Sequence record: PQ898602.1
Direction: 5' to 3' (one strand)
Length of the DNA: 64,000 nucleotides
This document shows positions 1 through 64,000 of the stretch, one piece after another (within the stretch, counting starts at the first letter, position 1; each line of letters opens with the position of its first letter). The position numbers were made by a program, and so were the translations under genes. The notes under the pieces were generated by a model, which saw only the letters and a list, made by a program, of their open reading frames with translations, had not been told where the DNA came from and did not search any database.

Positions 1-2
1 AT

Positions 3-167
3 ATGATTAACGAAAACGTTTTCCAACGTTATCTTCCAGAGTTCGAGGGAAGTGGTAAGACCATCCATCAGTACATGGTTCCTGCATATTACTGGTTGGG
101 TTGGGGTATCAAAGGTAATCGCGAAATCTACGCATACGTTTATGCCAACAAACTCAAGTTTGGGTGA
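3..167 (+). CDS. C-terminal end of a probable phage lysozyme-like protein (5' end outside window)
   Basis: Frame-3 reading MINENVFQRYLPEFEG...YWLGWGIKGNREIYAY ending TGA 165-167; resembles the C-terminus of cyanomyovirus lysozyme-like proteins as recalled. Confidence 0.45.
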   Translation: MINENVFQRYLPEFEGSGKTIHQYMVPAYYWLGWGIKGNREIYAYVYANKLKFG

Positions 168-351
168 TTATACACCAGGGGGTCTTGACGTGACCCCCAC
201 CAATATACTAAGATTGATTAGTGAATTGGAAGGTTCTTACCAACTCCTCAAGTATATGGGGTTTTCTGAAGACCAAGAGACCATTGACAAACTCAAAAGT
301 AAGTACTATACTATGTACTTCAAGGAAAAGAAAAAGGTCGAGGGTCATTAG
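142..351 (+). CDS. hypothetical protein
   Basis: ORF 52..351; start at ATG 142 preferred to limit overlap with upstream gene; stop overlaps tRNA-Arg 5' end. Confidence 0.5.
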   Translation: MPTNSSLGDYTPGGLDVTPTNILRLISELEGSYQLLKYMGFSEDQETIDKLKSKYYTMYFKEKKKVEGH

Positions 352-413
352 TTAAGTGGATATAACCTCCGCCTTCTAAGCGGATGTCCCAGGTTCGAGT
401 CCTGGATGACCTG
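342..413 (+). tRNA. trnR: tRNA-Arg(UCU)
   Basis: Cloverleaf: GGGTCAT/ATGACCT acceptor, TCCGC-CTTCTAA-GCGGA anticodon arm, TTCGAGT T-loop. Confidence 0.95.
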
Positions 414-418
414 CCTAA

Positions 419-490
419 TCCTCTTTAGCTCAGCGGTAGAGCGAACGACTGTTAATCGTTTGGTCCCTGGTTCGATCCCAGGAAGGGGAG
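419..490 (+). tRNA. trnN: tRNA-Asn(GUU)
   Basis: TCCTCTT/AAGGGGA acceptor, AACGA-CTGTTAA-TCGTT arm, TTCGATC T-loop. Confidence 0.95.
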
Positions 491-612
491 TAGCGGACTT
501 GGCATACGTCCGTACTCACGTCTCCGAGAGAAAAAAGAATCGGAAATCCAACCCATGTGAGTGAGAGGTGGGATCCCTCTTGGTGCTACCGTTGCTGACG
601 AGTGGCGGTTAT
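491..612 (+). ncRNA. candidate multi-stem structured RNA between tRNA-Asn and tRNA-Leu
   Basis: Complementary segments GCGGAC/GTCCGT, CTCAC/GTGAG enclosing TCCGA/TCGGA, AGAGG/CCTCT, ACCG/CGGT; no credible + strand ORF. Confidence 0.5.
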
Positions 613-617
613 TATTA

Positions 618-699
618 GTCGATGTGGCGGAATTGGTAGACGCGCTGGTTTTAGGTACCAGTTCTTTCGAGAGTGAAGGTTCAAGTCCTTTCATCGACA
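618..699 (+). tRNA. trnL: tRNA-Leu(UAG)
   Basis: GTCGATG/CATCGAC acceptor, CTGGT-TTTAGGT-ACCAG arm, long variable arm. Confidence 0.95.
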
Positions 700-700
700 C

Positions 701-729
701 TTGACAATCATATTTTTCTCTGGTATGGT
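701..729 (+). promoter_or_regulatory. sigma70-like early promoter
   Basis: TTGACA-N17-TATGGT upstream of tRNA-Gly. Confidence 0.6.
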
Positions 730-737
730 TGTCTTAT

Positions 738-812
738 GCGGGTTTAGTTCAGTGGTAGAACGTCAGCCTTCCAAGCTGAATGTCATCGGTTCAAATCCGA
801 TAATCCGCTCCA
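738..812 (+). tRNA. trnG: tRNA-Gly(UCC), CCA encoded
   Basis: GCGGGTT/AATCCGC acceptor, TCAGC-CTTCCAA-GCTGA arm, ends T-CCA. Confidence 0.95.
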
Positions 813-884
813 GCTTGAATAGCTCAGCGGTAGAGCATCTCCTTTACACGGAGGCGGTCGGGGGTTCGATCCCCTCTTCAAGCA
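813..884 (+). tRNA. trnV: tRNA-Val(UAC)
   Basis: GCTTGAA/TTCAAGC acceptor, TCTCC-TTTACAC-GGAGG arm. Confidence 0.95.
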
Positions 885-917
885 TATATAAAGTCCAAAC
901 AAAAAGAAGATTCATTA

Positions 918-1124
918 ATGTGGAGAATCTGGTGTTATGCACTCGGACAAAAAGAAGGCAGATCCAAACGAGATGCGGACAATATTGCTATCATACGTAC
1001 TATTATACTCCTTTCTTATTTGGTTACTAATTTTTTTATTACTGCAGGAGTAATCAGACATTGGAATGCAAATACTTGTAAGGAATATTTGAATGGACAA
1101 AATCCCATATCTCAGGAAAGATAA
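918..1124 (+). CDS. hypothetical membrane protein
   Basis: 68 aa ORF with one hydrophobic segment; cyanophage-like. Confidence 0.6.
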   Translation: MWRIWCYALGQKEGRSKRDADNIAIIRTIILLSYLVTNFFITAGVIRHWNANTCKEYLNGQNPISQER

Positions 1125-1683
1125 TTTTTATACAAACTCAGAACTCTCTCTGATTATGAGAGAACTGAACTATCTTACTTCGCATAATATTATTCTAAGT
1201 GATGATGCGGAAGAATCTGGTGCTTTCAGTGCAGATATGACAAGTAAGAAAGCAATGTGGTTTAATGAAGTTTATAAACAACAAAGATTTTCTCCTACAT
1301 GGAGATTGACAGATAAAGTCCTACAGGGACCTACCCATGAGTTCTTTGAATTAAGTCCAATGAATAGAAATATTCTGGACACGAATGAGTATAGTCTTTT
1401 ATTGTCTTACTATGAAAATGATGGATTTTATAGAAGACATTGTGATTCTTGTCATTACACTGGATTGATTTGGTTCTGCAATCAACCACAAAAATTTACT
1501 GGAGGTGACTTAAAATTTCATGATTCTAATGAAATTGTTAAGTTTGACAACAACACATTAATTTTATTTCCTAGTTGGGCTGATCACGAAGTAATCCCCG
1601 TAAAACTAGATGCCCAGTATGAAAATAAACAAATGGGGAGATATTGTTTATCTATTTTCTTTAACATCGTACACCCAAATTAA
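1093..1683 (+). CDS. 2OG-Fe(II) oxygenase (prolyl-hydroxylase-like)
   Basis: HCD...GGDL...FPSWADHEV...R motifs. Confidence 0.85.
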   Translation: MDKIPYLRKDNFYTNSELSLIMRELNYLTSHNIILSDDAEESGAFSADMTSKKAMWFNEVYKQQRFSPTWRLTDKVLQGPTHEFFELSPMNRNILDTNEYSLLLSYYENDGFYRRHCDSCHYTGLIWFCNQPQKFTGGDLKFHDSNEIVKFDNNTLILFPSWADHEVIPVKLDAQYENKQMGRYCLSIFFNIVHPN

Positions 1684-1775
1684 TAATTTTTTAATGAATG
1701 TTACGAGATGAACATATTAGATTGACAACTAAGTGCTTGTAACTATTATATAGCCATGTACAACTCAATAATCAC

Positions 1776-1946
1776 ATGGACAAACACACCTATAATAATT
1801 GGGTGAAAGTTAAGGAAACCTTCGAGGCTTCTGGAAACACTAATAACATGTTTTATCAAAGGGCATGTGCCATAGTTGGAACTGGTAAAGATCCATTATC
1901 AAAATTTCTAGGAGACAAGGAGGAACCCCATGATGAGTCCGTATGA
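1776..1946 (+). CDS. hypothetical protein (56 aa, below ORF-track cut-off)
   Basis: MDKHTYNNWVKVKETFEASGNTNNMFYQRAC...; translated by hand. Confidence 0.6.
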   Translation: MDKHTYNNWVKVKETFEASGNTNNMFYQRACAIVGTGKDPLSKFLGDKEEPHDESV

Positions 1947-2133
1947 TGATGAGTCAGTTTCACGTACAGAAGTACAGGAGATGATTGATGCAGCAATTCG
2001 TCAACACAACCGCAATGCTTCTATCATCAGTATGTGTGTCGGGTGGGTTGTTTTGGCTCTCTTCGCTGAGGGTCTTTTGAGGTTGATAGGTGTAATTCCG
2101 CCAATCTTCCCATGGCTGAACATTCACTTGTAG
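1930..2133 (+). CDS. hypothetical membrane protein
   Basis: ORF with C-terminal TM helix; AGGAGG-like SD upstream. Confidence 0.65.
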   Translation: MMSPYDDESVSRTEVQEMIDAAIRQHNRNASIISMCVGWVVLALFAEGLLRLIGVIPPIFPWLNIHL

Positions 2134-2297
2134 ACTGGATTTGGGTGGTTGTCATCGGATTATTCGGTGCAACCATGATTATTCAGGGGCATTTTATCTA
2201 TCATGGTAAACATGGTTATTCCAGAAAAGACTATGATGACCAACAAAAAAAAGATCATGTTCGTAAACAAGTAGAAAGAGTTATCAAAGGTAAATGA
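2112..2297 (+). CDS. hypothetical membrane protein
   Basis: 61 aa ORF, N-terminal TM. Confidence 0.5.
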   Translation: MAEHSLVDWIWVVVIGLFGATMIIQGHFIYHGKHGYSRKDYDDQQKKDHVRKQVERVIKGK

Positions 2298-2443
2298 ACG
2301 AGGATCAAAAAAGAGAATTTTACAAATCACTCAGAGAAAGAGTTCATCAACTTAGAATGGGACATTTATTTGAAGAACCATGCCCACTCTATGAACCAGA
2401 GTGGGATTCAGATTGTCGTATGACTTACGATGATCATGAGTAA
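2294..2443 (+). CDS. hypothetical protein (49 aa)
   Basis: MNEDQKREFYKSLRERVHQLRMGHLFEEPCPLYEPEW...; ATGA-type overlap with upstream gene. Confidence 0.55.
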   Translation: MNEDQKREFYKSLRERVHQLRMGHLFEEPCPLYEPEWDSDCRMTYDDHE

Positions 2444-2557
2444 TTCTGAAGCAATAGAACTGATTAATGCCATGGCTCAGATGCTATACATGATGGTTGC
2501 TTGGTTGTCTGGAATATATCTTGGTTACATGATAGGTTTTAGAAACGGGAGTGGATC

Positions 2558-2662
2558 ATGAAAGGAAACACAACTCTAGTATTGTATTCTGCGATAATTT
2601 TTGGTATAATTGCTTTGTTTGTTGTATGGGGCGTAACCCATGCATATTCACCACTATATTGA
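2558..2662 (+). CDS. single-TM microprotein, NdhQ-like
   Basis: MKGNTTLVLYSAIIFGIIALFVVWGVTHAYSPLY; resembles the NdhQ C-terminal pattern SAxxxxGxIAxxxxWxxxxAY as recalled. Confidence 0.4.
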   Translation: MKGNTTLVLYSAIIFGIIALFVVWGVTHAYSPLY

Positions 2663-2665
2663 ACA

Positions 2666-3310
2666 ATGAAGATCTTTATTGACACCGCACAGACCTCTGA
2701 AATCCATAGTGCATTTCAGACTGGTCTAGTTGATGGTGTTACAACAAATCCATCTCTCATCATGAAGAGTGGTCGCGATCCTGAGGATGTGTATCAAGAA
2801 CTGATTGAAGCAGGTATTCCTGATATCAGTATGGAGGTTGTCGGTACTGTTGGTGAGATGTATAATGAAGGTATCCGTCTAGCTGAAAAGTTTGGAGACC
2901 AAGCCACTATCAAGTTGCCTTGCACTCCTGATGGTTTGCAGGTTTGTCGTCATCTGACCGCAAAAGATATTCGTACTAATGTTACCCTTATCTTCTCTGC
3001 TTCTCAGGCTGTACTTGCTGCAAAAGCTGGTGCAACTTACATTTCACCTTTTGTTGGTCGTCTTACCGATAATGGTTTTGATGGTCTTGAATTGATTCGT
3101 ACTATCTACGAAATCTATAAGAAGGACGGATGTCCTACCGAGATTCTTGCTGCATCTGTACGTAGTCCAGAAGTTGTTGCCCTTTGTTATCGTGAAGGTG
3201 CAGACATTTGTACTATTCCCCCAGGTGTTTTCAACAAGATGTATGAAAGTGTCCTGACCCGTGAAGGACTTGCTATTTTCCAAAAAGACTGGGATTCTAT
3301 CCAGAAGTGA
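2666..3310 (+). CDS. talC: transaldolase (TalC/FSA family)
   Basis: KIFIDTA, GVTTNPSL, catalytic IKLP, TNVTLIFS, YISPFVGR. Confidence 0.97.
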   Translation: MKIFIDTAQTSEIHSAFQTGLVDGVTTNPSLIMKSGRDPEDVYQELIEAGIPDISMEVVGTVGEMYNEGIRLAEKFGDQATIKLPCTPDGLQVCRHLTAKDIRTNVTLIFSASQAVLAAKAGATYISPFVGRLTDNGFDGLELIRTIYEIYKKDGCPTEILAASVRSPEVVALCYREGADICTIPPGVFNKMYESVLTREGLAIFQKDWDSIQK

Positions 3311-3319
3311 TGACAACTT

Positions 3320-3997
3320 ATGAAAAAAACTATTCTTGCTATGATTGCAGCAGTTTCTCTGGGAACTCCTGTATTTGCTGATCCAATCACCAAAGATGAG
3401 TTCTTCACCCCTCATGCTCAGGGGTGCATGTTGCTCCAAGAATGTACCGATCATGTTCAAGAACTTAAAACAGTTTCTGATCTCAACAAAAACGAGGAAC
3501 TGGCTGATGTTGATTACAGTATTGTTGCTGATGAGTTTAACTCTCTCGTCCGATCACTTAATAAGGTCGGAGCTAAAGTTTTTCTAGCAGATATGCGATA
3601 CTTCCCAATCGGTCATCGTGGTGTTTATCATACCGTAGGTAACAACTTCTTCTTGAATGTTGCCCATATGCATCGTCCTGGAGTGATGATGTCGGTAATG
3701 CGTCACGAAGGATGGCACGCTGCTCAAGATTGTATGGCAGGAACAATCAATAATAATTTCATTGCTATTATTCACAATCAAGAAGAAGTTCCTAAGATGT
3801 ATCAAGCAATCGCAAAGAGTGCTTATGCATCGCAACCACACGCTATTCCCTGGGAGAAAGAGGCATACTGGGCAGGTCACACTGAGGGTATGACTCAGGC
3901 GGCACTTGAGTCATGTGCTGCTGGTACCATGTGGACTGATTATGAACCAACACCTATGACACGCGAATGGCTTGAAGAAAACGGATACATTAAATAA
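3320..3997 (+). CDS. secreted protein with HExxH zinc-peptidase-like motif
   Basis: Signal peptide MKKTILAMIAAVSLGTPVFA; RHEGWHAAQ and downstream EKEAY. Confidence 0.6.
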   Translation: MKKTILAMIAAVSLGTPVFADPITKDEFFTPHAQGCMLLQECTDHVQELKTVSDLNKNEELADVDYSIVADEFNSLVRSLNKVGAKVFLADMRYFPIGHRGVYHTVGNNFFLNVAHMHRPGVMMSVMRHEGWHAAQDCMAGTINNNFIAIIHNQEEVPKMYQAIAKSAYASQPHAIPWEKEAYWAGHTEGMTQAALESCAAGTMWTDYEPTPMTREWLEENGYIK

Positions 3998-4017
3998 GAC
4001 AGACGAGGAAAGAAACC

Positions 4018-4194
4018 ATGTCACAATTCTGCTTCACCGATCTCTCTGATGAACAACGCCGATTGTTAATCGACGCAGTATGGATGAGACAAAGATCCTA
4101 TATTGCTGGAGATCGAATGTTCAGAGAGTATGGGAAGATGTTAGATGATTTGAGAATTGGTTTTGAAGATTACGTTCCATGTCAATACAGATGA
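4018..4194 (+). CDS. hypothetical protein (58 aa)
   Basis: Hand-translated MSQFCFTDLSDEQRRLLIDAVWMRQ...; ATGA overlap with zwf. Confidence 0.55.
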   Translation: MSQFCFTDLSDEQRRLLIDAVWMRQRSYIAGDRMFREYGKMLDDLRIGFEDYVPCQYR

Positions 4195-5528
4195 AAGCTA
4201 TTGTAATTTTCGGTGCAACAGGAGATCTCTGTAAGAGAAAACTTATCCCTGCACTTCATGAATTGTTCCAAAGAAACCTACTTCCAGAAAACTTTCTAAT
4301 TGTAGGATCTTCTCGGAGAGACCCAGGTACCAAGTCCTGGACTGATAGCCTCGGGGATTACCCCGAGGATTTTTTGCAAATGATGGACTATGTGTCCACT
4401 GATCTGGACAACCCAGAATCACTACATCATCTGGATTATCTAAAGGAGTACGATACAACTTACTTCCTTTCAGTTCCACCAGAGAGGTATGCAAATGCAA
4501 TTGTCAACCTTAAAGCATCGGGTGCTCTCGATGATCCCGAAAGGTCCAGATTGGTTATCGAAAAACCCTTTGGGCACGATTATAAATCTGCTGATAATCT
4601 ACAGTCAGTGGTGGGCAGACATTTACGCGAGAAACAAGTATATCGCATTGACCATTATCTTGGTAAAGATACTGTCAATAACATCCTTGCTACTCGTTTC
4701 AGTAATATTCTTCTTGAACCACTTTGGAATCGTCAGTACATAGAAGAAGTTCAAGTCTTTGCAACTGAAACTATCGGTTGTGAAGGTCGTGCTCAATACT
4801 ACGAAACTTCTGGTGCAGTGAGGGACATGTTGCAGAATCATCTGCTTCAAGTCCTTGCGTTGATTGCAATGGAACCTCCTTGTAAGAACGATGCAAAGGA
4901 GATTCGCAGAGAGAAAACTAAAGTTCTTGCTGCGACCAGACTTGGTGATGAAATGGTCCTTGGTCAATATCAATCGTATAGAGACGAGGATGGTGTTGAC
5001 GAGAATAGTACCACTCCAACATTTGTTGCTGGTAATCTATTCATTGACAACTGGAGATGGGAGGGTGTTCCTTTCCACTTCATGACTGGTAAGAAAATGC
5101 CAGTATCTTGTGTTGAGGTTGTGGTTAAATTTAAGTCACCACCGCAAACACTATTTGAAGGTCATGAGTGTAATGACAGAATCGTAATGCGATTCCAACC
5201 TGATCCTCACTTGGATATGAGAATCGATATCAAGTCTCCTGGACTTGACGATAGAGTTGAACCTGCAACACTGCAGTATCACTATCCAAAAGATAGAGCT
5301 GTAGATGGTTATGTTCGACTTCTGAATGATGCAATTACTGGTGATCAATCACACTTCGTTCATTCTGATGAAGTGTTAGAATCTTGGAGAATTGTTGATG
5401 ATCTCCTTTGTACTGGAGATCAATGTCGTATCAGAACCAAACCTTATATCTATCATGATGGACTATGGGGACCTTGGTACAAACTAGACCAAATCACTAA
5501 CTGGGACTTTCCACTGAGGTTAAATTAG
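4191..5528 (+). CDS. zwf: glucose-6-phosphate 1-dehydrogenase
   Basis: IFGATGDL, EKPFG, YRIDHYLGK, RDMLQNHLLQ. Confidence 0.97.
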   Translation: MKAIVIFGATGDLCKRKLIPALHELFQRNLLPENFLIVGSSRRDPGTKSWTDSLGDYPEDFLQMMDYVSTDLDNPESLHHLDYLKEYDTTYFLSVPPERYANAIVNLKASGALDDPERSRLVIEKPFGHDYKSADNLQSVVGRHLREKQVYRIDHYLGKDTVNNILATRFSNILLEPLWNRQYIEEVQVFATETIGCEGRAQYYETSGAVRDMLQNHLLQVLALIAMEPPCKNDAKEIRREKTKVLAATRLGDEMVLGQYQSYRDEDGVDENSTTPTFVAGNLFIDNWRWEGVPFHFMTGKKMPVSCVEVVVKFKSPPQTLFEGHECNDRIVMRFQPDPHLDMRIDIKSPGLDDRVEPATLQYHYPKDRAVDGYVRLLNDAITGDQSHFVHSDEVLESWRIVDDLLCTGDQCRIRTKPYIYHDGLWGPWYKLDQITNWDFPLRLN

Positions 5529-5616
5529 GAAATGGAAACATTATTTGTATTTCTTTTCATTACCTTGCTAACTACTAGTATGCATCTAACATGGCCAGGT
5601 AGATACCGAGGGTAAC

Positions 5617-5853
5617 ATGAAAAAACAATCCGAGGAAGAACGCAAAAAGAAAATAGAGGAGATTGCTAGACACATGCATCCGCATGATGACGAACCTGAT
5701 CCTACTGCATATATGGGGAACTATAACTTTCCTCAGATGCTTTTTGCTTTCTGCCTTGGATTTGTGACTATGTTTGTCTTATCAGTAAATGAGATAAACA
5801 ATTTCAAAGGATGTCCTTTACCAGAATATTTTATCAACGAAGGAAAACAATGA
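5617..5853 (+). CDS. hypothetical membrane protein
   Basis: 78 aa ORF, one TM; overlaps gnd start. Confidence 0.55.
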   Translation: MKKQSEEERKKKIEEIARHMHPHDDEPDPTAYMGNYNFPQMLFAFCLGFVTMFVLSVNEINNFKGCPLPEYFINEGKQ

Positions 5854-6893
5854 AAGTAGGACTAATCGGACTCGGACGGATGGGCGAAGGAATGTCCCGT
5901 CGAATGATGGACCGAGGAAACATCGAAGTTTATGGTTACAGACGAAACTATGACAAGGCACAAGAAGCAGCAAAGAGTGGGTATATTACTGCAGCTGCAG
6001 ATTCTCTGGAAAGCCTTGTTCAAGTAGTCAAAGACGGCGGATCTGCGGGTCAAGTACCTGGAATCTTCCAACTTGTTATCCCCGCAGAACTCGTACAGGA
6101 GACTATCAATGAGTTATTACCATTACTTAGTGATGGAGATATTGTTATTGATCATGGCAATTCCAATTTTAAGGACTCGCGCCGCAGAGCAGAGTCCCTG
6201 GAGAAATTGGGCATCCAATATATTGATTGTGGTACTAGTGGTGGTGTCTACGGCTTGGAGCGTGGATACTGTCTTATGGTTGGAGGCAGAGATCAAGCAG
6301 TCGGCGTATGCCGCCCTCTATTCGACGCCCTCGCACCAGGCATCAGTGCTGCCCCACGAACAAGTGACAGAGACAACTTCACTTGGTACCCAGAAGAATT
6401 TGGATGGATTCATGCAGGCGCCCCAGGTGCAGGTCACTTCGTGAAGATGGTTCACAATGGAATCGAATACGGAATTATGCAAGCATACGCCGAAGGATTT
6501 AATATCCTGCATGAGGCTAATGCTGGGTCGAAGTACGTTAAAGAGGGTGATGCAGAAGTCGCTCCAATGGATTGCCCAGAAGACTATTGTTATGACATTA
6601 ACGTTGCTAAAGTGGCTGAGTGTTGGCGCCGCGGTAGTGTTGTTGGTTCTTGGTTACTTGACCTTACTGCGGATGTATTACGCCGCGACCGAGAGCTTGA
6701 TGCTTTCGCTGGGGGTGTCTCCGATTCTGGCGAGGGACGTTGGACTGTTCACGCTGCTGTGGACCTTGGGGTACCCTCTCCTGTCATCAGTAGTGCATTG
6801 TGGTCGCGTTTTGAGTCGCGCCGTCTTGGTGCTTTCGCAGCCAAGGTTCTAAATGGTATGCGTGCTATGTTTGGAGGACATGATGTCCGATAG
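5850..6893 (+). CDS. gnd: 6-phosphogluconate dehydrogenase (short YqeC/GntZ type)
   Basis: GLIGLGRMG, DHGNS, DCGTSGG, HFVKMVHNGIEYG. Confidence 0.97.
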   Translation: MKVGLIGLGRMGEGMSRRMMDRGNIEVYGYRRNYDKAQEAAKSGYITAAADSLESLVQVVKDGGSAGQVPGIFQLVIPAELVQETINELLPLLSDGDIVIDHGNSNFKDSRRRAESLEKLGIQYIDCGTSGGVYGLERGYCLMVGGRDQAVGVCRPLFDALAPGISAAPRTSDRDNFTWYPEEFGWIHAGAPGAGHFVKMVHNGIEYGIMQAYAEGFNILHEANAGSKYVKEGDAEVAPMDCPEDYCYDINVAKVAECWRRGSVVGSWLLDLTADVLRRDRELDAFAGGVSDSGEGRWTVHAAVDLGVPSPVISSALWSRFESRRLGAFAAKVLNGMRAMFGGHDVR

Positions 6894-6972
6894 CACTCAT
6901 TGGATCTGCACAAAGTGTGGAGGCAAAGGATGTGAACATTGTAATGAAACAGGATGGGAACCTAAAAAATGA
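6883..6972 (+). CDS. 29-aa Cys-rich microprotein (CxxCxGxGCxxC zinc-finger-like)
   Basis: MSDSTHWICTKCGGKGCEHCNETGWEPKK, fills the gap between gnd and the next gene. Confidence 0.45.
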   Translation: MSDSTHWICTKCGGKGCEHCNETGWEPKK

Positions 6973-7442
6973 GTATTTGCATTGGAATGAATACGTTGTT
7001 AGCAACTGCTGCAACAATGATTGTTGGTGAAGTGACTCCCGAATCAGTTAGAACTTACGTTTCACTTAACGCTGATCCTTGGGACAATAATGCACAAATA
7101 GACTTTGAGGAACCAATGGGTTCTTTTGGTCTTGAATATGATATTCATACAAATGTCAGATTGTTTGCAGAGCATCTTTCGTCACCGATGCAATGTAATG
7201 ATCACCCAGGAGTAAATCATGCTGGAGTTAAACTTCTCGCACCAATCAATGACTTTACTCTTTACTCTGGGATCAGCATTAACAATTCTGATTTTGATAG
7301 TAATGATCGGTTTGAAGGACCACTGGTATCGTTAGGTGTGGAATATGGTGATGATTTTAAAGTCTATGCCGAACATCTTGCCAGTGTAAAATCAATTGAA
7401 GATGGTAGAACATCTTTCGGATTCAAGGTATTTTTCAAATGA
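6969..7442 (+). CDS. putative outer-membrane beta-barrel protein
   Basis: Alternating amphipathic strands; C-terminal SFGFKVFFK aromatic signature. Confidence 0.55.
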   Translation: MSICIGMNTLLATAATMIVGEVTPESVRTYVSLNADPWDNNAQIDFEEPMGSFGLEYDIHTNVRLFAEHLSSPMQCNDHPGVNHAGVKLLAPINDFTLYSGISINNSDFDSNDRFEGPLVSLGVEYGDDFKVYAEHLASVKSIEDGRTSFGFKVFFK

Positions 7443-7573
7443 TTCTAGCAAACGTTCTTTTATATGCATGTGTTCCATTTTGTCTAGTGACATTATTCTT
7501 TGGAACTAAAGGTGGTTACTATGATACTGATAAGTATGATGGTGATGGTACTGCACATAAGGTATTAAAATGA
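7439..7573 (+). CDS. ndhP: NDH-1 complex small subunit NdhP homologue (44 aa)
   Basis: MILANVLLYACVPFCLVTLFFGTKGGYYDTDKYDGDGTAH matches the NdhP signature LFFGTxxGxYDTDxYxGxGxAH. Confidence 0.8.
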   Translation: MILANVLLYACVPFCLVTLFFGTKGGYYDTDKYDGDGTAHKVLK

Positions 7574-7655
7574 ACCACGAACAAACACAACAGAATCACC
7601 CCGAATCGGAACAACAACCACATCCAGAATCAGAACAACACGGGCACGAAGAGTC

Positions 7656-7832
7656 ATGATTCACCACGTCCAATTGTTTGTTAGACATACTATGGAAAGT
7701 CCATGGGGGATAGGTATCCTGTCCCTCGCATTGGTAGTGGTTCCTATCATTGGGATGGATTTAGTTCATAAGTATGGTTGGGAACATTGGGAACCATTTA
7801 ATAAACCATTTGACAAGTGGTTTGAGAAATAG
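7656..7832 (+). CDS. hypothetical membrane protein (58 aa)
   Basis: Hand-translated ...LVVVPIIGMDLVHKYGWEHWEPF... Confidence 0.55.
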   Translation: MIHHVQLFVRHTMESPWGIGILSLALVVVPIIGMDLVHKYGWEHWEPFNKPFDKWFEK

Positions 7833-7838
7833 TATAAT
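7810..7838 (+). promoter_or_regulatory. consensus sigma70-like early promoter
   Basis: TTGACA-N17-TATAAT. Confidence 0.85.
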
Positions 7839-7844
7839 GCTATG

Positions 7845-7907
7845 GTTGAGAGATCAACTGCGGTGACCCCCTTGGTAGTTCAGGGTTAGCGGCGATAGGA
7901 ACTGCCA
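7845..7907 (+). ncRNA. candidate pseudoknotted leader RNA upstream of tRNA-Pro
   Basis: GTTGA-GAGA-TCAAC hairpin; stem CTGC..GACCC/GGGTT..GCGG; loop TGGTAGTTC complementary to downstream GAACTGCCA. Confidence 0.55.
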
Positions 7908-7910
7908 CCT

Positions 7911-7984
7911 CGGGTCTTAGTTCAGTTTGGTAGAACGCTGCTTTTGGGAAGCAGAGGCCACAGGTTCAAATCCTGTAGACCCGA
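7911..7984 (+). tRNA. trnP: tRNA-Pro(UGG)
   Basis: CGGGTCT/AGACCCG acceptor, CTGCT-TTTGGGA-AGCAG arm. Confidence 0.95.
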
Positions 7985-7994
7985 TTTTAGATTT

Positions 7995-8002
7995 TATAAA
8001 TA
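7995..8002 (+). promoter_or_regulatory. T4-type late promoter
   Basis: TATAAATA 11 nt before ATG 8014. Confidence 0.65.
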
Positions 8003-8013
8003 ATCTTCAACCG

Positions 8014-8190
8014 ATGGAAGTATATTCAGTGGAATATTGGCAAGAGAATTGGGACGAATTGATGGAGAGAGTGGAGAACGGAGAGACAATAGGTATAGAA
8101 AATAAAGAGACTGGAGAGAGATGCGTAATGGTTCCTGCAGATGACGAACTTCTTCGCATTTACACCGAACAAAACAACGAAGCTTCTTGA
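8014..8190 (+). CDS. small protein, Phd/YefM antitoxin-like
   Basis: SVEYWQENWDELMERVENGETIGIE...CVMVP pattern resembles the Phd/YefM fold; ORF-track start lies inside the tRNA so corrected to 8014. Confidence 0.45.
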   Translation: MEVYSVEYWQENWDELMERVENGETIGIENKETGERCVMVPADDELLRIYTEQNNEAS

Positions 8191-8215
8191 CGGATCACCC
8201 TCAACCCCTTATAAT
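8187..8215 (+). promoter_or_regulatory. sigma70-like early promoter
   Basis: TTGACG-N17-TATAAT. Confidence 0.75.
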
Positions 8216-8238
8216 ATAGAGGTCAACCACACAGGACG

Positions 8239-8454
8239 ATGACAATCGCAACTAAGTTCAAGAAAGACATTCAAACACTCCGCGCCGCCGCGGAAGGTGA
8301 TATTTTCCTTGATGTAAAGAATCCGAAACTTTTCAAAAAGGTACGCCGTTATTATGAAAACAATGGTGTAGTCTTCTCTGGTGATCCACTTGACGATTAT
8401 GAAATCATGATGGAACACATTTATAATGATCTTGAATCTGTGGAGGTGTCGTGA
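8239..8454 (+). CDS. hypothetical protein
   Basis: 71 aa ORF, SD-like AGGA; cyanophage-like. Confidence 0.65.
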   Translation: MTIATKFKKDIQTLRAAAEGDIFLDVKNPKLFKKVRRYYENNGVVFSGDPLDDYEIMMEHIYNDLESVEVS

Positions 8455-8690
8455 AAATTCTCCTAGAGCGTTTTCCGTATCGTTACGTGGAATGTGGAAC
8501 CCTAGAAAATGGGTTCCCTGACTATCGTATTCAAAAAGCCCATCATTATACTAAGAGGTACACTGACATGTATCTCCTTGATAATCAGATGCAACTTTTG
8601 ACTGCGATTGATGATTTCGAGTACACCAAATGGTTAGATCCTGAAGGTGTACCTTGTTACATCAAAGACTCGGTATCGTCTAGAAACTAG
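8451..8690 (+). CDS. hypothetical protein
   Basis: GTG start overlapping the upstream stop; 79 aa. Confidence 0.65.
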   Translation: MKILLERFPYRYVECGTLENGFPDYRIQKAHHYTKRYTDMYLLDNQMQLLTAIDDFEYTKWLDPEGVPCYIKDSVSSRN

Positions 8691-8736
8691 CCCTGGTCGG
8701 GATCCCCCCTTTCCCCTTTCTTTGGTTTACTAAATA
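8678..8736 (+). repeat. regulatory module A (CTAG-AAA-CTAG-CCCTGGT... followed by late promoter CTAAATA)
   Basis: AAACTAGCCCTGGT resembles AAACTTACCCTGGT at 10521; CTAAATA at 8730-8736. Confidence 0.45.
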
Positions 8737-8768
8737 ACTGAAGATAAAGAAGTTATCATTGTAATAAC

Positions 8769-9308
8769 ATGGCGGCAGTCTTAACTAACTCTGGTATTCA
8801 GTTTAGTGATAACACAACTTTGAACTCTAAGTATGGTATCATACCTCAAGGTTCTCAGATGTTGTTTCGTCAAAGTTCAGCCCCAAGTGGTTGGACTAAA
8901 CAAACTAGTAGTACCTATAACAATTCAGGCTGTAGAATTGTTACTGGTAATGTGGGTACTGGTGGAAACCAAGCTTTCACCAGTTCTTTTGCTCAAAGAA
9001 ACATTCAGAGTGGAGTTAGTGTTTCGGTAAACGGCGGTAACGTTCAAAACCATACACTAAGTACACCTCAAATTCCCTCCCACAACCACCCATACCAAAG
9101 ACCTAATGCGTCTAGAGGTTATCACGGCGCTACACCAAATAGTAGTGTTCCTGCCATCTATACTACTAATGGACAGAATACTGGTAACAGAGGTAGTAAT
9201 GCCCAGCACTCTCATGGTCGTAATGGATTTTCCTCTAGTGGTAACCTAGCTACCTCTATGGACTTGAGAGTAAAGTATACAGACGTTATTATCTGTAGTT
9301 TCAACTAA
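8769..9308 (+). CDS. tail-collar/short-fibre-like virion protein
   Basis: APSGWTK, HTLSTPQIPSHNH and HSH trimeric-fibre motifs. Confidence 0.6.
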   Translation: MAAVLTNSGIQFSDNTTLNSKYGIIPQGSQMLFRQSSAPSGWTKQTSSTYNNSGCRIVTGNVGTGGNQAFTSSFAQRNIQSGVSVSVNGGNVQNHTLSTPQIPSHNHPYQRPNASRGYHGATPNSSVPAIYTTNGQNTGNRGSNAQHSHGRNGFSSSGNLATSMDLRVKYTDVIICSFN

Positions 9309-9358
9309 GTTTCCTAGTTCTTAAAACTAGGTGGTGGAGTCAAACGACCCTATAAATA
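9309..9358 (+). repeat. regulatory module B (GTTTC-hairpin-TGG plus late promoter TATAAATA)
   Basis: GTTTCCTAGTTCTTAAAACTAGGTGG similar to 10558-10587; TATAAATA at 9351-9358. Confidence 0.5.
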
Positions 9359-9384
9359 GAAAAAGAATAAGATAGATTTCAGTA

Positions 9385-9975
9385 ATGGCTCTCTTTCGTA
9401 TTAGACAACAGGGAATTGACTTCCAAGACGGAAGTCGAATGACATCTCTGTTCGATATTATTCCCAAAAATACTGGAATGCTGATTCATGCTTCAGCAGC
9501 TCCTACTGGATGGACAAAGAGAACTGATAATAGTTTTAACAATGCTGCACTGAGAATTGTCAGTCAGACTGCTTGGGTACCTAACACTCAAACAGGCAGA
9601 ACTGCATTTACTCAGGCTTTTAAGGAACACCAAAAATCACACACAATTACGAGTACAATTTCGGGATTATCGGTAGGTAACCATACCCTAACAACTCCTG
9701 AGATACCTAAGCATAATCATAATATACCTAATGCTGGTAGTGGTTCTGGTGTTGCTAATAACACTCCTAGTAATCAAGGTGGACAACGTGCTGATATGAG
9801 TGACGGCACATCAGGTAACAGAGGTAGTGATAGTGCTCATAAGCATCCTGTCAGTTATACATCAGTATCAGGTCCTCTTACTACAAATCATAATATCGCC
9901 GTTAGATACGTAGATGTTATTCTGTGTAAATATAGCGGATTTGAGTACAGCGGCAATGCTGATTCTGGATCTTGA
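9385..9975 (+). CDS. tail-collar/short-fibre-like virion protein (paralogue of 8769)
   Basis: APTGWTK, HTLTTPEIPKHNH, GNRGS..HKH, V.YVDVILC. Confidence 0.6.
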   Translation: MALFRIRQQGIDFQDGSRMTSLFDIIPKNTGMLIHASAAPTGWTKRTDNSFNNAALRIVSQTAWVPNTQTGRTAFTQAFKEHQKSHTITSTISGLSVGNHTLTTPEIPKHNHNIPNAGSGSGVANNTPSNQGGQRADMSDGTSGNRGSDSAHKHPVSYTSVSGPLTTNHNIAVRYVDVILCKYSGFEYSGNADSGS

Positions 9976-9999
9976 TCAATTTCTTTTTTTATTATGTGA

Positions 10000-10503
10000 G
10001 TGATGTCACAAGATCATATAATTGTTGTAAATAACTTTCTTCCAGAAACTAAGTTTAAAAGTTTTCAAAAGTATTTTTTTGATACTTACACTGAAGAAAA
10101 TTGTTGTATCCACTATTATTCTGTAGGTGAAACGCATAGTCGTAGTGACATGTGTTTGCATTTATTAAATTATGCCTCAAATTATTTTGATCTATCCAAA
10201 TGTGTTGGATATGAATTGTGGTGTCAACACAATACCAAACCAGAATCAAAAGGTCCAAATGGTGGATGGCATTTTGACAAGGATGAGGTTCTTGAAGAAC
10301 AAACAGGAGAATTAAAATTTCCTCTGTGTTCAATAATCTATTACGTAAATGTTCAGTATCTAACTGGTGGATGTCTTTATGTTGAAGACATGAAGATTCC
10401 TCCTCAAAACAATCGACTTGTATTGATTCCTCCTGGAAAAGAACATTGTGTTGAAGAGTTTGGAGGGAAAAGAACATCTATGATAATCAATCCCTGGAAT
10501 TAG
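10000..10503 (+). CDS. 2OG-Fe(II) oxygenase
   Basis: WHFDKDE, GGCL, PPGKEHCV...R. Confidence 0.8.
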   Translation: MMSQDHIIVVNNFLPETKFKSFQKYFFDTYTEENCCIHYYSVGETHSRSDMCLHLLNYASNYFDLSKCVGYELWCQHNTKPESKGPNGGWHFDKDEVLEEQTGELKFPLCSIIYYVNVQYLTGGCLYVEDMKIPPQNNRLVLIPPGKEHCVEEFGGKRTSMIINPWN

Positions 10504-10600
10504 AGTCCTGGAATGACGATAAACTTACCCTGGTGCGGATGGGATAACTCCCGCCAGGTTTCTTGTTTCCTGTAAAAGAACAAGTGGCGTGCATGTAAAG
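10504..10600 (+). ncRNA. structured RNA, probably wcaG RNA motif (module C)
   Basis: GGTGCGGATGGG-ATAA-CTCCCGCC hairpin then CTTGTT/AACAAG hairpin and TGGCGTGCATG; lies upstream of the sugar-epimerase operon as expected for cyanophage wcaG RNAs; family name from memory. Confidence 0.6.
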
Positions 10601-10609
10601 ACCTAAATA

Positions 10610-10634
10610 AGAGAGTCACAGGACTCTCTTTTTT
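10610..10634 (+). terminator. intrinsic terminator-like hairpin
   Basis: GAGAGTC-ACAG-GACTCTC followed by T6; CTAAATA late promoter at 10603-10609. Confidence 0.65.
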
Positions 10635-10640
10635 AATGCG

Positions 10641-12233
10641 ATGAGGATACTAGCAATTCATGCAGGTCACGATTCAAATGCCTGTGTTTATGAAGAAGGT
10701 AAATTGGAAAAATATTTACTAACAGAGAGAGTTACTGGTAAGAAACACGATAGAGATATCTACTCACTATTACCTGAATTCCTATCTAGTCAAAAAGAAG
10801 AAGCAGATCGTATTTTGATTAGTGGAGAAAAAAGACTTCTAGATCTTATTGCAGAACATTATCCATTTGAAGTAGGTGGTCCAGGCCTACGTCAGACTAG
10901 AGGAGGTACGGTTGTTTTGTCTGTCGAAGGGCATCATCAACATCATGCCGATCTTGCATTTTGGAATAGTGGTTTTGATAAAAGTATTGTATTAGTTGTA
11001 GACTCTCAAGGTCATCATGTAAATAAACAAAAGAATGATCTTGTAGAATCTGAAAGCATTTATGTTTATGATAGGTTGAAAAAACCTTCGAGATTATATA
11101 AAAGTGTTATTAGATGTGTCCCCGAAGAAGGCGTAGATAGTGGTAGAAAATTTGAAAGAATTCAAACACAATATTCTCATAAGAATAATTTTGGTTTAGG
11201 ATCTTTTTATGATATTGCTGCAAAATATATTGGTGGAACTAACGATGATTGTGGTAAAGCGATGGCACTCGCTGCTTATGGTGAACCAACTCCAAAGTAT
11301 AAGTTCTTTTTGAAAGGTAATAGTTTCAATAATGAAGGTGCATTTGAACACTATGATGGTGACATTGCGAAGGGAATAACTAATGCGAATCATAAGAAGT
11401 ATGCGGATTTCTGCTACGAGACGCAGAGACAAACAGAAAAGGCATTGGGCGATCTTGTTGCGAGTTCAGTGGCCTCAACAGGTATAAAAAAAGTTTGTGT
11501 ATCTGGTGGATATGCAATGAATGTTGTTGCTAATTATTATCTAACTCAGAGATTTCCTGATGTTGATTTTTACTTTGAACCCATGTGTGGTGATAGTGGA
11601 CTATCAATTGGGTATGCAATGAGTCATTATGCTATGAAGGGTGGAGTTCCAGAACCATTAGGAACTACATTTTTACATGGAGAGGTTTATGAAAACAACC
11701 ATGTGGGTGAGGAGAAGAGTCTAAAGGACATTGCAAAACTCCTTTATGGTGATAAGTCTGTTGCAGTCTATAAGGGTCTTGCAGAAGCAGGTCAACGTGC
11801 TTTGGGTAATAGATCAATTCTGTTCAATCCATTGAATAGAAAGGCAAAAGAAATTGTTAATAAGATCAAAAAGAGAGAATGGTATAGACCTTTTGCTGCA
11901 GTTGTATTGGAAGAGGATGCTCATCTTTTCTTTGACAATGTGATTGCCAATGAATACATGACCATGTGTTTCCCAGTTAATAAAGGTCTAGGTCTTATGA
12001 TTCCTGGGGTTACTCATGTAGATAAAACATGCAGAGTTCAGACTGTTTCTAGTGGTTATCTTTATGAACTTCTAAAAGAGTTTAAAGAATTATCTGGGTA
12101 TGGTATTTTACTGAACACCAGTCTAAATCTCGCAGGTGATCCTCTGGTAGAGACTCCCGAACAAGCAGTGTCCCTTCTCAAAAACTCTAGTCTAGATCAC
12201 CTTTGGTTCGCAGATACTGGTCAAATGCTCTGA
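10641..12233 (+). CDS. carbamoyltransferase (NodU/CmcH family)
   Basis: GHDS, HHQHHA, SGGYAMN, RALGNRSIL, KKREWYRPFA, NTSLN. Confidence 0.9.
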   Translation: MRILAIHAGHDSNACVYEEGKLEKYLLTERVTGKKHDRDIYSLLPEFLSSQKEEADRILISGEKRLLDLIAEHYPFEVGGPGLRQTRGGTVVLSVEGHHQHHADLAFWNSGFDKSIVLVVDSQGHHVNKQKNDLVESESIYVYDRLKKPSRLYKSVIRCVPEEGVDSGRKFERIQTQYSHKNNFGLGSFYDIAAKYIGGTNDDCGKAMALAAYGEPTPKYKFFLKGNSFNNEGAFEHYDGDIAKGITNANHKKYADFCYETQRQTEKALGDLVASSVASTGIKKVCVSGGYAMNVVANYYLTQRFPDVDFYFEPMCGDSGLSIGYAMSHYAMKGGVPEPLGTTFLHGEVYENNHVGEEKSLKDIAKLLYGDKSVAVYKGLAEAGQRALGNRSILFNPLNRKAKEIVNKIKKREWYRPFAAVVLEEDAHLFFDNVIANEYMTMCFPVNKGLGLMIPGVTHVDKTCRVQTVSSGYLYELLKEFKELSGYGILLNTSLNLAGDPLVETPEQAVSLLKNSSLDHLWFADTGQML

Positions 12234-12275
12234 AATAAAGTATAATATATACTATGATATAATTACTCCTTTATC

Positions 12276-13322
12276 ATGAGTGAATACATTAAAAAGGCAC
12301 TTGTACTTGGTGCTGGTGGCTTCATTGGAAGTCATATGGTAAAACGCCTCAAATCCGAGGGATATTGGGTTCGTGGTGTTGACCTCAAGTACCCCGAGTT
12401 TTCTGTGACTGCTGCTGATGAGTTTGTCCAAGGAGACTTGCGGGATGTAGACTTCGTTCGCCGTTGCCTGGAGTTCAAAGGTGACAGAGGTAATTTCTAT
12501 AATTCAGTTCCTTATCAATACATTGAGCCTTTTGATGAAATCTATCAGTTTGCTGCTGATATGGGTGGGGCTGGTTTTGTCTTTACTGGCGAAAACGATG
12601 CTGATATTATGCATAATTCTGTTAGTATTAATCTGAATGTTCTTGAAGAACAACGTAAACTAAACGAATCTAAGGAAGTTAATAAGACTAAGATTTTCTA
12701 CTCTGGATCAGCTTGCATGTATCCAGAACATAATCAACTAGATCCTGATAACCCTGACTGCCGTGAAGAATCTGCCTACCCTGCGAACCCTGATTCGGAG
12801 TATGGATGGGAGAAACTCTTCAGTGAACGTCTATACTTTGCTTATAATCGTAATTACGGCATCCCTGTTCGCGTCACTCGTTACCATAACATCTTCGGAC
12901 CTGAAGGAACCTGGGAGGGTGGAAGAGAGAAAGCGCCAGCTGCAATCTGCCGTAAAGTCGCTTACCTCCCAGAGGTCGGTGGAGCTATCGAGGTGTGGGG
13001 AGATGGCCTACAGACTCGTTCCTTCCTGTTCATTGACGAATGCATTGAAGCGTCTCGACGACTCATGGACTCCGAGTTCATTGGACCAGTAAATATTGGT
13101 TCCGAAGAAATGGTTACTATCAATGAGTTGGTAGAAACCGCTGCTCGTGTTTCTGGTAAAGAAGTTACCAAGATGCACATTGACGGACCAACTGGTGTCC
13201 GTGGACGTAACTCTAACAATGACGTAGTTCGTAGAGAACTAGGTTGGGATTACTCTCAGTCTCTAGAAGAGGGTATCCGCAAAACATACGAATGGATTTC
13301 TGCACAAATCGCTAAGAACTAA
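12276..13322 (+). CDS. NAD-dependent epimerase, GDP-mannose 3,5-epimerase-like
   Basis: GAGGFIG, FAADMGGAGF, SACMYP, YGWEK, WGDGLQTRSF. Confidence 0.9.
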   Translation: MSEYIKKALVLGAGGFIGSHMVKRLKSEGYWVRGVDLKYPEFSVTAADEFVQGDLRDVDFVRRCLEFKGDRGNFYNSVPYQYIEPFDEIYQFAADMGGAGFVFTGENDADIMHNSVSINLNVLEEQRKLNESKEVNKTKIFYSGSACMYPEHNQLDPDNPDCREESAYPANPDSEYGWEKLFSERLYFAYNRNYGIPVRVTRYHNIFGPEGTWEGGREKAPAAICRKVAYLPEVGGAIEVWGDGLQTRSFLFIDECIEASRRLMDSEFIGPVNIGSEEMVTINELVETAARVSGKEVTKMHIDGPTGVRGRNSNNDVVRRELGWDYSQSLEEGIRKTYEWISAQIAKN

Positions 13323-13323
13323 A

Positions 13324-13893
13324 ATGAAAATTGAAATTGTAAAGGATCAGGTCCGTGAACTTGATCATGCTCATCTGAGACAACTTTCTCTCAATGAAAA
13401 TGACTGGTTGCCTGCAGGTCAGAGTGAGTATCGTTTTTATGCATACCTCTCTACTTTCTTTAATAACACCACTATCCTAGACATCGGTACTCGTACTGGT
13501 GGTTCTGCACTTGCACTTTCCTACAATCCTACCAATCAAGTTCGCAGTTATGACTTGATTGAACAGGGTGCAAGTTCTATTGAGAAAGAAAATATCACCT
13601 GGAACATTGGTGACTTCATGCAAGATGAAGAGATCGACTGGGACAATGTTTCGATTGTCATGATTGATGTCGATCCTCATGATGGATCCCAAGAACGTGT
13701 TATGATGGACTGGTTGCGTGAGAAGGGATGGAAAGGTCTACTTCTTCACGATGATATTGGACCTGGTTGGCCTGATATTCAATTGATGTGGGATGAAATT
13801 CCCGAACCTAAAATTGACGTTACTGAGATTGCTCATATGAGTGGTACTGGTCTTGTCAACTTTGGTGAAGCACACGAAATTGCTCTTGTCTGA
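13324..13893 (+). CDS. class I SAM-dependent methyltransferase
   Basis: ILDIGTRTGGS, IDVDPH, LLLHDD. Confidence 0.75.
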   Translation: MKIEIVKDQVRELDHAHLRQLSLNENDWLPAGQSEYRFYAYLSTFFNNTTILDIGTRTGGSALALSYNPTNQVRSYDLIEQGASSIEKENITWNIGDFMQDEEIDWDNVSIVMIDVDPHDGSQERVMMDWLREKGWKGLLLHDDIGPGWPDIQLMWDEIPEPKIDVTEIAHMSGTGLVNFGEAHEIALV

Positions 13894-14747
13894 TGAAAGT
13901 TTTAAATCTTGGTTCTAGTGGTCAGGTGGGTGCATACCTGACCGAATATCTTCGTAAGAAAGGTCATGAGGTAATTGAGTTCGATCGGAACCGACATCAT
14001 GGGGAAGATATGACTCAAATCCCCAACCACAATCTTGATCGTGCAGTGAGGGAATGTGACTTCTGTTTCTTCCTTGCATTTGATGTTGGTGGATCTCGTT
14101 ACCTGAAAAAGTATCAACATACCTTCAGGTTCCTTGATAACAATGCTCGATTGATGACACAGACCTTTGGTCTACTTGAGAAGTACAATAAACCATTTGT
14201 CTTCGCATCATCTCAGATGAGTAACATGTCTTACTCACCTTATGGTGTGATGAAACGAGTTGGAGAACTCTACACCAAGTCTCTTGGTGGTAAGATTGTT
14301 CACTTCTGGAATGTCTATGGTATTGAAAAAGACATGGACAAAGCACACGTCATCACTGACTTCATTAAAAAAGGATTTGAGACTGGTGACATCTCTATGT
14401 TGACAGATGGAACTGAACAACGTGAGTTCCTCTATGCAGAAGATTGTTGTGAAGCACTAGAGTCTGTCATGGAGAACTACGATGAACTAAGTTCAGATGA
14501 TAACCTCCATATCACATCCTTTGACGCTACTACTATTCTTGACATCGGACACATTATCCAAGGTCTATTTGCAGAGATTGGTCGTAGTGTGAGTGTCACA
14601 CCTGCAGAATCTAAGGATGAGGTTCAGAAAGATAAGAGGAATGAAGCTGATAAATTCATTACTAAGTATTGGAAACCTAAAACTACTATTCAAGAAGGTA
14701 TCCGTAACGTATTCAATGACATGAAAGGGGAGTTTAATAATGCCTGA
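13893..14747 (+). CDS. NAD-dependent epimerase/dehydratase (WcaG-like)
   Basis: GSSGQVG, YGVMK, NVYG, DGTEQREF. Confidence 0.85.
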   Translation: MKVLNLGSSGQVGAYLTEYLRKKGHEVIEFDRNRHHGEDMTQIPNHNLDRAVRECDFCFFLAFDVGGSRYLKKYQHTFRFLDNNARLMTQTFGLLEKYNKPFVFASSQMSNMSYSPYGVMKRVGELYTKSLGGKIVHFWNVYGIEKDMDKAHVITDFIKKGFETGDISMLTDGTEQREFLYAEDCCEALESVMENYDELSSDDNLHITSFDATTILDIGHIIQGLFAEIGRSVSVTPAESKDEVQKDKRNEADKFITKYWKPKTTIQEGIRNVFNDMKGEFNNA

Positions 14748-15381
14748 TATGTACCAGGAGGTAGATAATATCTTCCCCCAGTTTGCTAACAATGATTCCT
14801 GTGACATTGTATTCTTTTCCGAAGAGATTCAAGATCTAGACGAAGGATGTATTGTTGAGTTTGGTGTTGCATCTGCACAGACCACTATTGAGATGGCACG
14901 ATGTAATCCAGATCGACCTCTATTTGCTTTCGATCATTTCCTTGGTCTTGAACAAACCTCAAAACCTACTCCCGAACATGCTGGATGGGGTGAAGGTGCA
15001 TTCCGTGTTGGTGATCCAGATCATCCTTGGATCCCTGATTCTATCGAGGGTGTTTTCAAGAAACTGGAACGTTATAAGAATGTCAATCTATTCGTAGAAG
15101 ATGTTCATGAACTGAAAGATCCATCCGAGTATGGTATTGGTAAGGTTGCTGCAGTCAATGTTGACGTTGACATTTATGAACCTACAGTATCTTGTCTAAA
15201 TTATATTGATCGACTTGAATGGGATAAACTTTATATCCGATTCGATGACTGGCATGGTCACGATCCTCAGTTCGACCACCACGAAAGACTCGCTGCCCGT
15301 GAGTGGTTAGATAGAAATCCACATTATAAATTTGACATTCCTCAAAACGGACATGTCGGTGGTATGTACGTCTGGAGATGA
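14740..15381 (+). CDS. TylF/MycF-like O-methyltransferase
   Basis: IVEFGV, FDHFLG, VDVDIYEPT, RFDDW. Confidence 0.75.
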   Translation: MPDMYQEVDNIFPQFANNDSCDIVFFSEEIQDLDEGCIVEFGVASAQTTIEMARCNPDRPLFAFDHFLGLEQTSKPTPEHAGWGEGAFRVGDPDHPWIPDSIEGVFKKLERYKNVNLFVEDVHELKDPSEYGIGKVAAVNVDVDIYEPTVSCLNYIDRLEWDKLYIRFDDWHGHDPQFDHHERLAAREWLDRNPHYKFDIPQNGHVGGMYVWR

Positions 15382-15382
15382 C

Positions 15383-16186
15383 ATGGAAAAGTTCAAAATT
15401 AATCTAATTTGTAATGACTCCCTGAAACCATCTACATCAGATAAGAATGTTTCTCAACATACTGAATGGGTGTACGATGGTAGTGGTGCGGTAAGTCTTT
15501 ACGTCAATCAAAGATCGTTAGATGTTCTATCTGACGTATCTAATACACCAAAATATATTTGGTTGTTGGAATCTCAACAGATCATCTCAGGTGTGTATGA
15601 ATGGATCATCAACAATTATGATTTTGTTGCATCCAGAGTTGATGGTATCTTCTCTTGTGATGAGAACCTTTGTCAAAGATATGACAAGTTCAAGTATTGC
15701 ATCAGTAATGCTGCTCCTTGGATCGAAGAACGAGAGATTTATGAGAAGACTAAACTAGTCTCTATGATCTCCTCAAATAAATCTATGGTTCCTGGTCATG
15801 TCAAACGACTGGAATTTGTAGAGAAGTTCCGAGATCATGTTGACTTGTATGGTCGTGGATTCCGTGATCTTCCCCGAAAAGAAGAAGGACTTAAAGACTA
15901 CATGTTCTCTATCGCAGTAGAGAATGCCGTGTACGATACATACTTTACAGAGAAACTTACAGATTGTTTCGCTACTGGAACAATTCCTATCTTTTACGGA
16001 TCAAAGAAGGTCATCAAGAAATACTTCAACCCCGATGGGGTAATCTTCCTAGATGATAATTTCGACATTTCTACATTGACGGAAGATCTCTATTACTCTA
16101 AAATGGACGCGATCAAGGACAATTTTGAACGTGCTTGTCGTTGGCCAGTTGCAGAAGACTTTCTTTACAAACAATATTGGACATGA
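15383..16186 (+). CDS. glycosyltransferase, GT10 (fucosyltransferase)-like
   Basis: VDLYGRG, YMFSIAVEN, YFTEKLTDCF..GTIPIFYG. Confidence 0.75.
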   Translation: MEKFKINLICNDSLKPSTSDKNVSQHTEWVYDGSGAVSLYVNQRSLDVLSDVSNTPKYIWLLESQQIISGVYEWIINNYDFVASRVDGIFSCDENLCQRYDKFKYCISNAAPWIEEREIYEKTKLVSMISSNKSMVPGHVKRLEFVEKFRDHVDLYGRGFRDLPRKEEGLKDYMFSIAVENAVYDTYFTEKLTDCFATGTIPIFYGSKKVIKKYFNPDGVIFLDDNFDISTLTEDLYYSKMDAIKDNFERACRWPVAEDFLYKQYWT

Positions 16187-16962
16187 GTACATACAAAGGA
16201 TGGGAAGCGGAAGCTAAGTACGCTAACGAATATCTAGATGCCTGTCGTAGTGCAGTTGCAGATGATGAAATCTTCGCAAGATTCAAATCATTGGAAGGAT
16301 ACAAACATATCCTTGAACATGTAACTCCACGTCAGGGTGGAGAGTATCTTCTTGAGGCACTTGAAATGTCTGAAGAAGGTCTCTTGGAAAATATCGAAGC
16401 CTTTAAGGAGAATGATTCTATCGGTGCTCCCGATACATTTTCTTATAGAGAAACGGGTAAAATCTCTCCCACTACAATTCGATATATCAAAAACGTCTTT
16501 GAGATGGCTACTCTCCTTGGAGAGACTCCTATCAGTCGTGTAGTAGAAGTTGGTGGCGGGTATGGTGGTCTTTGCAAGACTCTCAGCGTAGTATGTGATT
16601 TCGACGAATATATTTTAGTAGACCTTCCTGAAGCAGTTGCAGTTCAGGAAAAATTCATTAGTAACTTCCCTGAACTTCATAAGAAGTGTAAGTTTGTAAG
16701 TTGTGATGACGTAGAAGAAGTAAAGGATGTAGATCTGTTTATTAGTAACTATGCACTATCTGAGTGTGATTATGATACTCAAGTGAACTACTATGATAAA
16801 TTGGTTGCAAACTCTAAGTATGCTTATATTATCTACAATCTTGTCAACTTTAATGATTTCTATTATAATAAATTTACAACTCGAATGAGTGAGACTTTCG
16901 AGTTCACCACTCATAAAGACTACGAGAACACAGTAATCCTAGCAAAAGAAAAGGGCCTATGA
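16183..16962 (+). CDS. putative sugar O-methyltransferase
   Basis: SPTTIRY, VVEVGGGYGGL, VDLPE, DLFISNYALSEC. Confidence 0.75.
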   Translation: MSTYKGWEAEAKYANEYLDACRSAVADDEIFARFKSLEGYKHILEHVTPRQGGEYLLEALEMSEEGLLENIEAFKENDSIGAPDTFSYRETGKISPTTIRYIKNVFEMATLLGETPISRVVEVGGGYGGLCKTLSVVCDFDEYILVDLPEAVAVQEKFISNFPELHKKCKFVSCDDVEEVKDVDLFISNYALSECDYDTQVNYYDKLVANSKYAYIIYNLVNFNDFYYNKFTTRMSETFEFTTHKDYENTVILAKEKGL

Positions 16963-17810
16963 ATCGTATCGAAGATTATGCAGAACTGACTGACAACATT
17001 GTTAAGTGGATTTCTGATTATTGTTTGTTGAATAAAAGGAAGACCCTAGTTGTGGGGATCTCTGGGGGTATCGACTCCTCGGTGGTCTCCACTCTCAGTG
17101 CATTGACAGGTATGAAAACCTACGTGGTTGGTATGCCTATCAATCAGATTGAGGGTCAAGAAGAACTTTCTGATGCCCATGGTGAATGGTTGCAGTCAAG
17201 ATTCAGTAATGTTACTTTTGTCAAGACTGACATGAGTAAAGTCTATGATAGTTTTCTTCAAACTATCAATGATGATATTGGTGCTAGATATGCGACTGAT
17301 AAACTCGCACAAGCCAATACCCGTTCCAGATTCAGGATGGTAACCTTATATCAGATTGCTGCATCTGTTGGAGGTATTGTCATCGGTACTGGAAACAAAG
17401 TAGAAGACTATGGAGTTGGTTTTTACACTAAGTATGGTGATGGTGGCATTGATATTGCTCCGATTGCTGATCTTTATAAAACAGAAGTTTGGGAACTAGG
17501 TGAAAGTCTAGGTATTGATCCACGTATCGTTTCTGCTGCACCAACTGATGGTCTTTGGGATGATGGACGTACTGATACTGATCAACTCGGTGTATCATAT
17601 GAACTCTTAGAGTGGGTCATGGAGTCTGGTGTTGCTGAGTGGATGCAAGGTAACCCTGAGGAACTTACTCAATGGCAAGGTAATGATCTTACTTCAGATC
17701 AGAAAGAAGCCATTGATCAGTACCGAAAGTTCCATAGACAAAATCGTCACAAGATGGATCCTATCCCCACATATAAAGTAGAATTTAAACCCGCACCTCA
17801 TTTTGTATAA
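16959..17810 (+). CDS. nadE: NH3-dependent NAD+ synthetase
   Basis: GISGGIDS, ANTRSRFRM, GTGNKVE, FYTKYGDGG, PIADLYKTEV, PTDGLW, DQLG.SY. Confidence 0.92.
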   Translation: MNRIEDYAELTDNIVKWISDYCLLNKRKTLVVGISGGIDSSVVSTLSALTGMKTYVVGMPINQIEGQEELSDAHGEWLQSRFSNVTFVKTDMSKVYDSFLQTINDDIGARYATDKLAQANTRSRFRMVTLYQIAASVGGIVIGTGNKVEDYGVGFYTKYGDGGIDIAPIADLYKTEVWELGESLGIDPRIVSAAPTDGLWDDGRTDTDQLGVSYELLEWVMESGVAEWMQGNPEELTQWQGNDLTSDQKEAIDQYRKFHRQNRHKMDPIPTYKVEFKPAPHFV

Positions 17811-17816
17811 AAAGTC

Positions 17817-18962
17817 ATGAAGATTGGTCTTATTGGTGCAGGACGACTTGGTATCTGTCTCGCTCTCTTGATTGAGAGGGCGGGATATAATGTTTTGGTA
17901 TCTGATATTCGTCCTGACTATGTTGCTGCATTAAATAAGAAACAGATAACCACGGAAGAACCCGATGTCCAATGGCTCCTCAGACAAACAGAATGGTTCG
18001 AGGCAACGTGGGACAACCAACGTGTCATCAACGAATGCGACCTTATTATTTGTCTTGTTGCAACTCCTTCTCGTAGTGATGGTTCTTATAATGTAGATGC
18101 CGTTTGGGAAGTTATAGAAGACTTCAAAGATTCAGAAGCGAAACTCAATGGAAAGACTTTGGTCATTGGTTGTACAACCAATCCTGGAGATTGCGAGAAG
18201 TTCCAAGAACACTTGGACTACTTCGGTGTGAGTGTTGTTTACAATCCCGAGTTCATCGCACAAGGAACAATCATAAGAGATTTGCAGAATGCAGACATGG
18301 TTCTCATTGGTGGTGCTGATGATGAGACCTTTGAGACTATGCAAAGAATCTATGAAAAAATTCAAGCACGCCCACCTCGGTGGGGTCGAATGTCTACAAC
18401 TGCTGCAGAACTTGTAAAGATTGCAGTCAATTGTTTCGTCACTACGAAGATTAGTTTTGCAAACATGGTCGGTGAGGTCATGATTGGTGCAGGACTTGAT
18501 GAGGAGATCGATACAGTTCTTCGTGCGATTGGTGACGACTCCCGAATCGGAAATAAATATCTCAAGTACGGGTATGGATTTGGTGGTCCATGTCTTCCCA
18601 GAGACAATCGTGCCTTTGCATCGTTTGCATCAAAGGTAGGAGTCAAGTATAATCTGGGTGATACTACTGATAACTTCAACAAAGAACACGCAAAGTTCCT
18701 GAAGAATTACTATATCAAACAGAACAAGGATAGTAGTGCATTCTACTTCCGATATGTCTCGTACAAACCTGGTACTGATATCCTGACTGAGAGTCAGCAG
18801 TATCGTCTATGTGTAGATCTTCTATATGAAGGTTACACCTGTTATGTTGATGATGTTGATAGTATTATTGCTCAACTGAAACAGGATCCTAGACTTAATG
18901 TCACCAGACTTAAGTTCGGGAAACCACCAGAACATGAACACGTTATTGAAATTAATCTATGA
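17817..18962 (+). CDS. ugd: UDP-glucose/GDP-mannose 6-dehydrogenase family
   Basis: GAGRLG, YNPEFIAQG, AELVKIAVN, GYGFGGPCLPRD. Confidence 0.9.
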   Translation: MKIGLIGAGRLGICLALLIERAGYNVLVSDIRPDYVAALNKKQITTEEPDVQWLLRQTEWFEATWDNQRVINECDLIICLVATPSRSDGSYNVDAVWEVIEDFKDSEAKLNGKTLVIGCTTNPGDCEKFQEHLDYFGVSVVYNPEFIAQGTIIRDLQNADMVLIGGADDETFETMQRIYEKIQARPPRWGRMSTTAAELVKIAVNCFVTTKISFANMVGEVMIGAGLDEEIDTVLRAIGDDSRIGNKYLKYGYGFGGPCLPRDNRAFASFASKVGVKYNLGDTTDNFNKEHAKFLKNYYIKQNKDSSAFYFRYVSYKPGTDILTESQQYRLCVDLLYEGYTCYVDDVDSIIAQLKQDPRLNVTRLKFGKPPEHEHVIEINL

Positions 18963-19819
18963 TTGGGTATAATAGACTTGGTAATAATGGACGTTTGGGA
19001 AACCAGATGTTCCAATATGCCTCATTGAGAGGTATTGCAGCGAAGAATGGATACGATTGGTGTATCCCGCCCGAAGACTGCCAACATAAAGATAACTATG
19101 GTCTTTTTGAAACTTTCAAGATGACCAACGTTGGCCCCAAGAATCTTGGATTTGTTCAAGGTGATTATGTTCAGGAGAACGATCATTGTTTCCTTCCTGA
19201 CTTCTTCGATAAACTACCTGACAATGTAAGTCTGGATGGATACTTCCAGACAGAAAAGTATTTTTCTCACATTGCAAATGAGATCCATGAAGATTTCACA
19301 TTTAGAGAAGATTATCTCGATCCTTGTACAGAGTTCATTAATAGTCTGGATAGGCCTCCTATTTTTCTGCATATTCGTCAGTCCGATAATATTGGACGAG
19401 AGGAATACCACCCCATCCTCCCTATTTCATATTTTGAAGAAGCACTGAAAGAGTTTCCTGAAGATACTCCTTGTTTTGTTCTCACCGACGATTTGGAATG
19501 GTGTAAGAAACAAGAGTTCTTCCAACAGGATAGATTCCTGTTCAATGAAAGTAATGGTAGATATACTTACAAGACCATTGATGGTACTGGTCGTATGCAG
19601 AACACTCTTCTTCCTCAGGTAGATCTCTGTCTGATGAGTTTGTGTTCTGGTGCCATCATTGCAAACTCATCCTTCTCTTGGTGGGGTGCCTGGTTGCAGA
19701 AGAATAGAGGTAAGATTGTTGCTCCAGATCCTGATAAGTGGTTTGGTACTGCAATGACTAACCTAGATACCTCAGACATCGTGCCTGATCGTTGGATTGT
19801 ACAAGAGTGGAGTAAGTAA
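18959..19819 (+). CDS. alpha-1,2-fucosyltransferase-like GT11, copy 1
   Basis: GRLGNQMFQYA, GYFQTEKYF, HIR, IIANSSFSWWGAWL. Confidence 0.88.
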   Translation: MIGYNRLGNNGRLGNQMFQYASLRGIAAKNGYDWCIPPEDCQHKDNYGLFETFKMTNVGPKNLGFVQGDYVQENDHCFLPDFFDKLPDNVSLDGYFQTEKYFSHIANEIHEDFTFREDYLDPCTEFINSLDRPPIFLHIRQSDNIGREEYHPILPISYFEEALKEFPEDTPCFVLTDDLEWCKKQEFFQQDRFLFNESNGRYTYKTIDGTGRMQNTLLPQVDLCLMSLCSGAIIANSSFSWWGAWLQKNRGKIVAPDPDKWFGTAMTNLDTSDIVPDRWIVQEWSK

Positions 19820-20715
19820 TGGCTGTAACATTTAAAGGGCTTGGTAATGAAGGTCGTCTGGGTAACCAGATGTTCCAATATGCATTCATCCGTGGAGTCG
19901 CTGCTAATCGTGGATTTGACTGGATGATTCCTCCTGAAGATGCAGATCGACTAGACAACTATGGTCTGTTTGATGCATTTGAACTAACTAACTGTGATCT
20001 AAATAAGAACACTGGAGAACCCTTCTACAAGACTGTAGAGTATAGGGACATGCATTTCAACGAAGAAATCTATGAACGTTGCGAAGACAATACCAATTTC
20101 TCTGGGAATTTCCAAACAGAAAAGTACTTCGATGCAATCGCTCCGTCTATCCGTGAGGATTTCACTTTTAAAAAGGCGTACCTGGAACCGTGTCAAGAGT
20201 TTGTTGATTCTCTTGGTGGACGTGATCAGTGCATCTTTTTGCACGTTCGTAGAGGTAACCCAAACCTTACTGGGCGGAGAGGGGAAAAGTGGTCTTACCA
20301 GATGGTGCAAGAGTACCACCCACTCTGTAAAGCTGACTATTATGATAGGGCGCTCCAAGAGTTCCCCGAAGACAAACAAGTCATCGTCGTCTCTGACGTA
20401 ATCGATTGGTGTAAGAAACAACCTTATCTTCAGGGAGATCGATTCCACTTCTCTGATGCATCTTATGAAGAGTTTGGTGATGGTGCTTCTGTGCCATATA
20501 TCGATCTTTGTTTGATGACTCTCTGTGGTGGTGCTATCATCGCCAACTCTTCTCTGTCTTGGTGGGGTGCATGGTTGCAAGGAGACGCAGGAAAGGTGGT
20601 TGCACCAGATCCCTGGTTTGGACCTGCATATTCCCACTACAATATGAAGGATATGATTCCAGAACGATGGGTTAAACTTCATAACGATCCCCGACCCATC
20701 CCTGCTGAACGATGA
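19819..20715 (+). CDS. GT11, copy 2
   Basis: GRLGNQMFQYA, HVRRG, ANSSLSWWGAWL. Confidence 0.88.
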   Translation: MAVTFKGLGNEGRLGNQMFQYAFIRGVAANRGFDWMIPPEDADRLDNYGLFDAFELTNCDLNKNTGEPFYKTVEYRDMHFNEEIYERCEDNTNFSGNFQTEKYFDAIAPSIREDFTFKKAYLEPCQEFVDSLGGRDQCIFLHVRRGNPNLTGRRGEKWSYQMVQEYHPLCKADYYDRALQEFPEDKQVIVVSDVIDWCKKQPYLQGDRFHFSDASYEEFGDGASVPYIDLCLMTLCGGAIIANSSLSWWGAWLQGDAGKVVAPDPWFGPAYSHYNMKDMIPERWVKLHNDPRPIPAER

Positions 20716-21536
20716 AAGATTTAACATTCCTATTACCATGTCGTATTGAATCTGAAGATAGACTCAAGAACGTCATTACATCGACTACATATCTACTGAA
20801 GAACTTCCCTGATGCAAAAGTAATTGTAAAGGAAGTAGATGTTAGATCACACTTCAAATTCAGAGCATTACCAGTCATTCAAAAGTATGTTGGTACTCAA
20901 AAACTGAGACATATTTTTGAAGAAAGTGAAGAAAGGTTCTTTCACAAGACTCGCATCCTGAATGATCTTCTGGTTGCTGCAGACACAGACATCGTGTATA
21001 ATCATGATGTAGATGTAGTACTGCCTAAAAAGAGTTACGAGATTGCATACAATGCAATTAAGAACCAAGGTGTAGACTGCATGTATCCTTTTGGTGCAGG
21101 TGTCTATCAATGGGCTGTAAACTACTCTGAGCCCGTTTTCAATCAGTTCCTGGATTCTAACTTTGACTTCGATGTCTTAACTGACTCAAAGTTTAGAGTT
21201 GCTTCTTCTATTGGTTGGGGACAAATGTTGAAGAGAGAAGTGGAAATCAAAGCAGGACTCTGGAATGAGAACTTTATCTCATGGGGTGCTGAGGATTGTG
21301 AGTTCTACTTCAGACTTTGTTCTCTCGGATTCAAGGTAGGTAGAGTCGTTGCAGACATCTACCACTTTGAACATGGTAGAACTTTCAACTCCCATTATCA
21401 CAATCCAAAATTCATGGATAACCACAACCTGTGGCAATCAATCAGGACGTGGGATTCAACCAAACTCAAAAACTATTATCGATCACAAGATTACATTCGC
21501 CAGAGAGGAGACCAGTTAAATGTTAGCGTTCAATGA
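20712..21536 (+). CDS. glycosyltransferase (GT2/GT7-C galactosyltransferase-like)
   Basis: DRLKN, HDVDV, WNENFISWGAEDCEF, YHFEH. Confidence 0.8.
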   Translation: MKDLTFLLPCRIESEDRLKNVITSTTYLLKNFPDAKVIVKEVDVRSHFKFRALPVIQKYVGTQKLRHIFEESEERFFHKTRILNDLLVAADTDIVYNHDVDVVLPKKSYEIAYNAIKNQGVDCMYPFGAGVYQWAVNYSEPVFNQFLDSNFDFDVLTDSKFRVASSIGWGQMLKREVEIKAGLWNENFISWGAEDCEFYFRLCSLGFKVGRVVADIYHFEHGRTFNSHYHNPKFMDNHNLWQSIRTWDSTKLKNYYRSQDYIRQRGDQLNVSVQ

Positions 21537-22374
21537 ACTAGGTAATAGTGGTCGTCTGGGTAACCAGATGTTCCAGTATGCAGCCCTAAGAGGTATTGCT
21601 GCAAACAAAGGATATGACTGGTGTATTCCACCTTTCGGTATCCAACGCATTGACAACTATAGTCTTGCGAATTGTTTCCTCATGGAAGATGTAAAGTCCA
21701 CAAACCAGTATCTTCTGGATCGTGGATTTGCTCCTGTGGTTATGGAGAAACAATATCACTTTGATCAGGAACTTCTTGATCTCTGCCCCAATGATGTTTC
21801 CATTCAAGGATTCTTTCAAACTGAAAAGTACTTTGCAGGTATCCGTGATGTGATCCGCAAAGAGTTTACTTTCCATGAAGATCTGGTGACTCCTATTGTT
21901 GAGTTCTTGAATGAACTCAAAGATCCTATCTTCCTTCATGTTCGTCGTGGTGACCCCAATCTTGTAGATGCCCGTGGATTCAAATGGTCTTACACTCAAT
22001 GCTCTTCGCAACATCCTCCTCAGACTCTGGAATACTATGAGGAAGCCCTCAAGAGGTTCCCAGAGGATCAGGAAGTTGTAATCGTCTCAGACTCGCCTGA
22101 GTGGGTCATGGAACAAGAACTCTTCAAACCCGATAGGTTCTACGTCTCTACACCCGAAGAGAAGTATCCTGATGGTTCCTACACCCCTTATGTGGACCTG
22201 TCTATTATGGCTCATTGTAAGGGTGGTATTATTGCAAACTCGTCTCTCTCCTGGTGGGGTGCTTGGTTGCAGAATGGTGCTGGTAAGATTATCGCACCTA
22301 AGAATTGGTTCGGACCTGACTATGCCGACAAAGACACCAGTGATCTGTATTGTGAGGGTTGGGAAGTTATCTGA
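21520..22374 (+). CDS. GT11, copy 3
   Basis: GRLGNQMFQYA, HVRRGD, ANSSLSWWGAWL. Confidence 0.88.
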   Translation: MLAFNELGNSGRLGNQMFQYAALRGIAANKGYDWCIPPFGIQRIDNYSLANCFLMEDVKSTNQYLLDRGFAPVVMEKQYHFDQELLDLCPNDVSIQGFFQTEKYFAGIRDVIRKEFTFHEDLVTPIVEFLNELKDPIFLHVRRGDPNLVDARGFKWSYTQCSSQHPPQTLEYYEEALKRFPEDQEVVIVSDSPEWVMEQELFKPDRFYVSTPEEKYPDGSYTPYVDLSIMAHCKGGIIANSSLSWWGAWLQNGAGKIIAPKNWFGPDYADKDTSDLYCEGWEVI

Positions 22375-23165
22375 TGGATAAGAATAAGTCCGTATCTAAA
22401 CTCAATGGTATGGGACCAATCTATTATATTAATCTAGATGGTCAACCAGAACGAAGGGAATACATGGAGAACATGTTTGCCCACTGGGAAATTACCGATT
22501 ATGAAAGAATCTCTGCCTACGATGGTAGAGAAGATGATCTGAGTGATATTCTCACTGGTAGATATCCTCAGAACATGAGTTCTGGTGAGATTGGATGTAC
22601 GACATCTCACCTGAAACTTCTTAAACATTTTCTAGAAACTTCCGATGCACCATATTGTGTGGTCATGGAAGATGATGTTGATATTAACACTGCAAAGTTC
22701 TGGTCATTTTCTTGGAATCAGTTCCTTGCACGGGTTCCTTATGACTATGATGTAGTTCAACTTGCAGTGATCTGCCCTGGAACTCTTCATGTCAACCTCC
22801 ACAGGAGATTCGTTAATGACTTCTCCACCGCCTGCTACATGATCACTCGCCATCATGCGGAAAAGGTAGTAAGGTTACATTGTCGAGGTGACAAGTACAA
22901 ACTGGATCACGCAGTCAAACCCCGTGCAGTCGCGGATGATTTGATTTACAATTCAGGAAATACTTTTGCCATTCCTATCTTTCTCTATAAGATTGAGATG
23001 GGTTCATCAATCCACCCAGAACACATTGAGGTCTTCCACAGAGGTTCCCATGATGGTCTGAGAGACCTTTGGCTTACCCGAGGATCTGATCTTGAGATTG
23101 ATCGACTCATGGATTTTGACCCATATCTAGGTCGGACATCCGAAAAACAACAACAAGTGACTTGA
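22374..23165 (+). CDS. glycosyltransferase family 25 (LPS biosynthesis-like)
   Basis: YYINLD...ERR, GEIGC..SH, VVMEDDV. Confidence 0.85.
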   Translation: MDKNKSVSKLNGMGPIYYINLDGQPERREYMENMFAHWEITDYERISAYDGREDDLSDILTGRYPQNMSSGEIGCTTSHLKLLKHFLETSDAPYCVVMEDDVDINTAKFWSFSWNQFLARVPYDYDVVQLAVICPGTLHVNLHRRFVNDFSTACYMITRHHAEKVVRLHCRGDKYKLDHAVKPRAVADDLIYNSGNTFAIPIFLYKIEMGSSIHPEHIEVFHRGSHDGLRDLWLTRGSDLEIDRLMDFDPYLGRTSEKQQQVT

Positions 23166-23195
23166 CAATACTCAAAAATTAAGTTACTATAAATA
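23162..23195 (+). promoter_or_regulatory. overlapping early (TTGACA-N17-TACTAT) and late (TATAAATA) promoters
   Basis: TTGACA 23162, TACTAT 23185, TATAAATA 23188. Confidence 0.7.
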
Positions 23196-23310
23196 AATTG
23201 TCACACTGGTAGTGTGCCAGTTGTTGACATTACTTAACAACGGAACCATGTCGAGGTTCCTTTCATCCGTAGGTTTAACTCTACGAGACATAATTACGAG
23301 GTACAAACTA

Positions 23311-23688
23311 ATGTTCAAATCTGTATTCGCAGCTGTCGCTGCTGCTCCTTTCCTTGCGTCCGCTGCCCTTGCAGGCCCTTACGTAAACGTCGAGACCAAT
23401 GCTGGCTGGACTGGTGATGACTACACCGGCGCCACCACAGACGCTCACGTTGGCTACGAAGGCGCCCTTGGTGATTCTGGTGCATCCTACTACGTTCAGG
23501 GTGGCCCTGCTATCGTTTCTGTTGATGGTGAAGAACTCTCCACCCGTTTCTCTGGTAAAGCCGGTGTTGGCATCCCCGTGACGGATGCACTCGGTGTATA
23601 TGGTGAAGTCAGCTTCATTACCGCAGAAGACGAGTTCCTGGATGACCTGGGTGTCGGCGGTAAGTTGGGCGTTAAGTACAACTTCTGA
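23311..23688 (+). CDS. small outer-membrane beta-barrel protein
   Basis: Signal peptide ...ASAALA-GPYVNVE; ends GVKYNF. Confidence 0.7.
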   Translation: MFKSVFAAVAAAPFLASAALAGPYVNVETNAGWTGDDYTGATTDAHVGYEGALGDSGASYYVQGGPAIVSVDGEELSTRFSGKAGVGIPVTDALGVYGEVSFITAEDEFLDDLGVGGKLGVKYNF

Positions 23689-23712
23689 TCCTTAAATTAG
23701 GATATCCTAACC

Positions 23713-23736
23713 ACCTCCCTAAGGGGAGGTTTTTTT
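23713..23736 (+). terminator. intrinsic terminator
   Basis: ACCTCCC-TAAG-GGGAGGT followed by T-run. Confidence 0.8.
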
Positions 23737-23750
23737 ATGGTTAAAAATAG

Positions 23751-23824
23751 TTTAACCTTGTCAATATATTATGAGGTCTTTCTTAACTACTTCTTAGTGG
23801 ACATAGACTTCAGGTTAAGTTAAG
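23751..23824 (+). promoter_or_regulatory. possible Pho-box-like (SphR) half sites upstream of the omp-pstS pair
   Basis: TTTAACCT 23751; CTTAACTA 23782 and CTTAGTGG 23793 at 11-bp spacing; inverted GGTTAAG 23813; only partial matches. Confidence 0.3.
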
Positions 23825-23857
23825 ATATTCAAGTACAAAACACAAAGGTACAAACAA

Positions 23858-24226
23858 ATGAAAGCATTCGCAGTTGCCCTGCTCGGTTTGGCGGTTACCG
23901 CCCCCGCAATGGCAGGTCCATACGTATCCACCAAGTCCGAATTCAAGGGTGACGAGGAAGGGTATGCTAAAACAGTTCATCAAGGACGCCTGGGTTATGG
24001 GTGGAAACTTGAAAGTGGTATCAAACCATACGTTGAAGTTGGTGGTGGTCTCTCCGCTGCTGATGGTGTAGAAGTCTTCGATGGTGATACCTTCACTGTT
24101 GCTGAAGTCGGTGCAGCAATCCCCATTACCGAAAAACTTTCTGCAAAGGCAAAGTTTGAACATAAGTGGGGTCAAGATGAAGCCCGCGATTGGAAGTTTG
24201 AAGTCGGCACCAAGTACAAGTTCTGA
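23858..24226 (+). CDS. small outer-membrane beta-barrel protein (paralogue of 23311)
   Basis: Signal peptide ...APAMA-GPYVS; ends GTKYKF. Confidence 0.7.
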   Translation: MKAFAVALLGLAVTAPAMAGPYVSTKSEFKGDEEGYAKTVHQGRLGYGWKLESGIKPYVEVGGGLSAADGVEVFDGDTFTVAEVGAAIPITEKLSAKAKFEHKWGQDEARDWKFEVGTKYKF

Positions 24227-24236
24227 TAGGAAATAA

Positions 24237-25205
24237 ATGAAACTCAAAGCACTCGCAGCAGTTATTGCTGCCACCCCTCTCATGGTTGCCTGTGGTTCTT
24301 CCACAGAGAAAGCAGAAACGTTTAAACTAAATGGAGCAGGTGCTACCTTCCCTGCCCCTCTATACAACTCCTGGTTCCAAGATATGGCTAAGGAGACGGG
24401 TAACCAAGTCAACTATCAAGCAGTTGGTAGTGGTTCTGGTGTTCGTCAGTATCATGCTAAGACTGTTGACTTTGGTGCCAGTGATGGTGCTGTGAGTGAT
24501 GCCAAACAGAAACTGCCGATGGTCCACGTACCTATGACTGGTGGTGCTATTGTTCCTGCATACAACTATCCTGGTTGTGATGCCAAGATGACTCAGACAC
24601 AACTTGCTGATGTCTTCCTTGGTAAGATTACTAACTGGTCTGCCTTCGGGTGTGATGATAAGAATATCGTCACTGTATGGAGGTCTGATGGCTCGGGCAC
24701 CACCAAAGGTTTTACCAACTCTCTGTCCGCTTTCTCTCCTGAGTGGAAGAAGAATGTAGGAACTGGTAAGGCAGTTGCTTGGCCAGTTGGTGTTGGTGGT
24801 AAAGGTAACTCTGGTGTTGCTGCCACTATCAAGAATCAACCTGGTTCTATTGGTTATCTAAATTATGGTTATGTAAATGGTGGAAAGTTCCAACAGGTTG
24901 CCCTCCAGAACAAGGCAGGAAACTTCGTCAAAGCAGATGCTGCAACCTCTGCTGCTGGACTTAGTAAGATTGTACTTGACGATCAGCTTCGTGGGGCTGA
25001 CCCTAACCCTGCTGGTGATAATGCTTACCCGATTGTTTCATTGACTTGGATCCTTGCCTATCCAGAGTCGTCTCCTGGTGTCAAGGAAACCCTTCGTTAT
25101 ATGTTGAGCGAAAAGTCACAGGCAAAGTCTGATGCTTTGGGATATGTACCTCTCCCAGAGGATCTTCGACAAAAGGCTCTTGCTGCTGTAGACTCTATCA
25201 ACTAA
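24237..25205 (+). CDS. pstS: phosphate ABC transporter substrate-binding lipoprotein
   Basis: Lipobox MVAC, GAGATFPAPLY, GSGSG, DFGASD, RSDGSGTT. Confidence 0.96.
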   Translation: MKLKALAAVIAATPLMVACGSSTEKAETFKLNGAGATFPAPLYNSWFQDMAKETGNQVNYQAVGSGSGVRQYHAKTVDFGASDGAVSDAKQKLPMVHVPMTGGAIVPAYNYPGCDAKMTQTQLADVFLGKITNWSAFGCDDKNIVTVWRSDGSGTTKGFTNSLSAFSPEWKKNVGTGKAVAWPVGVGGKGNSGVAATIKNQPGSIGYLNYGYVNGGKFQQVALQNKAGNFVKADAATSAAGLSKIVLDDQLRGADPNPAGDNAYPIVSLTWILAYPESSPGVKETLRYMLSEKSQAKSDALGYVPLPEDLRQKALAAVDSIN

Positions 25206-25241
25206 TAGTAGTATAATGGGGAATAACCTTCCCCTTTTTTT

Positions 25242-25442
25242 ATGAAAAAGAAAGTACAAAAGATGTTGGAATGGTTCTATCAGGATTCTGATAGGGGTGT
25301 GCAAAATATTTCCGAGTGTAGAAGTCTCTACGATCTTGTGGAGAAACTCCAATATCGACTTGAAGATATGGAGAATGAACACATGCAACTCATAGTTCGG
25401 ATTGCCCATCTTGAAGGAAAGTTGGAGAATCACCAACATTAG
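25242..25442 (+). CDS. hypothetical coiled-coil protein
   Basis: 66 aa ORF after a hairpin and T-run. Confidence 0.55.
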   Translation: MKKKVQKMLEWFYQDSDRGVQNISECRSLYDLVEKLQYRLEDMENEHMQLIVRIAHLEGKLENHQH

Positions 25443-25465
25443 TATTCGTCACTACAAAGGATCTC

Positions 25466-25494
25466 TTGCCAGGGGTTCTTTTTTACTATATAAT
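25466..25494 (+). promoter_or_regulatory. sigma70-like early promoter
   Basis: TTGCCA-N17-TATAAT before the hli cluster. Confidence 0.65.
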
Positions 25495-25521
25495 ATGTAA
25501 AGATTTGTTACTGGAGGTAAC

Positions 25522-25740
25522 ATGACTGTAACGACCAACGAACACGGACAACAAAATTTGTTCGCAAGAGAACCACAAATGTACGTCTCTAAGACCGACG
25601 CTGAGCGTTATGGTTACGAGACCTATGCAGAACGTGCAGAGAAACTGAATGGTCGTGTTGCCATGCTTGGTTTTATCGCCGCAGTACTTTCTTACGCTAC
25701 CACTGGTAGTCTTTTCTTCTTTGGAGCATTCGGTATCTGA
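25522..25740 (+). CDS. hli: high-light inducible protein
   Basis: AEKLNGRVAMLGF. Confidence 0.92.
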   Translation: MTVTTNEHGQQNLFAREPQMYVSKTDAERYGYETYAERAEKLNGRVAMLGFIAAVLSYATTGSLFFFGAFGI

Positions 25741-25961
25741 TGGAAAACTCCCTTCTTGAAATTCTCACTTATTATGTTATTGGAGGTGCCCTTTTAGTTG
25801 GTGCCCCAGGAGTATTCTTTTTCATTGTATTCCAACCCGCCCTTCAAAATACTAAGGGTCGAATGGTTGGATACAAAGACCACAAAACATATGGTGATTC
25901 TTCTATCTACGAAAACACACCAAGTGACAACACTAAGTTTTTTCTTGTACTAGATAGTTGA
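25740..25961 (+). CDS. hypothetical membrane protein
   Basis: 73 aa, one TM. Confidence 0.6.
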   Translation: MENSLLEILTYYVIGGALLVGAPGVFFFIVFQPALQNTKGRMVGYKDHKTYGDSSIYENTPSDNTKFFLVLDS

Positions 25962-25975
25962 AACGCTTTAATATT

Positions 25976-26128
25976 ATGACCAACGAAAACGCTCTCTGGG
26001 AAGACATGCGTAAACTCAATGCCCTATACGAAGAACTCTGCTGGGGGCACGATGATGAACTAGTATTCACTCACGAAGAAGGCAGAGTCGTAATCTTTAA
26101 CAAAACTCAGGAGAAAACCAATGACTGA
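25976..26128 (+). CDS. hypothetical protein (50 aa)
   Basis: Hand-translated MTNENALWEDMRKLNALYEELCWGHDD... Confidence 0.55.
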   Translation: MTNENALWEDMRKLNALYEELCWGHDDELVFTHEEGRVVIFNKTQEKTND

Positions 26129-26228
26129 AAGAGCAGAACGTATTAATGGTTGGGCAGCAATGCTCGGAGTAGTTGCAGCAATGGGTTCCTATGCCGCAAC
26201 TGGTCAGATTATCCCTGGCATTTGGTGA
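26121..26228 (+). CDS. hli: minimal high-light inducible protein (35 aa)
   Basis: MTERAERINGWAAMLG...TGQIIPGIW; missed by ORF track; SD AGGAG upstream. Confidence 0.9.
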   Translation: MTERAERINGWAAMLGVVAAMGSYAATGQIIPGIW

Positions 26229-26350
26229 TGCTGATTTTTGCAGCATCTATGGTTGCAGGATTCGTCGTCGCTTCACTTTTAAGAAGCGATGACGATGACT
26301 CAGATGGTCCAGATGGGGGAATCCTGACACCCATTGCCAATCCTATCTAA
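26228..26350 (+). CDS. small membrane protein with acidic tail
   Basis: MLIFAASMVAGFVVASLLRSDDDDSDGPDGGILTP. Confidence 0.5.
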   Translation: MLIFAASMVAGFVVASLLRSDDDDSDGPDGGILTPIANPI

Positions 26351-26385
26351 AAACATATAAAATATAAGAGTCTTATTAAAACACA

Positions 26386-26685
26386 ATGGCTGATTACAAA
26401 GTTACTCTGGTAGACACTGACGGAAAAGAACATACCTTTGTTTGCGATGAAGATGAAACCATTCTTGATCGTGCAGAAGAAGCAAATGTAGATGCAGAAC
26501 TTCCTTATTCTTGTAAAGCTGGTGCATGTTCTGCATGTGCTGGTAAGATCACGGAAGGAACTGTTGACCAAGAAGATCAATCTTTCCTTGATGACGATCA
26601 GATCGAAGCAGGTTTTGTTCTCACCTGTGTTGCACGACCCACTAGTGATGTTCGCATCCTCCTTGCACAAGAAGAAAACATCTGA
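26386..26685 (+). CDS. petF: plant-type [2Fe-2S] ferredoxin
   Basis: [15 protein letters not shown]...LTCVA. Confidence 0.96.
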
Positions 26686-26687
26686 TT

Positions 26688-27224
26688 ATGCCTCGTCTAT
26701 CACCTGAAGAAGTATCTAAAGTCCCCTCCGTGGACTTTATGTTCCGTGAAGACGGAGAGTTTGTTGCTCGTTCTACCGAAGAACTTTTTGGTGGTAAACG
26801 TGTAGTTCTCTTCGCACTCCCTGGTGCATTCACTCCTACTTGCAGTGCTTACCAACTCCCTGGTTATGAAGCCTTCTACGATATGTTCCGTGAACAAGGT
26901 ATCGATGAGGTTTTCTGTCTCTCTGTAAACGATGCATTTGTAATGAATGCCTGGGGTAAAGACCAAGGTATCGAAAAAGTCAAACTCATTCCAGATGGTA
27001 ATGGCGAGTTTACTAGTTACATGGGATTACTCGTTAAGAAGTTCAACCTAGGTTTTGCGTCACGTTCTTGGCGTTATGCCATGGTGGTCAATGATATGGT
27101 TATTGAACAAATCTTCGCAGAAGATGGAATCGGTGACAACGTGGATGAAGATCCCTATGAGTGGTCAACTCCAGAAAAACTACTAGAATATGTGAAGGGT
27201 GAAGAACCCGTAATCGCACAATAA
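26688..27224 (+). CDS. peroxiredoxin (Prx5/type II)
   Basis: LPGAFTPTCS peroxidatic Cys, SVNDAFVM.AW, RSWRYAM. Confidence 0.93.
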   Translation: MPRLSPEEVSKVPSVDFMFREDGEFVARSTEELFGGKRVVLFALPGAFTPTCSAYQLPGYEAFYDMFREQGIDEVFCLSVNDAFVMNAWGKDQGIEKVKLIPDGNGEFTSYMGLLVKKFNLGFASRSWRYAMVVNDMVIEQIFAEDGIGDNVDEDPYEWSTPEKLLEYVKGEEPVIAQ

Positions 27225-27228
27225 ATAC

Positions 27229-27252
27229 GAGGAGGGAAACCTCCTCCTTTTT
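27229..27252 (+). terminator. GNRA-loop terminator-like hairpin immediately before glgP
   Basis: GAGGAGG-GAAA-CCTCCTC-CTTTTT; ATAAATA at 27221-27227. Confidence 0.7.
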
Positions 27253-27255
27253 AAT

Positions 27256-29631
27256 ATGTTAAAAACCAGCATCACGGATAGAGTCGAGAGTCATCTCCTC
27301 TACACATTGGGTAAGAACCCAGATAATGCTACATCACATGACGTATACACTGCTTTGTGTTATGCGGTTCGAGACAGAATGGTTGAAAACCATTTAGTTC
27401 CCAAGTCTCCCCGTAAAGAAGTTGCGTATCTTTCTGCAGAATTTTTGATTGGACCTCAACTGAGTAACAATCTTCTCAACTTAGATATCCGCAAAGATGC
27501 TGAGAGTGCAGTTGGTAAGTTCGGATATGGTCTAGAAGAGATTCTGGATCATTCTGTTGAACCTGGACTTGGTAATGGTGGTCTAGGTAGACTTGCTGCA
27601 TGTTATATGGAATCCATGGCGACTCTGAGAGTTCCTGCCACTGGATATGGTATTAGATATAAGTATGGTATTTTCAAACAAACTATCAAAGATAACCAAC
27701 AGGTAGAGGTTACCGACAACTGGTTGCATGGTGATTGGCCATGGGAACTCTGTTACCCCGATGAGTCGGTAATGGTTGGATTTGGTGGTAAGGTAGAACG
27801 ATATGGTAATAAGGTTCGGTGGGTTCCTGAAAAGAATGTCGTCGCAGTGCCTTATGATGTTCTGCAAGCAGGATACAAGGTAGATAGTTGTGCAAAGATC
27901 CGCCTCTGGAGAGCAGACGCGATTGATGTATTTGACTTCAAAGCATTTAACCAGGGAGACTATCTTGGTTCTGTCGAGAATAGTGTGACCTCAGAGACTA
28001 TCTCTAAAGTTCTTTATCCTAATGATGGTACAGACCAAGGAAAGGAACTTCGACTGAAACAACAATTCTTCTTTGTAAGTGCTTCTCTTCAGGACATGAT
28101 TAGAAGTTTGGAAGAACGCGATCTTCCTGTGGAAGAGTTCTACAAACATTATCAAGTTCAGTTGAATGATACTCACCCATCAGTTGCAGTTGCAGAACTG
28201 ATGAGAATCCTTATGGATGATTATCACTTTGAGTGGGATCTTGCATGGGACATTACTAGTAAGTCTATCGCATATACAAATCACACACTGCTTCCTGAAG
28301 CACTGGAGAAGTGGAGTGTAAGTCTTTTCGAGAAACTTCTACCTAGACATTTGGAGATCATTTATGAAATCAACTCCAGATTCCTCCAGATCGTTAGAAT
28401 GCACTACCCTGGAGACGAGGAAACCCTTCGCAAACTTTCTATCATTGATGAGACGGGTGGTAGATATGTCAGAATGGCCAATCTTGCAACAGTCGGATCT
28501 CACCATATCAATGGTGTTGCGGCACTTCACTCAGATCTGATTACCAAGAACCTGATGCCCGAGTTCTATGATCTCTGGCCTCATAAGTTTACCAACGTGA
28601 CTAATGGTGTAACACCACGTCGTTGGTTGGCAGATTCCAACCCTGCACTTGCAGAAGTTCTTGATGAATATGTTGGTGAGGATTGGGTATCTCACATGGA
28701 TCGTCTTAGTGAATTGGAGAACTATGCAGATGATCCAGTTGTTCTTGAGAAGATCGGTGCAACAAAACTTATTGGAAAACATAAGCTTGCACAATACATA
28801 AAGAAGACACTTGGCATTTCTGTTGATCCGTCAAGTATGTTTGATGTGCAGGTAAAGAGAATTCATGAGTACAAACGACAGCATCTCCTTGCTCTATGGA
28901 TTGTGTCTCGGTATTTGTATATCAAAAATCATAAAGACGATTATGTTGTTCCACGTACAGTAATCTTTGGTGGTAAAGCCGCACCTGGTTACTACATGGC
29001 GAAAGAGATCATTCGTTTCATTTGTAATGTTGCGGAGACTATCAACTCTGACCCAGACATGGATGGGAAGTTACGTGTGGTCTTCCTACCAAACTATAGT
29101 GTGAAGTTGGGTGAGAAAGTTTATCCTGCTGCAGATCTCTCTGAACAGATCTCAACCGCAGGTAAGGAGGCGTCTGGTACTGGTAACATGAAGTTCCAGA
29201 TGAATGGTGCTTTGACTATTGGTACACTCGATGGTGCAAACGTTGAGATCCGTGATCTGGTTGGTGAAGAGAACTTCTTCCTCTTTGGTAAGACTGAAGA
29301 AGAGATTGGTCAACTATGGGCGAATGGATACAAACCTCAGTTCCATATGAGTGCTTCTCTATTTGAAGCAATCGAACTCATCAGATCGGGTCACTTCTCC
29401 AATGGTGATAAAAATGCATTCAATTCCATCATTGATAATTTGATGGAGAGTGATCCATTCTGTGTTTGTGCAGACTTCTCTGACTACTGCCGTGCTCAGA
29501 ACGTTGTGGATAACACATGGGGTAACAGAAAGGAATGGAATCGTAGATCTCTGATGAACATTGCGAGATCTGGATTCTTCTCTTCGGATAGATCTATTCA
29601 AGACTACTGCGATAACATTTGGAAAGTATGA
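27256..29631 (+). CDS. glgP: glycogen/alpha-glucan phosphorylase (GT35)
   Basis: 791 aa; SAEFLIGPQL, GLGNGGLGRLAACY, QLNDTHP, YTNHTLLPEALE, NGVAALHS, VKRIHEYKRQ, GGKAAPGY, EASGTGNMK (PLP lysine). Confidence 0.97.
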   Translation: MLKTSITDRVESHLLYTLGKNPDNATSHDVYTALCYAVRDRMVENHLVPKSPRKEVAYLSAEFLIGPQLSNNLLNLDIRKDAESAVGKFGYGLEEILDHSVEPGLGNGGLGRLAACYMESMATLRVPATGYGIRYKYGIFKQTIKDNQQVEVTDNWLHGDWPWELCYPDESVMVGFGGKVERYGNKVRWVPEKNVVAVPYDVLQAGYKVDSCAKIRLWRADAIDVFDFKAFNQGDYLGSVENSVTSETISKVLYPNDGTDQGKELRLKQQFFFVSASLQDMIRSLEERDLPVEEFYKHYQVQLNDTHPSVAVAELMRILMDDYHFEWDLAWDITSKSIAYTNHTLLPEALEKWSVSLFEKLLPRHLEIIYEINSRFLQIVRMHYPGDEETLRKLSIIDETGGRYVRMANLATVGSHHINGVAALHSDLITKNLMPEFYDLWPHKFTNVTNGVTPRRWLADSNPALAEVLDEYVGEDWVSHMDRLSELENYADDPVVLEKIGATKLIGKHKLAQYIKKTLGISVDPSSMFDVQVKRIHEYKRQHLLALWIVSRYLYIKNHKDDYVVPRTVIFGGKAAPGYYMAKEIIRFICNVAETINSDPDMDGKLRVVFLPNYSVKLGEKVYPAADLSEQISTAGKEASGTGNMKFQMNGALTIGTLDGANVEIRDLVGEENFFLFGKTEEEIGQLWANGYKPQFHMSASLFEAIELIRSGHFSNGDKNAFNSIIDNLMESDPFCVCADFSDYCRAQNVVDNTWGNRKEWNRRSLMNIARSGFFSSDRSIQDYCDNIWKV

Positions 29632-30308
29632 ACGTCTGGGTTGGGTACGATACCCGTGAACATGATGCTTTCGAGGTCTGTAGATATAGTATTCATAAAC
29701 ACAGACCCGAAGTAGAAGTACATGCAATCGAACAAAAAAATATGAGATTACTGGGTCTTTATACTAGACCTGTTGATGATCTTGCTTCGACCGAGTTCTC
29801 TCTGACTCGGTTTCTTACTCCTGCCCTATCAGAATTTAAGGGGTGGTCACTCTATTGTGATTGTGACTTCCTCTTTTTAGATGATATTCAGAAGTTGTTT
29901 GATCTTGCAGATCCTAAGTATGCTGCAATGGTAGTTAAACATGACTATAAACCAAAGGGTCGTTATAAGATGGATGGACGTTTCCAATGGTCATATCCAA
30001 GAAAGAACTGGAGTTCTCTGATTCTATTCAATAACGAACACCCAGCACATCAGTCTCTGGATGTCAACAACATGTCTCCTGTTGAGTTGCATCGATTTAC
30101 TTGGATTGATGATAAAGATCTAGGTGAACTACCTGGATGTTGGAACTGGTTGGTTGGTTATGATGATGATTCATGGCCATATAAAGATCCATCTGCACTT
30201 CATTATACCGACGGCGGTCCATGGTTTGAGGAGACTAAGGATTGCGACTACGCCGATCTATGGAACAATTCTTATGAAGAGTGGAGTAAGACTAAGATTT
30301 CTGGATAA
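29628..30308 (+). CDS. glycosyltransferase (GT8-like phage type)
   Basis: STEFSLTRFL, DCDFLF, YPRKNWSSLILFN, LHYTDGGPWF. Confidence 0.8.
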   Translation: MNVWVGYDTREHDAFEVCRYSIHKHRPEVEVHAIEQKNMRLLGLYTRPVDDLASTEFSLTRFLTPALSEFKGWSLYCDCDFLFLDDIQKLFDLADPKYAAMVVKHDYKPKGRYKMDGRFQWSYPRKNWSSLILFNNEHPAHQSLDVNNMSPVELHRFTWIDDKDLGELPGCWNWLVGYDDDSWPYKDPSALHYTDGGPWFEETKDCDYADLWNNSYEEWSKTKISG

Positions 30309-30984
30309 CTATACCTGTACGGAGATTGCATTTACATCTCCTCCTAGGTTTTGTGATTTTGAATATCAGAAAGATCAATATGTCACTGAGTCTTTTATCC
30401 GTAAAGGTTTGAAAGATTTTTACAAGGATATTCAAGCACTTAAAAAAATTTACGATACTCCTATAGACATATGTGATCCATACTTCCATCACATAGATAA
30501 CTTTCCTTCTAGGTTTACTAAGTTTGCATATCTCCGTAAAGAATTTTCTGAAGGTGTTCCCATGGAACGCCCGATATTTTATGGATCAGATTCTGATTTT
30601 CTTATAGGTTCTGGTAGATGTCTTATCGTTGGAACTTACTTCAAAGATAAGAAGATTGATATGGTAAGAGTCAATGAAAGAAAATTTATTGAGTCAACCA
30701 AAAAAATATATGACTTGATTCATAGTTTAAAGAATGAAAGTGAGGATGTCGTACTTCATGTTGAGAAGTCGGATTTTATAGATGCCTATAAGATAATGGA
30801 TATTACATTTGGAAAGTTGGAAGATTGCATAACTCGTAGTGGTGGTGTTCTTGATTTTTGGCATGAACAACCTGACTTTCAAATATTGAGAAGAAAGGTA
30901 AGGAAAATAATTCAGTCAACTAATATAGATAATATTAACCAATTGTATGATGTTCTAGATGAAATATCATTATTATTATACTAG
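30274..30984 (+). CDS. uncharacterised protein, paralogue family X copy 1 (ParB/Srx-like core)
   Basis: FTKFAYL..RPIFY..LIGSGRCLIVGTYFKDK. Confidence 0.6.
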   Translation: MKSGVRLRFLDNYTCTEIAFTSPPRFCDFEYQKDQYVTESFIRKGLKDFYKDIQALKKIYDTPIDICDPYFHHIDNFPSRFTKFAYLRKEFSEGVPMERPIFYGSDSDFLIGSGRCLIVGTYFKDKKIDMVRVNERKFIESTKKIYDLIHSLKNESEDVVLHVEKSDFIDAYKIMDITFGKLEDCITRSGGVLDFWHEQPDFQILRRKVRKIIQSTNIDNINQLYDVLDEISLLLY

Positions 30985-30985
30985 T

Positions 30986-31735
30986 ATGAAGAGGTGGCTT
31001 CAACACCACGAAGAATTTGAACCTGATAACTTTAGTGTTTCACTTTCTTATTTTGAAAATGTAAATATCCCTCAGAGGTTTTCTCTAGATTATCTTTCTG
31101 ATTTTATCGGGCAGGTTCAAAAGTTTAAGTCACTAAAGAGTTCTAAAGATGTGAAACTATCATATCTTGAAACAAAAGTCAGTATGTTTACTAAGTATCC
31201 ATACTTGTACAACTCTCTTAGAAAACACAACAAGGCTCTGTATCCAGTTGTTGTTAATTATGATCAACATACTTTATCTTCTGGAACTGGTAGACTTCTT
31301 TTAATGACGAAGTATTTTCCAGATATGAAAATAGATCTCGTCTTGAATGACCATAAAAATCCTCAATATAGAAACTATGAAGAGTTTATAGAAGAACGTA
31401 TTTTGCCCAAGTGGGATTTGGATGATACGTATTCATGTTATTCCGATTTCTTTACTGGTGAGGTGGGTGTTCCTCAACGCATGAATACATTATGTGGATT
31501 TGAGTTTGCTAAAGAAGGATATGAAAAGACATGCCCTACTAAAACATCAGCACAGAAGATACCATATGCAAGAGTAATTTCTAGTGATTATGCCATGTGG
31601 GAAAGAGTTCATTCTATACTGATGGAATCTAATCCCATGACACTTGTCCAGTATGATGAGTTGCTAGATAGAATTATATTTGATAATATTGAATATGTTG
31701 ATAGTACACAAGTTGAAGACTTATTAAAGACATGA
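30986..31735 (+). CDS. family X copy 2
   Basis: FTKYPYLY..YPVVV..SSGTGRLLLMTKYFPDM. Confidence 0.6.
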   Translation: MKRWLQHHEEFEPDNFSVSLSYFENVNIPQRFSLDYLSDFIGQVQKFKSLKSSKDVKLSYLETKVSMFTKYPYLYNSLRKHNKALYPVVVNYDQHTLSSGTGRLLLMTKYFPDMKIDLVLNDHKNPQYRNYEEFIEERILPKWDLDDTYSCYSDFFTGEVGVPQRMNTLCGFEFAKEGYEKTCPTKTSAQKIPYARVISSDYAMWERVHSILMESNPMTLVQYDELLDRIIFDNIEYVDSTQVEDLLKT

Positions 31736-32436
31736 CTACTATCGTAATTCCTGCAAGACTTAAGAGTGAAAGACTCAGAGAGAAAGCCATCGAAGACATT
31801 GATGGTCTTACTCTTATACAAAGAGTGGTAAAACAATGTTTAAAAACGCCATTTTCTGTAACTTTGGTAACTGACTCGCTCAAAATAGCAGATTCTATTT
31901 GCCCAAGGAATGTCAATATCCTTTGTTTCGATGAAAATGCATCTTCTGGGACAGAAAGAATTGCAAATGCCATAGAAATGATCCCTGGTGATGATATTAT
32001 TAATGTTCAGGGAGACCAACCATTCATTGATCCTGGTGCCATCATAGAGATGTCCGAGGTGATGGAACAGATGCAAGAGTACCAAGTTGTTACTCCTTAC
32101 AAATACTATGATCGCAGAAGTGATTATGGTGTTAGTGGTAGTAGATCGAAGGTAGTTACTAGTCAGAGTGGCAGAGTCATGTACTTTAGTCGATATCCTC
32201 TGGGAACAGATCGACTCAAGATTCACATGGGGATCTATGGTTATCGTAGAAAGTTCTTGGAGAACTTCCACACATTAAAAACCTCCCGACTAGAAGAAGA
32301 CGAGAGGTTGGAACAGATTAGATTTTTGGATAATGATATTCCAGTCTATGCTTACGAAACTAAGTATGACGTTTTTTCTGTGGATGTGCCAGAAGACCTA
32401 GAACACGCTCGAAAGATAGCTTGGGAATGTGACTAG
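31732..32436 (+). CDS. kdsB: CMP-Kdo synthetase (3-deoxy-manno-octulosonate cytidylyltransferase)
   Basis: IPARLKSERL..K, SGTERI, NVQGDQP, YFSRYP, HMGIYGY, LEQIRFL, SVDVPEDL. Confidence 0.92.
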   Translation: MTTIVIPARLKSERLREKAIEDIDGLTLIQRVVKQCLKTPFSVTLVTDSLKIADSICPRNVNILCFDENASSGTERIANAIEMIPGDDIINVQGDQPFIDPGAIIEMSEVMEQMQEYQVVTPYKYYDRRSDYGVSGSRSKVVTSQSGRVMYFSRYPLGTDRLKIHMGIYGYRRKFLENFHTLKTSRLEEDERLEQIRFLDNDIPVYAYETKYDVFSVDVPEDLEHARKIAWECD

Positions 32437-33132
32437 AGGAATCTGGGAGTGTCGGTCTGAGAGTGCCCTAGAGGGATCTGGATGCACCTCAGCAAAGAAT
32501 GCTTCTGCACCCCAGATCTTTGCACTCTGTGCAAGAGGTTGTGCATACAACCAGTTACCACCAGTTGTGGATTCTCCACCTTCCTGAGTGGAATGAGTTG
32601 AATCAAAACAAACTTTGAATCCAGCACTCTTTAGTTTATGAATGGTTCGGAAGTCAACTACCAGGTTGTCATAACCGAAAGATGTACCACGTTCGCAGAT
32701 GTAAAAGTCTTCGCAACCATATGCTTCCATATTCTCACCCAGGAGAATTGCTTGACGAGGGGACATGAATTGTCCTTTTTTGACATTGACTAATTTACCA
32801 GACTCTGCAACTGCTTGGAGCAAGTCGTTTTGACGACATAAAAATGCAGGGACTTGGTATGCGTCTACATAGTTGGATAGGATCGCAACGTCTTGTGGTT
32901 CATGGACATCAGTGATGACTTTGTAACCTGCATCACGCAGTTTTTCAAAGATCTTGATTGCAAATCTAAGTCCATGTCCACGAAAACTTTTATGACTGGA
33001 TCGGTTTGCCTTATCAAAGGATGCCTTGAAGTAGTAGTCTACACCTTCGGGTAGATTCTCAGTAATAGTTTTCGCTACTAGGAATGCATCTTCTTCAGAT
33101 TCCAGTAGACAGGGACCTGCAAATAATTTCAT
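32398..33132 (-). CDS. kdsA: Kdo-8-phosphate synthase (metal-dependent type)
   Basis: AGPC, FKASFDKANRSS, TDVHE, PAFLCRQ, VKKGQF, CERGTSFGY, FDSTHS, EVHPDP..ALSD. Confidence 0.93.
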   Translation of the reverse strand: MKLFAGPCLLESEEDAFLVAKTITENLPEGVDYYFKASFDKANRSSHKSFRGHGLRFAIKIFEKLRDAGYKVITDVHEPQDVAILSNYVDAYQVPAFLCRQNDLLQAVAESGKLVNVKKGQFMSPRQAILLGENMEAYGCEDFYICERGTSFGYDNLVVDFRTIHKLKSAGFKVCFDSTHSTQEGGESTTGGNWLYAQPLAQSAKIWGAEAFFAEVHPDPSRALSDRHSQIPLVTFPSYLSSVF

Positions 33133-33155
33133 TCTATGATAGAATACTTTCATTA

Positions 33156-33164
33156 ATTATACCA
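33156..33164 (-). promoter_or_regulatory. extended -10 promoter candidate for kdsA
   Basis: TG-G-TATAAT on the minus strand, 24 nt upstream of the ATG at 33132. Confidence 0.45.
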
Positions 33165-34060
33165 TGATGGCATCATATTTTCCAGAGTACAACAGACTAA
33201 GAGAGTGTTGGGTTGGTCGTGCATATGATTCTTCACTCGTAACTGATACATTTGTTAAAGATATCCTTGATGAAACCGAAGAGGATCTGGTAAACTTTAG
33301 TCAAATGTTAAGAGATTTGGAAGTCGAAGTCAAACGACCGACTTACAAGAATCCTGATGTTACTCGGAAACCACAACTTCTACACGCACGGGATCACCTC
33401 CAATATCTTAACGGCAAACTTTATGTCGGTCCAAGGTATGAAGACAATATTGCTGATTGGTTGGAGTTGCTTGATGGTAGAACTCCTTTTGTCACTCTGG
33501 ATAATCTATGTGCGCCTTCTGTAGTTCGTGCCGACAGAGTTTACTTTGATGCGGTATCATGGACACGTAAACGTTTTGAGTATTTTCAACATGGGAATCC
33601 TGATCTGCCTTGTGTTTTTGAACGACTCTCTTCTCGCGATTTTAACATCGAACGTCATACAGATGGTGTATTCTGTGTAGTCAAGGAAGGTGTAATCATC
33701 TCTACTCCACAAGGGCGTAACCTAGAGTATCTATTCCCTGAGTGGGATATCTTATATCTCGACCAGAATACTCAAGATCTCAATGATATGGCGAAGACCA
33801 AAGGTAAGTTTATTTGGTCTCCAGATCAGATCCCTGATGATTACAGGGACTGGGTGGGATATTCACCTGAGACTTTCTTTGATGTCAATGCACTTGCTGT
33901 CGATGAGAAACACTTCATGTGTACTCGATACAATAAACAGGTGTTCGATTTCCTGAAGAAACATAAGGTGGAACCAATTATCGTACCCTTCCGTCATAGA
34001 TACCTATGGGATGGTGGACTCCATTGTATGACTTTCGATTTCATTAGAGATGTTAGTTAA
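33164..34060 (+). CDS. amidinotransferase family protein (copy 1)
   Basis: RLRECWVGR, HARD, RHTDGVF, FDVNAL, GGLHCMT (catalytic His and Cys). Confidence 0.8.
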   Translation: MMASYFPEYNRLRECWVGRAYDSSLVTDTFVKDILDETEEDLVNFSQMLRDLEVEVKRPTYKNPDVTRKPQLLHARDHLQYLNGKLYVGPRYEDNIADWLELLDGRTPFVTLDNLCAPSVVRADRVYFDAVSWTRKRFEYFQHGNPDLPCVFERLSSRDFNIERHTDGVFCVVKEGVIISTPQGRNLEYLFPEWDILYLDQNTQDLNDMAKTKGKFIWSPDQIPDDYRDWVGYSPETFFDVNALAVDEKHFMCTRYNKQVFDFLKKHKVEPIIVPFRHRYLWDGGLHCMTFDFIRDVS

Positions 34061-34745
34061 TAAACAAGGAATAGTCGATGCAGAGTTGCAGACGTTTCCG
34101 TGGGAACATATTTTAGTTGATAATTTTATTGAAGAAAATACCTTCAATGAACTTCTGAAGATTGCAGATCATATTAAAAGTATTGAATCTACCTTCAAAG
34201 AATCTATTCATTATGTACCAGAATATAATGAATGTGTATTTAATTTGAAACACCTCATTCAGATTGGTGTAGATCCAAAGGTTGTTGAACTTTATGCAAA
34301 AGTTCTGGATGATATCAAGGAACTGAAAACTACAATATGGGATAAGTTTTCTGATCATCGGCATTGTGAAGAGGATAGGACTTATTGTAATGGTCATTTA
34401 AACTGGACAGGTTCTGGTGGTTACTATCACATTCATCCAGATTCCCATACTAAAAGTGTAAGTATTATTGTTTACTTTGATCCTGACGAAAATAACACTA
34501 CGACTCTTTGGGGTAAACCTGGAGTCGAATCTACATGTGTTAGACCTGAGTGGAAAAGGAACAGAGCCGTTGTATTCTGCCCTAACAAATCCACTTGGCA
34601 CTCTGTAGATACTACACATAGTAATAGGATGACTCTTGCATGTTTTATTGAGTTTGTTCCTGAAGATAAAAGTTCATACGGAAAGTTCACTGTAGAAAAT
34701 ATCAGATTCAGTAAAGATTACTCAGTAACTCAACTTAGAATCTGA
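34050..34745 (+). CDS. 2OG-Fe(II) oxygenase-like
   Basis: PWEHILVDNF, HIHPD, EWKRNRAVVF..TWHSV..R. Confidence 0.75.
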   Translation: MLVNKQGIVDAELQTFPWEHILVDNFIEENTFNELLKIADHIKSIESTFKESIHYVPEYNECVFNLKHLIQIGVDPKVVELYAKVLDDIKELKTTIWDKFSDHRHCEEDRTYCNGHLNWTGSGGYYHIHPDSHTKSVSIIVYFDPDENNTTTLWGKPGVESTCVRPEWKRNRAVVFCPNKSTWHSVDTTHSNRMTLACFIEFVPEDKSSYGKFTVENIRFSKDYSVTQLRI

Positions 34746-35470
34746 TGAAAGTTCGTTGTATATACGAAGAGAATATAAGAAATAGACTTCCTAATGTATA
34801 CATACCCATTCAGAAGTTCTGTAAGTTTCAATATTTGCGTGATGTAAATCTGAATAGTGCAAAGTATGATCGTATATTTGATCTATCCTTTGATGAGTTC
34901 AAACGTAATGTGAATTTCATTGCACAGAGAAAAGAGAACTGGAATAACTATAGAGTTTCATCAATACTTAAATTACCCATTCTATACAGAGACATGATGA
35001 ACTATGGGAAGTGGAGAGACCCTATCGTCTTCACCCCATATGAACATACTATACCCGATGATGGTTCTGGAAGAACATTGGTAAGTAAGATTTTCTTTCC
35101 AGACATGCCTTATGATCTTTTGTATTATGAAAAGGAACATGATGATCTGAAATCCTTAAAAGAACTGATTAATATCTTTCATGATAATGTTAATCCAGGT
35201 TCCTACAAAGTCATTGATGTTTATTACAAGTTATATGGTGACTTTGCATATAGTAGACAGATTGAGTTTTTGAAAGAAGAGAAAGAAGTAAAAGAATTTT
35301 GTGGTAGTTGGACTTTGGATATTGTTCAGGAGTTGACTTCTACCCTATTCAAAGAAATGATCAGAAAGATTCGTAGTGATCCGCCTCAGACAGATGATGA
35401 TTATATTGAGTTATTAAAAGACCTTGTAAAGATGGATTATAAATTTAATAGTAAGTCTATATCTTATTGA
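34745..35470 (+). CDS. family X copy 3
   Basis: LKLPILY..DPIVF..DDGSGRTLVSKIFFPDM. Confidence 0.6.
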   Translation: MKVRCIYEENIRNRLPNVYIPIQKFCKFQYLRDVNLNSAKYDRIFDLSFDEFKRNVNFIAQRKENWNNYRVSSILKLPILYRDMMNYGKWRDPIVFTPYEHTIPDDGSGRTLVSKIFFPDMPYDLLYYEKEHDDLKSLKELINIFHDNVNPGSYKVIDVYYKLYGDFAYSRQIEFLKEEKEVKEFCGSWTLDIVQELTSTLFKEMIRKIRSDPPQTDDDYIELLKDLVKMDYKFNSKSISY

Positions 35471-36150
35471 AAATGTTCTACAACATTGATAGTATTCTCA
35501 AATCTGAACTTCGTAAGGAACCTTGGGAACATAAAGTTGTTGATAATTCAATCAATCCAGAGGTCTTCAAGACTCTCTCCCTTATTCCTAAGATGATCCT
35601 GAATAAGAATAGGAGAGGGACACCTTTGATGAGTAAGTTCATTCATGAATCCAAGGTGGATTATGAGGGTGCTGTTATGGATCTTGAAGAACTACTTAGA
35701 GTGGGTCTTGCGGAAAATATGGTAGAACTTCTTTATGATTGTGGTAAGTCTTTGTTTGATGCTAAAGATCAGATCTTAGAACAATTCTCTTCTTACCAGA
35801 AGTCTTCTGATGGAGAATATCTTTTTGATGTAAACTTGCAGTTTTTATTCCCAGGAAATGAAGTGAGTTTGCATGATGGTGGGTACAATAGGACTCTTTC
35901 ATGTGTTACTTACCTGAGCCCAGATATACAATCGGGAACACGGCTCGGTGATTCAACAGAAGTTGAATGGAAGAAAAATAGATCAATAATCTTTGCCCCA
36001 CATAAAGGAGTGACTTGGACTTCTTATGAAAATCCCTATGAGATGCAGTCGTTCCGATTTGTCATCAGTACTTTTGTTGAATTTGTAGAATATAAGAATA
36101 TCGAATTTTCTACTGGTAAGAAGTTTAAATTCTTGACTGGTTCCAAATGA
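35467..36150 (+). CDS. degenerate 2OG-Fe(II) oxygenase-like paralogue of 34050
   Basis: PWEHKVVDNS, EWKKNRSIIF; HxD reads HDG and the distal His reads T. Confidence 0.65.
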   Translation: MKMFYNIDSILKSELRKEPWEHKVVDNSINPEVFKTLSLIPKMILNKNRRGTPLMSKFIHESKVDYEGAVMDLEELLRVGLAENMVELLYDCGKSLFDAKDQILEQFSSYQKSSDGEYLFDVNLQFLFPGNEVSLHDGGYNRTLSCVTYLSPDIQSGTRLGDSTEVEWKKNRSIIFAPHKGVTWTSYENPYEMQSFRFVISTFVEFVEYKNIEFSTGKKFKFLTGSK

Positions 36151-36887
36151 ATATTTCTTACTATGGTCACCCTCTGGAGATGTATCCTGGGTGTGTGAAT
36201 AAAGAGACTGAAGAAGATACAAGGGTATGTAAACAATACTACTTTGAAGAAGAACCAAAGATATTGAACTATGAATATCTTTCCGAGACTACTCTGTCAA
36301 AGAAAGATATGACTCATACGATCTCAGTTTTCATGGAGGATGTGAACCATGTGAAGGATGGGAAGTACGATGATCCTGATGATGTTGTGGTGAATACGCC
36401 TACACACTTCACCAAACTTCCAACTCTTTACAGACAACTAAAAGAGGATCCATGCCTTCACTATCCAATATGGTATTACCCTAATGGGAACATGTTCAGT
36501 GGTTTGGGTAGAACTCTGATCATCACTAGGTATTTCAGAGAGATGACTTTGGATAAAGTCGTTTGCAATACTCAAGATGGTGGTTCAGTGCAGGACTTGA
36601 TTGATCGTATTAGTCGGAGTCGATACTGGAAAAACAAGTCCTTGACAGGGATGAATGCAGTTGTTATGATTGCGAACGTCGAAGCGCCACCGCATCAACT
36701 CTTTGTCCGTCAGTTGGAGTTTTCGGATAAGACATCCGACCAATTCCTTTCTGGACCTTGGGTGGAGTCATACCTCCATATGGATGACCTTTGGAGAGAG
36801 ATGAAGAAACTCATTATCTCTTTCAATACGTCAGAACCAAGAGACTACTTGCGGCTTCTAGATAAATTGATTCGGATTGACGCTTGA
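36147..36887 (+). CDS. family X copy 4
   Basis: FTKLPTLY..YPIWY..FSGLGRTLIITRYFREM. Confidence 0.6.
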   Translation: MNISYYGHPLEMYPGCVNKETEEDTRVCKQYYFEEEPKILNYEYLSETTLSKKDMTHTISVFMEDVNHVKDGKYDDPDDVVVNTPTHFTKLPTLYRQLKEDPCLHYPIWYYPNGNMFSGLGRTLIITRYFREMTLDKVVCNTQDGGSVQDLIDRISRSRYWKNKSLTGMNAVVMIANVEAPPHQLFVRQLEFSDKTSDQFLSGPWVESYLHMDDLWREMKKLIISFNTSEPRDYLRLLDKLIRIDA

Positions 36888-36917
36888 CATTATACGGAAA
36901 TCCGTATATTATAAATA
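36884..36917 (+). promoter_or_regulatory. overlapping early and late promoters of psbA
   Basis: TTGACA-N17-TATTAT with TATAAATA at 36910-36917. Confidence 0.7.
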
Positions 36918-36959
36918 AATCAACGGATTAAGAAACGTAACGTTTTCTAATCTATTGTA

Positions 36960-37075
36960 AACTCTCCGTAAACCGAGACCTCTAGGGAGTATAAATCACG
37001 TCTCTAATACCCGAGCCGGAGGGTGGCACGGGAATACTTATAACTGGTTCGTCCCCCGAACTTTTACTTAACCCT
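36960..37075 (+). ncRNA. psbA 5' leader RNA, probably PhotoRC-II motif
   Basis: GAGAC...GTCTC and CCCG..CGGG pairings in the psbA 5' UTR; family assignment from recall and position. Confidence 0.55.
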
Positions 37076-37086
37076 TTTTCAAAACA

Positions 37087-38163
37087 ATGGCTACAACTCT
37101 TTCAAGACAACAAACATCTACCTGGGAAGACTTTTGTTCCTGGGTGACCAGCACCAATAATCGTCTGTATGTCGGTTGGTTCGGAGTCCTCATGATTCCT
37201 ACCCTTCTTGCCGCAACAGTCTGCTTCATCACTGCTTTCATCGCTGCCCCACCAGTTGACATCGATGGAATCCGCGAACCAGTTGCTGGTTCTCTAATGT
37301 ATGGTAATAATATCATCTCTGGTGCCGTCGTACCATCGTCTAACGCAATCGGTCTTCACTTCTATCCCATCTGGGAAGCCGCCTCTCTCGATGAGTGGCT
37401 CTACAATGGTGGTCCTTTCCAACTTGTAGTATTCCACTTCCTGATCGGCATCTATGCCTACATGGGTCGTGAGTGGGAACTCTCTTATCGTCTGGGTATG
37501 CGCCCTTGGATCTGTGTTGCATACTCCGCACCTGTTGCTGCTGCTTCTGCAGTCTTCCTCGTCTATCCTTTCGGTCAAGGTAGTTTCTCCGATGCTATGC
37601 CTCTTGGTATCTCTGGTACTTTTAACTATATGCTTGTATTCCAAGCAGAACACAATATCCTTATGCATCCGTTCCACATGCTCGGTGTTGCTGGGGTATT
37701 CGGTGGATCTCTGTTCTCTGCTATGCACGGAAGTCTGGTTACTTCTTCTCTCGTCCGTGAGACGACTGAAACTGAGTCCCAGAACTATGGTTACAAGTTC
37801 GGTCAAGAAGAAGAGACCTACAACATCGTCGCCGCTCATGGTTACTTCGGTCGTTTGATCTTCCAATATGCATCCTTTAACAACTCACGTTCTCTGCACT
37901 TCTTCCTCGCTGCGTGGCCTGTTATCGGCATCTGGTTCACTGCTCTTGGTGTTAGCACCATGGCATTCAACCTTAACGGATTCAACTTCAACCAGTCTAT
38001 CCAAGACAACCAAGGACACGTCCTTAACACTTGGGCAGACGTTCTGAACCGCGCTGGTCTCGGTATGGAAGTCATGCACGAGCGTAATGCTCACAACTTC
38101 CCTCTGGACCTTGCTGCTGCTGAGTCCACTCCTGTTGCGCTTTCCGCACCTTCTATCGGTTGA
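37087..38163 (+). CDS. psbA: photosystem II D1 protein (intron-free)
   Basis: [14 protein letters not shown]...[13 protein letters not shown]. Confidence 0.99.
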
Positions 38164-38184
38164 TCAAAAAATCGGTTATAATAG

Positions 38185-38208
38185 GGAGGTCTTAGGACCT
38201 CCTTTTTT
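38185..38208 (+). terminator. intrinsic terminator after psbA
   Basis: GGAGGTC-TTAG-GACCTCC-T6. Confidence 0.8.
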
Positions 38209-38231
38209 ATTCTAAAGTTTTGTAAAGTTTT

Positions 38232-38594
38232 ATGATTGGCAAACTCGACCCCGAAGAAAATGTTATGAATGATGATTCTGTAATTGCAAAACGCAAAGCA
38301 ATCGCTGTATGCAACCAAGGTGTAGTCCAAGACCTTTACGACACAATCGCTAAACTTGGATGGGATTGCTATGACGACATTGATGTTGAGATTGGTGGTA
38401 CTTCAGTTTCTGGTATTGATGTTGGTGAGGAGTACAACAAAAAGTGGCAGTCGCCTCTAGGTACTCGGAAGTATAATAAAGATGCATTTATTATTATCAA
38501 GAACCAAGGTCGTCGTGATTTGACTAAATCACAACCTTTCCCTGAAGGTGAGTTCAAACCCCAACATCCTCATGAACCTTATACCTCCAACTAG
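38232..38594 (+). CDS. hypothetical protein
   Basis: 120 aa ORF between psbA and psbD. Confidence 0.7.
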   Translation: MIGKLDPEENVMNDDSVIAKRKAIAVCNQGVVQDLYDTIAKLGWDCYDDIDVEIGGTSVSGIDVGEEYNKKWQSPLGTRKYNKDAFIIIKNQGRRDLTKSQPFPEGEFKPQHPHEPYTSN

Positions 38595-38802
38595 TCCTGA
38601 ATACTTTAACCAAACTTCAGAAGATCCATACGATCGACATACTTACAGGTTGCACCTTTCAAATGGTGAACATCGAGACTTCAACTCATGGGAAGAAACC
38701 GCTGGTGCATGGTTTCAATTACCTGCATTGTTTACTTCCCACGTTGAAGTGTTAGATAAACCTGACAAGAAACCTAAACGACAGACTAAAGGATTTAAAT
38801 AA
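38572..38802 (+). CDS. hypothetical protein
   Basis: ORF ending 2 nt before psbD. Confidence 0.6.
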
Positions 38803-38804
38803 CT

Positions 38805-39860
38805 ATGACAACTTCAACTTTAAATATTCCACAGAGGGGGTGGTTCGATGTCCTTGATGACTGGCTTAAACGAGATCGCTTTGTCTTTGTGGGTTGGTCT
38901 GGACTACTTCTTTTTCCCACTGCTTATCTTGCAATTGGTGGCTGGCTTACTGGCACGACGTTTGCTACGAGCTGGTACACCCACGGACTCGCAACTAGTT
39001 ACCTTGAGGGTGCTAATTTTCTTACAGCGGCAGTGTCAACTCCTGCTGACGCTATGGGTCATTCTCTTCTTCTACTTTGGGGTCCTGAGTCTCAGGGAGA
39101 TTTCGTCCGCTGGATCCAGCTTGGGGGACTCTGGGCTTTTGTGGCGCTCCACGGAGCCTTCGCTCTGATTGGTTTCATGTTGCGTCAGTTTGAACTTGCA
39201 CGTCTTATCGGTATCCGTCCGTACAATGCGATTGCGTTCTCTGGTCCCATTGCTGTTTTTGTTAGCGTTTTTCTCATCTACCCTCTCGGACAATCCAGTT
39301 GGTTCTTTGCGCCGTCTTTCGGTGTCGCGGCGATTTTCCGCTTCCTTCTCTTCCTCCAGGGTTTTCATAACTGGACGCTCAATCCCTTCCATATGATGGG
39401 TGTTGCAGGTATCCTGGGTGGTGCATTGCTTTCTGCGATTCATGGTGTTACAGTAGAGAACACGTTGTATCAAGATGGTGAACAAGCAAACACATTCAAA
39501 GCATTTGACTCAACCCAAGAAGAAGAAACCTACTCCATGGTTACCGCCAACCGATTTTGGTCACAAATTTTCGGTATTGCATTTAGTAATAAGAGGTGGC
39601 TTCATTTCTTCATGTTGTTTGTGCCTGTTATGGGTCTTTGGACTTCTTCTATCGGCATCATCGGACTTGCACTCAACCTTCGGGCGTATGATTTCGTCTC
39701 GCAAGAAATCCGTGCCGCAGAAGACCCCGAGTTTGAGACGTTCTATACTAAGAACATCCTGCTCAACGAAGGTCTACGTGCTTGGATGGCGCCAGTAGAT
39801 CAACCTCACGAACAATTCATCTTCCCTGAGGAAGTTCTTCCCCGTGGTAATGCACTCTAA
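38805..39860 (+). CDS. psbD: photosystem II D2 protein
   Basis: [16 protein letters not shown]...[10 protein letters not shown]. Confidence 0.99.
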
Positions 39861-40053
39861 ATAACCAATGCATGATCACGAATCAACAATACCTATGTGG
39901 GTCTACCTGACCGGCATAGGTCTTTTTCTTTTTACAATATTGTGTTTTGGGATAATGTTAGCGGGAATGGTATACACATGATTACCTCGGAGATGCCTTA
40001 TAAACTAAGAGAAATTATAATGGATACATGGCCACAACTCTACTGGTTGAAAG

Positions 40054-40710
40054 ATGCAAAAGACAAAGATAACAAGAATAAATTACGCAATAGAGACTTA
40101 TCGAAAGAATTGTAGTAGTTATACATTTGAACTATCTAAATCTAGAGTTGTTAAAGATGGAAATTATCGAGAGTGTCTTTTAGGAAAAAATGCAATATAC
40201 ATTCCAATCGATAAATGTGCTTCCAATTCCATGAGGAAATGTTTGATCGAAAAAGGTTTCATTTCCATGGAAAAAATTAAAGATCATGATACAGCACTTG
40301 AAAGATTTAAAGATTGGAATCATTTTGCAGTGGTTAGACAACCAATAAGCAGGTATGTGTCTGGACTAACTGAATTCATATTCAGATATTCACATGAATC
40401 AAATAAATGTTATGAGTATCTCGAAAAGTCATTGAGTGAAAATAAATTTATTTTTGATGGTCACACTATGCCTATGGATTGCACTCTTTACTTTAGGGAC
40501 AATGTAAAACTTTTCAAACTGAACGATAGTTTGCATGGTCAAGTTTCAAATTATCTTGGATTGGATTTGTTTCCAATGGAAAATTTGAATAGAAGTCTTG
40601 ATTCTTTTAAGGAATCCGCACAAAAATTGTTTGATAGATATTGTAAGAACAACCCAGAATTTTATGAATTTTGTAAAAAAGATTTTGACATCTGGGAAAG
40701 TGCATGTTAA
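40054..40710 (+). CDS. sulfotransferase family 2-like protein
   Basis: YIPIDKCASNS (5'-PSB) and VVRQPISRYVSG (3'-PB) motifs. Confidence 0.7.
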   Translation: MQKTKITRINYAIETYRKNCSSYTFELSKSRVVKDGNYRECLLGKNAIYIPIDKCASNSMRKCLIEKGFISMEKIKDHDTALERFKDWNHFAVVRQPISRYVSGLTEFIFRYSHESNKCYEYLEKSLSENKFIFDGHTMPMDCTLYFRDNVKLFKLNDSLHGQVSNYLGLDLFPMENLNRSLDSFKESAQKLFDRYCKNNPEFYEFCKKDFDIWESAC

Positions 40711-40733
40711 ACTAGAAAAAAATTATCGAAACT

Positions 40734-41006
40734 ATGTTGTATCTGTTTTCTAAAACTGAATGTGGACCCTGCATTCTAGTAAAGAAATACTTTGCTGCGA
40801 TGAATGATTCTCGAACAGAATCAATCAAAGAAGTTTATTTGGATGATGGTGTAGGTGAAGAGGCACTAGACTTTGCTCGTAAATATAGTGTTACCGCAAC
40901 TCCTGTTCTTATTGTCACTGATGAAAATGGTGAAAAGGTAGAAGAGTTTGAGGGTGGTGTACCTATCACTAAAAACATTACACGACTATTGGACACTTAC
41001 GCATGA
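40734..41006 (+). CDS. thioredoxin/glutaredoxin-like protein
   Basis: CGPC active site, cis-Pro TPVL. Confidence 0.85.
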   Translation: MLYLFSKTECGPCILVKKYFAAMNDSRTESIKEVYLDDGVGEEALDFARKYSVTATPVLIVTDENGEKVEEFEGGVPITKNITRLLDTYA

Positions 41007-41428
41007 CTGAAGCCTACGTTCAGAGAGTATGGTTCTCTGTTATCTACAAAGCAACTGGAAAGAAGAAATGTGATTGTGGATGGGAAGTAGATGCAATGAA
41101 CATTGTCGCTATGAATCCACAAGAACTGACATATGTAAGGAGTGATGCACACCTTATGGGTCAGGTAGTTGATGTTACTCCCCCGCCTGCACTTCCCACC
41201 AATGAAGTCGTCAAGGCTGACGGATACTCTACTAGTGAGGAACCATTCAGACCTAGAGAAATCTCTTCGGAAATTGTGGTAAATATGGATGGAGGAGTTG
41301 GTGGATCTTGGGAGGAGAGAGAAGTTGAATATGAACATATCAACGATGATCCTCATGATGGTTGGTGGTTAAAACCTGAACATCAAAAGAGTCTACCCGA
41401 ATCCGATTTAGAACCATTCGTACCATGA
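41003..41428 (+). CDS. hypothetical protein
   Basis: 141 aa ORF, ATGA overlap. Confidence 0.65.
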   Translation: MTEAYVQRVWFSVIYKATGKKKCDCGWEVDAMNIVAMNPQELTYVRSDAHLMGQVVDVTPPPALPTNEVVKADGYSTSEEPFRPREISSEIVVNMDGGVGGSWEEREVEYEHINDDPHDGWWLKPEHQKSLPESDLEPFVP

Positions 41429-41567
41429 CTAACGAACTTCCAGAGTGGAAAAAGAGAGCACTCTCTGATCCATCACTCAAAGAAAAACAGGTTGACATTC
41501 TTATGAATGGACCTAAGAAGTTGACAGATGCGTGGTTTCTTCAAGCAATGAAATACAAATACGACAG

Positions 41568-41891
41568 ATGAGTACACCTGCACAACAACACAACGCACTC
41601 CTCGCAGTTGGGGAGTTGATGAAAATCATGATTGACGAGGAAAGATATCCAGATCTTCCCGAGAAGATTAGGTTGTCTGTTAAAGCACTCCTCCGCGACT
41701 ATCCAGATCGGTCTGTAATTGATTCTCTATATGAGGGTCAGACTTATGGAGAAGTTCCTGAAGATGACTCGGATATTACTGAGGAAGAACGAGAAAGTAA
41801 TGACAGGTTTTATAACAATAATCAAACCTGGGATACTCCTGGATACAAATGGAAAACTCAAGTAGAATTCTCTCCTGCAGAGGATGCTTGA
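41568..41891 (+). CDS. hypothetical protein
   Basis: ORF; start corrected to ATG 41568. Confidence 0.6.
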   Translation: MSTPAQQHNALLAVGELMKIMIDEERYPDLPEKIRLSVKALLRDYPDRSVIDSLYEGQTYGEVPEDDSDITEEERESNDRFYNNNQTWDTPGYKWKTQVEFSPAEDA

Positions 41892-41916
41892 CAAACACTC
41901 GGACATGCATTACTAT
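41888..41916 (+). promoter_or_regulatory. sigma70-like early promoter for tRNA-Ala
   Basis: TTGACA-N17-TACTAT. Confidence 0.7.
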
Positions 41917-41925
41917 GTCTTTACT

Positions 41926-41998
41926 GGGGGATTAGCTCAATTGGTAGAGCACCTGCTTTGCAAGCAGGGGGTTAGCGGTTCGAGTCCGCTATTCTCCA
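41926..41998 (+). tRNA. trnA: tRNA-Ala(UGC)
   Basis: GGGGGAT/ATTCTCC acceptor with G3:U70, CCTGC-TTTGCAA-GCAGG arm. Confidence 0.95.
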
Positions 41999-41999
41999 T

Positions 42000-42575
42000 A
42001 TGAAATATTCTATTTACGATAACATCTTCTCTGAAGATGCTAGAATATATCTTCAGGAACTGGCACTTTCTGAAGCATATGTTAATATGCATTATCCAAA
42101 CGGGTATCGTGCATCAGACTTTGATATGTCTGGTGGACCTAAGATTGATAAAAGAGTACTTGAAGAGATAAGAGAAAAGGTACCCGTACTTAAAGGATTA
42201 AAGTATACCAGATCTTGGAGTTTTGTTTATAACTCACAATGCAATGGTGTAAACCCACATGCAGACCCTAGTTTATATAATTTAAATGTGTGGGTTACTC
42301 CAGATGAATCTGTAGAAGATTGGAACAAGAATGGTTTGAGAATTTACGAAAAAGATCGTGGTGATTTAACTCATGATGATTATAATCGTAATCAAGATCT
42401 AATTACTAAAATGATTCAAGACTCTGATTGGAAAGTTGTTCCCTATAAGTGCAATCGAGGAGTTTTATTTCCTGGAAAATTATTTCATGCCACAGATAAA
42501 GTGCATATGAAACCTGGTGATCATAACCGCAGAATTAACTATACATTTCTTTTTGAACCCTATCATACCTATTGA
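42000..42575 (+). CDS. 2OG-Fe(II) oxygenase-like
   Basis: HAD, YKCNRGVLF..LFHAT..RINYTFLF. Confidence 0.8.
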   Translation: MKYSIYDNIFSEDARIYLQELALSEAYVNMHYPNGYRASDFDMSGGPKIDKRVLEEIREKVPVLKGLKYTRSWSFVYNSQCNGVNPHADPSLYNLNVWVTPDESVEDWNKNGLRIYEKDRGDLTHDDYNRNQDLITKMIQDSDWKVVPYKCNRGVLFPGKLFHATDKVHMKPGDHNRRINYTFLFEPYHTY

Positions 42576-42598
42576 CAGACTGCATAGATAGAGTATAA

Positions 42599-42823
42599 TT
42601 GTCATGTAATACTCACAAGTTTATGCTAATGAACGTACCAACTCAAAGTGAGTTGACGCATATGCAACTCCAAGCTATGTTGAGGGAGAACAAATTCCCT
42701 AGTAGTCAACTCATGTATCTTGGTGAACGTGAAGGTGAACACTGGTATCTCATTGCAGGTGAACACGAAGTGCCTGTGAGTGATATCGTCGGTCTAGATC
42801 AAGTAATCGAGGAGGAAGAATGA
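42599..42823 (+). CDS. hypothetical protein
   Basis: ORF after TTGACA-N16-TATAAT (42572-42599); true start probably a downstream ATG. Confidence 0.55.
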   Translation: MSCNTHKFMLMNVPTQSELTHMQLQAMLRENKFPSSQLMYLGEREGEHWYLIAGEHEVPVSDIVGLDQVIEEEE

Positions 42824-43020
42824 GTTCCGATCAATACGTAATCGATGATGGAGAATCTAAACAAGACAAATGGAATCGAGGTCTTGACATCTTCATTGAA
42901 TCTGTAATTAAACCAGATCCTGCACTACGACAATGCGCCCACAATCAAAGATGTTTTCATGAATTGATGGACGTTAGGGAACAGGTTTTGCAACATCTCA
43001 ATTCTATGAGATGGAACTGA
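42820..43020 (+). CDS. hypothetical protein
   Basis: 66 aa, SD GGAGG. Confidence 0.65.
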   Translation: MSSDQYVIDDGESKQDKWNRGLDIFIESVIKPDPALRQCAHNQRCFHELMDVREQVLQHLNSMRWN

Positions 43021-43021
43021 T

Positions 43022-43270
43022 ATGGGATACTACTTCTTCCTGATTGTTTTCTGTACTGCCGCATGGTGCATCGCGATGGACGAATCTGTGGCAAAAGCCT
43101 TTATCTACGTTTATGACTATGCTGTGGTGAGATTCCGAAAGTGGAAGTGGTGGCTTTTAAACAATCCCAAAAATCCTATTGTCAGGTATTTCATAAATCG
43201 TCGTTCTCATAAGATGGCGGAAGAACTTCTTAAACAACTAAAAGATCATGAGTCGAAAGAAGAAAGTTAG
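43022..43270 (+). CDS. hypothetical membrane protein
   Basis: 82 aa, N-terminal TM. Confidence 0.55.
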   Translation: MGYYFFLIVFCTAAWCIAMDESVAKAFIYVYDYAVVRFRKWKWWLLNNPKNPIVRYFINRRSHKMAEELLKQLKDHESKEES

Positions 43271-43505
43271 TTACTACATCGAAACCATCGAAAAAGACGA
43301 CTATGTGAAATACACTGGTTGTAGTAAAGAACAAGTTAGGTGGGGAAACAATGACGATCCAGAACCTTTCCTTGTTCAAGGTGGTATATACTATGTGGAG
43401 AATACGATTGTTAAGTCTTCACATACAAAACTAGTCCTTCGAGGTGTTGAAGGTCAGTTCAATAGTGTATGTTTTGAACGAATTGGAAAAGCAGAATGTC
43501 CATGA
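43248..43505 (+). CDS. hypothetical protein
   Basis: 85 aa ORF. Confidence 0.6.
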   Translation: MSRKKKVSYYIETIEKDDYVKYTGCSKEQVRWGNNDDPEPFLVQGGIYYVENTIVKSSHTKLVLRGVEGQFNSVCFERIGKAECP

Positions 43506-43678
43506 ACAAAGTTGATGCCATCTGGATTTGTCGCAGGATGATGAAGATTTGGCATCCAGAATTCTATGGGGATCTCCCCGCCAAACAAAAATATTGGACC
43601 CACTTTCTTGACAACCTCAAAGAAGGTGGGTATATTGATGAGGAAGATTACAACACCTGGAAGAACCCTTTCAAATGA
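43496..43678 (+). CDS. hypothetical protein
   Basis: 60 aa ORF. Confidence 0.55.
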   Translation: MSMNKVDAIWICRRMMKIWHPEFYGDLPAKQKYWTHFLDNLKEGGYIDEEDYNTWKNPFK

Positions 43679-43818
43679 AGTGTGAAGTCCAACTCTATGT
43701 CGCTGGTAAAGTCTTCAAAGAAGAAGTGTATGCCCGTGACTATCAAGAAGCACGGGAAGTTGCCCTTGCTCGTAATCCAAATGCAAAAGTCATCGGCGTA
43801 ACCGCTGTATTCAAATGA
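43675..43818 (+). CDS. hypothetical protein (47 aa)
   Basis: Hand-translated MKCEVQLYVAGKVFKEEVYARDYQEAREVALARNPNAKVIGVTAVFK; ATGA overlaps on both sides. Confidence 0.65.
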   Translation: MKCEVQLYVAGKVFKEEVYARDYQEAREVALARNPNAKVIGVTAVFK

Positions 43819-44027
43819 AACAAGACAAACAGAAACTCAGAGCACAAGTGAAGTCTAGGTTCTACTATTACTTCTGGGGTCTTGCAACTATTGCGGTAGT
43901 CTTCGGTCAACTCTATGTTGGAACTGGATATCGCATCTTGCATCAAGACATGAGAGAACTTCTTCACAAGGTAGATGGAGTTCTACTACATAAAAATGAA
44001 GTGAGTCCATATAGGGGTGTAATGTGA
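43815..44027 (+). CDS. hypothetical membrane protein
   Basis: 70 aa, one TM. Confidence 0.55.
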   Translation: MKQDKQKLRAQVKSRFYYYFWGLATIAVVFGQLYVGTGYRILHQDMRELLHKVDGVLLHKNEVSPYRGVM

Positions 44028-44497
44028 GCGAAGTAAGTTATAAAAAACACCGAGTATTTCGGGAAACAGACTCCGTAGTTTTCTACGACATTTCGGTGGA
44101 GGAATCAAATGCAAGTGACCTGGTTGTTCATACTGGACCTGCCATCTCGCCCCCGAATGACATCGTTGGTGCGAAACAATTTTACATTCACTATCATCAG
44201 GTAGATCACAATCGTGTCCTGTCTGGTACTCGTACTTTTGAGTTAGTGAATCCTGAGTGGAAGTTCCCGTATCATATTGTTCACCTTAATAGAACAAGTG
44301 GTGCATTAGTAGTTCCCAAAATGACTTTCCATCGTTCCATGTCTGGTGACGATGGTTCTATTGTAATTAACCAAGCTGTCCGTGACGATGAGTTTAACCC
44401 TGACACAGAGTTCATCCCCGTTTCCGCCGCTGAAAACGAAGACCTTTACAACATCCTTCGACATGAAAAACCAGTCATCCACCACGTCGGAGAATAA
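44024..44497 (+). CDS. cupin-fold protein
   Basis: YIHYHQVDHN, LVVPKMTFHRS. Confidence 0.65.
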   Translation: MSEVSYKKHRVFRETDSVVFYDISVEESNASDLVVHTGPAISPPNDIVGAKQFYIHYHQVDHNRVLSGTRTFELVNPEWKFPYHIVHLNRTSGALVVPKMTFHRSMSGDDGSIVINQAVRDDEFNPDTEFIPVSAAENEDLYNILRHEKPVIHHVGE

Positions 44498-44669
44498 GTT
44501 TCCTTTTGAAGGATTTCCTGTTCGACTTGAGATTTACGAAGGAAAAGGTAAACAAAAAACTACCCGAGTTTGTCACTTTCAATGTGTAGAACATGCAGAA
44601 CGTCAGATTGATCGATACAAACTAAAGAAACGTCAGTATAAAATGGAAATCAGAAAGGACGTTAAATAG
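44382..44669 (+). CDS. hypothetical protein
   Basis: ORF; true start uncertain, probably nearer 44490. Confidence 0.4.
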   Translation: MTMSLTLTQSSSPFPPLKTKTFTTSFDMKNQSSTTSENKFPFEGFPVRLEIYEGKGKQKTTRVCHFQCVEHAERQIDRYKLKKRQYKMEIRKDVK

Positions 44670-44689
44670 TAGTATGAATCAGTTAAAGT

Positions 44690-45025
44690 ATGCATGTAAA
44701 CAAACCTTGGGGTTGGTATAAAGACCTAAAGAGAACTCCTCAACTAGTGGTCAAACAACTATACGTCAAACCTTTTTCTAGATTTTCTTTACAGAAACAC
44801 TTCAAAAGAGAAGAAGCATGGTATATTGTTTCTGGAATTGGAAAGGTGACGATTGATCAAATGATCTATACAGTTGGACCTGGTGATACTTACATTGTTA
44901 AACCAGGTCAAGTTCATCGACTTGAAGCATATGCAGATGGTGTTGAATTTGTTGAAGTTCAACGTGGTGAGTGTTTTGAAGATGACATTGAGAGACTAGA
45001 AGATGACTTTGGAAGAACGATTTAG
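44690..45025 (+). CDS. mannose-6-phosphate isomerase type II C-terminal cupin
   Basis: KPWGWY, SLQKHFKREEAW, HRLE, EVQRGE..EDDIERLEDDFGR. Confidence 0.85.
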   Translation: MHVNKPWGWYKDLKRTPQLVVKQLYVKPFSRFSLQKHFKREEAWYIVSGIGKVTIDQMIYTVGPGDTYIVKPGQVHRLEAYADGVEFVEVQRGECFEDDIERLEDDFGRTI

Positions 45026-45515
45026 AGTTTATGATTCATTCCTGCCTCAGGATGAGTATAATAAACTTGTTCATGTTTCCCTTGGTGGTCCTGACATAAA
45101 ATGGAACTGGCAAGCCAGTAATCCTGGTGATCCAATCTTTTTGATTCGTAACGTAGATGAAGATTCTTTTTATAATACTCATCTTCTTTCTTATATTCAA
45201 TCTTGTATTGATTTAAAAGTTGAACCACTAAGAATCTACTTCAATGCACAAACACCAAATCTTCATGGTTGTTATCATCAAGATGATGGCGATATGACTG
45301 CAATACTTTATATCAATCAACGTCCATATGAACATAAGTGGGGTGGTTGGACCGAGTTATGGGATCAGGATACGGGAGAAGATGCAATGATTCGCCCTCT
45401 GGATAACCGCCTTCTTTTGTTTGATGCTAAACTTACTCACAGAGGAACTGCTTTCCTCGGTCATACGGATCCAATTAGAGTCAACTTAACTTATAAAATG
45501 CAATTTGTGTCATGA
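45003..45515 (+). CDS. 2OG-Fe(II) oxygenase
   Basis: YHQDD, WGGWT, NRLLLFD..LTHRG..R. Confidence 0.8.
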   Translation: MTLEERFRVYDSFLPQDEYNKLVHVSLGGPDIKWNWQASNPGDPIFLIRNVDEDSFYNTHLLSYIQSCIDLKVEPLRIYFNAQTPNLHGCYHQDDGDMTAILYINQRPYEHKWGGWTELWDQDTGEDAMIRPLDNRLLLFDAKLTHRGTAFLGHTDPIRVNLTYKMQFVS

Positions 45516-45793
45516 CTTACAAGCCAAGACTGGATGATTATGTAAGGTGGAATCGTTCTTCAGGTTCCATTGATGAGGGATGGGTTTACTTTATATCAGA
45601 TGAATATATTTCTATCGAGGTTCTTGCTAAATGTAAGACCGATGAAAATGTGAAAGACTGCCCACTTCATAAGAAAATTCATGTCTTGATTGTATGTCAG
45701 CATTGGTATTGGGATGAGTTGGAATATGTGAGTAATCGAAGAGGTGAAGATGATACATATAAATCACAAGAACATCGGTATCAAGATCCTTGA
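45512..45793 (+). CDS. hypothetical protein
   Basis: 93 aa ORF. Confidence 0.6.
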   Translation: MTYKPRLDDYVRWNRSSGSIDEGWVYFISDEYISIEVLAKCKTDENVKDCPLHKKIHVLIVCQHWYWDELEYVSNRRGEDDTYKSQEHRYQDP

Positions 45794-45991
45794 CAAACTG
45801 ATGTACATCAAGTAACATAAAAACATTACGAGAATACTTATGGGCAAAACTCACAAAAGACAATACACAACTAAGTCTGGAGACACCTTTGAGTGGGACG
45901 AGACTGATGAAGTTCGTGCCGCAGTAGAAAGACTGCACCAAACCATCCGCGAACTTGAAAAGAAAAACGCACCTGATTATGGAGTTGGAAA

Positions 45992-46204
45992 ATGAAACTA
46001 CTTACACTTGAAGACTATCAAAAGGCAGGAGAAACATTCTGGCCCAAATACTTTTATGTTGCAAAAGAACTTGGTGAAGATGCCAAGGCAGAAGACATTC
46101 TGAAAGTTATGGAAGCAGTAGGTAGTGTTGCACTGCGACTCGCTCTCGAAGAGAAAGAAGGACCTTTTGGATTCAACAAAAAAGACGAAGAAACTAATGA
46201 CTGA
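45992..46204 (+). CDS. hypothetical protein
   Basis: 70 aa ORF. Confidence 0.65.
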   Translation: MKLLTLEDYQKAGETFWPKYFYVAKELGEDAKAEDILKVMEAVGSVALRLALEEKEGPFGFNKKDEETND

Positions 46205-46466
46205 ACAAGAAAAAGATCAACTCGCTGTATGTAAAGAACAGGGACTCCCTGACAATGCAACATTGATTGATGATGTTTTTTATGTCTGGAAAACTCGTTT
46301 CGGTTTGTTTTCTACAATGACAAAACAAGGTAGAAAAATGTTGACGGGTCACACAATGGATGGTGTCATCGACATGACACGTTGGCACCTCAAGTGTGAA
46401 CAGGAGGGAACTCTTCACCTTTATACTAGAGTGGTAAATAGTGGAGTAGTTGGTGGTAAACTCTGA
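46197..46466 (+). CDS. hypothetical protein
   Basis: ORF; start corrected to ATG 46197. Confidence 0.6.
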   Translation: MTEQEKDQLAVCKEQGLPDNATLIDDVFYVWKTRFGLFSTMTKQGRKMLTGHTMDGVIDMTRWHLKCEQEGTLHLYTRVVNSGVVGGKL

Positions 46467-46648
46467 TGTATGAGGAACTAAATTGCTTTGAAGAAGCACT
46501 GAAACACTTTGGCACCCGTGTTGAAATTATCTGCGCTATGGAACTTGGTGGTAGACTCAAGACAGAAGATGCATACCAGATGATCAAAGACGAACTTAAA
46601 GAAGTGAAAAAGTGCCGTAAGAGGTTCAATAAAGATGAGCAGTGTTAA
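46466..46648 (+). CDS. hypothetical protein
   Basis: 60 aa ORF. Confidence 0.6.
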   Translation: MYEELNCFEEALKHFGTRVEIICAMELGGRLKTEDAYQMIKDELKEVKKCRKRFNKDEQC

Positions 46649-47267
46649 TGGTAACCTTTGGATTTGGAAATATGAAAAGAAGTTAGACTCTGACTTCTGT
46701 AGGAATGTTATACGAAAATTTGATAGAGACTTCAATCTTTATCATGGTGTAACTTTAGGTGATAAACCACAATATACAAGAAAAATATCCACAGACCTGG
46801 CGATCTCCGATCTCCCTGCATGGAGAGAAGAAGATACAATATTTGGGGAACATCTCCACGAAGGTCTTAATGCTTTCTGGAATTATTGTGAAGACAAACT
46901 ATTAGGTTATGAATTAGATTGGGACTATCCTGTTGACGACACTGGATATCAAATTCAAAGAAGTAAAGGTGGTGAGGGAAAATATGATTGGCATCACGAT
47001 GCATTTTATGACCCCAATGCATTTGACTGGTGCGAAGAATATGGACCTGCTAAAAGATACTTTACTTTTATTTGGTATCTGAATGATGTTCCTGGACCTG
47101 GAGGATACACTGAGTTTTACGACGGAACTCAAATTCAACCAGAAGAGGGTCAGCTGATTCTCTTTCCCTCAACTCACACTTTTATCCATAGGGGAGTCAG
47201 GCCACCCGTTGGACAAGACAAATATATATGTACAGGTTGGATCTATCATCCAATGAATCAAAGTTGA
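46635..47267 (+). CDS. 2OG-Fe(II) oxygenase (prolyl 4-hydroxylase-like)
   Basis: YDWHHD, TFIWYLNDV..GG.T.F, FPSTHTFIHRG..KY. Confidence 0.88.
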   Translation: MSSVNGNLWIWKYEKKLDSDFCRNVIRKFDRDFNLYHGVTLGDKPQYTRKISTDLAISDLPAWREEDTIFGEHLHEGLNAFWNYCEDKLLGYELDWDYPVDDTGYQIQRSKGGEGKYDWHHDAFYDPNAFDWCEEYGPAKRYFTFIWYLNDVPGPGGYTEFYDGTQIQPEEGQLILFPSTHTFIHRGVRPPVGQDKYICTGWIYHPMNQS

Positions 47268-47292
47268 CTTTTGATTTTTTCAGAAGTATAAT
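47264..47292 (+). promoter_or_regulatory. sigma70-like early promoter
   Basis: TTGACT-N17-TATAAT. Confidence 0.65.
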
Positions 47293-47312
47293 TATCTTAT
47301 TGTGGTATCACT

Positions 47313-47702
47313 ATGTTTAAATCAAACAACGAAGTTGGACAATATTGTCCACTTGTCAAGAAAAACTGCATTGAAAACAAGTGTGCTTGGTGGATGCATG
47401 TCAGAGGTTTGAATCCTCAAACTGGTGAAGATATTGATCACTGGGGATGTGCAGTTACTTGGTTGCCTATGTTGACTATTGAAAACTCTCAACAACAACG
47501 TCAAACTGGTGCTGCTGTAGAGTCATTCCGAAATGAAGTTGTTAAATCAAACAGGATGAATAGAGACCTATATATGGAAGGTCTAAAAGCCATGGCTGAC
47601 GGGTCTCCTATCCTTCCCGTTCAGGTCACACCACTGACTAATCAAAACCTTTTAGAAGAAGAACCTACGGAGGAACCGAAAAATGAGGATGGTAGTAACT
47701 AG
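47313..47702 (+). CDS. Cys-rich hypothetical protein
   Basis: CPLVKKNC...CAWW...WGC. Confidence 0.65.
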   Translation: MFKSNNEVGQYCPLVKKNCIENKCAWWMHVRGLNPQTGEDIDHWGCAVTWLPMLTIENSQQQRQTGAAVESFRNEVVKSNRMNRDLYMEGLKAMADGSPILPVQVTPLTNQNLLEEEPTEEPKNEDGSN

Positions 47703-48111
47703 GGATGGAATGATCCAAATCGATGGATATGGTTACGACGGATGTAATATTTCTTTCGTAAGTGACATGAGTTGGATCCCTGGATATGATAGAAAGGAGT
47801 GGGGTGTATTCCATGCCCTACAATGGTATGATAAACCTGAATGGGATGATCCTACTGAAGACGAAATGGAAGGTTATCCTTACGGAGAGATTGAGTTTAC
47901 CAACTATCCGCCTGCACATAAAATTACTGAACTGGGTATCTTTGAAGCCGCAGTCGTTGAGTGGGAAAGACAAAAGAAAGCAGAAGAAAGTAGAATTGCT
48001 GCTGAAGAAGAGGAAAGAAAGGCAGAAGAAGCACGTCTTGCTGAGGAAGAGGCTAAAACTCTTGACACTTATCTAGAATTTGACTTGGAAGATTTATTGA
48101 CTGATCTCTGA
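47683..48111 (+). CDS. hypothetical protein (possible tail-fibre assembly-like)
   Basis: HALQWYD..GEIEF, acidic coiled-coil tail. Confidence 0.55.
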   Translation: MRMVVTRDGMIQIDGYGYDGCNISFVSDMSWIPGYDRKEWGVFHALQWYDKPEWDDPTEDEMEGYPYGEIEFTNYPPAHKITELGIFEAAVVEWERQKKAEESRIAAEEEERKAEEARLAEEEAKTLDTYLEFDLEDLLTDL

Positions 48112-48112
48112 C

Positions 48113-49396
48113 ATGAAACAAACACTTATTGATAATAATTACCTAGTAATTAAAAACTTTATCGATGTAGAAAGAGCTGCTGCATTATGTGAAGAGTTTA
48201 AAGATCATTGCGAAAGTAATAATCTACCTGGAGATCAACAGGTAGAAGAATCTCATGCTGCATATAATTACATGAGTTTCTTGGAACTTCTTACGGAGAA
48301 AACTCCAGAAGTTTCTAGAGCAATTGAAGAAAATGTACTTCCTACGTACACTTATGCTAGGATTTACAAGAATGGTGCAATCCTGAAACCTCATATGGAT
48401 AGGGATGCATGTGAGATTTCTTTGACCGTTCACCTTGATGGTGATATGGGGTGGCCAATCTTTGTTCAGACTCCTGACGGATCAACTGCAGAAGTTGTTC
48501 TTGAACCAGGAGATGCTTTAGTCTATTTGGGATGTGAAGCTCTTCATTGGAGAGAAGAGTTCAATGGGAATTATTATGGTCAAGCATTCTTGCATTATGT
48601 AAGAAGTCGTGGACCCCGTGCATACGCATTCTTTGATAATGATAAGGATTCTGTCACCCCAAGGACTCAAATTGATGAAGAAAAGAAAGTCGATTGGAAA
48701 GAAGTACCTAAACTAGACAAACCAGAATCTACAGAAAAGAGAGATAAGTTCCGTTTCAATAAGAAACCACAATTCACTCCCTCTGCAAGAGAAGAGAGAG
48801 TTCTCCAATCTAAAAAAGAAGAGTTGTTGACTTCCACTCTTGAAAGTTATATCAAAATTTTTGAAGATGAAGTTCCTACAGAACTTTGTAACCGCATTCT
48901 CGACGAGTATGTAAACTCTGATGACTGGGTTCCCGCAGAAGTTATTGATAAGAATGCACCCGTCAACAAAGACATCAGAAATTGTAGTTGTGTCTACATG
49001 AGTAGTCCTGAATGTATTGAAAAAAATCAGGTAGTTAGATCTAAACTAGATGAAGATCTTCATGCAGTTATGATGAAAGTTGCAGAAAAATATGCAGGGC
49101 TTTTCCCGAATATTAACATCTCTATGGATACTGGTTACAATCTTCTGAGATATGAAACAGGTCAATTCTATACAACTCATTGTGATGACTACAAGGATGA
49201 CCCAAGAGTTCTCTCATGTACTGTTTCTCTGAATCATGAGTATGATGGTGGTGAATTTTCATTCTTCAATGATGAAATGTTAGTTCGCACGAATACTGGT
49301 GGTGTAATTTGTTTCCCATCTAACTTCATGTACCCTCATGGTGTTCGAGAAGTTGTTAAAGGCACTCGATACGCAATCGTTACTTGGTTTAGATGA
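48113..49396 (+). CDS. tandem two-domain 2OG-Fe(II) oxygenase
   Basis: Domain 1: HMDR..CEIS..HWRE..FLHYV; domain 2: HCD..GGEF..FPSNFMYPHGV..RY. Confidence 0.85.
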   Translation: MKQTLIDNNYLVIKNFIDVERAAALCEEFKDHCESNNLPGDQQVEESHAAYNYMSFLELLTEKTPEVSRAIEENVLPTYTYARIYKNGAILKPHMDRDACEISLTVHLDGDMGWPIFVQTPDGSTAEVVLEPGDALVYLGCEALHWREEFNGNYYGQAFLHYVRSRGPRAYAFFDNDKDSVTPRTQIDEEKKVDWKEVPKLDKPESTEKRDKFRFNKKPQFTPSAREERVLQSKKEELLTSTLESYIKIFEDEVPTELCNRILDEYVNSDDWVPAEVIDKNAPVNKDIRNCSCVYMSSPECIEKNQVVRSKLDEDLHAVMMKVAEKYAGLFPNINISMDTGYNLLRYETGQFYTTHCDDYKDDPRVLSCTVSLNHEYDGGEFSFFNDEMLVRTNTGGVICFPSNFMYPHGVREVVKGTRYAIVTWFR

Positions 49397-50184
49397 CCAC
49401 ACTTAATTCTATACCTCCTATCCGTTACTTGAACTTAGACAAGAACGAAGATAGGAGGTTTTTTATTGAGAAACAATTTGAGAAGTATGGTGTTACCAAC
49501 TTCAAAAGGATTAGTGCGGACAGATATGGTGTAGATAAGTATGATGAGTGGAGTTTTGAAGGAGAGTTAAATGAGAGACCTAGACTCTCCACTCTTTTGA
49601 ATCAGTTTCAAAGTATCATTGACTGGTATCATGAGGATAGTTCGGAAACATGTATTATTGCTGAAGATGATCTCAATCTAGATCTTTGTAAGTATTGGAG
49701 ATTTGATTGGAACTACTTTGAGTCACATCTACCATGCAACTGGGATTGTATTCAACTTCATGTTGTGGGTGAGAAGTATATTCCGATGGGATTGTCGATA
49801 AGAAACAGAACTCTTCACTCTGCTGCTTGTTATCTAATCAATAGAGACTTTGCAAGAAAGTTAAAGAAGATATTCTATAGACAGGGAACATTTGAGTTTC
49901 CGATAAACTATGGATACCACCATTCTTGGCCTCAATATCATTATCAGTCTGCAGATTTCTTACCATATAATATTGGAGTTACCTATTCATTTCCCTTGTT
50001 TATTACCAACTCTAGTTTCAAGAGTGATAGTTTGGAAGGTAAGTTGATAAACCAAATGGTAATCAAATCAGATAAAGTTGTTGCAAATTGGTGGGTAAAT
50101 AGATCAAAAGACTACTCTCTGGATGATTTGTTCTGTTGTCAGAATCCAGATCGAATGAAACTTATTGTTCCAATCAAACAATGA
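49393..50184 (+). CDS. GT25-like glycosyltransferase
   Basis: YLNLD..DRR, IIAEDDL, WDCIQL, CYLINRDFA. Confidence 0.7.
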   Translation: MTTLNSIPPIRYLNLDKNEDRRFFIEKQFEKYGVTNFKRISADRYGVDKYDEWSFEGELNERPRLSTLLNQFQSIIDWYHEDSSETCIIAEDDLNLDLCKYWRFDWNYFESHLPCNWDCIQLHVVGEKYIPMGLSIRNRTLHSAACYLINRDFARKLKKIFYRQGTFEFPINYGYHHSWPQYHYQSADFLPYNIGVTYSFPLFITNSSFKSDSLEGKLINQMVIKSDKVVANWWVNRSKDYSLDDLFCCQNPDRMKLIVPIKQ

Positions 50185-50990
50185 ATAAACTAGAAGGGTT
50201 ACCAAAAATATATTATATCAATCTCGATGATCGCCCTGATCGTAGAGAGTATATGGAAGACCAGTTTAGGTGGTGGGAGATTAGTAACTATGAACGTGTG
50301 AATGCTTCTAGATTTAGAAAAGAAGAGTGGTCCGATTGGTGTGACATGGTTCACTATCCAGAATTCTATCCTTCACATAGACATAGATCAGTTGCAGTTT
50401 CTTTATCACACTTTGAATGTTTGAGAGAGTGGTACGAAACTACTAATGAAGATCAAGTCATTATCTTGGAGGATGATACCGACTTTAGTAATGTTGAAAA
50501 CTGGAACTTTACTTGGAAAGATGTAATGGATCGTTTGCCTTTTGATTGGGAGGCGTTTCAGTTCTGTTATAACTCTGTAGATTACTTTAGATGTAACCTT
50601 CACCTTAAAAGTCAGACCAGTTTTAATGGTCCAATTCTACTGACTAGACCTTATGTGAAGAAACTATTAGATCTTTATTTTAAAAAAGGAAAGTATAATT
50701 TCATCACAAAATATTTTGGATCACCTTATCTGGGTTATCCTATCAATGATGATAAACATTGTATCAGAGATGTTGATAACATGATTGGGCATCATGGAAG
50801 AGTTTATCAAATGCCTCTTGTAGGTCAGAATACTGTGCTTGATGAAGAACGTCGAACTCCCCATCTTTTCTGTTCTGCATCATTGAAAAGATTCTGGGCA
50901 AAGGAACATGACATTGATGATCTTTTCTCATATAATACTGATAAAGATTTGAGTATGACATATAAACTAAATCCTGGTATCCGAAAATGA
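50181..50990 (+). CDS. GT25-like glycosyltransferase
   Basis: YYINLDDRPDRR, SLSH, IILEDD. Confidence 0.75.
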   Translation: MNKLEGLPKIYYINLDDRPDRREYMEDQFRWWEISNYERVNASRFRKEEWSDWCDMVHYPEFYPSHRHRSVAVSLSHFECLREWYETTNEDQVIILEDDTDFSNVENWNFTWKDVMDRLPFDWEAFQFCYNSVDYFRCNLHLKSQTSFNGPILLTRPYVKKLLDLYFKKGKYNFITKYFGSPYLGYPINDDKHCIRDVDNMIGHHGRVYQMPLVGQNTVLDEERRTPHLFCSASLKRFWAKEHDIDDLFSYNTDKDLSMTYKLNPGIRK

Positions 50991-51676
50991 AGAAGTATTG
51001 TCTTAATCATACTCAAGAACTCAGAGATCATACAGAAAAGGAGATCCGTTCTCTGGGGTGGGATAACTTTGAAGGTGTAGTTTATCCAGAACCTTTGGAT
51101 GATCAGAACAAATCAGAACTCATCCTTGGAGTTCTTGATAGGTGGTTGAAAGAAAGTCATGATGACATGGTAATGATCACCTTTGATGATCTATTCTATG
51201 GGTTCTATCGACACTCTGGTTTCAATCTAGATCTTATCGTAAATAAAACACCAGAAGACTGGGATAATATCTTGTTGGGATTTGAGAATCTCCATGGAAC
51301 TATTCCATTCTTCATGCATAAGACTATGGAGTCTCATTTGTCTGGTCCTACCATCTTGAAGAGATCGTATGCTGACAGGTTGGTAAACATTGTTGGAGAT
51401 TCTCCACAGGTTTGTGATAACTTGTGGAAAGATAATTTTTCATATCATTATTTCTTAAACAAATGTGGTAAGAGTTATGCATATCCACTCTTACCTAGAC
51501 ATTATAAATTAGTAAGTGACTCTAGAGTAGATCTAGAGAGACAAACAAGAATGTATTCTATATTCTGGACCAAGTATTATGGTAAGGAGTATCCTAAAGA
51601 AAACTTCTTCAAACTAGAGAGTGAACCATGCCTTAATACGGACAGATTACTCTATCGCAATAGGAAATTGATTTAA
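50987..51676 (+). CDS. divergent GT25-like protein
   Basis: YCLN, ITFDD (EDD degenerate), PEDWDNILL, ILKRSYADRL. Confidence 0.5.
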   Translation: MKKYCLNHTQELRDHTEKEIRSLGWDNFEGVVYPEPLDDQNKSELILGVLDRWLKESHDDMVMITFDDLFYGFYRHSGFNLDLIVNKTPEDWDNILLGFENLHGTIPFFMHKTMESHLSGPTILKRSYADRLVNIVGDSPQVCDNLWKDNFSYHYFLNKCGKSYAYPLLPRHYKLVSDSRVDLERQTRMYSIFWTKYYGKEYPKENFFKLESEPCLNTDRLLYRNRKLI

Positions 51677-52263
51677 TGTTTCACTTAGTCCGTCAGTTTG
51701 AGAGAGAAATTGCAAGATTCTATGGTGCTCCTTATGGTATCGCCACTGATTCGTGTACCCATGCGATTGAGTTGTGTCTTCGTTATGGTGGATTCAATAA
51801 CGTAACCATACCGACTCACACATATGTCTCAGTTCCAATGACCTGTAACAAACTAGGTCTTGATTGGGAATGGAAAGAAGAGAAATGGAATGACTGGTAT
51901 CTGATTGGTAACACAAACATTGTTGATGCTGCAGTTCTGTGGGGTGCTGACACATATCTACCTGGAACATTCATGTGCCTCAGTTTCCAGTACAAGAAAC
52001 ACCTATCTCTTGGTCGAGGTGGTATGATTTTATGTTCCGATGAGGATGCTGTTCGTGCATTACGGAAGATGGTTTACGATGGTCGTGATATCTTAGAACC
52101 CTGGAGAGATCAGAACATTTCCACCATGGGTTATCACTATTACATGACGCCCGAGGTGGCAAAAATGGGTATTGATTTACTAAATGGTCGGAAAAAATTT
52201 CCGGCAAAAAAATGGAGCCACAGGGATTATCCTAATTTGTCGGACATGGAGGTGTTCAAATGA
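51676..52263 (+). CDS. truncated-format DegT/DnrJ/EryC1/StrS PLP aminotransferase (195 aa)
   Basis: FEREIA..YGIATDSCTHAI, DAA, SFQYKKHL..GRGG, GYHYYM. Confidence 0.8.
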   Translation: MFHLVRQFEREIARFYGAPYGIATDSCTHAIELCLRYGGFNNVTIPTHTYVSVPMTCNKLGLDWEWKEEKWNDWYLIGNTNIVDAAVLWGADTYLPGTFMCLSFQYKKHLSLGRGGMILCSDEDAVRALRKMVYDGRDILEPWRDQNISTMGYHYYMTPEVAKMGIDLLNGRKKFPAKKWSHRDYPNLSDMEVFK

Positions 52264-53060
52264 GAGAGATTCCGAACCTTGATGTTCATATTACGCATGA
52301 TTGCAATTTTCAGTGTGAGAACTGCTCTCATTTTATGCAACATAAGTTTCGGGGAACTCATATCTCTTTAGAAGAAATAGAATCCTGGTATTCAAAGTGG
52401 TATCAACGTATTCTTCCTACTAACCTAGGTTTGCTTGGAGGAGAACCTTTCCTTCATCCAAATCTCCCAGAGATGTGTCATCTTTCTAGGAAGTATTTTC
52501 CCAACTCTGAAATAGAAGTAGTAACAAATCTGACTCTGGTGCATTTACACCCAGAACTTTGGAAAGACCTAATCAAATCTGATATTATTCTTTCCATTTC
52601 AATTCATAGTCGAGATCCTGACTACGCAAAAGTATTGCAACCCAAATTGGAAATCGCAAAAGAATGGAAACGAAGAGGTGCGAAGGTAAGAGTTGTAGAT
52701 TCTGTAAAAGAATGGAATAAAGTCTATATGGGTGATGGCGAAGATATTCTTCCTTATGAACATTTGAATCCTCAGGAAAGTTGGAATAATTGCCCTGTTG
52801 GTCAAATCTGTTTTCAACTACATGAAGGTCATATCTGGAAGTGTGCTCCACTCGCATTCTTACCTATGATGAAGAAGAAGTATCCGAATATTTCCGATAA
52901 GTGGGATCCATATCTAACGTACAAACCATTAACTTCTGATTGTAGTGATGAAAAACTTGAAAGTTTCTTCAATAGAGGATGTGAAATGTATTGTTCAATG
53001 TGCCCATCAGTAAGAGAACATCAAGATAAACAAAATCCATTGATTAATAGAATACGATGA
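52260..53060 (+). CDS. radical SAM protein with C-terminal Cys cluster (SPASM/twitch-like)
   Basis: CNFQCENC, LLGGEPFLHP, VVTN, C..C..WKC, CEMYCSMC. Confidence 0.88.
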   Translation: MREIPNLDVHITHDCNFQCENCSHFMQHKFRGTHISLEEIESWYSKWYQRILPTNLGLLGGEPFLHPNLPEMCHLSRKYFPNSEIEVVTNLTLVHLHPELWKDLIKSDIILSISIHSRDPDYAKVLQPKLEIAKEWKRRGAKVRVVDSVKEWNKVYMGDGEDILPYEHLNPQESWNNCPVGQICFQLHEGHIWKCAPLAFLPMMKKKYPNISDKWDPYLTYKPLTSDCSDEKLESFFNRGCEMYCSMCPSVREHQDKQNPLINRIR

Positions 53061-53893
53061 AACTGAAAGGATTACCTGAAATATATTATCTTAATCTTGA
53101 CGAAAGACCTGATCGAGTTGAATATACGGAAACTCAATACGAAAAACATGGTATCACCAACTTCCGTAGATGGTCTGCATCTGAATATCAACTCTATAAC
53201 TTCAAAGAGTGGAGGAGTAAGGTCAGATTAAATGATATGACCGAGTGTAAGAAGTTGAAACAACATATCATTGAGATTGCGATCTCCATGTCTACAATGG
53301 ATATGTTAAGACACTGGTATGAGAACTCCACGGAACCCTATGTCCTCTTAATGGAGGATGATTATGATCTTCAGTGGATTGATTACTGGCATTTTGACTG
53401 GGAATATCTAATGAATCATCTTCCCTTTGATTGGGATTGTATTCAGTTGAGTTTTGAGAATGAAAAGGTCATTCCCTGTTTCCTTCACCCCATCCATCCA
53501 TACCACTGCACTGGTGCTGCACTTATTAATAGACCATATGCAGAAAAGTTGATAAGACTATTATATAAGGATGGAAAGTATGATTTTTCCCAACGGATTC
53601 AAAATTACAAGTGGGGAAAAATGCTGGACATGCCTAATAGGACTATTGACTACTTCTTATGTCATGCAGGCAGAACGTATTCTATTCCTCTGATTAGTCT
53701 TAATCCTGGTATGGGAAGTTATAGTAAAAATATAAAGAGAAATGATAGACCCGACTTGGATCTTGCCTGGAGGGCCTATAATAAGTGGTGGAAAGAGTTG
53801 CGAGATGATTACTCTCTAGAAGAGTTTTTCATGTTCGGTAAACCAAATGATAGATATATTACAAGGAAAGAACCAGGTCTGGACAAGTATTAA
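53057..53893 (+). CDS. GT25-like glycosyltransferase
   Basis: YYLNLDERPDR, LLMEDD, LPFDWDCIQL. Confidence 0.75.
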   Translation: MKLKGLPEIYYLNLDERPDRVEYTETQYEKHGITNFRRWSASEYQLYNFKEWRSKVRLNDMTECKKLKQHIIEIAISMSTMDMLRHWYENSTEPYVLLMEDDYDLQWIDYWHFDWEYLMNHLPFDWDCIQLSFENEKVIPCFLHPIHPYHCTGAALINRPYAEKLIRLLYKDGKYDFSQRIQNYKWGKMLDMPNRTIDYFLCHAGRTYSIPLISLNPGMGSYSKNIKRNDRPDLDLAWRAYNKWWKELRDDYSLEEFFMFGKPNDRYITRKEPGLDKY

Positions 53894-54387
53894 TGGATCA
53901 CATTAAACCACAATGGGATATCGAAGATTTTAAGAATCTTGATTATACCTATGCAACTCATAATGATCCTCTGTTAGTGAACGAATATTTGTGGGCAGGT
54001 CATAATAAGGAGAAACTTTCCATCTATAAATATCATGAACCCAATCCCATGCCGACGTGTATGGAATATGTGAAAGGTCTTTTCTCGGATTGGGATAGTG
54101 TTGGACTTGCCGTTAATTATTTCAAACCAGGTCAATATCTACCACTTCACGTAGATCTATTTGGTAGATATTTGAAAATCCATAACACCAAACCCGAGAA
54201 TGTAAATCGGTGCATGGTAATGTTAGAGGATAGTTCACCTGGTCAGATTTTACAGATTGACGATGTATGTCACTGCAAGTGGAAATCGGGAGACTGCTTC
54301 TACTGGGAATACGAAACACCTCATGCTTTCTATAACATGAGTATGATAGATCGATACGCAATTCAAGTTACTGGTGTAGTGAGATGA
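53893..54387 (+). CDS. 2OG-Fe(II)/AspH-like cupin oxygenase
   Basis: LPLHVD, GQIL, WKSGD, TPHA..N..R..IQVTG. Confidence 0.65.
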   Translation: MDHIKPQWDIEDFKNLDYTYATHNDPLLVNEYLWAGHNKEKLSIYKYHEPNPMPTCMEYVKGLFSDWDSVGLAVNYFKPGQYLPLHVDLFGRYLKIHNTKPENVNRCMVMLEDSSPGQILQIDDVCHCKWKSGDCFYWEYETPHAFYNMSMIDRYAIQVTGVVR

Positions 54388-55343
54388 AAAGTACAAATGA
54401 GTGGGATCCACTCAAAAAAGTGATTGTTGGTGTTGCTGATTATGCAAGAATCCCTGAGATGGATAAAAGTCTCAGACACATCAACTATGCAGATAGACAA
54501 GATGTTTCCGATGTCATCAGTGGATTGTATCCCAAACAAGTCATTGATGAAGCAAATGAAGATCTAGAAAACTTTGCAAACTTCCTAAGAGTTTGTGGAG
54601 TGGAGGTAGTAAGGCCGCATCCTGAACCAACTGGATATTACAACTTCTGCCCCAGAGATGTTGTCGTTGTTCATGGTGAAACGGAGATTGCGGCTCCGAT
54701 GCCTTTGAAAGCAAGACGATTTAACTTTGGGTCGATTGCACATTATTTGAACAACCTTACACCTGTTACTTGCACTTACAATGATGCATTGTATAACGAG
54801 AATTGTATTGGTGATAAGGACACTCTTGCACTGACAGAGTACGAACCTGCCTTTGATGCTGCCAACATCATCAGAGCGAACGATCAGATCCTCTACCTCC
54901 TGTCTAATAGTGGTAACAGGAAAGGTGCCCAGAAACTCCAGACACTCCTGCCAGAGACCGAGGTACACCTCTTAGAGGGTGTTTATAGTTATATGCATAT
55001 AGACACGACTGTCGCGTTCCTGAGGGAGGGCCTGCTACTTGCCAACCCCGAAAGGATTAAGGATCGTGATGTCCTTCCTGGTCCATTCAAAGACTGGGAT
55101 ATTATCTGGTGTCCAGAACCAGTTGACATCGGACATTACCCTGGATATAACAATGCTTCCACTTGGATTAACATGAACTTATTCAGTATTAATCCCAATC
55201 TGGTTGCTCTTGAGATGAATCAAGAACCCACTAGAAAAGTCCTGGAACAACATGGTATCGAGTGTGCAATGTTGCCTATGAGACATTCTAGAACTCTAAG
55301 TGGATGTTTCCACTGCGTAACCTTAGACCTGGAGAGAGGATGA
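54384..55343 (+). CDS. amidinotransferase (StrB1/AGAT-like, copy 2)
   Basis: NEWDPLKKVIVG, CPRD, FDAAN, YMHIDTT, GCFHCVTLD (Asp-His-Cys triad). Confidence 0.9.
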   Translation: MKSTNEWDPLKKVIVGVADYARIPEMDKSLRHINYADRQDVSDVISGLYPKQVIDEANEDLENFANFLRVCGVEVVRPHPEPTGYYNFCPRDVVVVHGETEIAAPMPLKARRFNFGSIAHYLNNLTPVTCTYNDALYNENCIGDKDTLALTEYEPAFDAANIIRANDQILYLLSNSGNRKGAQKLQTLLPETEVHLLEGVYSYMHIDTTVAFLREGLLLANPERIKDRDVLPGPFKDWDIIWCPEPVDIGHYPGYNNASTWINMNLFSINPNLVALEMNQEPTRKVLEQHGIECAMLPMRHSRTLSGCFHCVTLDLERG

Positions 55344-56146
55344 AAGCAGTAAGTATCATTACTGCATGTAAGAATAGGGAACTTTCACTAAGAGTCTCCC
55401 TAATGACTTGGATGCAGTTCAAAGAAGTTGCAGAGATTATCATTGCTGATTGGAGTTCTGATAAATCTCTAAATTATCTGACTGAATGGGATAAAAGGAT
55501 TAAAGTCATCAGTGTCCCAAATCAAAAGTATTTCAATCAACCTCAACCACTCAATATCGCTGCAAGTGTTGCATCATCACAAAAGATCTTGAAGTTGGAC
55601 AATGATCACATTTTGAATCCATACTACAATTTCTTCAAAGACTATAAGATCAACGAAGAGAGTTTCCTGTGTGGTAGAAATGATTATGACTCGGATGTAT
55701 ATCGTGGTATTTGGGGAATGCTTTATGTCTACCGCAAAAACTTTTGGAACGTCGGTGGATTCAACGAAGACATGGGTCAATACTACTCATATGAAGATGA
55801 TGATATGACTCATCGACTTGAATTGAGTGGTCTCCAAATGAAAAAGATCATTCCAGAGACACATAGAATCATTCACATGCCTCACCCAGATGGTAAGAGA
55901 ATTGAACATTTCCAAGGGGATGCTGAGTTGAGTGACTATGAAGTCAGACTTCGCAAAAAAATGGGTGAAAGATTCTCTGGAAATTCGCTAGATAAGAGAG
56001 TGGGTGGTATAATGTCTTCAAGGCATAATTACAACAATAGGATGCAGTTCGACCTCAGTGAGGTCAAAGAACCTGTAGTACAAAGAAAGTATCATTGGAA
56101 CCTGGAGAAAATCAATGACCAAGAATACCGAGCGACTCCAGCATGA
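55340..56146 (+). CDS. GT2/GT7-C-like glycosyltransferase
   Basis: ITACKNR, ADWSS, KLDND, VGGFNE..YEDDD..RL, IHMPH. Confidence 0.8.
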   Translation: MKAVSIITACKNRELSLRVSLMTWMQFKEVAEIIIADWSSDKSLNYLTEWDKRIKVISVPNQKYFNQPQPLNIAASVASSQKILKLDNDHILNPYYNFFKDYKINEESFLCGRNDYDSDVYRGIWGMLYVYRKNFWNVGGFNEDMGQYYSYEDDDMTHRLELSGLQMKKIIPETHRIIHMPHPDGKRIEHFQGDAELSDYEVRLRKKMGERFSGNSLDKRVGGIMSSRHNYNNRMQFDLSEVKEPVVQRKYHWNLEKINDQEYRATPA

Positions 56147-56345
56147 AGGTGAAAAGAAGTTTCACCCATCTGGACTGAATATCATCGAAAACTCTGATGG
56201 ATCTTTCTCATTTGAGTGGGATCCTGAAGATGATCGTTGGAAATGGATGAACAACTTGACAGATGACCAGATCAAGTCTATTATCGAGGAAGGAATTCAA
56301 AAACAAGCATTTCTAGAGGAACTCGCAAATGAATACGACCTATGA
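56115..56345 (+). CDS. hypothetical protein
   Basis: 76 aa ORF. Confidence 0.55.
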   Translation: MTKNTERLQHEGEKKFHPSGLNIIENSDGSFSFEWDPEDDRWKWMNNLTDDQIKSIIEEGIQKQAFLEELANEYDL

Positions 56346-56865
56346 GTCGCAACGAAAGGAACGACTCTCTGATGTGATCTTTGATTACCTTCAAGATGAG
56401 GACACCAGTCCTGAAAAACTCTACACTGATATTCGAGAAGAGATTATCAATGCACTAGAGCACTTTGAAAAATACGCTGACAGGTGTCGTCGTGCTCGGG
56501 ATTTGATCACGGATGACTTCTTCCCCACTAATAGTGACTACAAAGAACATTGTTACTATGATTCGGAGTCTGAAGGTAGAGACTTCTATAGCAACGATAC
56601 GCATCCAGAAATTTCACCACCAGATCTTACTGATGCACGTATTCAGGCCACATCTCCTTTCAATGATGGTTGGACCCAAGAGTTTTACCGAGAACAGATC
56701 TCACGAAACGATCCCGATCGAATTGATTACAAGGATCCTTGGGTCTATGAGTCTCCAGACGGAGGAAAAACTATTACCAAACGTAAACCAGGGTCTCTGG
56801 AAAAGTATCCCATCACTCGGGATGAAATTAACGAACACTACAAAAATCTTGGAAACGCTGACTAA
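56329..56865 (+). CDS. hypothetical protein
   Basis: 178 aa; C-terminal VYESPDGGKT motif. Confidence 0.65.
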   Translation: MNTTYESQRKERLSDVIFDYLQDEDTSPEKLYTDIREEIINALEHFEKYADRCRRARDLITDDFFPTNSDYKEHCYYDSESEGRDFYSNDTHPEISPPDLTDARIQATSPFNDGWTQEFYREQISRNDPDRIDYKDPWVYESPDGGKTITKRKPGSLEKYPITRDEINEHYKNLGNAD

Positions 56866-57083
56866 TGCTATCTACATCCGTAAATGAATCTCTGACTGAC
56901 GCAGAACAATCACTTAGGAATGCTCTTGCTTTTGCTGCAAGGGGTGAACGACCTTTGGTCTGCACCACAATCGCAGACATGATTTCTAAGATTGAGAGTC
57001 TAAAGTCTACAGACGAAATCTTGGACAAACTTGAAAATCGTAAGGAAGGGGATTCTGGATCCTTTGGTTCTTGGTTTGAATAG
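56865..57083 (+). CDS. hypothetical protein
   Basis: 72 aa ORF. Confidence 0.65.
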   Translation: MLSTSVNESLTDAEQSLRNALAFAARGERPLVCTTIADMISKIESLKSTDEILDKLENRKEGDSGSFGSWFE

Positions 57084-57109
57084 ATAGTATGTTGTTGCAT
57101 AGTTAGCTT

Positions 57110-57583
57110 ATGGATCTTCCCATAACGCCTAATCAAACAATATTAGTACTTAATTCAAGTTACGAACCCATAAACTTCACCAGTTGGCGAAGAGCGATAG
57201 TCTTATTACTCAAGGAGAAGGCACATGTCCTCTCTGGTCGAGTAATAAGACTTTTAAATTATGTACGTTTGCCATTATCTAAGATCATGAGTATTACTCC
57301 ATCCCGTGCAATGATCTATAAAAGAGATCATAATACATGTCAATATTGTGGATCAAAATCGAAACTCACTATTGATCATGTACTCCCACGTTCAAAAGGA
57401 GGAGACAACTCATGGGAGAATCTGGTAGTTGCCTGTTCTTCGTGTAATACGAAAAAAGGTGATAGACTACTAGAACAAACCAACATGAAACTATCATGTC
57501 AACCTAGGGCACCAATCAATAAAATGGTATTCGATTTGAATCATACCAAGGTTGATGAATGGAAAGAGTATAATTACTCTTAA
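57110..57583 (+). CDS. HNH endonuclease
   Basis: RDHNTCQYCG..TIDHVLPRSKGG..WENLVVACSSCNTKKG. Confidence 0.92.
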   Translation: MDLPITPNQTILVLNSSYEPINFTSWRRAIVLLLKEKAHVLSGRVIRLLNYVRLPLSKIMSITPSRAMIYKRDHNTCQYCGSKSKLTIDHVLPRSKGGDNSWENLVVACSSCNTKKGDRLLEQTNMKLSCQPRAPINKMVFDLNHTKVDEWKEYNYS

Positions 57584-57669
57584 CATGATCCCAAAGAAAA
57601 CATTAAGAACACTAGATAGTACAATGTTATGTGTTATGATTTGATCATAACCAAGGAGGCACCCCAATC

Positions 57670-57891
57670 ATGACTCTTCCAAACGAAGGTAAAAAACTCG
57701 ATGATAACGAGATTTACAGCATCAATAATGCAGTAAAACAAGCAGGCATCACTCAAATTCATCCAGAAAAGATGGAAGCGTGGGGTGATCATCTGGTATC
57801 ACAACTTAAAAAATCCGAGGAGGAAGATGTCATGAAAAATGCAAAAGGTTGTGGTAAACACTGGAGAACATCTGGACCATTATCCGATTGA
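57670..57891 (+). CDS. hypothetical protein
   Basis: 73 aa, SD AGGAGG. Confidence 0.6.
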   Translation: MTLPNEGKKLDDNEIYSINNAVKQAGITQIHPEKMEAWGDHLVSQLKKSEEEDVMKNAKGCGKHWRTSGPLSD

Positions 57892-57928
57892 TGTGGTAAA
57901 CTCTAAATATGGCATTATCATTAGATAA

Positions 57929-58174
57929 ATGAAATTTAAACTTTATACAAAAAAAGATTGCCCGTATTGTTATCGTGCTAAAACCGCGATTGAACTTTGT
58001 GGGCATGAATTAGATGTAGTCACCCTGGATGAAGACTTTAGTAGACTCGAATTTTATGATAAGTTCGGTCAAGGAAGTACTTTTCCTCAGGTATTAATGG
58101 AAGATAAACATCTTGGGGGATGTGTTGAAACCATTCGTTATCTACGTCAACTAGAAAGAAACTCGGTATCCTAA
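57929..58174 (+). CDS. glutaredoxin
   Basis: CPYC, TFPQV, GG. Confidence 0.92.
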   Translation: MKFKLYTKKDCPYCYRAKTAIELCGHELDVVTLDEDFSRLEFYDKFGQGSTFPQVLMEDKHLGGCVETIRYLRQLERNSVS

Positions 58175-58175
58175 T

Positions 58176-58370
58176 ATGGATAAGCCCCAAGGACTCCACA
58201 TAAATAGAGGTGTGGAATTACTATTAAGAAGAAGGAGGAGGGAACCGCCTGAAGAACCAAAAACATTTGAATTTAGTTTTGGTAAGATGGTTTCTCTCTT
58301 CAAAAGAGAGATTCATGTTACACTAGACTTTTCATTCGATATAAGAAAGAAAGTAATCTCTCGGAGGTAG
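58176..58370 (+). CDS. hypothetical protein
   Basis: 64 aa ORF. Confidence 0.55.
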   Translation: MDKPQGLHINRGVELLLRRRRREPPEEPKTFEFSFGKMVSLFKREIHVTLDFSFDIRKKVISRR

Positions 58371-58374
58371 GGCC

Positions 58375-58599
58375 ATGACAGCGCCAATTATTGCCATTTA
58401 TTGTATGGTAACACTTATGTTCTTAATGATCGGTGGTATCATCGGTTGGTTGGCCAAAGAACACGTATTATTCACCACTCCACAACAAGTTTTCGCTCAT
58501 CCCGAAATGTTCGATGAGAATGGTCAGATTATTCCTGATGAAGTAATTGCAGTACGATTTGAAAATAGCTATGACGACTACGAAGAAGACGACGACTAG
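58375..58599 (+). CDS. hypothetical membrane protein
   Basis: N-terminal TM, HPEMFDENG. Confidence 0.65.
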   Translation: MTAPIIAIYCMVTLMFLMIGGIIGWLAKEHVLFTTPQQVFAHPEMFDENGQIIPDEVIAVRFENSYDDYEEDDD

Positions 58600-59128
58600 A
58601 ACTCCTCGTAAAGCCGCAACACCTAAACCTGCGGCTAAGAAGACTACGACTCGTAAACCAGCGAAACCTAAAACAGAGAAGATTACTCTAACACCAACTT
58701 CATTGGTTCATGATATCTTCTCTGCCATTTCCTCAGAGAGAACCAAGGCAAAGAAACTTGAGATCCTGAGGAACTACAACGAGAACTTTATCAAAGCGGT
58801 TCTGATTTGGAATTTTGATGAGACTATCGTCTCGGTTCTCCCAGAGGGAGAAGTTCCAATTCAACAAAAAGAAAACGCAGATAAGAATCCTAATACCAAC
58901 ATTCGCAAAGAGTGGGATAAGTTCTACAACTTTGTGAAAGGTGGAAATGATGGGATGTCTCGTCTCAAAAAAGAAACCATGTTCATTAATATCCTTGAGC
59001 AACTGCACCCTGGTGAAGCAGAGGTTGTTTGTCTTGCAAAGGATAAAAAACTTGATACAAAATACAAACTGACTCGGGAACTTGTTTCCGAAGCATATCC
59101 AGACATCACTTGGGGAAATCGTTCGTAA
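58571..59128 (+). CDS. hypothetical protein with Lys/Thr/Ala-rich N-terminal tail
   Basis: TTTKKTTTRTPRKAATPKPAAKK followed by a globular domain with LHPGEAE. Confidence 0.7.
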   Translation: MTTTKKTTTRTPRKAATPKPAAKKTTTRKPAKPKTEKITLTPTSLVHDIFSAISSERTKAKKLEILRNYNENFIKAVLIWNFDETIVSVLPEGEVPIQQKENADKNPNTNIRKEWDKFYNFVKGGNDGMSRLKKETMFINILEQLHPGEAEVVCLAKDKKLDTKYKLTRELVSEAYPDITWGNRS

Positions 59129-59391
59129 TGGGAAAAGGGATCAACATTATTCAGACTAACTGCGACAAAAGTGCTGGGCAGGATAAAAGTCTCCCTCGGA
59201 ATGCATACTTGGTAGTATATTCCGAGGATGGTGAAGAAAAATTTGACATTGTTTGTGGTCTACAAGTTGACATTTTTGACCACTATCACGACCAGAATAA
59301 ACAAGTGAGGGCTATCGAATGGACGGACGGGACGATCAACCCGAAGTTTTGGGGTTACCAAGCAAAGGATTCGGGAAAGAAAAAAAAGTAG
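59128..59391 (+). CDS. hypothetical protein
   Basis: 87 aa; start overlaps the upstream stop. Confidence 0.65.
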   Translation: MGKGINIIQTNCDKSAGQDKSLPRNAYLVVYSEDGEEKFDIVCGLQVDIFDHYHDQNKQVRAIEWTDGTINPKFWGYQAKDSGKKKK

Positions 59392-59553
59392 TAAAGGGTG
59401 ATCTGAACCTTACCATCGATGTCGATGAACTGCACAAAAAAGTGCGGAAGGAATATAAGAAGATCAAAAAATATATGAACTCATCCATATATACTGTTGC
59501 TATGATGGATGGTAACGAGAAAATTGTTACCGATTTGCTCAAGGAACAGGAGG

Positions 59554-59880
59554 ATGGGTGATCATTACCTTTTAAATCTATATGGTTGCAGTTTCAATAG
59601 TCTTAATAATGAGGAATACTTAAAAGACCTTATTGAGACTGCTGCGTTATGCAGTGGTGCAACCATTCTAAAGATCATTGGAAAAAGTTTTCAACCGCAG
59701 GGTGTAACCATTATTGGTCTCCTTGCGGAAAGTCATATCAGTATCCATACGTGGCCCGAGAAAGGTGAGGCTGCGGTGGATATTTTTACTTGTGGGGATT
59801 GTTTGCCAAAGATTGGTTGTGATATTATTATTGAACAAATTCAATGTAATAGACATACCCTCCAACTTATTAAAAGATGA
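59554..59880 (+). CDS. speD: S-adenosylmethionine decarboxylase proenzyme
   Basis: F.PQGVT..LLAE|SHISIHTWPE..A.VDIFTCG; SD AGGAGG. Confidence 0.92.
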   Translation: MGDHYLLNLYGCSFNSLNNEEYLKDLIETAALCSGATILKIIGKSFQPQGVTIIGLLAESHISIHTWPEKGEAAVDIFTCGDCLPKIGCDIIIEQIQCNRHTLQLIKR

Positions 59881-60416
59881 GAAACAAATCCTATAGATAT
59901 ACCTTTTCTTCGGAACCTCTATTCACTATTCCTCTCTTTAGTGCTGATTTGTCTCTGGACAATGAAAGCATCCTTGACTATTGCACAAACTTGTGGGATA
60001 GGGATCCTGGTCGGGATGTCAGTAATTCTGGTGGTTGGCAATCTAATGATATTCCAGTCTTACCTGAAGAACTAGAAAGACTCTTTGTGGATATTCATAC
60101 ATTTGCTGAAGAATGTTGCGAGGAACTTGAAATATCACCAGTAAAAGTCTATAATATGTGGGTCAATATTAATCAATATAAAGATTTTAATTGGCCACAT
60201 GATCATTCCGATTCTGCTCTTGCTGGGGTTTATTATGTGAAAGCTCCAAACAATTGTGGAGATATTGCATTTGAACATCCTGTAGAAGATAAGATGACTA
60301 TCATGCCTTCTGTGGAGGGTAGACTTTATATCTTCCCTGCTTGGTTACGACACCGAGTTAATCCAAACATGAGTAGAGAAGAGAGAGTTTCTATCTCTTT
60401 CAATCTAGACCACTAG
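59877..60416 (+). CDS. 2OG-Fe(II) oxygenase (TIGR02466-like)
   Basis: MWVNIN..N.PHDH..GVYYV, FPAWLRHRV.PN..RVSISFN. Confidence 0.85.
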   Translation: MRNKSYRYTFSSEPLFTIPLFSADLSLDNESILDYCTNLWDRDPGRDVSNSGGWQSNDIPVLPEELERLFVDIHTFAEECCEELEISPVKVYNMWVNINQYKDFNWPHDHSDSALAGVYYVKAPNNCGDIAFEHPVEDKMTIMPSVEGRLYIFPAWLRHRVNPNMSREERVSISFNLDH

Positions 60417-60443
60417 AATAAATACACCAGAAAGAGGACTACT

Positions 60444-60758
60444 ATGCTTTCGACTGCTTATCGTCTCCGACTAGAATCTATTTGTAGATGTATTGCCAAT
60501 AAGGAACAAGTTCCTTTGGAAGATATGATCTGGGCAGAGAAACTCGCCAAGAGACATACAACTGCTAGAGACTGGCTAAACAAAGCACGTCGTCATGCTG
60601 CCCAAAACATTGAAGAGGGTACCATGGATGATTTTATGAATAAGATGGGACTAGGAGACCCCGACCCATCTAATTACAAAACGGGGTTTGATGGTGCAGA
60701 CGACATTAATGAGTGGTTCGGAAGAGACAAACCCGATGACTGGAGACAACGTGACTGA
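60444..60758 (+). CDS. hypothetical protein
   Basis: 104 aa, SD GAGGA. Confidence 0.7.
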   Translation: MLSTAYRLRLESICRCIANKEQVPLEDMIWAEKLAKRHTTARDWLNKARRHAAQNIEEGTMDDFMNKMGLGDPDPSNYKTGFDGADDINEWFGRDKPDDWRQRD

Positions 60759-61255
60759 TGAGAATTGTCCATGACAACTCCATTTCAAAGTCCGATTGTG
60801 ATTTCTTAATTCAAGAATATGAAAGGAGGGGTCCTTCTGATAGATGGTGCGACTCTGATCACTTAAGATTTGGATTAAAAAATTTCTCTGAAAATCAGAG
60901 GATGCTTGATATACTGAATAAAATTGCTAGTGTAACTGGTTATGATATTGATTGGGGTGCGATTGTAAAACGATCCCCAGGAACAGAGCATTCAAAACAT
61001 TTTGATATTGCTGAGGAATCTACAATTTTGTCTTCAGTAACATATCTGAATGATGATTTTACTGGTGGTGAAACATATATCATTAATGACATAACTCTCA
61101 GGAAACATGTTCGAGATGTTAGTGTCAAAATTTCTCCCAAAACTGGAAGGACATTATATTTTGATGGGAAACAATACGAACATGGAGTTACTGAAGTAAA
61201 AGATTCCCATAGATACACACTAGCAATCTGGTATAAAAAACATGAGTCAGTTTGA
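60758..61255 (+). CDS. 2OG-Fe(II) oxygenase
   Basis: KHFD, YLNDDFTGGET, HGV..RYTLAIWY. Confidence 0.85.
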   Translation: MRIVHDNSISKSDCDFLIQEYERRGPSDRWCDSDHLRFGLKNFSENQRMLDILNKIASVTGYDIDWGAIVKRSPGTEHSKHFDIAEESTILSSVTYLNDDFTGGETYIINDITLRKHVRDVSVKISPKTGRTLYFDGKQYEHGVTEVKDSHRYTLAIWYKKHESV

Positions 61256-61508
61256 AAAGATTACTCCTGAGACATATGAAAAAATGAATGAGGAGTTTGA
61301 AGAGGAGGGGCTTGCTTTCCGAATAAATATTCCTACTCAGGAAGAAATCGATGAGTGGAGAAAACGTGGACAACAAGGAGATTCCATGGTGGAAACTACA
61401 TGAAATCGCTGACCAACTTAATGGTAAATTGAATCACATTACCTGTGTAGACCACACTGGTAAAACTTGTAAAAGAATTGTAATCGAGTACACGGAGGAA
61501 ACAAAGTA

Positions 61509-61742
61509 ATGGAAGCCGTAATCTATTCCAACGGAAATCAGGAATGCGAACGTGCTAAAGTTCTGTTAGAAAAACTCAACTTCCAGATTCAAGTATATAA
61601 ATTAAATCAACACTTCTCTGAAAGAGGTTTTGTAGAGGAGTTCGGTGAAGAGGCAGAATACCCACAAGTTAATATCGGTTTCAGACACGTTGGTGGGTTA
61701 AAAGAAACATTAAACTACTTCAAACAACATAAACTACTATGA
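61509..61742 (+). CDS. glutaredoxin-like protein with a single Cys
   Basis: GNQEC replaces CxxC; YPQV..HVGG. Confidence 0.7.
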   Translation: MEAVIYSNGNQECERAKVLLEKLNFQIQVYKLNQHFSERGFVEEFGEEAEYPQVNIGFRHVGGLKETLNYFKQHKLL

Positions 61743-61927
61743 ATCCAATAATCCTAATTGCTTGTTTTTTACCTATTGTAGTGATTTGGATTGTAATGAA
61801 AGTGGCCGTTTGGTTCTATGCAGTCAACGACGAACAAAAGTATGTCAGAGAAGAATCCAAAAAACCCCATGGACCCTATCTGGCAGATGCATATGCAGAT
61901 GTTGATGAAGAGGAAGAAGGTGATTGA
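61739..61927 (+). CDS. hypothetical membrane protein
   Basis: 62 aa, N-terminal TM. Confidence 0.55.
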   Translation: MNPIILIACFLPIVVIWIVMKVAVWFYAVNDEQKYVREESKKPHGPYLADAYADVDEEEEGD

Positions 61928-62065
61928 AATCTCTGAAAAAATTGACAAATCTCTTTTTGAGTATTATTCTGAGATAGGAAAACCAGTTCCAAAGTGGAGA
62001 CTGAAGAAAGACCCCGACTGGTGGACAAGGTATCTCGATGATTTAGGAATAGACCCCCGTAATCC

Positions 62066-63475
62066 ATGAACATTGTTGTAGTAGGTGGTGGAACCTCTGG
62101 ATGCATATCTGCACTGATCCTTAAACAAAGGTTCCCACAATATGATATCCATATAATTGAATCATCAAAGATCGGTACCATTGGAGTGGGAGAAGGTTCC
62201 ACTGAACATTGGACCGATTTTTGTGATTATGTAGATATCGATATGGGAGATGTGCTCCGAGAGTGTGGTGCAACATTCAAGATGGGAATCCTCTTTGATA
62301 AGTGGGATGATGAACCATTCATGCACTCTCTACTACCAGATACCTGTAGAAATGATCATGGATACTACTATACATATGCACACCAGATTGTAAACAACTA
62401 TCCCAAGAGGGATATGCAATCTGAATATGTTTGGAATAACGAGTGCCCTGAAGATGGATTGGAAGTTCGTCAGTTGCACTTCGATACTGATAAACTCAAT
62501 AAGTTTTTACATAAGAAATGTTTTGAACGTGGTATCAGTGTTCATGTTGATGATATCAAATACGTTCATGTTGGTGAAGGTATTGAGTATGTAGAAGGAA
62601 ATAAAAGATATTATGCTCATGTATTCATTGATTGTACGGGATTCCGAAGACTTCTGATTAGTAAACTGGGTGTAGGTTGGAAATCATATAGTGAGTATCT
62701 ACCTTTAAACTCTGCAATCACCTTTCCCACTGCAGAACAAAAAGAATATAACATGTGGACTAAGGCAACTGCCTATGATGCGGGATGGGGATGGACTATT
62801 CCAACCAGGGATAGAACTGGAAACGGATATGTTTTCTGCGACAAGTTCATCACCACTGATGAAGCTAAGGATGAGATGCGAAAACATCATGGTCAGTACA
62901 TCCGATTCGGTAAGGAATTTAAGTTTGATCCTGGACGTGTAGAAAAATTCTGGGAACGTAATTGTATTGCTGTTGGTCTTGCTGGTAGTTTCGTTGAACC
63001 ACTTGAAGCATCGTCTATTGGATCAACTATTCAACAGGTATTCGCTCTTACTCAGATGTTGCCTTCCTGGAGTCAGGATAGATACAATAAGGTTGTAATT
63101 GATATATTTGACAACATTGTTGACTATATCGTTGCACACTATCTGACTCGTAGAGAAGACACTCCATTTTGGAAATACATAAAAGAGAATCTGAAGATAC
63201 CTAAATCTTTACAGGATTTACTTTCAATGTGGGAAAACAGATTGCCACATTCTTCAGACATGTACATTCCATGGGAAATGTTCCATGCTGCGAACTATGT
63301 TCCTATTCTTCATGGTCTAAACTGGTTCAATGTCAACAAAATAAAGCATGAATACAATTCTTTTCCTAATCACCAAAGAATAGAAAAAGAAATGAAAGAC
63401 TTGAAAGACTTTTACAAACGTGTTCCGAAGAAGGGACATAAACGTACTCTTCAGATGTTGACAAAACGGCGCTGA
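62066..63475 (+). CDS. flavin-dependent (tryptophan) halogenase, PrnA/VirX1-like
   Basis: GGGTSG, IGVGEGS, ATFKMGI (catalytic Lys), DCTGF, WGWTIP, FVEPLEAS. Confidence 0.92.
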   Translation: MNIVVVGGGTSGCISALILKQRFPQYDIHIIESSKIGTIGVGEGSTEHWTDFCDYVDIDMGDVLRECGATFKMGILFDKWDDEPFMHSLLPDTCRNDHGYYYTYAHQIVNNYPKRDMQSEYVWNNECPEDGLEVRQLHFDTDKLNKFLHKKCFERGISVHVDDIKYVHVGEGIEYVEGNKRYYAHVFIDCTGFRRLLISKLGVGWKSYSEYLPLNSAITFPTAEQKEYNMWTKATAYDAGWGWTIPTRDRTGNGYVFCDKFITTDEAKDEMRKHHGQYIRFGKEFKFDPGRVEKFWERNCIAVGLAGSFVEPLEASSIGSTIQQVFALTQMLPSWSQDRYNKVVIDIFDNIVDYIVAHYLTRREDTPFWKYIKENLKIPKSLQDLLSMWENRLPHSSDMYIPWEMFHAANYVPILHGLNWFNVNKIKHEYNSFPNHQRIEKEMKDLKDFYKRVPKKGHKRTLQMLTKRR

Positions 63476-63486
63476 CCTCTTATAAT
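63458..63486 (+). promoter_or_regulatory. consensus sigma70-like early promoter
   Basis: TTGACA-N17-TATAAT. Confidence 0.8.
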
Positions 63487-63508
63487 CAAACCATATTATA
63501 CCATTATC

Positions 63509-63700
63509 ATGGACTACAAACCCTATTCTCAGGAATGGAATCGTAAAAGATACCTTCGAGAAGCCTTGGAGAGTTACTTCAATGATTACGTCGATACTGA
63601 TGTAATCTACGAAGATATCATGGATATTCTCCATGAGAGGTCCGAACGTGCATACGACGAATTCAGTCGCAGTGACGAGTTATCTAAGAAGTTTCTCTAA
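63509..63700 (+). CDS. hypothetical protein
   Basis: 63 aa ORF after the promoter. Confidence 0.6.
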   Translation: MDYKPYSQEWNRKRYLREALESYFNDYVDTDVIYEDIMDILHERSERAYDEFSRSDELSKKFL

Positions 63701-63727
63701 ATACTTATTGTTCGGTTTTCCGCACAT

Positions 63728-63982
63728 ATGAAGTTAGAGGAAGCATGTTACTCTTTAAAACTTGAATGCGCTCTTAGAGATCTAGGTTTTGTAGATATTG
63801 GTTGGAAATGTGTTGCCCACGCAGGAATCTTCTTCGTGCAACCAGTAGGTATCCCAGATGATCCAGATGGTGATCTTCTGGGATTTTCGTTGTCTATACC
63901 ATATAAGAAGAAAAATGAAAAATATAGATTGTTAGGGACTGCAAAGAAAGCCCTAGACATCGCTCAGGGAATTGATACATAG
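63728..63982 (+). CDS. hypothetical protein
   Basis: 84 aa ORF. Confidence 0.6.
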   Translation: MKLEEACYSLKLECALRDLGFVDIGWKCVAHAGIFFVQPVGIPDDPDGDLLGFSLSIPYKKKNEKYRLLGTAKKALDIAQGIDT

Positions 63983-64000
63983 TGTAGTTGCAAATACTCA

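Follow-up and report, generated by a model that had tools for sequence, protein, structure and literature searches.

Why should a phage of marine cyanobacteria make and activate Kdo, and whose glycan would receive the sugar? The question is raised by two genes in the final 64 kb of Synechococcus phage S-SCSM2R (PQ898602.1; whole record 244,186 bp), the stretch that was analysed here, called the window below and used for all coordinates. Window positions 29600-36900 match that record at 100% identity. One answer, given by an earlier examination of the letters alone (the sequence-only reading), is that the phage builds a glycan foreign to its host. Another is that it keeps up, or boosts, a CMP-Kdo supply of the host's own kind.

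That the phage bears intact genes for Kdo synthesis and activation is confirmed; their presence is not new. The genome paper (BMC Biol 2025, PMC12801897) already identifies KdsB (ORF264) and KdsA (ORF265), and terms them the first in a cyanophage; the viral AMGs of the surface ocean include kdsA and kdsB (PMC10653327), and KdsA is present in a Tara viral genome (PMC5332604). These reports stop at annotation: they leave aside the kds cluster of the hosts, the partner enzyme of Cdi type, the steps that the phage lacks and the metal class. PHROGs holds no family for KdsA or KdsB.

The genes are convergent, tail to tail, with a 39 bp overlap: kdsB occupies 31732..32436 on the plus strand, and kdsA 32398..33132 on the minus strand (annotated to 33153), where it is the sole minus-strand gene across a 31-kb annotated stretch. 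The cassette lies upstream of psbA in a hypervariable island (approximately 30283-36864) that is entirely different in a sister phage contig.

The two enzymes

KdsA is predicted to be a metal-dependent Kdo-8-phosphate synthase. It passes the cut-off of NF003543, the KDO8P-synthase equivalog (279.4 bits against 242), and matches PF00793 at E 7e-45; TIGR01362 gives 266.9 bits, under its cut-off of 314, and the best DAHP synthase model gives 91 bits, far under the NF003543 score. In an alignment to Aquifex aeolicus KDO8PS (1FWN; E 5e-60), the metal ligands C11, H185, E222 and D233 correspond to C15, H187, E222 and D233 of the phage protein; all four are invariant in 25 of 25 close relatives. The metal type assigned by the sequence-only reading is supported. 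As annotated, the protein has 251 aa; because its relatives begin at the Met8 codon, the true start is probably that ATG, at 33132, the coordinate at which the sequence-only reading ended its feature without mention of the minus strand.

KdsB (234 aa) is likewise a predicted CMP-Kdo synthetase, as had been proposed. It exceeds the cut-off of NF003952, the NCBIfam KdsB subfamily model (200.6 bits, cut-off 193), and matches PF02348 at E 9e-34; it falls below the equivalog cut-offs of TIGR00466 (117.7 against 155.2) and NF003948 (163 against 281). Its closest solved structures are all KdsB or KpsU. On alignment to 3DUV and 1VH3, the nucleotide- and Kdo-binding motifs are kept: IPAR, SGTER, QGDQP, LEQxR and VDxxEDL, the third with Gln in place of Glu where QGDEP is usual.

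Both genes are under strong purifying selection, with dN/dS for kdsA of 0.02 against the L116 lineage (dS 0.33) and 0.09-0.16 in deeper pairs, and for kdsB of 0.10-0.25 (0.10-0.18 against relatives). Acting as predicted, KdsA would condense PEP and arabinose-5-P to Kdo-8-P, and KdsB would activate free Kdo to CMP-Kdo.

Steps absent from the phage

Across the whole 244,186-bp record there was no match at E<=10 to KdsC (TIGR01670), to the KdsD/KpsF arabinose-5-P isomerase (TIGR00393), or to the three groups of Kdo transferase searched, WaaA/GT30 (PF04413), KpsC/S (PF05159) and GT29 (PF00777). Even at that threshold the genome yielded no protein of the SIS or HAD type. The lack of a recognizable kdsD, kdsC or Kdo transferase, first noted for the window, thus extends to the full genome. 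KdsC and KdsD were not found in two further complete kdsA-bearing viral genomes either, and the 10-kb surroundings of 88 viral kdsA loci contained KdsC once and KdsD three times.

With KdsD, KdsC and any known Kdo transferase lacking from the phage, the isomerase, phosphatase and transferase steps would have to come from the infected cell. The proposal that its own OPP genes feed Kdo synthesis is for the same kind of reason only half plausible: zwf, gnd and talC are present (PMC12801897), but no arabinose-5-P isomerase links ribulose-5-P to KdsA. In hosts lacking KdsD, KdsA would be without a known substrate, a point that runs counter to boosting.

Kdo genes in the host family

The published LPS of WH8102 and of CC9311 is without Kdo, and here the reviews agree with the sequence-only reading. 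S-SCSM2R, isolated on WH7803, infects both strains, which sits uneasily with a boosted supply.

The further step, to a glycan foreign to the host, is weak. Genes kdsA, kdsB, kdsC and kdsD are each found, clustered and above curated cut-offs, in 24-25 of 61 sampled host-family genomes (~40%), and are not detected in the other ~60% of the sample. Marine Synechococcus strains with KdsA include MIT S9451, RS9916, UW105, UW140 and MEDNS5, and the isolation host WH7803 is not among the named hits; across the phylum, the KdsA profile is over its cut-off in 58 of 151 cases. WaaA is found in only 2 of the 61 host-family genomes; set beside kds genes in ~40%, this rarity argues that Kdo is a strain-variable host sugar that would go into something other than the classical lipid A core.

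The most constant companion of the host genes is a Cdi-like glycosyltransferase, present in 23 of 24 kdsA-positive host genomes and directly upstream of kdsB in 17. A GT29-like gene was not found in the host family, and in ~18 of the 24 kdsA-positive genomes, as in the phage, no known Kdo transferase was identified; this too counts against boosting.

Ancestry of the cassette

Recent capture from a host is rejected as the source of the phage genes. Phage and host Kdo enzymes are 32-45% identical, and KdsA of marine Synechococcus is of the Asn, non-metal type, whereas that of the phage is of the Cys type; because of this distance and this difference of class, the cassette was not copied recently from a host. 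The phage proteins form a separate KdsA clade of 26 sequences (SH-aLRT 100) that is not nested in host KdsA, and in all 26 the active-site residues are kept. Phage-clade kdsA genes lie in T4-like cyanophage contexts (hsp20, regA, gp43, uvsX, gp41, mazG), and the cassette occurs in several cyanophage lineages and in >575 IMG/VR stretches. The sequences describe an old, mobile phage cassette. The low identity and the difference in metal class are also observations that count against boosting a host pathway.

A glycosyltransferase partner and other neighbors

The Kdo genes have a candidate partner in ORF261 (29619..30308, plus strand). It resembles the Selaginella 'protein CDI' over its full length (50% identity, E 9e-85); the corresponding gene of the host cluster has 45% identity to plant CDI. 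The Pfam GT8 model scores under its cut-off (17.9 against 24.3 bits), while the structure model (pLDDT 92) has as its top PDB matches GlyE, WbbM, 3TZT, LgtC and glycogenin, and the motif D81-C82-D83 is invariant. Model and motif together indicate a GT8-fold, DxD glycosyltransferase of the nucleotide-diphospho-sugar type, and not a phosphatase or isomerase. The suggestion that this GT8-like neighbor supplies the missing steps therefore survives in part: the family is a recurrent kds partner, adjoining kdsA/kdsB in hosts, in cyanophage contigs and at 27 of 88 IMG/VR loci, with one copy in each of three complete kds-bearing phage genomes, but it offers neither the isomerase nor the phosphatase.

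The evidence does not support placing ORF261 in any known class of Kdo transferase. It has the GT8 fold and DxD; its plant homologue Cdi (At1g64980, GT8-like; RG-II) transfers L-galactose from GDP-L-Gal, not Kdo, according to a review; and ORF261 itself clusters with phage copies that lie away from kds genes. The sister phage contig keeps the Cdi-like gene and lacks kds genes at the matching site, another observation counter to boosting.

Family X (ORF262, ORF263, ORF268 and ORF270, four paralogues) had also been offered as a source of the missing steps. Its relatives in the Atlas are only viral hypotheticals and ParB-like leads, and it occurs in the sister contigs L103 and L104, where kds genes are absent from the corresponding position; it is rejected as the missing isomerase or phosphatase, and is not linked to Kdo.

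Divergent from kdsA is ORF266 (33164..34060, plus strand), a protein of putative amidinotransferase fold whose C-terminus weakly resembles arginine:glycine amidinotransferase, HsvA and SxtG (E 0.002-0.1). It contains GGLHCMT, the catalytic-cysteine motif of amidinotransferases, and has a paralogue, 24% identical, at 54507-55337. Over approximately 32394-34013, a block that contains kdsA and ORF266, nucleotide identity to L116 is 87-100%, against just ~59% protein identity for kdsB; kdsA and ORF266 have thus moved together as one near-identical block. The window shares the order kdsB-kdsA-ORF266-oxygenase with phages of the L116 and L124 types, three lineages in all; cassettes of the L002 and L008 types are without ORF266. 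A Kdo role for ORF266 is putative. The oxygenase, ORF267, is a 2OG-Fe(II) enzyme with a generic PF13640 match and no other Pfam match, the Kdo-hydroxylase family included; 2OG oxygenases are very frequent in S-SCSM2R.

Role of the phage genes

The reading preferred here, with a probability of about 0.55, is that the phage raises or maintains CMP-Kdo for a strain-variable, host-type Kdo surface glycan. Many picocyanobacteria own the pathway together with a Cdi-like glycosyltransferase, as the phage has Kdo genes and a Cdi-like gene of its own, and for that reason a boost to a supply of the host type is the most likely role. During infection, KdsA and KdsB would keep up or raise the CMP-Kdo supply; the host would provide the KdsD, KdsC and Kdo transferase steps; and the CMP-Kdo would feed a glycan built by the phage's many glycosyltransferases (its set numbers 13). 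Carriage of its own committed steps makes sense because S-SCSM2R infects 20 of 24 tested strains, from 8 clades. Candidate purposes of such remodeling are blocking later phages, shedding decoys and decorating virions.

A more specific proposal, which we regard as tentative and rather doubtful, is that picocyanobacteria and marine phages share a WaaA-independent Kdo-glycan pathway, with the Cdi-like GT8 as its constant glycosyltransferase and a GT29-like enzyme of sialyltransferase type joining in some viral cassettes. Both enzyme families also take part in making the Kdo-bearing RG-II of plants. The phage kdsA, kdsB and Cdi-like genes would then install or boost the pathway, and the Cdi-like enzyme would transfer Kdo or add an adjacent sugar.

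The opposing answer takes the glycan, whether on the virion or as a new surface polymer, to be one never made by a host without Kdo, with a non-homologous phage enzyme giving arabinose-5-P and the phosphatase step. It would account for the Kdo-free LPS of two infected strains, the ~60% of sampled host-family genomes without kds genes, the 13 glycosyltransferases carried along with zwf, gnd and talC, and the Cys class of the phage KdsA as against the Asn class of marine Synechococcus. It is nevertheless unlikely, for the phage genome yields no SIS-type or HAD-type protein at E<=10; family X, with its ParB-like leads, is found in a sister contig that lacks kds genes at that position; and kdsA, kdsB and the Cdi-like gene form a native cluster in many hosts.

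The product might instead be a modified octulosonic acid (hydroxylated, amino or amidino), made by way of ORF266 together with the 2OG-Fe(II) oxygenase beside it. The gene order held in three lineages, the joint travel of kdsA and ORF266 and the catalytic-cysteine motif of the latter speak for such a product; no aminotransferase is adjacent, however, ORF266 is missing from two cassette types, and the oxygenase is a generic member of a class abundant in this phage, with no match to Kdo hydroxylases. We consider this improbable. That the genes are mere passengers and play no part in infection, as the turnover of the island in the sister contig and the solitary minus-strand position of kdsA might suggest, is hardly credible in the face of dN/dS values of 0.02-0.25, active sites kept in 26 sequences, and recurrence of the cassette in several cyanophage lineages and >575 IMG/VR stretches.

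Comparison with known systems

In fold and motifs the phage enzymes are the same as bacterial KdsA of the metal class (1FWN) and KdsB/KpsU, and the KdsA shares the Cys/His/Glu/Asp site. They differ in being compact (~244 and 234 aa) and in being encoded by convergent genes with overlapping ends; unlike the bacterial pathway, that of the phage is without KdsC, KdsD and WaaA, and its KdsB has QGDQP and scores under the strict equivalog cut-offs. Among viruses, the giant viruses CroV and Fadolivirus have a predicted Kdo pathway of all four steps, with fused bifunctional proteins (PMC9614988). The likeness lies in the bacterial type of the Kdo synthesis genes; of the four steps, the phage has genes for the synthase and cytidylyltransferase alone. 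In plants, RCKT1 of family GT29 is the proposed Kdo transferase (review); a GT29-like gene is found in other viral kdsA cassettes, and in neither S-SCSM2R nor the host family.

Kdo synthesis is, then, common but patchy in marine picocyanobacteria, although their characterized LPS is Kdo-free and known Kdo transferases are nearly absent from them. Time and again, phages carry the two committed steps alone, plus a Cdi-like glycosyltransferase. The pattern points to an undescribed Kdo surface glycan, manipulated by phages, in phototrophs that are very abundant in the ocean; surface glycans of this kind are likely phage receptors or shields. It also presents a bacterial and viral counterpart to the plant RG-II enzymes, and one that is testable.

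A promoter candidate for kdsA

The lone minus-strand gene may have a host-type promoter of its own. A sigma-70-like candidate, matched by consensus, lies at 33156..33184 on the minus strand (TGGAAA, a 17 nt spacer and TG-n-TATAAT), with 10 of 12 consensus positions and an extended -10. The element TGnTATAAT recurs ~24 nt upstream of the kdsA start in four lineages (the window, L116, L124 and L002/L119), in flanks that have diverged.

Identity and layout of the phage kds genes

The enzymes of Kdo synthesis and activation that a sequence-only reading placed at 31732-33132 in Synechococcus phage S-SCSM2R are confirmed, and have already been published: ORF264 as KdsB and ORF265 as KdsA, called the first in a cyanophage (BMC Biol 2025, PMC12801897). 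The phage was isolated on WH7803; its record (PQ898602.1, 244,186 bp), of which the window is the final 64 kb, matches window positions 29600-36900 at 100% identity. ORF264 (kdsB, 31732-32436, plus strand) encodes a cytidylyltransferase for which every top-scoring family model is a KdsB model; it passes NF003952 with 200.6 bits (cut-off 193). It retains the IPAR, SGTER, LEQxR and VDxxEDL motifs, but has QGDQP where other KdsB proteins have QGDEP. ORF265 (kdsA, minus strand, annotated at 32398-33153, probable start 33132) scores 279 bits against NF003543, the KDO8P-synthase equivalog (cut-off 242); DAHP-synthase models reach only ~90 bits. When the protein is aligned to the Aquifex aeolicus enzyme, C15, H187, E222 and D233 occupy the four metal-ligand positions; the earlier assignment to the metal type is therefore correct.

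The two genes are convergent and overlap by 39 bp; across the 31 kb of annotation examined, no feature other than kdsA is on the minus strand. Its annotated start (33153) is absent in relatives and lies 3 nt past a candidate -10 box; in relatives KdsA begins at the counterpart of the Met8 codon (33132), the position at which the interval given by the sequence-only reading also ends, and Met8 is the likely start. About 24 nt upstream of the Met8 codon is a TGnTATAAT element, kept in four lineages with otherwise diverged flanks; this consensus match suggests that kdsA could be transcribed by unmodified host polymerase.

Metagenomic relatives of the phage KdsA are plentiful, at 98%, 80%, 70% and ~57% identity, followed by a drop to <50%. 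The 26 closely related sequences group in a single clade (SH-aLRT 100), apart from host-family KdsA, and all retain the four metal ligands; their contigs are T4-like cyanophage DNA (hsp20, regA, gp43, uvsX, gp41, mazG). When S-SCSM2R is compared with the source genome of contig L116 (IMG/VR, complete, 239 kb), kdsA has a dN/dS of 0.02 at dS 0.33, rising to 0.09-0.16 in deeper pairs; values for kdsB are 0.10-0.25.

Kdo as a patchy host sugar

One way to understand these genes, proposed from the sequence alone, is that the phage makes CMP-Kdo for a glycan foreign to its host. The enzyme identities and the missing steps on which that interpretation drew hold, but the non-host glycan is unsupported, because kds clusters occur in ~40% of 61 sampled host-family genomes (the family around marine Synechococcus MIT S9451, its centre found through psbA). 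Counting genomes above each curated cut-off (n=61), KdsA, KdsB and KdsC are each found in 24 and KdsD in 25, with the four genes clustered. The order in MIT S9451 (G001 C1:978304-983022, the same as L096:10278-15149) is kdsA, a GT8-like (Cdi-like) gene, kdsB, a sulfotransferase-like gene, kdsC, kdsD; other KdsA-positive named strains include RS9916, UW105, UW140 and MEDNS5. Reviews bear out that the LPS of WH8102 and CC9311 is free of Kdo, and describe LPS preparations from some other cyanobacteria in which Kdo is present. With kds genes in ~40% of genomes and two Kdo-free LPS structures, Kdo is a host sugar of patchy occurrence. WaaA is present in only 2 of the 61 genomes and KpsC/S in 5-7, so most kds-bearing genomes lack a known Kdo transferase; to judge from gene content, host Kdo is used mostly without one. 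Of 24 strains tested, the phage infects 20, WH8102, CC9311 and MED4 among them; given this patchiness, its hosts probably differ in Kdo capacity.

Both KdsA classes coexist within this one bacterial family: five marine Synechococcus proteins (P0241, P0261, P0278, P0282, P0325) have Asn at the first metal-ligand site, the non-metal class, and two other genomes (L097, L098) have Cys.

Missing steps and the GT8-like neighbour

No kdsC, kdsD or Kdo transferase had been recognized in the window, and a search of the rest of the genome had been proposed. Over the whole phage record, KdsC, KdsD/KpsF, WaaA, KpsC/S and GT29 have no match at E<=10, a threshold at which the broad KdsC and KdsD models match all 14 control genomes. 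KdsC and KdsD are also absent from two other complete kdsA-bearing viral genomes, and of 88 viral kdsA loci, one has KdsC and three have KdsD at a distance of up to 10 kb; thus synthase plus activating enzyme alone is the phage rule. The paralogous family X (ORF262, 263, 268 and 270), a candidate for the missing steps, was rejected, having no link to Kdo.

The GT8-like ORF261 (29619-30308) shares 50% identity with "protein CDI" of plants; its predicted structure is a GT8-type GT-A fold (pLDDT 92) with an invariant D-C-D motif. At the level of the family, this enzyme is a true Kdo-pathway partner. Of the 61 host-family genomes, 25 have homologues ~40% identical to ORF261; the gene is present in 23 of the 24 that are KdsA-positive (the sole exception has WaaA), and in 17 it immediately precedes kdsB in the same orientation. 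Among phages, it directly adjoins kdsA/kdsB in two other cyanophage lineages, lies within 10 kb of kdsA in 27 of the 88 IMG/VR loci, and is present as one copy in all three complete kds-bearing genomes. In a tree, cyanophage copies adjacent to kds genes form the sister group of host copies (SH-aLRT 98); ORF261 clusters instead with phage copies lacking a kds neighbour, and therefore its nearness to kdsB here may be partly accidental. In Arabidopsis, Cdi adds L-galactose to RG-II, with GDP-L-Gal as the donor (review); the GT8-like enzyme is less likely to be the Kdo transferase itself than a nucleotide-diphospho-sugar transferase that works next to Kdo.

Mobility and wider viral cassettes

L103, a sister contig that derives from a Tara scaffold of 237 kb, shares its gene order with the window in two segments, one running from the gene for UDP-glucose dehydrogenase to the GT8-like gene and the other starting at psbA. 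Between these, it has entirely different DNA, with no DNA-level similarity to window 30283-36864, and lacks the kds genes and ORF266; the stretch between the GT8-like gene and psbA that holds the kds genes is therefore a hypervariable island. Within it, a block at ~32394-34013 (kdsA plus ORF266) is 87-100% identical in nucleotide sequence to IMG/VR contigs L112-L118, and in L116 occupies another genomic neighbourhood. Sequence identity falls off abruptly where kdsA and kdsB overlap, KdsB being only ~59% identical in protein between S-SCSM2R and L116, which places a recombination boundary there. ORF266 (33164-34060, divergent from kdsA) encodes a short amidinotransferase-fold protein (298 aa) with an amidinotransferase-type C-terminus and a GGLHCMT motif; its distant paralogue (24% identical), the amidinotransferase at 54507-55337, belongs to the window's second glycan cluster. 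Three lineages share the order kdsB-kdsA-ORF266-2OG oxygenase.

More distant viral cassettes have the order KdsB-KdsA-Cdi-like-GT29-like. That at L172:9379-12164 has a GT29 (sialyltransferase)-like gene above the Pfam cut-off; the gene recurs in 19 loci (also L134, L146, L148, L164, L170 and 13 further IMG/VR loci), and is absent from S-SCSM2R and the host family. The GT29-like proteins retain VGNS and PSAG motifs. RCKT1, the proposed Kdo transferase of plant RG-II, belongs to GT29 (review); Cdi (GT8-like) and RCKT1 represent the two families implicated in making RG-II in plants. Earlier reports list kdsA and kdsB among surface-ocean viral AMGs (PMC10653327), KdsA in a Tara viral genome (PMC5332604) and a whole predicted Kdo pathway in giant viruses (PMC9614988). 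An unannotated megaphage record (LR756500.1, uncultured, 462 kb) carries adjacent KdsB-like (33% identity) and KdsA-like (41%) genes on one strand at 130143-131870.

Follow-up and report, generated by a model that had tools for sequence, protein, structure and literature searches.

Convergent kdsB and kdsA genes with dual-coding tails in cyanophage S-SCSM2R and a clade of marine viral relatives

The Kdo genes kdsB and kdsA of Synechococcus phage S-SCSM2R point toward each other and share their last 39 bp. Judging from sequence comparisons, this layout is old and common to a marine viral clade, and it is not a recent acquisition of S-SCSM2R. The explanation that we favor, and regard as probable when taken as a whole, is that a conserved convergent pair, created by one flip, travels in a mobile cassette and that kdsA is served by a promoter of its own. 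According to this explanation, kdsB and kdsA would be an old convergent pair that sits in a mobile Kdo glycan cassette found in marine T4-like cyanophages, carried as a unit and inserted either way round into differing phage backbones. The unusual orientation of kdsA is a stable trait, inherited with a Kdo cassette that is specific to viruses and widespread in surface-ocean viromes.

The gene pair and its shared 3' ends

The origin of the DNA was established by a DNA search in which positions 30900-34200 gave a 100% match to Synechococcus phage S-SCSM2R (PQ898602.1; 244,186 bp; host WH7803). The window, i.e. the whole stretch of 64,000 nucleotides that was analyzed, is the final 64 kb of this record, and a window position equals the record position minus 180,186. 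In the annotation of PQ898602.1, KdsB is ORF264 on the plus strand and KdsA is ORF265 on the minus strand. The S-SCSM2R paper reports kdsA and kdsB as a first for a cyanophage (PMC12801897), and term searches of its text gave no mention of the orientation, promoters or strandedness of the two genes. An AMG list in a survey of surface-ocean viromes names kdsA and kdsB once (PMC10653327). A search of the literature on cyanophage promoters and antisense transcription found nothing bearing on the kdsB/kdsA locus. The gene pair and the enzyme assignments are already published; to these the present analysis adds the overlap, the revised start codon, the conservation across the clade and the mosaic breakpoint.

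The kdsB gene (31732-32436, plus strand) encodes a CMP-Kdo synthetase of 234 aa. The assignment agrees with the record annotation and comes from Pfam CTP_transf_3 (9e-34) and from the NCBIfam subfamily model NF003952, against which the protein scores 200.6 bits (cutoff 193); it falls under the cutoffs of the stricter NCBIfam equivalog models. The kdsA gene encodes Kdo-8-phosphate synthase, with 277.6 bits against the NF003543 equivalog (cutoff 242) and positions 19-263 of the 273-position profile covered. With the revised start described below, it occupies 32398-33132 on the minus strand and encodes 244 aa. In an alignment of 11 clade members of KdsA, residues C8, H180, E215, D226, K36/K41, N43 and R44 and a PAFL-RQ block are all invariant; these are residues of catalytic type. 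The Cys/His/Glu/Asp set would be that of the metal ligands of the metal-dependent class, as in the Aquifex enzyme.

The initial annotation had placed kdsA on the minus strand and had described a 39-nt tail overlap with kdsB that left both C-termini intact, and both observations are borne out. The open reading frame runs from 33153 down to 32398 on the minus strand, and kdsA is likewise a minus-strand gene in the record. The overlap occupies 32398-32436, the codons of the two genes lie in register, and the same 39 bp encodes, on opposite strands, the final 12 sense codons and the stop of each gene. The NCBIfam profiles extend to residue 242 of 244 in KdsA and to residue 230 of 234 in KdsB. Since the profiles end only 2-4 residues from the ends of the proteins, both C-termini are genuine enzyme sequence.

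A gene that opposes the local direction of transcription might be a decaying, unexpressed remnant. This is very improbable for kdsA, which has an intact frame and scores above the NF003543 equivalog cutoff, and in which 90-odd columns are invariant across the clade, the Cys/His/Glu/Asp set included; contigs from RNA libraries also cover the gene.

The initial annotation had called kdsA the only credible minus-strand gene in 64 kb. It is the lone sizeable one, and the eight longest other minus-strand ORFs in the window have no Pfam match; the record annotates one further minus-strand CDS in the window, a 30-aa hypothetical at 7565-7657. This small CDS, ORF227, is squeezed in between ndhP and ORF228 and is of doubtful reality. 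Outside the window, the record contains a four-gene minus-strand block, ORF19-22 (7856-12657 of PQ898602.1), so that coding in the S-SCSM2R genome is not strictly single-stranded. The products of ORF19-22 are a gp53-like baseplate wedge protein, a tail-tube assembly protein, a DNA end protector and a TnsA-like endonuclease.

A convergent layout in viruses, a co-directional one in cells

Relatives of the pair were found among uncultured viruses. A DNA search of 50,697 phage records for near and distant matches returned the source record only, and no KdsA relative turned up in any cultured cyanophage when proteins were searched. IMG/VR and public assemblies provided 14 viral contigs with KdsA 70-99% identical to that of S-SCSM2R, and a further KdsA group, 55-60% identical, came from a protein search and its contigs. 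The convergent, overlapping arrangement of kdsB and kdsA is present in 16/16 non-redundant relatives with KdsA at least 55% identical. The initial annotation had called for a comparison of orientation in related phages, and this comparison yielded a single convergent layout in all 38 loci that hold both a clade KdsA and kdsB, with an overlap of 36, 39, 45, 60 or 69 nt. All of these lengths are multiples of 3, and therefore the codons of kdsA and kdsB always lie in the same register. In 12/12 aligned sequences the kdsB stop occupies a single column, facing the invariant Leu233 codon of KdsA, and the part that varies among relatives is how far kdsA reaches into kdsB. The clade with the in-register overlap extends down to 55% identity in KdsA and 48% in KdsB. 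Several further glycan-island genes of S-SCSM2R also occur in the subclade with longer overlaps, which argues that its contigs, too, are cyanophage-like.

In a KdsA tree of 73 rows, the 16 non-redundant convergent rows lie on one side of one branch, so placed that a single change of state accounts for the layout. The tree is the product of a quick search, and the convergent clade itself is only 85% supported (SH-aLRT 85), with the value rising to 99 when the lone cellular-looking sister of the clade (L025) is included. A separate group of IMG/VR contigs (L062, L064, L067, L071, L075, L088, L096, L111 and others) carries a KdsA homologue within an ORF of about 460-480 aa; this is about double the normal length and suggests a fusion with another domain.

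These comparisons bear directly on the history of the locus. The initial annotation had raised a recent inversion or insertion, and the status of kdsA as the lone sizeable minus-strand gene in 64 kb could be taken as a sign of such an event in S-SCSM2R, or of an assembly error. Either is extremely unlikely, given that identical junctions recur in 20 or more independent metagenome contigs spanning several lineages, as well as in RNA-library contigs, and that both junctions are coding-exact. Misassembly was ruled out on the grounds that many independent metagenome assemblies reproduce both junctions. Inversion does survive as an account of the past of the gene, but the event is not recent and was not an insertion of kdsA by itself, since the in-register overlap is found clade-wide.

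In an invertible DNA switch of the Hin/Gin or Mu G type, recombination would take place at the palindrome in the kdsA leader or at repeats flanking the segment. The palindrome is not conserved. A 16-nt inverted repeat, imperfect (81%, 13/16) and with arms at 32430-32445 and 33096-33111 that bracket most of kdsA, could be cast in this role, but one arm lies inside the kdsA coding sequence, and a flip would destroy both C-termini. No recombinase gene lies nearby, the loci show a single orientation in 38/38 cases, and no reads supporting two orientations within one population were seen. The marks of Hin/Gin and Mu G-type switches, namely flanking repeats, a recombinase and both orientations, are thus not what is seen at kdsA, and the probability of a switch is close to nil.

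The preferred history, an old flip followed by inheritance of the convergent pair, gains from a comparison with cellular genomes. Among the matches listed from 185,579 species (one genome each), the best cellular KdsA is at most 48% identical, and none of the listed cellular sequences appears to belong to the KdsA clade. Among the best 80 cellular loci, kdsB lies within 4 kb of kdsA in 24; it is upstream and co-directional in all 24, and convergent in none. Cellular Kdo operons of the form kdsB-kdsA-kdsD-kdsC, e.g. the Clostridia-type loci L027-L030 (kdsB-kdsA-SIS-HAD, all in one direction), resemble the viral loci in that the two enzymes are adjacent and in the same left-to-right order, with KdsA 45-47% identical. 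These operons have their genes in one direction, joined head to tail, with genes for a SIS-domain isomerase and a HAD phosphatase next in line; the viral clade has an inverted kdsA and 3' ends that overlap, and neither kdsD nor kdsC adjoins the pair. The cellular gene order is thus preserved in the viral clade apart from the flip of kdsA, and a single old inversion at the base of this clade is the most economical history. The convergent layout most likely arose once, by the flip of a single gene within a cellular-type kdsB-kdsA operon, in the ancestor of the virus-only KdsA clade.

Orientation, allele exchange and possible antisense coupling

The surroundings of the pair are much less constant than the pair. 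The flanks of kdsB/kdsA differ in every lineage, and homology to the closest relatives stops at about 31930 and about 34052. In S-SCSM2R, L049, L040/L054 and L034, kdsA is the lone gene opposed to the backbone. In L039 the genes opposed to the backbone are kdsB and, separately, a GT8-like gene, while kdsA follows the backbone direction; in L022, L031 and L033 the opposed unit is the pair formed by the GT8-like gene and kdsB; and in L018 two gene runs meet convergently at the kdsB/kdsA pair. What stays constant across these loci is that kdsA and kdsB converge on each other, and not that kdsA opposes operon read-through. In S-SCSM2R, kdsA would simply be the gene left facing against the backbone. 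An earlier suggestion, that operon read-through and kdsA transcription oppose each other and thereby time Kdo synthesis, is weakened by the several lineages in which it is kdsB that opposes the backbone and kdsA that follows it.

The GT8-like gene is itself a recurrent companion of the pair. In S-SCSM2R it corresponds to ORF261 (29628-30308, plus strand), a GT8/GT24-like glycosyltransferase and a candidate user of CMP-Kdo, and homologues 41-44% identical adjoin kdsB (L022, L031, L033) or kdsA (L009/L039, L010) in relatives. The positions of these homologues include 5629-6219 in L022, 9415-10071 in L031, 6978-7622 in L033 and 4098-4718 in L039.

The joint between the two genes is also a point of mosaicism. 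A recombination breakpoint at 32437-32445, just past the kdsB stop, separates a divergent kdsB allele from a near-identical unit consisting of kdsA and ORF266. Against L002, L004, L006 and L008, DNA identity is 50-80% through kdsB and steps up to 92-98% past about 32437-32445; the high identity spans kdsA and ORF266, which together are about 95% identical in DNA to these wild relatives, and collapses at about 34052. The proteins reflect the same step, with KdsA 99% identical and KdsB only 59%. The head-to-head kdsA and ORF266 have therefore moved together from phage to phage in a recent exchange, one breakpoint of which lies at the joint where both strands are coding. Discordance of a similar kind in a second subclade (L018-L031: KdsA 89%, KdsB 64%; L018-L022: KdsA 85%, KdsB 79%) hints at repeated exchange of alleles between kdsA and kdsB, and a sliding identity comparison of L018, L022 and L031 gave no crisp breakpoint. 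Under the preferred explanation, alleles have been swapped between phages at the kdsB/kdsA overlap. The sharp step in identity neatly illustrates how a module is exchanged at such a dual-coding joint within the hypervariable glycan islands of cyanophages.

Transcription of the locus can be considered in light of public RNA libraries. Part of the stretch is present in 20 listed sequencing runs belonging to 12 studies, and six of these runs are RNA libraries; four metatranscriptomes were used, as Logan contigs only, which are unstranded and possibly include carried-over DNA. The RNA-library contigs cover kdsB, kdsA and ORF266 of S-SCSM2R-like and L002-like phages, and one unstranded metatranscriptome contig spans the kdsB/kdsA tail junction. 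No terminator-like site was found on either strand between the two genes or just beyond them, and the overlap shows no conserved RNA structure, with a consensus fold energy of about 0. A shared terminator or processing hairpin at the overlap was rejected on these same grounds. The lack of a terminator and of conserved structure makes read-through in both directions plausible.

In bacteria, convergent overlapping pairs with cis-antisense 3' ends include the "excludon" type. The kdsB/kdsA pair resembles these pairs in that the genes lie on opposite strands and their transcripts necessarily overlap at the 3' ends; it differs in that the overlap codes for protein on either strand and links enzymes that serve the same pathway. 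The overlap could on this model be a regulatory device, in which antisense 3' ends or read-through, by polymerase collision or by processing of RNA duplexes, couple or alternate the two Kdo enzymes. Convergence is indeed kept while the orientation relative to the backbone and all flanking genes change, read-through is to be expected where no terminator-like site is present, and the metatranscriptome contig crosses the tail junction. We nevertheless consider a regulatory device unlikely. The overlapping coding ends lock the genes together without any need for regulation, no RNA structure is conserved in the overlap, mutual repression of two enzymes of one pathway has no obvious benefit, and the RNA contigs, being unstranded, may include carried-over DNA. 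A broader proposal, that the overlap is a selected joint at which antisense messages balance or sequence the Kdo enzymes and at which conserved dual-coding DNA serves as a site of homologous recombination that shuffles kdsA and kdsB alleles among cyanophage lineages, is judged equally unlikely. Antisense coupling, if functional, would alter the understanding of phage gene regulation, which would otherwise be unchanged.

The start of kdsA and its divergent neighbor ORF266

The record places the kdsA start at the ATG at 33153, giving 251 aa. An upstream alignment of the close lineages reveals that this ATG is not conserved: relatives have GTG, GTA or GTC in its place, and those of the L002-L008 group also have an in-frame TAA before the next ATG is reached. 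This second ATG, at 33132, is universal in the close lineages, and a database cluster of 98%-identical proteins is called at 244 aa. The alignments show that KdsA is best read as a protein of 244 aa from the ATG at 33132 and not of 251 aa, a reading that corrects the published start codon.

Upstream of the revised start lies an extended -10 element, TGGTATAAT (33156-33164, minus strand), the likely promoter of kdsA. The initial annotation had proposed a candidate extended -10 here, and the proposal has gained strength: the site is the best promoter-like sequence in 30500-35500, with 10/12 hexamer matches plus the TG, no better sigma-70-like match occurs within the 5 kb, and it is conserved across the close lineages. 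The perfect TGGTATAAT, comprising both TG and -10 hexamer, lies 23 nt before the ATG at 33132, and 4/4 close lineages retain TGnTATAAT (with TGG, TGC or TGA) at a distance of 21-23 nt upstream of the second ATG. The eight specified bases of TGnTATAAT are intact in four lineages that have two different neighbor genes, while the leader between box and start diverges; L009/L010 retain the box although their divergent neighbor is another gene. Occurrences of TGNTATAAT are not enriched in the window (6 found, 3.3 expected), so that the weight of the promoter call lies in its conservation. Conservation of the -10 box could in part reflect constraint on the start region of the divergent gene. A weak -35-like hexamer, TGGAAA (33179-33184, minus strand), is located 17 nt upstream of the -10 within the ORF266 coding sequence; it is probably dispensable, and L009/L010 have no -35-like hexamer at the 17-nt spacing.

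Transcription from this box is predicted to start about 7 nt past it, near 33149, which would leave the ATG at 33153 outside the mRNA. In the RNA libraries, one contig has an end at 33151, only 2 nt away from this position, and a contig from another run bridges 33006-34083 and so crosses the proposed start region, both contigs being unstranded. We think it reasonably likely that the kdsA box is a working host-type extended -10 promoter. Under the preferred explanation, host sigma-70-type RNA polymerase would transcribe kdsA alone from 33164-33156, and translation would begin at 33132; in any case the box provides a defined, testable candidate promoter for a host-surface-modifying gene. In these respects kdsA recalls phage "morons", which sit among backbone genes under promoters of their own, as a host-derived accessory gene with what appears to be its own host-type promoter, independent of the surrounding unit. 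It differs from them in that no terminator was found, and in that it shares 39 bp of coding sequence with its pathway partner and travels with that partner. Upstream of the opposed gene runs in the second subclade there are loose AT-rich -10-like boxes with no shared motif. The T4-late-type sequence TATAAATA occurs as five exact boxes in the window (7995, 9351, 23188, 36910 and 54025), all on the plus strand, a number not above chance.

A second candidate extended -10, TGATAGAAT (33137-33145, plus strand), lies inside the kdsA leader and faces ORF266. Its equivalents are TGTTATACT in L002, TGTTAAACT in L005 and TGTTATAAT in L011, with the TG and T1, A2, A4 and T6 of the hexamer kept; this pattern, TG-n-TA-n-A-n-T, is found in S-SCSM2R, L002, L005 and L011, and is poor in L009/L010, where the neighbor is another gene. 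The element at 33137-33145 may be the ORF266 promoter and may form, together with the kdsA element, a compact two-way promoter between start codons 34 bp apart.

The right arm of a perfect 7-1-7 palindrome (33131-33145) coincides with this candidate plus-strand -10 box. The initial annotation had noted the palindrome and suggested an operator or a breakpoint scar. The palindrome is present in S-SCSM2R, but neither role was retained: it is absent from all relatives, the window contains five perfect 7-1-7 palindromes where composition-matched random sequence gives 5.7 +/- 2.3, and shuffled sequences fold as well as its RNA does (z = 0.16).

The divergent partner of kdsA, ORF266 (33167-34060, plus strand), is co-inherited with it, always head to head, and is 96-98% identical in L002-L008 and 76% identical in L011-L014. 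No Pfam or NCBIfam match was found for ORF266, which is labeled "glycine amidinotransferase" in the record. It is a distant protein of the amidinotransferase fold, with weak PDB matches to arginine:glycine amidinotransferase (E = 0.002). ORF266 also matches ORF309 of the same phage (24% identity, E = 9e-15) and contains a C-terminal G-G-L-H-C-M-T motif.

Follow-up and report, generated by a model that had tools for sequence, protein, structure and literature searches.

Amidinotransferases transfer an amidino group from arginine to amines, and in L-arginine:glycine amidinotransferase (AGAT) the arginine for the donor's carboxylate is reportedly R322, as described by Humm et al. in 1997. The catalytic triad of AGAT (1jdw) is formed by Asp254, His303 and Cys407 (PMC3684758). 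StrB1 (1bwd), the L-arginine:inosamine-phosphate amidinotransferase of Streptomyces griseus, belongs to streptomycin biosynthesis. The polyamine amidinotransferase HsvA (5wpi) and the saxitoxin enzyme SxtG (6u1r) are members of the same branch and illustrate that its acceptors extend beyond amino acids to bulky amines (PMC12371840). A further point of comparison is the Kdo8N route of Shewanella, in which Kdo is oxidised and transaminated before CMP activation (PMC4402001).

Two genes of the amidinotransferase family are present in Synechococcus phage S-SCSM2R (PQ898602.1), a marine cyanophage with a 244-kb genome, of which a stretch of 64,000 nucleotides (the window) was analyzed here (Table 1). 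Both were already annotated in GenBank and briefly named in the 2025 S-SCSM2R genome paper. Copy 2 (AT2) matches ORF309 exactly (319 aa), and copy 1 (AT1) corresponds to ORF266, read here as 298 aa with the GenBank start one codon later. They are the only genes of this fold in the whole genome and are homologous to one another (24% identity, E 1e-14). The original prediction of two distinct amidinotransferases in one phage is upheld by sequence and fold, with both reading frames and the family assignment holding, however, its description of such chemistry as unusual for a virus was overstated, as viral contigs contain hundreds of members of each family and putative glycine amidinotransferases have been annotated in Campylobacter phages since 2010. 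The latter (CP220, CPt10 and relatives) are the only other cultured-phage matches to AT2, to which they are very distant (22-25% identity), with another host and another gene context.

Table 1. Positions of the two amidinotransferase genes and of associated genes in the window
Feature	Position	Strand	Assignment or supporting match
Carbamoyltransferase, far from AT2	10641..12233	+	Pfam Carbam_trans_C E 1e-49
Four uncharacterised paralogues interleaved in cassette 1 (30124..36887)	30124-30984, 30959-31735, 34745-35470, 36147-36887	+	Pairwise BLASTP
KdsB (CMP-Kdo synthetase), two genes upstream of AT1	31732..32436	+	Pfam CTP_transf_3 E 9e-34
KdsA (Kdo-8-phosphate synthase), adjoins AT1, divergent orientation	32398..33153	-	Pfam DAHP_synth_1 E 7e-45
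Copy 1 (AT1, ORF266)	33164..34060	+	Divergent amidinotransferase-like enzyme, pentein fold (predicted)
2OG-Fe(II) oxygenase ORF267, overlaps AT1 end	34050..34745	+	Pfam 2OG-FeII_Oxy_3 E 1.5e-6
ORF269, paralogue of ORF267	35467..36150	+	BLASTP vs ORF267 E 1.8e-22
427-aa 2OG-Fe(II) oxygenase, first in cassette 2	48113..49396	+	Pfam 2OG-FeII_Oxy_3 E 5e-17
Three GT25-like glycosyltransferase paralogues (49393..51676)	49393-50184, 50136-50990, 50987-51676	+	BLASTP paralogy; 50136-50990, Pfam Glyco_transf_25 E 1.8e-7
Mini-DegT, 195-aa truncated sugar aminotransferase (predicted)	51676..52263	+	Pfam DegT_DnrJ_EryC1 E 1.8e-17
Radical SAM enzyme	52260..53060	+	Pfam Radical_SAM E 9e-12
Fourth GT25-like paralogue	53057..53893	+	BLASTP vs 50136-50990 E 5.5e-44
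164-aa conserved protein, directly upstream of AT2	53893..54387	+	GenBank label: 2OG oxygenase
Copy 2 (AT2, ORF309)	54384..55343	+	Canonical StrB1-like L-arginine amidinotransferase (predicted)
GT2-family glycosyltransferase, downstream of AT2	55304..56146	+	Pfam Glyco_transf_7C E 3.5e-8, Glycos_transf_2 E 1e-5

AT2 is, as predicted from its sequence, a fully equipped L-arginine-dependent amidinotransferase. It aligns end to end with StrB1 (319 vs. 348 aa; AT2 residues 4-318), including the N-terminal NEWDPL..VIVG motif, in agreement with the earlier description of a StrB1/AGAT-like N-terminus. Its D92, D158, H205, D207 and C311 align with D108, D179, H227, D229 and C332 of StrB1, and the whole Asp-His-Cys triad originally attributed to this copy is therefore present as D158, H205 and C311, the last being the nucleophile. 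The Asp pair predicted to hold the guanidino group (D92 and D207) and the Arg for the donor's carboxylate (R224) are, like the triad and R91, invariant in 129 homologues (121 phage-like and eight bacterial). A hydrolytic pentein enzyme such as arginine or agmatine deiminase, DDAH or ArgZ was considered and rejected, the PDB sequence search giving amidinotransferases only, namely StrB1 (E 1.2e-60), HsvA (1.6e-38) and AGAT (8e-36). No Pfam family was matched at E<=0.01, the curated PF02274 threshold not being reached, and the sole NCBIfam match was a weak one to DDAH (E 0.021, 14.6 bits vs. a cut-off of 450). HsvA and SxtG match both phage copies, with AT2 nearer to StrB1.

The glycosyltransferase/2OG cassette proposed for AT2 was found as described, with four GT25-like paralogues, a GT2-family enzyme and the 427-aa 2OG oxygenase around the gene. 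The mini-DegT keeps the PLP lysine motif SFQYKK, aligned to SFQNGK of AHBA synthase. The GenBank label of the 164-aa protein is unsupported, with Pfam, NCBIfam and PDB searches returning no match. A gene for SpeD (AdoMet decarboxylase) lies approximately 4.5 kb downstream of AT2 in S-SCSM2R. In hundreds of uncultured T4-like cyanophages AT2 is a core member of a cassette that comprises GT25-like transferases, the 195-aa mini-DegT, the 164-aa protein and, in some cases, a radical SAM enzyme. Across 80 related viral loci, AT2 is linked to the mini-DegT in 74, to the 164-aa protein and to GT25-like genes in 71 each, to a homologue of the 427-aa oxygenase in 47 and to the radical SAM gene in 24, and a carbamoyltransferase homologue stands no more than three genes downstream in 30.

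Bacterial homologues of AT2 (44-46% identity) are found in Wzy/Wzz surface-polysaccharide loci, whose gene content includes Wzz, Wzy, GT2, GT4, NodZ-like, WcaI-like and FkbM genes together with Fcl/4,6-dehydratase-like SDRs and full-length DegT genes. Near the bacterial AT2 genes the mini-DegT has homologues of 51-58% identity, and a betaproteobacterial AT2 locus holds a homologue of the radical SAM enzyme (46% identity). Unlike StrB1, AT2 is not accompanied by an aminocyclitol pathway but by GT25-like and mini-DegT genes, or by Wzy-type loci in bacteria; neither cassette 2 of S-SCSM2R nor the 80 related viral loci contain inositol-pathway genes. The candidate role of an inosamine-phosphate amidinotransferase in an aminocyclitol pathway was rejected, as AT2 is not in an aminocyclitol/aminoglycoside cluster, and the GenBank name "inosamine amidinotransferase" is therefore a label of similarity rather than a substrate assignment.

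AT1 is more divergent. Judged by its family profile and model, it is a predicted member of the amidinotransferase (AGAT/StrB1) branch of the pentein, or guanidino-modifying, superfamily. As a single sequence it matches AGAT weakly and at the C-terminus in a PDB search (E 2e-3), and the AT1 family profile matches AGAT over its full length in three collinear segments (E 3e-17). The best Foldseek matches of the AF2 model (pLDDT 83) are AGAT, StrB1, SxtG and HsvA, with predicted similarity at E about 1e-13, whereas hydrolases (deiminases, DDAH) scored 1e-9 to 1e-6, and a hydrolytic pentein enzyme was rejected for this copy also. AGAT is the best match by both sequence and fold (18-20% identity in the fold alignment), with AT1 roughly 90 residues shorter than the crystallised chain (386 aa). 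There is no Pfam family for AT1 at E<=0.01 (the PF02274 threshold was not reached) and no NCBIfam match; the AT1 family is large, almost exclusively viral and without a Pfam model.

AT1 retains R76, D77, H165, D167, R185 and C288, and has equivalents of D170, H303, D305 and C407 of AGAT. H165 and C288 occupy the aligned positions of AGAT H303 and C407 and correspond to H205 and C311 of AT2, bearing out the claim that both copies retain the catalytic His and Cys. D77 and D167 would hold the guanidino group, and R185, offset by one residue from the AGAT R322 position, is conserved in 35 of 38 close relatives, with Gln in its place in the distant tier. The position of the triad Asp (AGAT D254, StrB1 D179) is occupied by Cys116 and varies between S, C, N and T across the family, as was implicit in the original prediction, which gave the full triad to copy 2. 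D129, nearly invariant on the next strand, might substitute for it. Because the canonical triad Asp is absent, the activity of AT1 is less certain than that of AT2 and its chemistry may differ.

The glycosyltransferase/2OG setting claimed for AT1 stood only in part: KdsB, KdsA and two paralogous 2OG oxygenases are there, but the sole glycosyltransferase-like neighbour is a weak GT8 match. KdsB and KdsA both exceed their NCBIfam cut-offs (NF003952, 200.6 bits vs. 193; NF003543, 279 bits vs. 242). An oxygenase of the ORF267 type (cluster c11) follows AT1 in close cyanophage relatives (L032-L039), and ORF269 taken alone has no Pfam or PDB match. The four interleaved paralogues share a G-x-GR-x-L motif in alignment, and the model (pLDDT 64) has a ParB-N domain as its best, weak, PDB match (E 0.06). 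S-SCSM2R also encodes NDP-sugar dehydratase/epimerase genes and a UDP-glucose dehydrogenase.

Close relatives of AT1 (57-99% identity) lie beside KdsB-like CMP-Kdo synthetase genes in four different arrangements, one of which brings aminotransferase, AT1, IolG-like oxidoreductase, KdsB and HAD phosphatase genes together in a compact operon. This operon may be regarded, by gene arrangement, as a functional analog of the Shewanella Kdo8N pathway, although S-SCSM2R itself has no aminotransferase or oxidoreductase adjoining AT1. In one KdsB-adjoining subclade the catalytic Cys is replaced by Ser or Arg, and in three members D77 and R185 are missing too, so that a position next to KdsB does not always call for amidino transfer. 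Further close relatives are found in unrelated contexts (PhoH, PD-(D/E)XK nuclease, lipase, RNR), and distant ones (31-34% identity) in operons with FolE, GMP reductase, purine phosphoribosyltransferase, a YhhQ-like transporter and a QueE-like radical SAM enzyme. Six IMG/VR contigs carry both AT1 and AT2, as do three larger viral records, among them the two rated 100% complete.

As both genes lie among sugar-building genes, the phage probably makes guanidino-decorated sugars. We give about even credence to the full reading, in which both copies are AGAT/StrB1-branch enzymes serving two phage sugar-tailoring modules with guanidino sugars as products. In module 2, the mini-DegT would aminate a nucleotide-activated keto-deoxy sugar, AT2 would take the amidino group from arginine by way of Cys311 and hand it to the sugar amine with release of ornithine, and the GT25-like and GT2 transferases would attach the guanidino sugar to a host-surface or virion glycan. 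For AT1, the most likely role would be a related amidino transfer with a Kdo-type intermediate (an amino-ulosonic acid) as acceptor, to be activated afterwards by KdsB. Homology, fold, conserved residues and the linkage and joint occurrence of the genes are shown, as is, by published work, the presence of AT1 in virion preparations; that arginine is the donor, which acceptors are used, and that a guanidino sugar is made and where it goes, we infer. Of the products first envisaged, guanidino sugars and guanidinylated surfaces are favored by gene context, through the bacterial Wzy/Wzz loci and the linkage of AT1 to KdsB, but DNA modification is not. HsvA and SxtG differ from both phage copies in serving small-molecule virulence or toxin pathways rather than glycan cassettes.

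Other roles have to be weighed against sugar tailoring. It is unlikely that free small amines (polyamines, glycine, lysine) or arginine itself, the latter converted to ornithine or ammonia, are the substrates and that host nitrogen or polyamine metabolism is redirected in this way during infection. Among solved structures HsvA ranks second as a match to AT2, the fold also has deiminase and dihydrolase branches, and some AT1 relatives stand alone among ordinary phage metabolic genes, yet AT2 is almost invariably linked to mini-DegT and GT25-like genes in phages and to glycan genes in bacteria, and for both copies the scores with amidinotransferases are far better than those with hydrolases. The SpeD gene, although also kept near AT2 in relatives, reflects general T4-like cyanophage synteny. 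We consider it rather unlikely that AT1 is a virion-associated protein that modifies Arg or Lys of structural proteins with a co-detected 2OG oxygenase, or binds without catalysis. The proteome of CsCl-purified virions included both ORF266 and ORF269, however, the authors allow that they may be abundant contaminants (PMC12801897). The almost exclusively viral family, the missing triad Asp and the subclade devoid of Cys, D77 and R185 would suit such a role, but AT1 keeps the Cys, the His, both Asp and the Arg near the AGAT R322 position, and its KdsB linkage points to a sugar pathway.

It is quite improbable that the genes make a diffusible antibiotic or other secondary metabolite of the aminoglycoside/streptidine type, even though the 2025 genome paper terms ORF305, ORF306 and ORF309 "antibiotic synthesis genes", the best solved relative of AT2 comes from streptomycin biosynthesis, one AT2 homologue is on a Streptomyces contig (L017), and aminoglycoside pathways commonly include carbamoyltransferases and radical SAM enzymes. 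The cassette and its relatives lack inositol/aminocyclitol genes (synthase, inosose dehydrogenase, kinase) as well as export and resistance genes, most of the bacterial homologues examined are in Wzy/Wzz-type loci, and a lytic phage with a latent period of 6-8 h has no evident gain from such a product. Modification of phage DNA, for example by base guanidinylation or amidination, is highly improbable. The many glycosyltransferases and the mom gene of S-SCSM2R, and the purine, FolE and QueE-like operons of distant AT1 relatives, could be read in this direction, but neither S-SCSM2R cassette contains a nucleotide-modifying gene, close AT1 relatives are linked to KdsB rather than to purine genes, the change of R185 to Gln in the distant relatives suggests a different substrate, and the bacterial homologues of AT2 sit in polysaccharide loci. 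The guanidinylated DNA originally proposed finds nothing in S-SCSM2R that supports it.

We know of no guanidino sugar described in a bacterial or phage glycan, and to our knowledge guanidino-Kdo has never been described; a literature search found no paper linking amidinotransferases with O-antigens. Returning to the sugar-tailoring reading, we put forward, tentatively and as a doubtful extension, that a lineage of large T4-like cyanophages, and bacteria with related Wzy-type loci, may build undescribed cationic sugars, namely guanidino-deoxyhexoses (mini-DegT and AT2) and perhaps guanidino-Kdo (AT1 and KdsB), which the phage would display on the infected cell or on the virion. If so, these sugars would alter the charge of the surface and the way in which other phages, grazers or defence systems recognise it.

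The two amidinotransferase genes are 100% identical to those of Synechococcus phage S-SCSM2R (PQ898602.1) in a protein-level search of a phage collection. Apart from ORF266 (copy 1, AT1) and ORF309 (copy 2, AT2), this T4-like cyanomyovirus of 244 kb has no gene of the amidinotransferase fold. The pair is already public at annotation level, because GenBank labels the genes 'glycine amidinotransferase' and 'inosamine amidinotransferase', respectively, and both are mentioned in a published study (PMC12801897). In that study ORF305, ORF306 and ORF309 are classed as 'antibiotic synthesis genes' with an 'unclear' purpose, and ORF266 and ORF309 are treated separately, without a link between them. ORF266 and ORF269 were among the 23 proteins detected in CsCl-purified virions, which the authors caution may merely reflect abundance (PMC12801897). 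Our literature searches found no characterization of a phage enzyme of the amidinotransferase fold, and no paper linking amidinotransferases to O-antigens.

AT2 very likely functions as an amidinotransferase that depends on arginine. The alignment of AT2 with StrB1, the solved inosamine-phosphate amidinotransferase, spans residues 4-318 (E 1.2e-60) and is followed by weaker matches to HsvA, AGAT and SxtG. Key residues of AT2 pair with those of StrB1 (D92=D108, D158=D179, H205=H227, D207=D229, C311=C332), R224 pairs with the Arg equivalent to AGAT R322, and seven key positions, R91 included, show no variation among 121 phage-like and 8 bacterial homologues. An NCBIfam scan gave no usable match and no Pfam model was matched at E 0.01, the AT2 clade therefore being poorly covered by curated families.

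AT1 likewise had no usable match in Pfam or NCBIfam scans, none of its 258 database relatives carries a Pfam annotation, and as a single sequence it matches the C-terminus of AGAT only (E 2e-3). A profile of 35 relatives aligns with AGAT over three collinear segments (E 3e-17), and the best fold matches of an AF2 model (pLDDT 83) are AGAT, StrB1, SxtG and HsvA (E ~1e-13), with agmatine deiminases, DDAH, ArgZ and arginine deiminase ranking behind the amidinotransferases. Aligned directly, the two copies share 24% identity (E 1e-14). The original prediction of two amidinotransferases in one phage was correct; AT1 is a virus-specific variant of this kind of enzyme and AT2 a further member. AT1 keeps D170 (as D77, within R76-D77), H303 (H165), D305 (D167) and C407 (C288) of AGAT, with R185 near R322. 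The Asp of the AGAT catalytic triad is D254 (PMC3684758), a position held by Cys116 in AT1 and by S, C, N or T across its family, and the nearly invariant D129 might stand in for the missing triad Asp. AT1 is probably active on another acceptor than AT2, one related to Kdo, although this putative activity is less certain than that of AT2. The pair is a lineage trait of large cyanophages and not a peculiarity of this isolate, because both genes lie 10-15 kb apart on six IMG/VR contigs and co-occur in three larger viral records, including the two rated 100% complete.

At least 330 viral contigs encode close homologues of AT2 (66-99% identity), which are also found on T4-like cyanophage contigs with gp59, PhoH, Thy1 and SpeD, and the AT2 cassette is strongly conserved across 80 related viral loci (see table). 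In S-SCSM2R itself the sugar-tailoring genes seem to be spread across three cassettes. The mini-DegT (195 aa) retains the PLP lysine motif and lacks about half of a normal DegT; it is not a phage truncation, as similarly short homologues lie near bacterial AT2 genes. The weak best matches of the radical SAM enzyme are viperin-like and MoaA-like models and PDB 7wzv, and a PDB sequence search gave no support for the 164-aa protein upstream of AT2 as a 2OG oxygenase.

Features of the AT1 and AT2 neighborhoods (window position = PQ898602.1 record position - 180186; L-numbered positions are those of loci from relatives)
Feature	Position	Viral loci with AT2	Remark
AT1 (ORF266)	33164-34060
AT2 (ORF309)	54384-55343
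KdsB and KdsA	31732-33153
Four-member paralogue family	30124-30984, 30959-31735, 34745-35470, 36147-36887		interleaved with two 2OG oxygenases
Mini-DegT	51676-52263	74/80
164-aa protein		71/80
GT25-like paralogues		71/80
Large 2OG oxygenase		47/80	count limited by contig ends
Carbamoyltransferase		30/80	at most three genes downstream of AT2
Carbamoyltransferase homologue in S-SCSM2R	10641-12233		~42 kb from AT2
Radical SAM enzyme	52260-53060	24/80
Radical SAM homologue	L009:15209-16246		46% identity, betaproteobacterial polysaccharide locus
Mini-DegT homologues	L010:14573-15241, L022:4906-5388		51-58% identity, similarly short
Operon of distant AT1 relatives	L067:1177-10557		translationally coupled

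Bacterial AT2 homologues (44-46% identity) are found in Burkholderiales, Acidobacteriota, Bdellovibrio and others, in loci that hold Wzz/tyrosine-kinase, Wzy, GT2, GT4, NodZ-like, WcaI-like and FkbM genes together with Fcl/4,6-dehydratase-like SDRs and full-length DegT of the 4-amino-4,6-dideoxyhexose type. Three of these loci (L009, L010 and L022) carry homologues of the phage's AT2 partners. The strongest evidence for sugar tailoring by AT2 is this set of genes, which phages have in common with bacterial polysaccharide loci; it also opposes the reading of AT2 as an antibiotic synthesis gene. Catalogues of ocean AMGs use a creatine or guanidinoacetate reading, which is rejected here because the amidinotransferase genes are linked with glycan genes. 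For AT2 as a sugar-tailoring enzyme, we infer an acceptor that is either an amino sugar or else an amino substituent carried by a glycan building block; the product would end up on the host surface or on the virion. The guanidino-sugar or guanidinylated surface modification that had been proposed is plausible and backed by gene context, whereas nothing in this phage supports the DNA modification proposed as its alternative.

The AT1 family is a large, almost exclusively viral branch of a well-studied fold and has no Pfam model. Relatives are encoded in at least 580 viral contigs, and the nearest protein-atlas clusters are 96-100% viral. Its members form a close tier (56-97% identity, ~292 aa), in which the catalytic Cys is found in 29/38, and a distant tier (31-34% identity, ~335 aa), in which it is found in 80/80 with Gln at the R185 position. 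One close-tier subclade (proteins P0029-P0037; loci L029, L031, L045) has Ser or Arg for this Cys, three of its members are also without D77 and R185, and all adjoin KdsB-like genes; these relatives may be pseudo-enzymes or may use a different chemistry. Distant relatives at L067 (also L006, L054, L061, L075-L078 and L082) lie in an operon with the order cupin, amidinotransferase-like gene, DUF6614 and QueE-like radical SAM enzyme. The upstream genes encode GalE, FolE, a YhhQ-like transporter, a purine phosphoribosyltransferase and a GMP reductase that scores above its NCBIfam cut-off, and the whole resembles a pathway for purines or 7-deazapurines that includes a pentein-fold enzyme. Because the distant tier adjoins these purine-type genes, other members of the family may act on purine-like amidines.

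Returning to AT1 and its probable Kdo-related acceptor, the gene is flanked in S-SCSM2R by KdsB and KdsA, both above their NCBIfam cut-offs; its flanks also include two 2OG oxygenases that are paralogues of each other, as well as four uncharacterized paralogues. The order KdsB, KdsA, AT1, 2OG is kept in near-identical relatives, and more distant close-tier relatives on non-T4 phage contigs have KdsB-like neighbors in three other arrangements. One of these three is a tightly overlapping operon that consists of a HisC-like aminotransferase, AT1, an IolG-like oxidoreductase, a KdsB-like gene and a HAD phosphatase. The route to Kdo8N is an oxidation followed by transamination (PMC4402001), a logic that this operon parallels while adding an amidination step. 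However, Cys-less variants occupy two KdsB-linked arrangements and other close relatives have unrelated neighbors (PhoH, nuclease, lipase, RNR), both of which count against a simple reading of AT1. The four-member paralogue family has an invariant G-x-GR-x-L motif, almost no relatives in homologue and atlas searches, and a poor model (pLDDT 64) whose sole fold match, a ParB-N domain, is non-significant (E 0.06). ORF269 was not supported as a 2OG oxygenase in a PDB sequence search. KdsA and AT1 (window 32398-34083) are covered by contigs of 90-99% identity (mostly 95-99%) from four seawater metatranscriptome runs of one study, and in two of the runs a contig ceases to match at 34083, barely into the gene that follows; this is weak evidence for expression, the contigs coming from relatives and DNA carry-over being possible.

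Snyder et al. (2009) reportedly found that the LPS of marine Synechococcus lacks Kdo; if so, the phage, with its bona fide KdsA and KdsB, would bring a sugar not used by the host. The AT1 family merits a family definition and one biochemical characterization. Large cyanophages carry tens of kilobases of glycosyltransferase-rich cassettes, and an arginine-derived guanidino sugar, if true, would be a concrete and testable chemical output for such cassettes. It would also correct the published 'antibiotic synthesis' label, and the surface polysaccharides of Burkholderiales, Acidobacteriota and Bdellovibrio would be expected to show this chemistry too.

Follow-up and report, generated by a model that had tools for sequence, protein, structure and literature searches.

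A conserved gene cassette of T4-like cyanomyoviruses with a candidate route to an N-amidinated amino sugar

The genome of Synechococcus phage S-SCSM2R (PQ898602.1) encodes a tightly packed gene cassette that has, in our judgment, an even chance of being a modular glycan-tailoring unit of T4-like cyanomyoviruses, with N-amidination of an amino sugar as its signature step. If this is correct, the product is most likely a guanidino-sugar-bearing glycan, so far unobserved. The reading builds on the enzyme families encoded, their intact catalytic residues, the packing of the genes and a conserved gene association; the block is conserved across hundreds of uncultured cyanophage contigs. We know of no described pathway in which an NDP-amino sugar is N-amidinated in such a way. 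The literature searched contained no pathway of this kind and no report of a guanidino sugar from S-SCSM2R or its hosts.

The earlier description of the S-SCSM2R genome (PMC12801897; BMC Biol 2025) assigns ORF302-304, 307 and 310 to cell-wall glycosyltransferases and ORF305, 306 and 309 to "antibiotic synthesis genes", lists the two groups apart and describes their purpose as unclear. That account does not cover how the genes are arranged as an operon, their conservation across hundreds of viral contigs, the existence of a modular core or the truncation of the aminotransferase. A sequence-only reading of this DNA had called the system undescribed. This stands in so far as PMC12801897 proposes no pathway, but the genes themselves are listed there, separately.

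Our analysis covered a window of 64,000 nucleotides with 100% identity to PQ898602.1 (window position equals record position minus 180186). Nine plus-strand genes, g1 to g9, fill positions 49393-56146 (Table 1), and each junction is an overlap of 4 nt or 1 nt, taking the starts of g2 and g9 as annotated (50181 and 55340, both verified as ATG). The upstream gene g0 overlaps g1 by 4 nt. Including g0, the run comprises ten genes and nine consecutive junctions, the longest in the window; the second-longest has three. Short overlaps are frequent genome-wide (39 of 115 junctions, 34%), and nine in succession at a given place have p ~6e-5, assuming independence. This packing is co-transcription-like and supports the proposal of one co-expressed unit. 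The sequence-only reading described an overlapping nine-gene operon that starts at 49393; the 1- and 4-nt overlaps are confirmed, but the run begins with g0, at 48113. The gap-free block spans 47313-57083, with intergenic gaps of 45 nt before it and 203 nt after it. Conserved phage genes with non-sugar roles lie downstream of the cassette. All nine gene labels given previously hold via Pfam and PHROG or, for g7 and g8, which have no significant Pfam match as window proteins, via structure and PDB relatives.

Table 1. Features of the block, in window positions.
Feature	Description	Length (aa)	Position	Strand	Basis
Promoter match	sigma70-like		47264..47292	+	-35/-10 hexamers, 17-nt spacer, 11 of 12; consensus match only
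u2	conserved Cys-containing protein	129	47313..47702	+	first gene of gap-free block
u1	acidic protein	140	47689..48111	+	presence variable
g0	oxygenase	427	48113..49396	+	C-terminal 2OG-FeII_Oxy_3; second, N-terminal oxygenase-like half
g1	GT25-like glycosyltransferase	263	49393..50184	+	PHROG 2835 E 1.6e-33
g2	GT25 glycosyltransferase	269	50181..50990	+	PHROG 2835 E 5.6e-37; Pfam PF01755
g3	divergent shorter GT25-like protein	229	50987..51676	+	PHROG 2835 E 2.8e-5 only
g4	mini-DegT, PLP-domain-only sugar aminotransferase homologue	195	51676..52263	+	Pfam DegT
g5	radical SAM enzyme	266	52260..53060	+	Pfam Radical_SAM 45.9 bits
g6	GT25-like glycosyltransferase	278	53057..53893	+	PHROG 2835 E 5.5e-37
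g7	small double-stranded beta-helix protein	164	53893..54387	+	AF2 fold, conserved residues
g8	L-arginine-dependent amidinotransferase, StrB1/AGAT family	319	54384..55343	+	PDB relatives
g9	GT2-type glycosyltransferase	268	55340..56146	+	Pfam GT2 and Glyco_transf_7C-like segment

The best sigma70-like promoter match of the region sits in the 45-nt gap that precedes u2. Among 36 distinct viral loci, 10 have a match of at least 10 of 12 ahead of the orthologous gene, versus 4.7% of control windows. The late-type motif TATAAATA was sought at the block head and is absent. The two results fit, weakly, with a block that is expressed early and directed at a host-cell target. Counts out of 80 refer to the best 80 of the 330 viral contigs that carry g8 homologues. 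The first gene, u2, is present in 50 of these 80 g8-anchored loci (median identity 66%) and, wherever present, precedes g0; u1 is found in 17 of the 80. Neither has a match in Pfam or PHROG. The oxygenase g0, present in 49 of the best 80 loci, matches 2OG-FeII_Oxy_3 (prolyl-hydroxylase-type) over residues 343-427 (Pfam 4.7e-17) and PHROG 3531/2954 over residues 5-181, and its N-terminal half has an HxD...H motif, spotted by eye only. Relatives of g0 occur in 198 phage records, where they are frequently misannotated as "ferrochelatase". A module of u2, g0 and GT25 genes also occurs alone and is widespread among cyanophages.

The predicted amidination would be carried out by g8. We identified a full-length alignment with StrB1 (PDB 1bwd; residues 4-318, E 1.2e-60), followed by HsvA (1.6e-38), AGAT (8e-36) and SxtG (2e-30). 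Residues D92, D158, H205, D207 and C311 align with StrB1 D108, D179, H227, D229 and C332 and are invariant in 20 phage orthologues; g8 thus keeps the Cys-His-Asp set and both substrate-binding Asp residues. Unlike StrB1, g8 is viral, is shorter by ~30 residues, shows a 12-residue deletion following residue 78, and has a sugar aminotransferase and glycosyltransferases as neighbors instead of cyclitol enzymes. StrB1 naturally uses a phosphorylated cyclitol as acceptor rather than an NDP-sugar. Relatives of g8 fall into 6192 protein clusters, and source databases give relatives the automatic name "glycine amidinotransferase". Cellular relatives share at most 43% identity, and none of the cassette neighbor genes is present in their neighborhoods, so they provide no functional anchor.

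The aminotransferase homologue g4 shows the N-terminal motifs of the DegT/DnrJ/EryC1/StrS family and matches Pfam DegT at 64 bits, split over two stretches. K108 aligns with the sole Lys of the Schiff-base motif in AHBA synthase and perosamine synthase and, like D84, is invariant among relatives. Among the first 50 Foldseek matches to the AF2 model (pLDDT 92), nearly every one is a named aminotransferase acting on sugars or aminocyclitols, with TM scores of 0.63-0.79 relative to the query. The modeled fold is that of the PLP large domain of such enzymes, including GDP-perosamine synthase, ArnB, CalS13, PglE and DesI, with the Schiff-base Lys kept. However, g4 has 195 aa versus 360-400. Profile positions ~85 to 185 are shortened to 36 residues, and g4 lacks the entire C-terminal small domain and ~50 large-domain residues of characterized DegT enzymes, so its catalytic competence is not assured. 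The short form is a very large, conserved and mostly metagenomic family, with g4 relatives in 7833 protein clusters, of which the best 120 span 165-204 aa. There are no in-frame stops among 73 g4 orthologues.

The sequence-only reading had suggested gene order in viral contigs as a check; the order proves to be conserved, so this check does not refute the claim. Beside g8 we found g4 in 74 of the best 80 loci, g7 in 71 and a GT25-like array of three to six genes in ~72. Two core orders occur, one with the glycosyltransferase (GT) array followed by g4-g7-g8 and one with g7-g4, the GT array and g8. As g8 keeps its partners in both, the link withstands rearrangement. Treating the nine genes as a fixed unit does not hold, given that g5 (24 of the best 80 loci, variable position) and g9 (22 of the 80, mostly apart from the core) are accessory genes, and that g0 and u2 belong to the conserved block. 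In five contigs g7 and g8 are lost jointly while u2-u1-g0, six GTs and g4 are retained.

Neighborhoods of mini-DegT genes without g8 bear on the substrate. One locus (L200) carries a GDP-mannose 4,6-dehydratase (E 2e-114), an FdtA-like cupin and a sugar C-methyltransferase; a second (L219) has a formyltransferase and two SDRs; and a third (L062) has a full-length DegT, UDP-sugar dehydrogenases and an SDR. In Flavobacterium phage immuto, the neighbors are an NDP-sugar epimerase and a gene annotated as a pilin glycosylation protein, which we take to be of the sugar N-acetyltransferase type. Overall, the step after the aminotransferase appears to be the variable part, with amidino transfer one option among several. 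That these neighbors are NDP-sugar enzymes points to an NDP-amino sugar as the compound whose amine is amidinated in the cassette. NDP-amino-sugar pathways for O-antigen and S-layer (N-acetyl/N-formyl amino-deoxyhexoses) likewise use a dehydratase, an aminotransferase and an N-modifying enzyme in turn, and mini-DegT relatives adjoin a 4,6-dehydratase, a ketoisomerase-like cupin, a formyltransferase or the "pilin glycosylation" gene; in the cassette, by contrast, an amidinotransferase comes after the aminotransferase. The cassette genes include no nucleotidyltransferase and no dehydratase. Elsewhere, S-SCSM2R encodes SDR dehydratase-family, UDP-sugar dehydrogenase and mannose-6-phosphate-isomerase-type genes, which could be precursor suppliers.

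Five genes of the cassette encode predicted glycosyltransferases. PHROG 2835, matched by g1, g2, g3 and g6, is annotated "glucosyltransferase". Only g2 exceeds the Pfam GT25 cut-off (31.7 bits versus 24), and g1 has no Pfam match. The divergent g3 retains the single Asp that is invariant across 30 GT25-like paralogues. The best conserved paralogue is g6, whose orthologues (53-69% identity) lie immediately before the mini-DegT gene in most loci. The only significant solved relative of the family profile is Mimivirus glycosyltransferase R655 (9crz, E 8e-4). Giant-virus clusters such as that for Mimivirus fibril glycans also combine virus-borne sugar-tailoring enzymes with several GTs, but the host here is bacterial and the similarity to R655 is limited to the N-terminal 95 residues. 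The two Pfam matches of g9 score 33.4 and 25.9 bits, each above its cut-off.

Two further enzymes may modify the sugar. The small protein g7 is most likely a 2OG/Fe(II) oxygenase; its AF2 model has a pLDDT of 97. Its PDB fold neighbors (prolyl hydroxylases, AsqJ, AspH and small cupins, among them sugar-isomerase cupins) have modest TM scores of 0.4-0.53, and among viral models almost every named neighbor is a 2OG oxygenase or an Asp/Asn/Pro hydroxylase. D88, H144, R154 and R106 are invariant, and H86 almost so, in 61 relatives with identity down to 22%; Asp_Arg_Hydrox weakly matches 19 of 20 orthologues. A natural g4-g7 fusion exists and adjoins an SDR dehydratase/epimerase. Six g8 loci have no g7. 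In g5, the CX3CX2C cysteines and C178, C184, C195, C245 and C248 do not vary across 12 relatives, and the C-terminal cysteines suggest one auxiliary cluster; an auxiliary Fe-S site is probable. The sequence-only reading had likened g5 to BtrN (PDB 4m7s/4m7t), a 2-deoxy-scyllo-inosamine dehydrogenase. Size, radical SAM core and C-terminal cysteines are indeed alike, but the similarity is not significant (E 0.08) and confined to the N-terminal core, versus E 4e-10 for the best solved relative, 7wzv, an unrelated entry, followed by GDGT-MAS, viperins and MoaA. A BtrN-like role for g5 is not supported, nor does its occurrence in only 24 of the best 80 loci, at shifting positions, favor one.

For the cassette as a whole we infer substrates, order of steps, product and acceptor as follows. 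An NDP-keto-deoxyhexose would come from a phage SDR dehydratase encoded elsewhere (e.g., 12276-13322) or from the host, and PLP-dependent g4 would transaminate it to an NDP-amino sugar. Via g8, the amidino group of L-arginine would be transferred to the amine, yielding a guanidino sugar and ornithine. Hydroxylation of the amino or guanidino sugar may be catalyzed by g7, with an additional tailoring step by g5 where present. The four GT25-like enzymes and g9 (GT2) would then assemble the sugars onto an acceptor, probably a glycan of the infected cell's envelope and possibly a hydroxylated protein prepared by g0. The sequence of DegT transamination, amidino transfer and GT use, proposed earlier from sequence, agrees with the StrB1 likeness and intact catalytic set of g8, its pairing with g4 and the NDP-sugar neighbors of mini-DegT genes.

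The acceptor is the main contrast with collagen-type protein glycosylation, an unlikely but serious alternative in which g0 would hydroxylate Pro/Lys of a phage or host protein, GT25-like enzymes would glycosylate it there, and g4, g7 and g8 would tailor the attached sugars. GT25 includes collagen galactosyltransferases, and its eukaryotic members galactosylate hydroxylysine. The prolyl-hydroxylase-type domain of g0, translationally coupled to the first GT (g1), the wide occurrence of the u2-g0-GT25 module by itself in cyanophages and the Mimivirus glycosyltransferase as sole significant solved relative are consistent with this idea. Purified virions also contain a second amidinotransferase-like protein and a prolyl-hydroxylase-like protein, but the cassette proteins are not among the reported virion proteome (PMC12801897). 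Furthermore, the analysis yielded no candidate for an acceptor protein, the Pfam description of GT25 is that of an LPS biosynthesis family, and the block head lacks a late-type promoter motif.

Other readings depart further from a glycan bearing a guanidino sugar. A diffusible aminocyclitol or aminoglycoside-like small molecule, following streptidine logic, is improbable. In its favor, one of the twitch-type radical SAM enzymes is a cyclitol dehydrogenase. Of the solved structures, that of the streptomycin enzyme StrB1 comes nearest to g8, and the fold matches of g4 include BtrR, a DegT-family cyclitol aminotransferase. The "antibiotic synthesis genes" label in PMC12801897 suggests such a product as well. 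However, the cassette and its relatives are without inositol-phosphate synthase, inositol dehydrogenase, kinase, phosphatase or exporter, and every informative mini-DegT context is a nucleotide-sugar one, so the cyclitol product of the sequence-only reading is not sustained. BtrN is no significant relative of g5, which is itself missing from 56 of the best 80 loci, and four to six glycosyltransferases suit a polymer better than a small molecule. It is likewise improbable that g8 acts on its own as an auxiliary metabolic gene (for guanidinoacetate, another small guanidino compound or arginine conversion to ornithine), adjacent to sugar genes only through a shared hyperplastic genome region. The automatic names of its relatives, the significant match to AGAT, cellular homologues without sugar genes and the non-sugar phage genes downstream would fit. 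Against this, g4 and g8 are linked in 74 of the best 80 loci across two gene orders, g7 and g8 come and go together within an otherwise identical GT-DegT block, and g8 is nearer to StrB1 than to AGAT, the acceptor of StrB1 being a bulky sugar-like amine. We find scarcely any probability in decoration of phage DNA with glycosylated or hypermodified bases for restriction evasion. Known thymidine hypermodification pathways involve PLP and radical SAM enzymes. DNA glucosylation is one role proposed in PMC12801897 for the many GTs of this phage. Yet family searches of the cassette gave no base hydroxymethylase, hydroxymethyl-nucleotide kinase or DNA-modifying family, its GTs fall into GT25 and GT2, whose annotations concern LPS/polysaccharide work, and the neighbors of mini-DegT relatives are NDP-sugar enzymes.

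The sequence is 100% identical to PQ898602.1, the genome of the T4-like cyanomyovirus Synechococcus phage S-SCSM2R (244 kb, isolated on WH7803); subtracting 180186 from a record position gives the position used here. The segment 49393-56146 is filled by nine plus-strand genes, and every junction is a 1-nt or 4-nt overlap (measured with the annotated starts of g2, 50181, and g9, 55340, each verified as ATG). This confirms the run of nine genes with 1-4-nt overlaps noted in the sequence-only reading and extends it upstream. The gene for a 427-aa oxygenase (g0, 48113-49396) overlaps the first glycosyltransferase gene (g1) by 4 nt, so ten genes are linked by nine consecutive junctions. Short overlaps are common genome-wide (39 of 115 junctions), and the next longest run is three. 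The block without any real gap spans 47313-57083. The 45-nt gap ahead of it contains the best sigma70-like consensus match of the region, a candidate promoter; it recurs in 10 of 36 distinct loci versus 4.7% of controls and, being only modestly conserved, counts as weak evidence. Late-type TATAAATA motifs occur five times within the window and never at the block head, and an Rfam scan detected no RNA elements in or adjoining the cassette. None of the cassette genes is broken. In related contigs the genes downstream of 57929 are conserved and those upstream of about 46466 are not, which places the cassette at a variable site beside the conserved backbone of related phages. Small flanking genes at 56115-57083 were excluded as cassette members, being part of that downstream backbone and of generic phage families without known function.

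An IMG/VR scan with the amidinotransferase (g8) identified 330 viral contigs, and the family also lies on phage-sized contigs of up to about 259 kb. We mapped every cassette protein onto the best 80 (g8 identity 65-99%, contigs up to 249 kb). Among these best 80 of 330, the mini-DegT gene (g4) is present in 74, the small oxygenase gene (g7) in 71, and about 72 have three to six GT25-like paralogues; the upstream gene u2 and g0 are found in 50 and 49. The radical SAM gene (g5) occurs in only 24 of the 80 loci, at several positions and once inverted, and the GT2 gene (g9), mostly placed further downstream, in 22. The order seen most often is u2-g0-GT-GT-GT-miniDegT-g7-(rSAM)-AmT, where AmT is the amidinotransferase. 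In a second architecture, g7 and mini-DegT precede five or six glycosyltransferase genes and the amidinotransferase follows them; the association of g4, g7, glycosyltransferases and g8 thus survives rearrangement. S-SCSM2R is the only cassette-bearing phage in culture, the others being uncultured T4-like cyanophages, and the only cultured phage with close homologues of g8 and g4.

By sequence comparison, g8 is a clear member of the AGAT/StrB1 amidinotransferase family (pentein fold). Its best solved relative is StrB1 (1bwd, E 1.2e-60), aligned end to end over residues 4-318; further relatives are HsvA (E 1.6e-38), AGAT (E 8e-36) and SxtG (E 2e-30). Residues C311, H205, D158, D92 and D207 align with C332, H227, D179, D108 and D229 of StrB1, which we take to be the catalytic Cys-His-Asp set and two further substrate-binding Asp. 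All five are invariant in 20 phage orthologues (65-100% identity). The predicted activity is transfer of the amidino group of L-arginine onto an amine acceptor. Cellular relatives (215 genome contigs, identity at most 43%) have no g4, g7 or GT25 neighbours in any of these contigs, so no functional anchor is gained from them. Beyond S-SCSM2R, cultured phages with a g8 relative are limited to 12 Campylobacter phage records (including FN667788 and FN667789), whose proteins share 22-25% identity and are annotated as possible glycine amidinotransferases. S-SCSM2R also has a second, divergent amidinotransferase-like gene (33167-34060; 24% identity to g8), with a weak C-terminal AGAT match (E 0.002) and the Cys and His kept in pairwise alignment. 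It sits in a separate block (29628-36887) alongside 2OG oxygenases, KdsB and, on the minus strand, KdsA. The second amidinotransferase-like protein (ORF266) and ORF269 were found in purified virions (PMC12801897).

The 195-aa mini-DegT protein matches Pfam PF01041 (DegT) in two stretches (64 bits versus a cut-off of 19.8), and the match ends at about position 265 of 360 of the profile. The Schiff-base motif of AHBA synthase and of GDP-perosamine synthase contains a single Lys, and K108 aligns with it; K108 is invariant across sets of 20 and 41 relatives. D84, also invariant and in a D-A-A-type motif, lies at the expected place of the Asp that pairs with the PLP pyridine nitrogen and is a candidate equivalent. 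Almost all of the first fifty fold matches of the AlphaFold (AF2) model (pLDDT 92) are named sugar or aminocyclitol aminotransferases, of which g4 covers only the PLP-binding domain (0.32-0.43 of target length by Foldseek); the full family layout, two domains in about 360-400 residues with the small domain at the C-terminus, is absent from this protein. The family is very large, with 7833 protein clusters at 90% identity, and the best 120 clusters are 165-204 aa long, most about 195. None of 73 orthologues has an in-frame stop. The conserved short length and lack of stops indicate that g4 is a truncated variant, not a broken gene. Automatic pipelines name these "half" sugar aminotransferases like the full-length enzymes.

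Using mini-DegT as an anchor, we recovered more than 563 viral contigs and examined 72 new loci. An amidinotransferase is present in 38 of the 72, and all 38 also have g7. The 22 mini-DegT loci with room on both sides and no amidinotransferase lie in other nucleotide-sugar contexts, and individual loci of this kind are listed in the table.

Coordinates of mini-DegT loci without an amidinotransferase and of a natural fusion, in individual viral loci
Locus	Coordinates	Feature	Associated genes or arrangement
L200	6838-9557	mini-DegT without amidinotransferase	GDP-mannose 4,6-dehydratase (E 2e-114), FdtA-like cupin, sugar C-methyltransferase
L219	6430-10628	mini-DegT without amidinotransferase	formyltransferase, two SDR enzymes, radical SAM/SPASM protein
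L163	6021-9064	mini-DegT family locus without amidinotransferase	
L164	6127-7320	mini-DegT/g7 natural fusion (P0130)	mini-DegT N-terminal, g7 family C-terminal

The fusion gene overlaps an SDR dehydratase/epimerase gene by 4 nt, and its locus has no amidinotransferase; further downstream, the same contig carries two radical SAM genes. Flavobacterium phage immuto, likewise without an amidinotransferase, encodes a 30%-identical mini-DegT after a mannosyltransferase and, downstream, genes annotated as a pilin glycosylation protein and an NDP-sugar epimerase. One locus with the rearranged architecture (L062) has a full-length DegT, an SDR gene and two genes of the UDP-sugar dehydrogenase family flanking the cassette. 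Five contigs (L169, L171, L175, L181 and L184) keep u2, u1 (another upstream gene), g0, six GT25-like glycosyltransferase genes and mini-DegT in that order and lack both g7 and g8. Taken together, these contexts suggest that mini-DegT behaves as an NDP-keto-sugar aminotransferase, that the enzyme following it varies, being the amidinotransferase in this cassette, and that g7 acts at or after the amination step.

For g7 (164 aa), neither single-sequence nor profile searches of the PDB, nor Pfam, gave a significant match, so it is placed only by its predicted fold and conserved motifs. The AF2 model is a double-stranded beta-helix (pLDDT 97.3). Its PDB fold neighbours include P4H, AsqJ, proline 3-hydroxylase and AspH, as well as small cupins, with modest TM-scores to the named entries (0.4-0.6); named neighbours among the BFVD viral models are almost all 2OG oxygenases or hydroxylases. 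An HxD...H triad is conserved in 61 relatives down to 22% identity (H86 in at least 90%, D88 and H144 invariant). Ten residues past the second His, at the predicted position for binding the 2OG C5-carboxylate, R154 is invariant in the same 61. The C-terminal motif aligns with AtsK around the AtsK His and Arg (E 0.05). The window protein falls below threshold for a curated family model (Asp_Arg_Hydrox, 15 bits versus 22.6), a model weakly matched by 19 of 20 orthologues (best E 6.6e-4). Comparison of the g7 family profile with the FdtA-like cupin of L200 and with a neighbouring phage 2OG oxygenase returned a probability of 0.1 and is uninformative on a ketoisomerase alternative.

The radical SAM protein matches Pfam PF04055 (45.9 bits versus 29.5) and has invariant CX3CX2C cysteines (C15, C19 and C22). 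Five conserved C-terminal cysteines suggest an auxiliary cluster. Its best solved relative is PDB 7wzv (E 4e-10), for which a literature search by entry code found nothing relevant to function, so no function is drawn from that entry. The sequence-only reading had cited BtrN as an example of a radical SAM/SPASM sugar or cyclitol dehydrogenase. For g5 we reject a BtrN likeness: the match to BtrN is not significant (E 0.08), and a SPASM match was not found in Pfam.

Among the four GT25-like proteins only g2 passes Pfam PF01755 (31.7 versus a cut-off of 24); g1, g3 and g6 have no Pfam match and share PHROG 2835 with g2. In a common alignment the paralogues are 26-31% identical to g6, with one invariant Asp, and the joint profile weakly matches the Mimivirus glycosyltransferase R655. 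The GT2 protein passes both PF00535 (25.9 versus 23.3) and Glyco_transf_7C (33.4 versus 23). At the head of the run, g0 has a C-terminal prolyl-hydroxylase-type domain (2OG-FeII_Oxy_3) and a second oxygenase-like half; an HxD...H motif can be seen by eye in the N-terminal half. Its domain layout suggests that g0 is probably a tandem double oxygenase. Relatives occur in 198 phage records and are annotated 'ferrochelatase' in RefSeq cyanophage records, a name that is probably wrong.

We propose a four-step model that, as a whole, has in our judgment an even chance of being correct. The mini-DegT protein would transaminate an NDP-keto-deoxyhexose, and g8 would place the amidino group of arginine on the resulting amine, giving a guanidino sugar. 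This sugar would be tailored further by g7, plus g5 where present, and the GT25-like array and GT2 would build a glycan on an acceptor. An attractive detail is a putative 2-oxoglutarate coupling, in which the 2-oxoglutarate released by a glutamate-dependent aminotransferase would be consumed by g7. The model draws on observed enzyme families, catalytic residues and gene associations; from these we infer all of its substrates, the order of its steps and its acceptor. A fuller version is more tentative, and we consider it possible, short of probable: that many uncultured T4-like cyanophages make an N-amidino (guanidino) deoxyhexose with two enzymes, a PLP aminotransferase of half the usual size and an amidinotransferase of the StrB1 type that works on a nucleotide sugar, that a dedicated 2OG oxygenase hydroxylates or possibly cyclises the guanidino sugar, and that the product is placed in an infected-cell or virion glycan.

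The same chemistry could instead be directed to a protein acceptor prepared by g0. The coupling of g0 to the glycosyltransferase genes speaks for this, as does the published finding that virions contain a prolyl-hydroxylase-like protein and the second amidinotransferase-like protein of this phage (PMC12801897); we regard a protein acceptor as unlikely. The sequence-only reading had left the product as a guanidino sugar or a cyclitol. The guanidino sugar stands as the leading model, and a cyclitol-type small molecule is improbable, since the defining enzymes of the streptidine pathway are absent: no inositol dehydrogenase, cyclitol kinase or phosphatase was found among the cassette genes or the 80 related loci. 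The neighbours that could be assigned are enzymes of NDP-sugar metabolism, and filing the cassette under a streptidine/aminocyclitol pathway was rejected. We rank below the cyclitol a stand-alone metabolic amidinotransferase role for g8, and lowest, as highly improbable, modification of DNA.

The guanidino-sugar glycan model shares its scheme with amino-sugar pathways that run from dehydratase to aminotransferase to N-modifying enzyme, but differs from the known ones in its N-modifying step, which is unprecedented, and in having a minimal aminotransferase. The cassette genes were published in December 2025, five listed as cell-wall glycosyltransferases and three as "antibiotic synthesis genes" whose presence "remains unclear" (PMC12801897). 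The operon, how far it is conserved and the truncation of the aminotransferase are not covered in that paper, and a literature search for phage amidinotransferases with glycosyltransferases found nothing beyond it. The present analysis corrects the label "antibiotic synthesis genes". If the model is true, amidino would be a new N-substituent among known amino-sugar modifications, a guanidino deoxyhexose would be a sugar class undescribed from any glycan, and the half-size PLP aminotransferase would be one previously unrecognised. Placed on a glycan at the cell surface, a guanidinium group, permanently cationic, would alter surface charge; this bears on adsorption, grazing and superinfection exclusion in phototrophs that rank among the most abundant in the ocean. 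The cassette family is abundant, has almost no cultured members and is suggestive in its chemistry, and we infer everything past enzyme identity. With 330 viral contigs and one cultured representative in the phage g8 family, S-SCSM2R is a natural reference for the chemistry, and the five contigs without g7 and g8 are a natural variant that offers a possible comparison.

Elsewhere in the window are SDR dehydratase-family, UDP-sugar dehydrogenase and mannose-6-phosphate-isomerase-type proteins, which, judged by family, could supply precursors for the cassette. A small gene at 44096-45025 is annotated as dTDP-4-dehydrorhamnose 3,5-epimerase and has no Pfam match; a cupin of the mannose-6-phosphate-isomerase type (Pfam E 4e-23) is encoded 2-3 kb upstream of the cassette. 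Only 8 of the 80 related loci conserve the first gene, and only 8 the second. At the window end, a 469-aa gene (62066-63475) annotated as PrnA (tryptophan halogenase type) has no counterpart in these 80 loci. A wcaG RNA (Rfam RF01761, 82.5 bits) at 10501-10598 precedes a first sugar cluster (10641-23165) of SDR dehydratase/epimerase genes, a UDP-sugar dehydrogenase, NAD synthase and several glycosyltransferases, and this cluster may be a source of cassette precursors.
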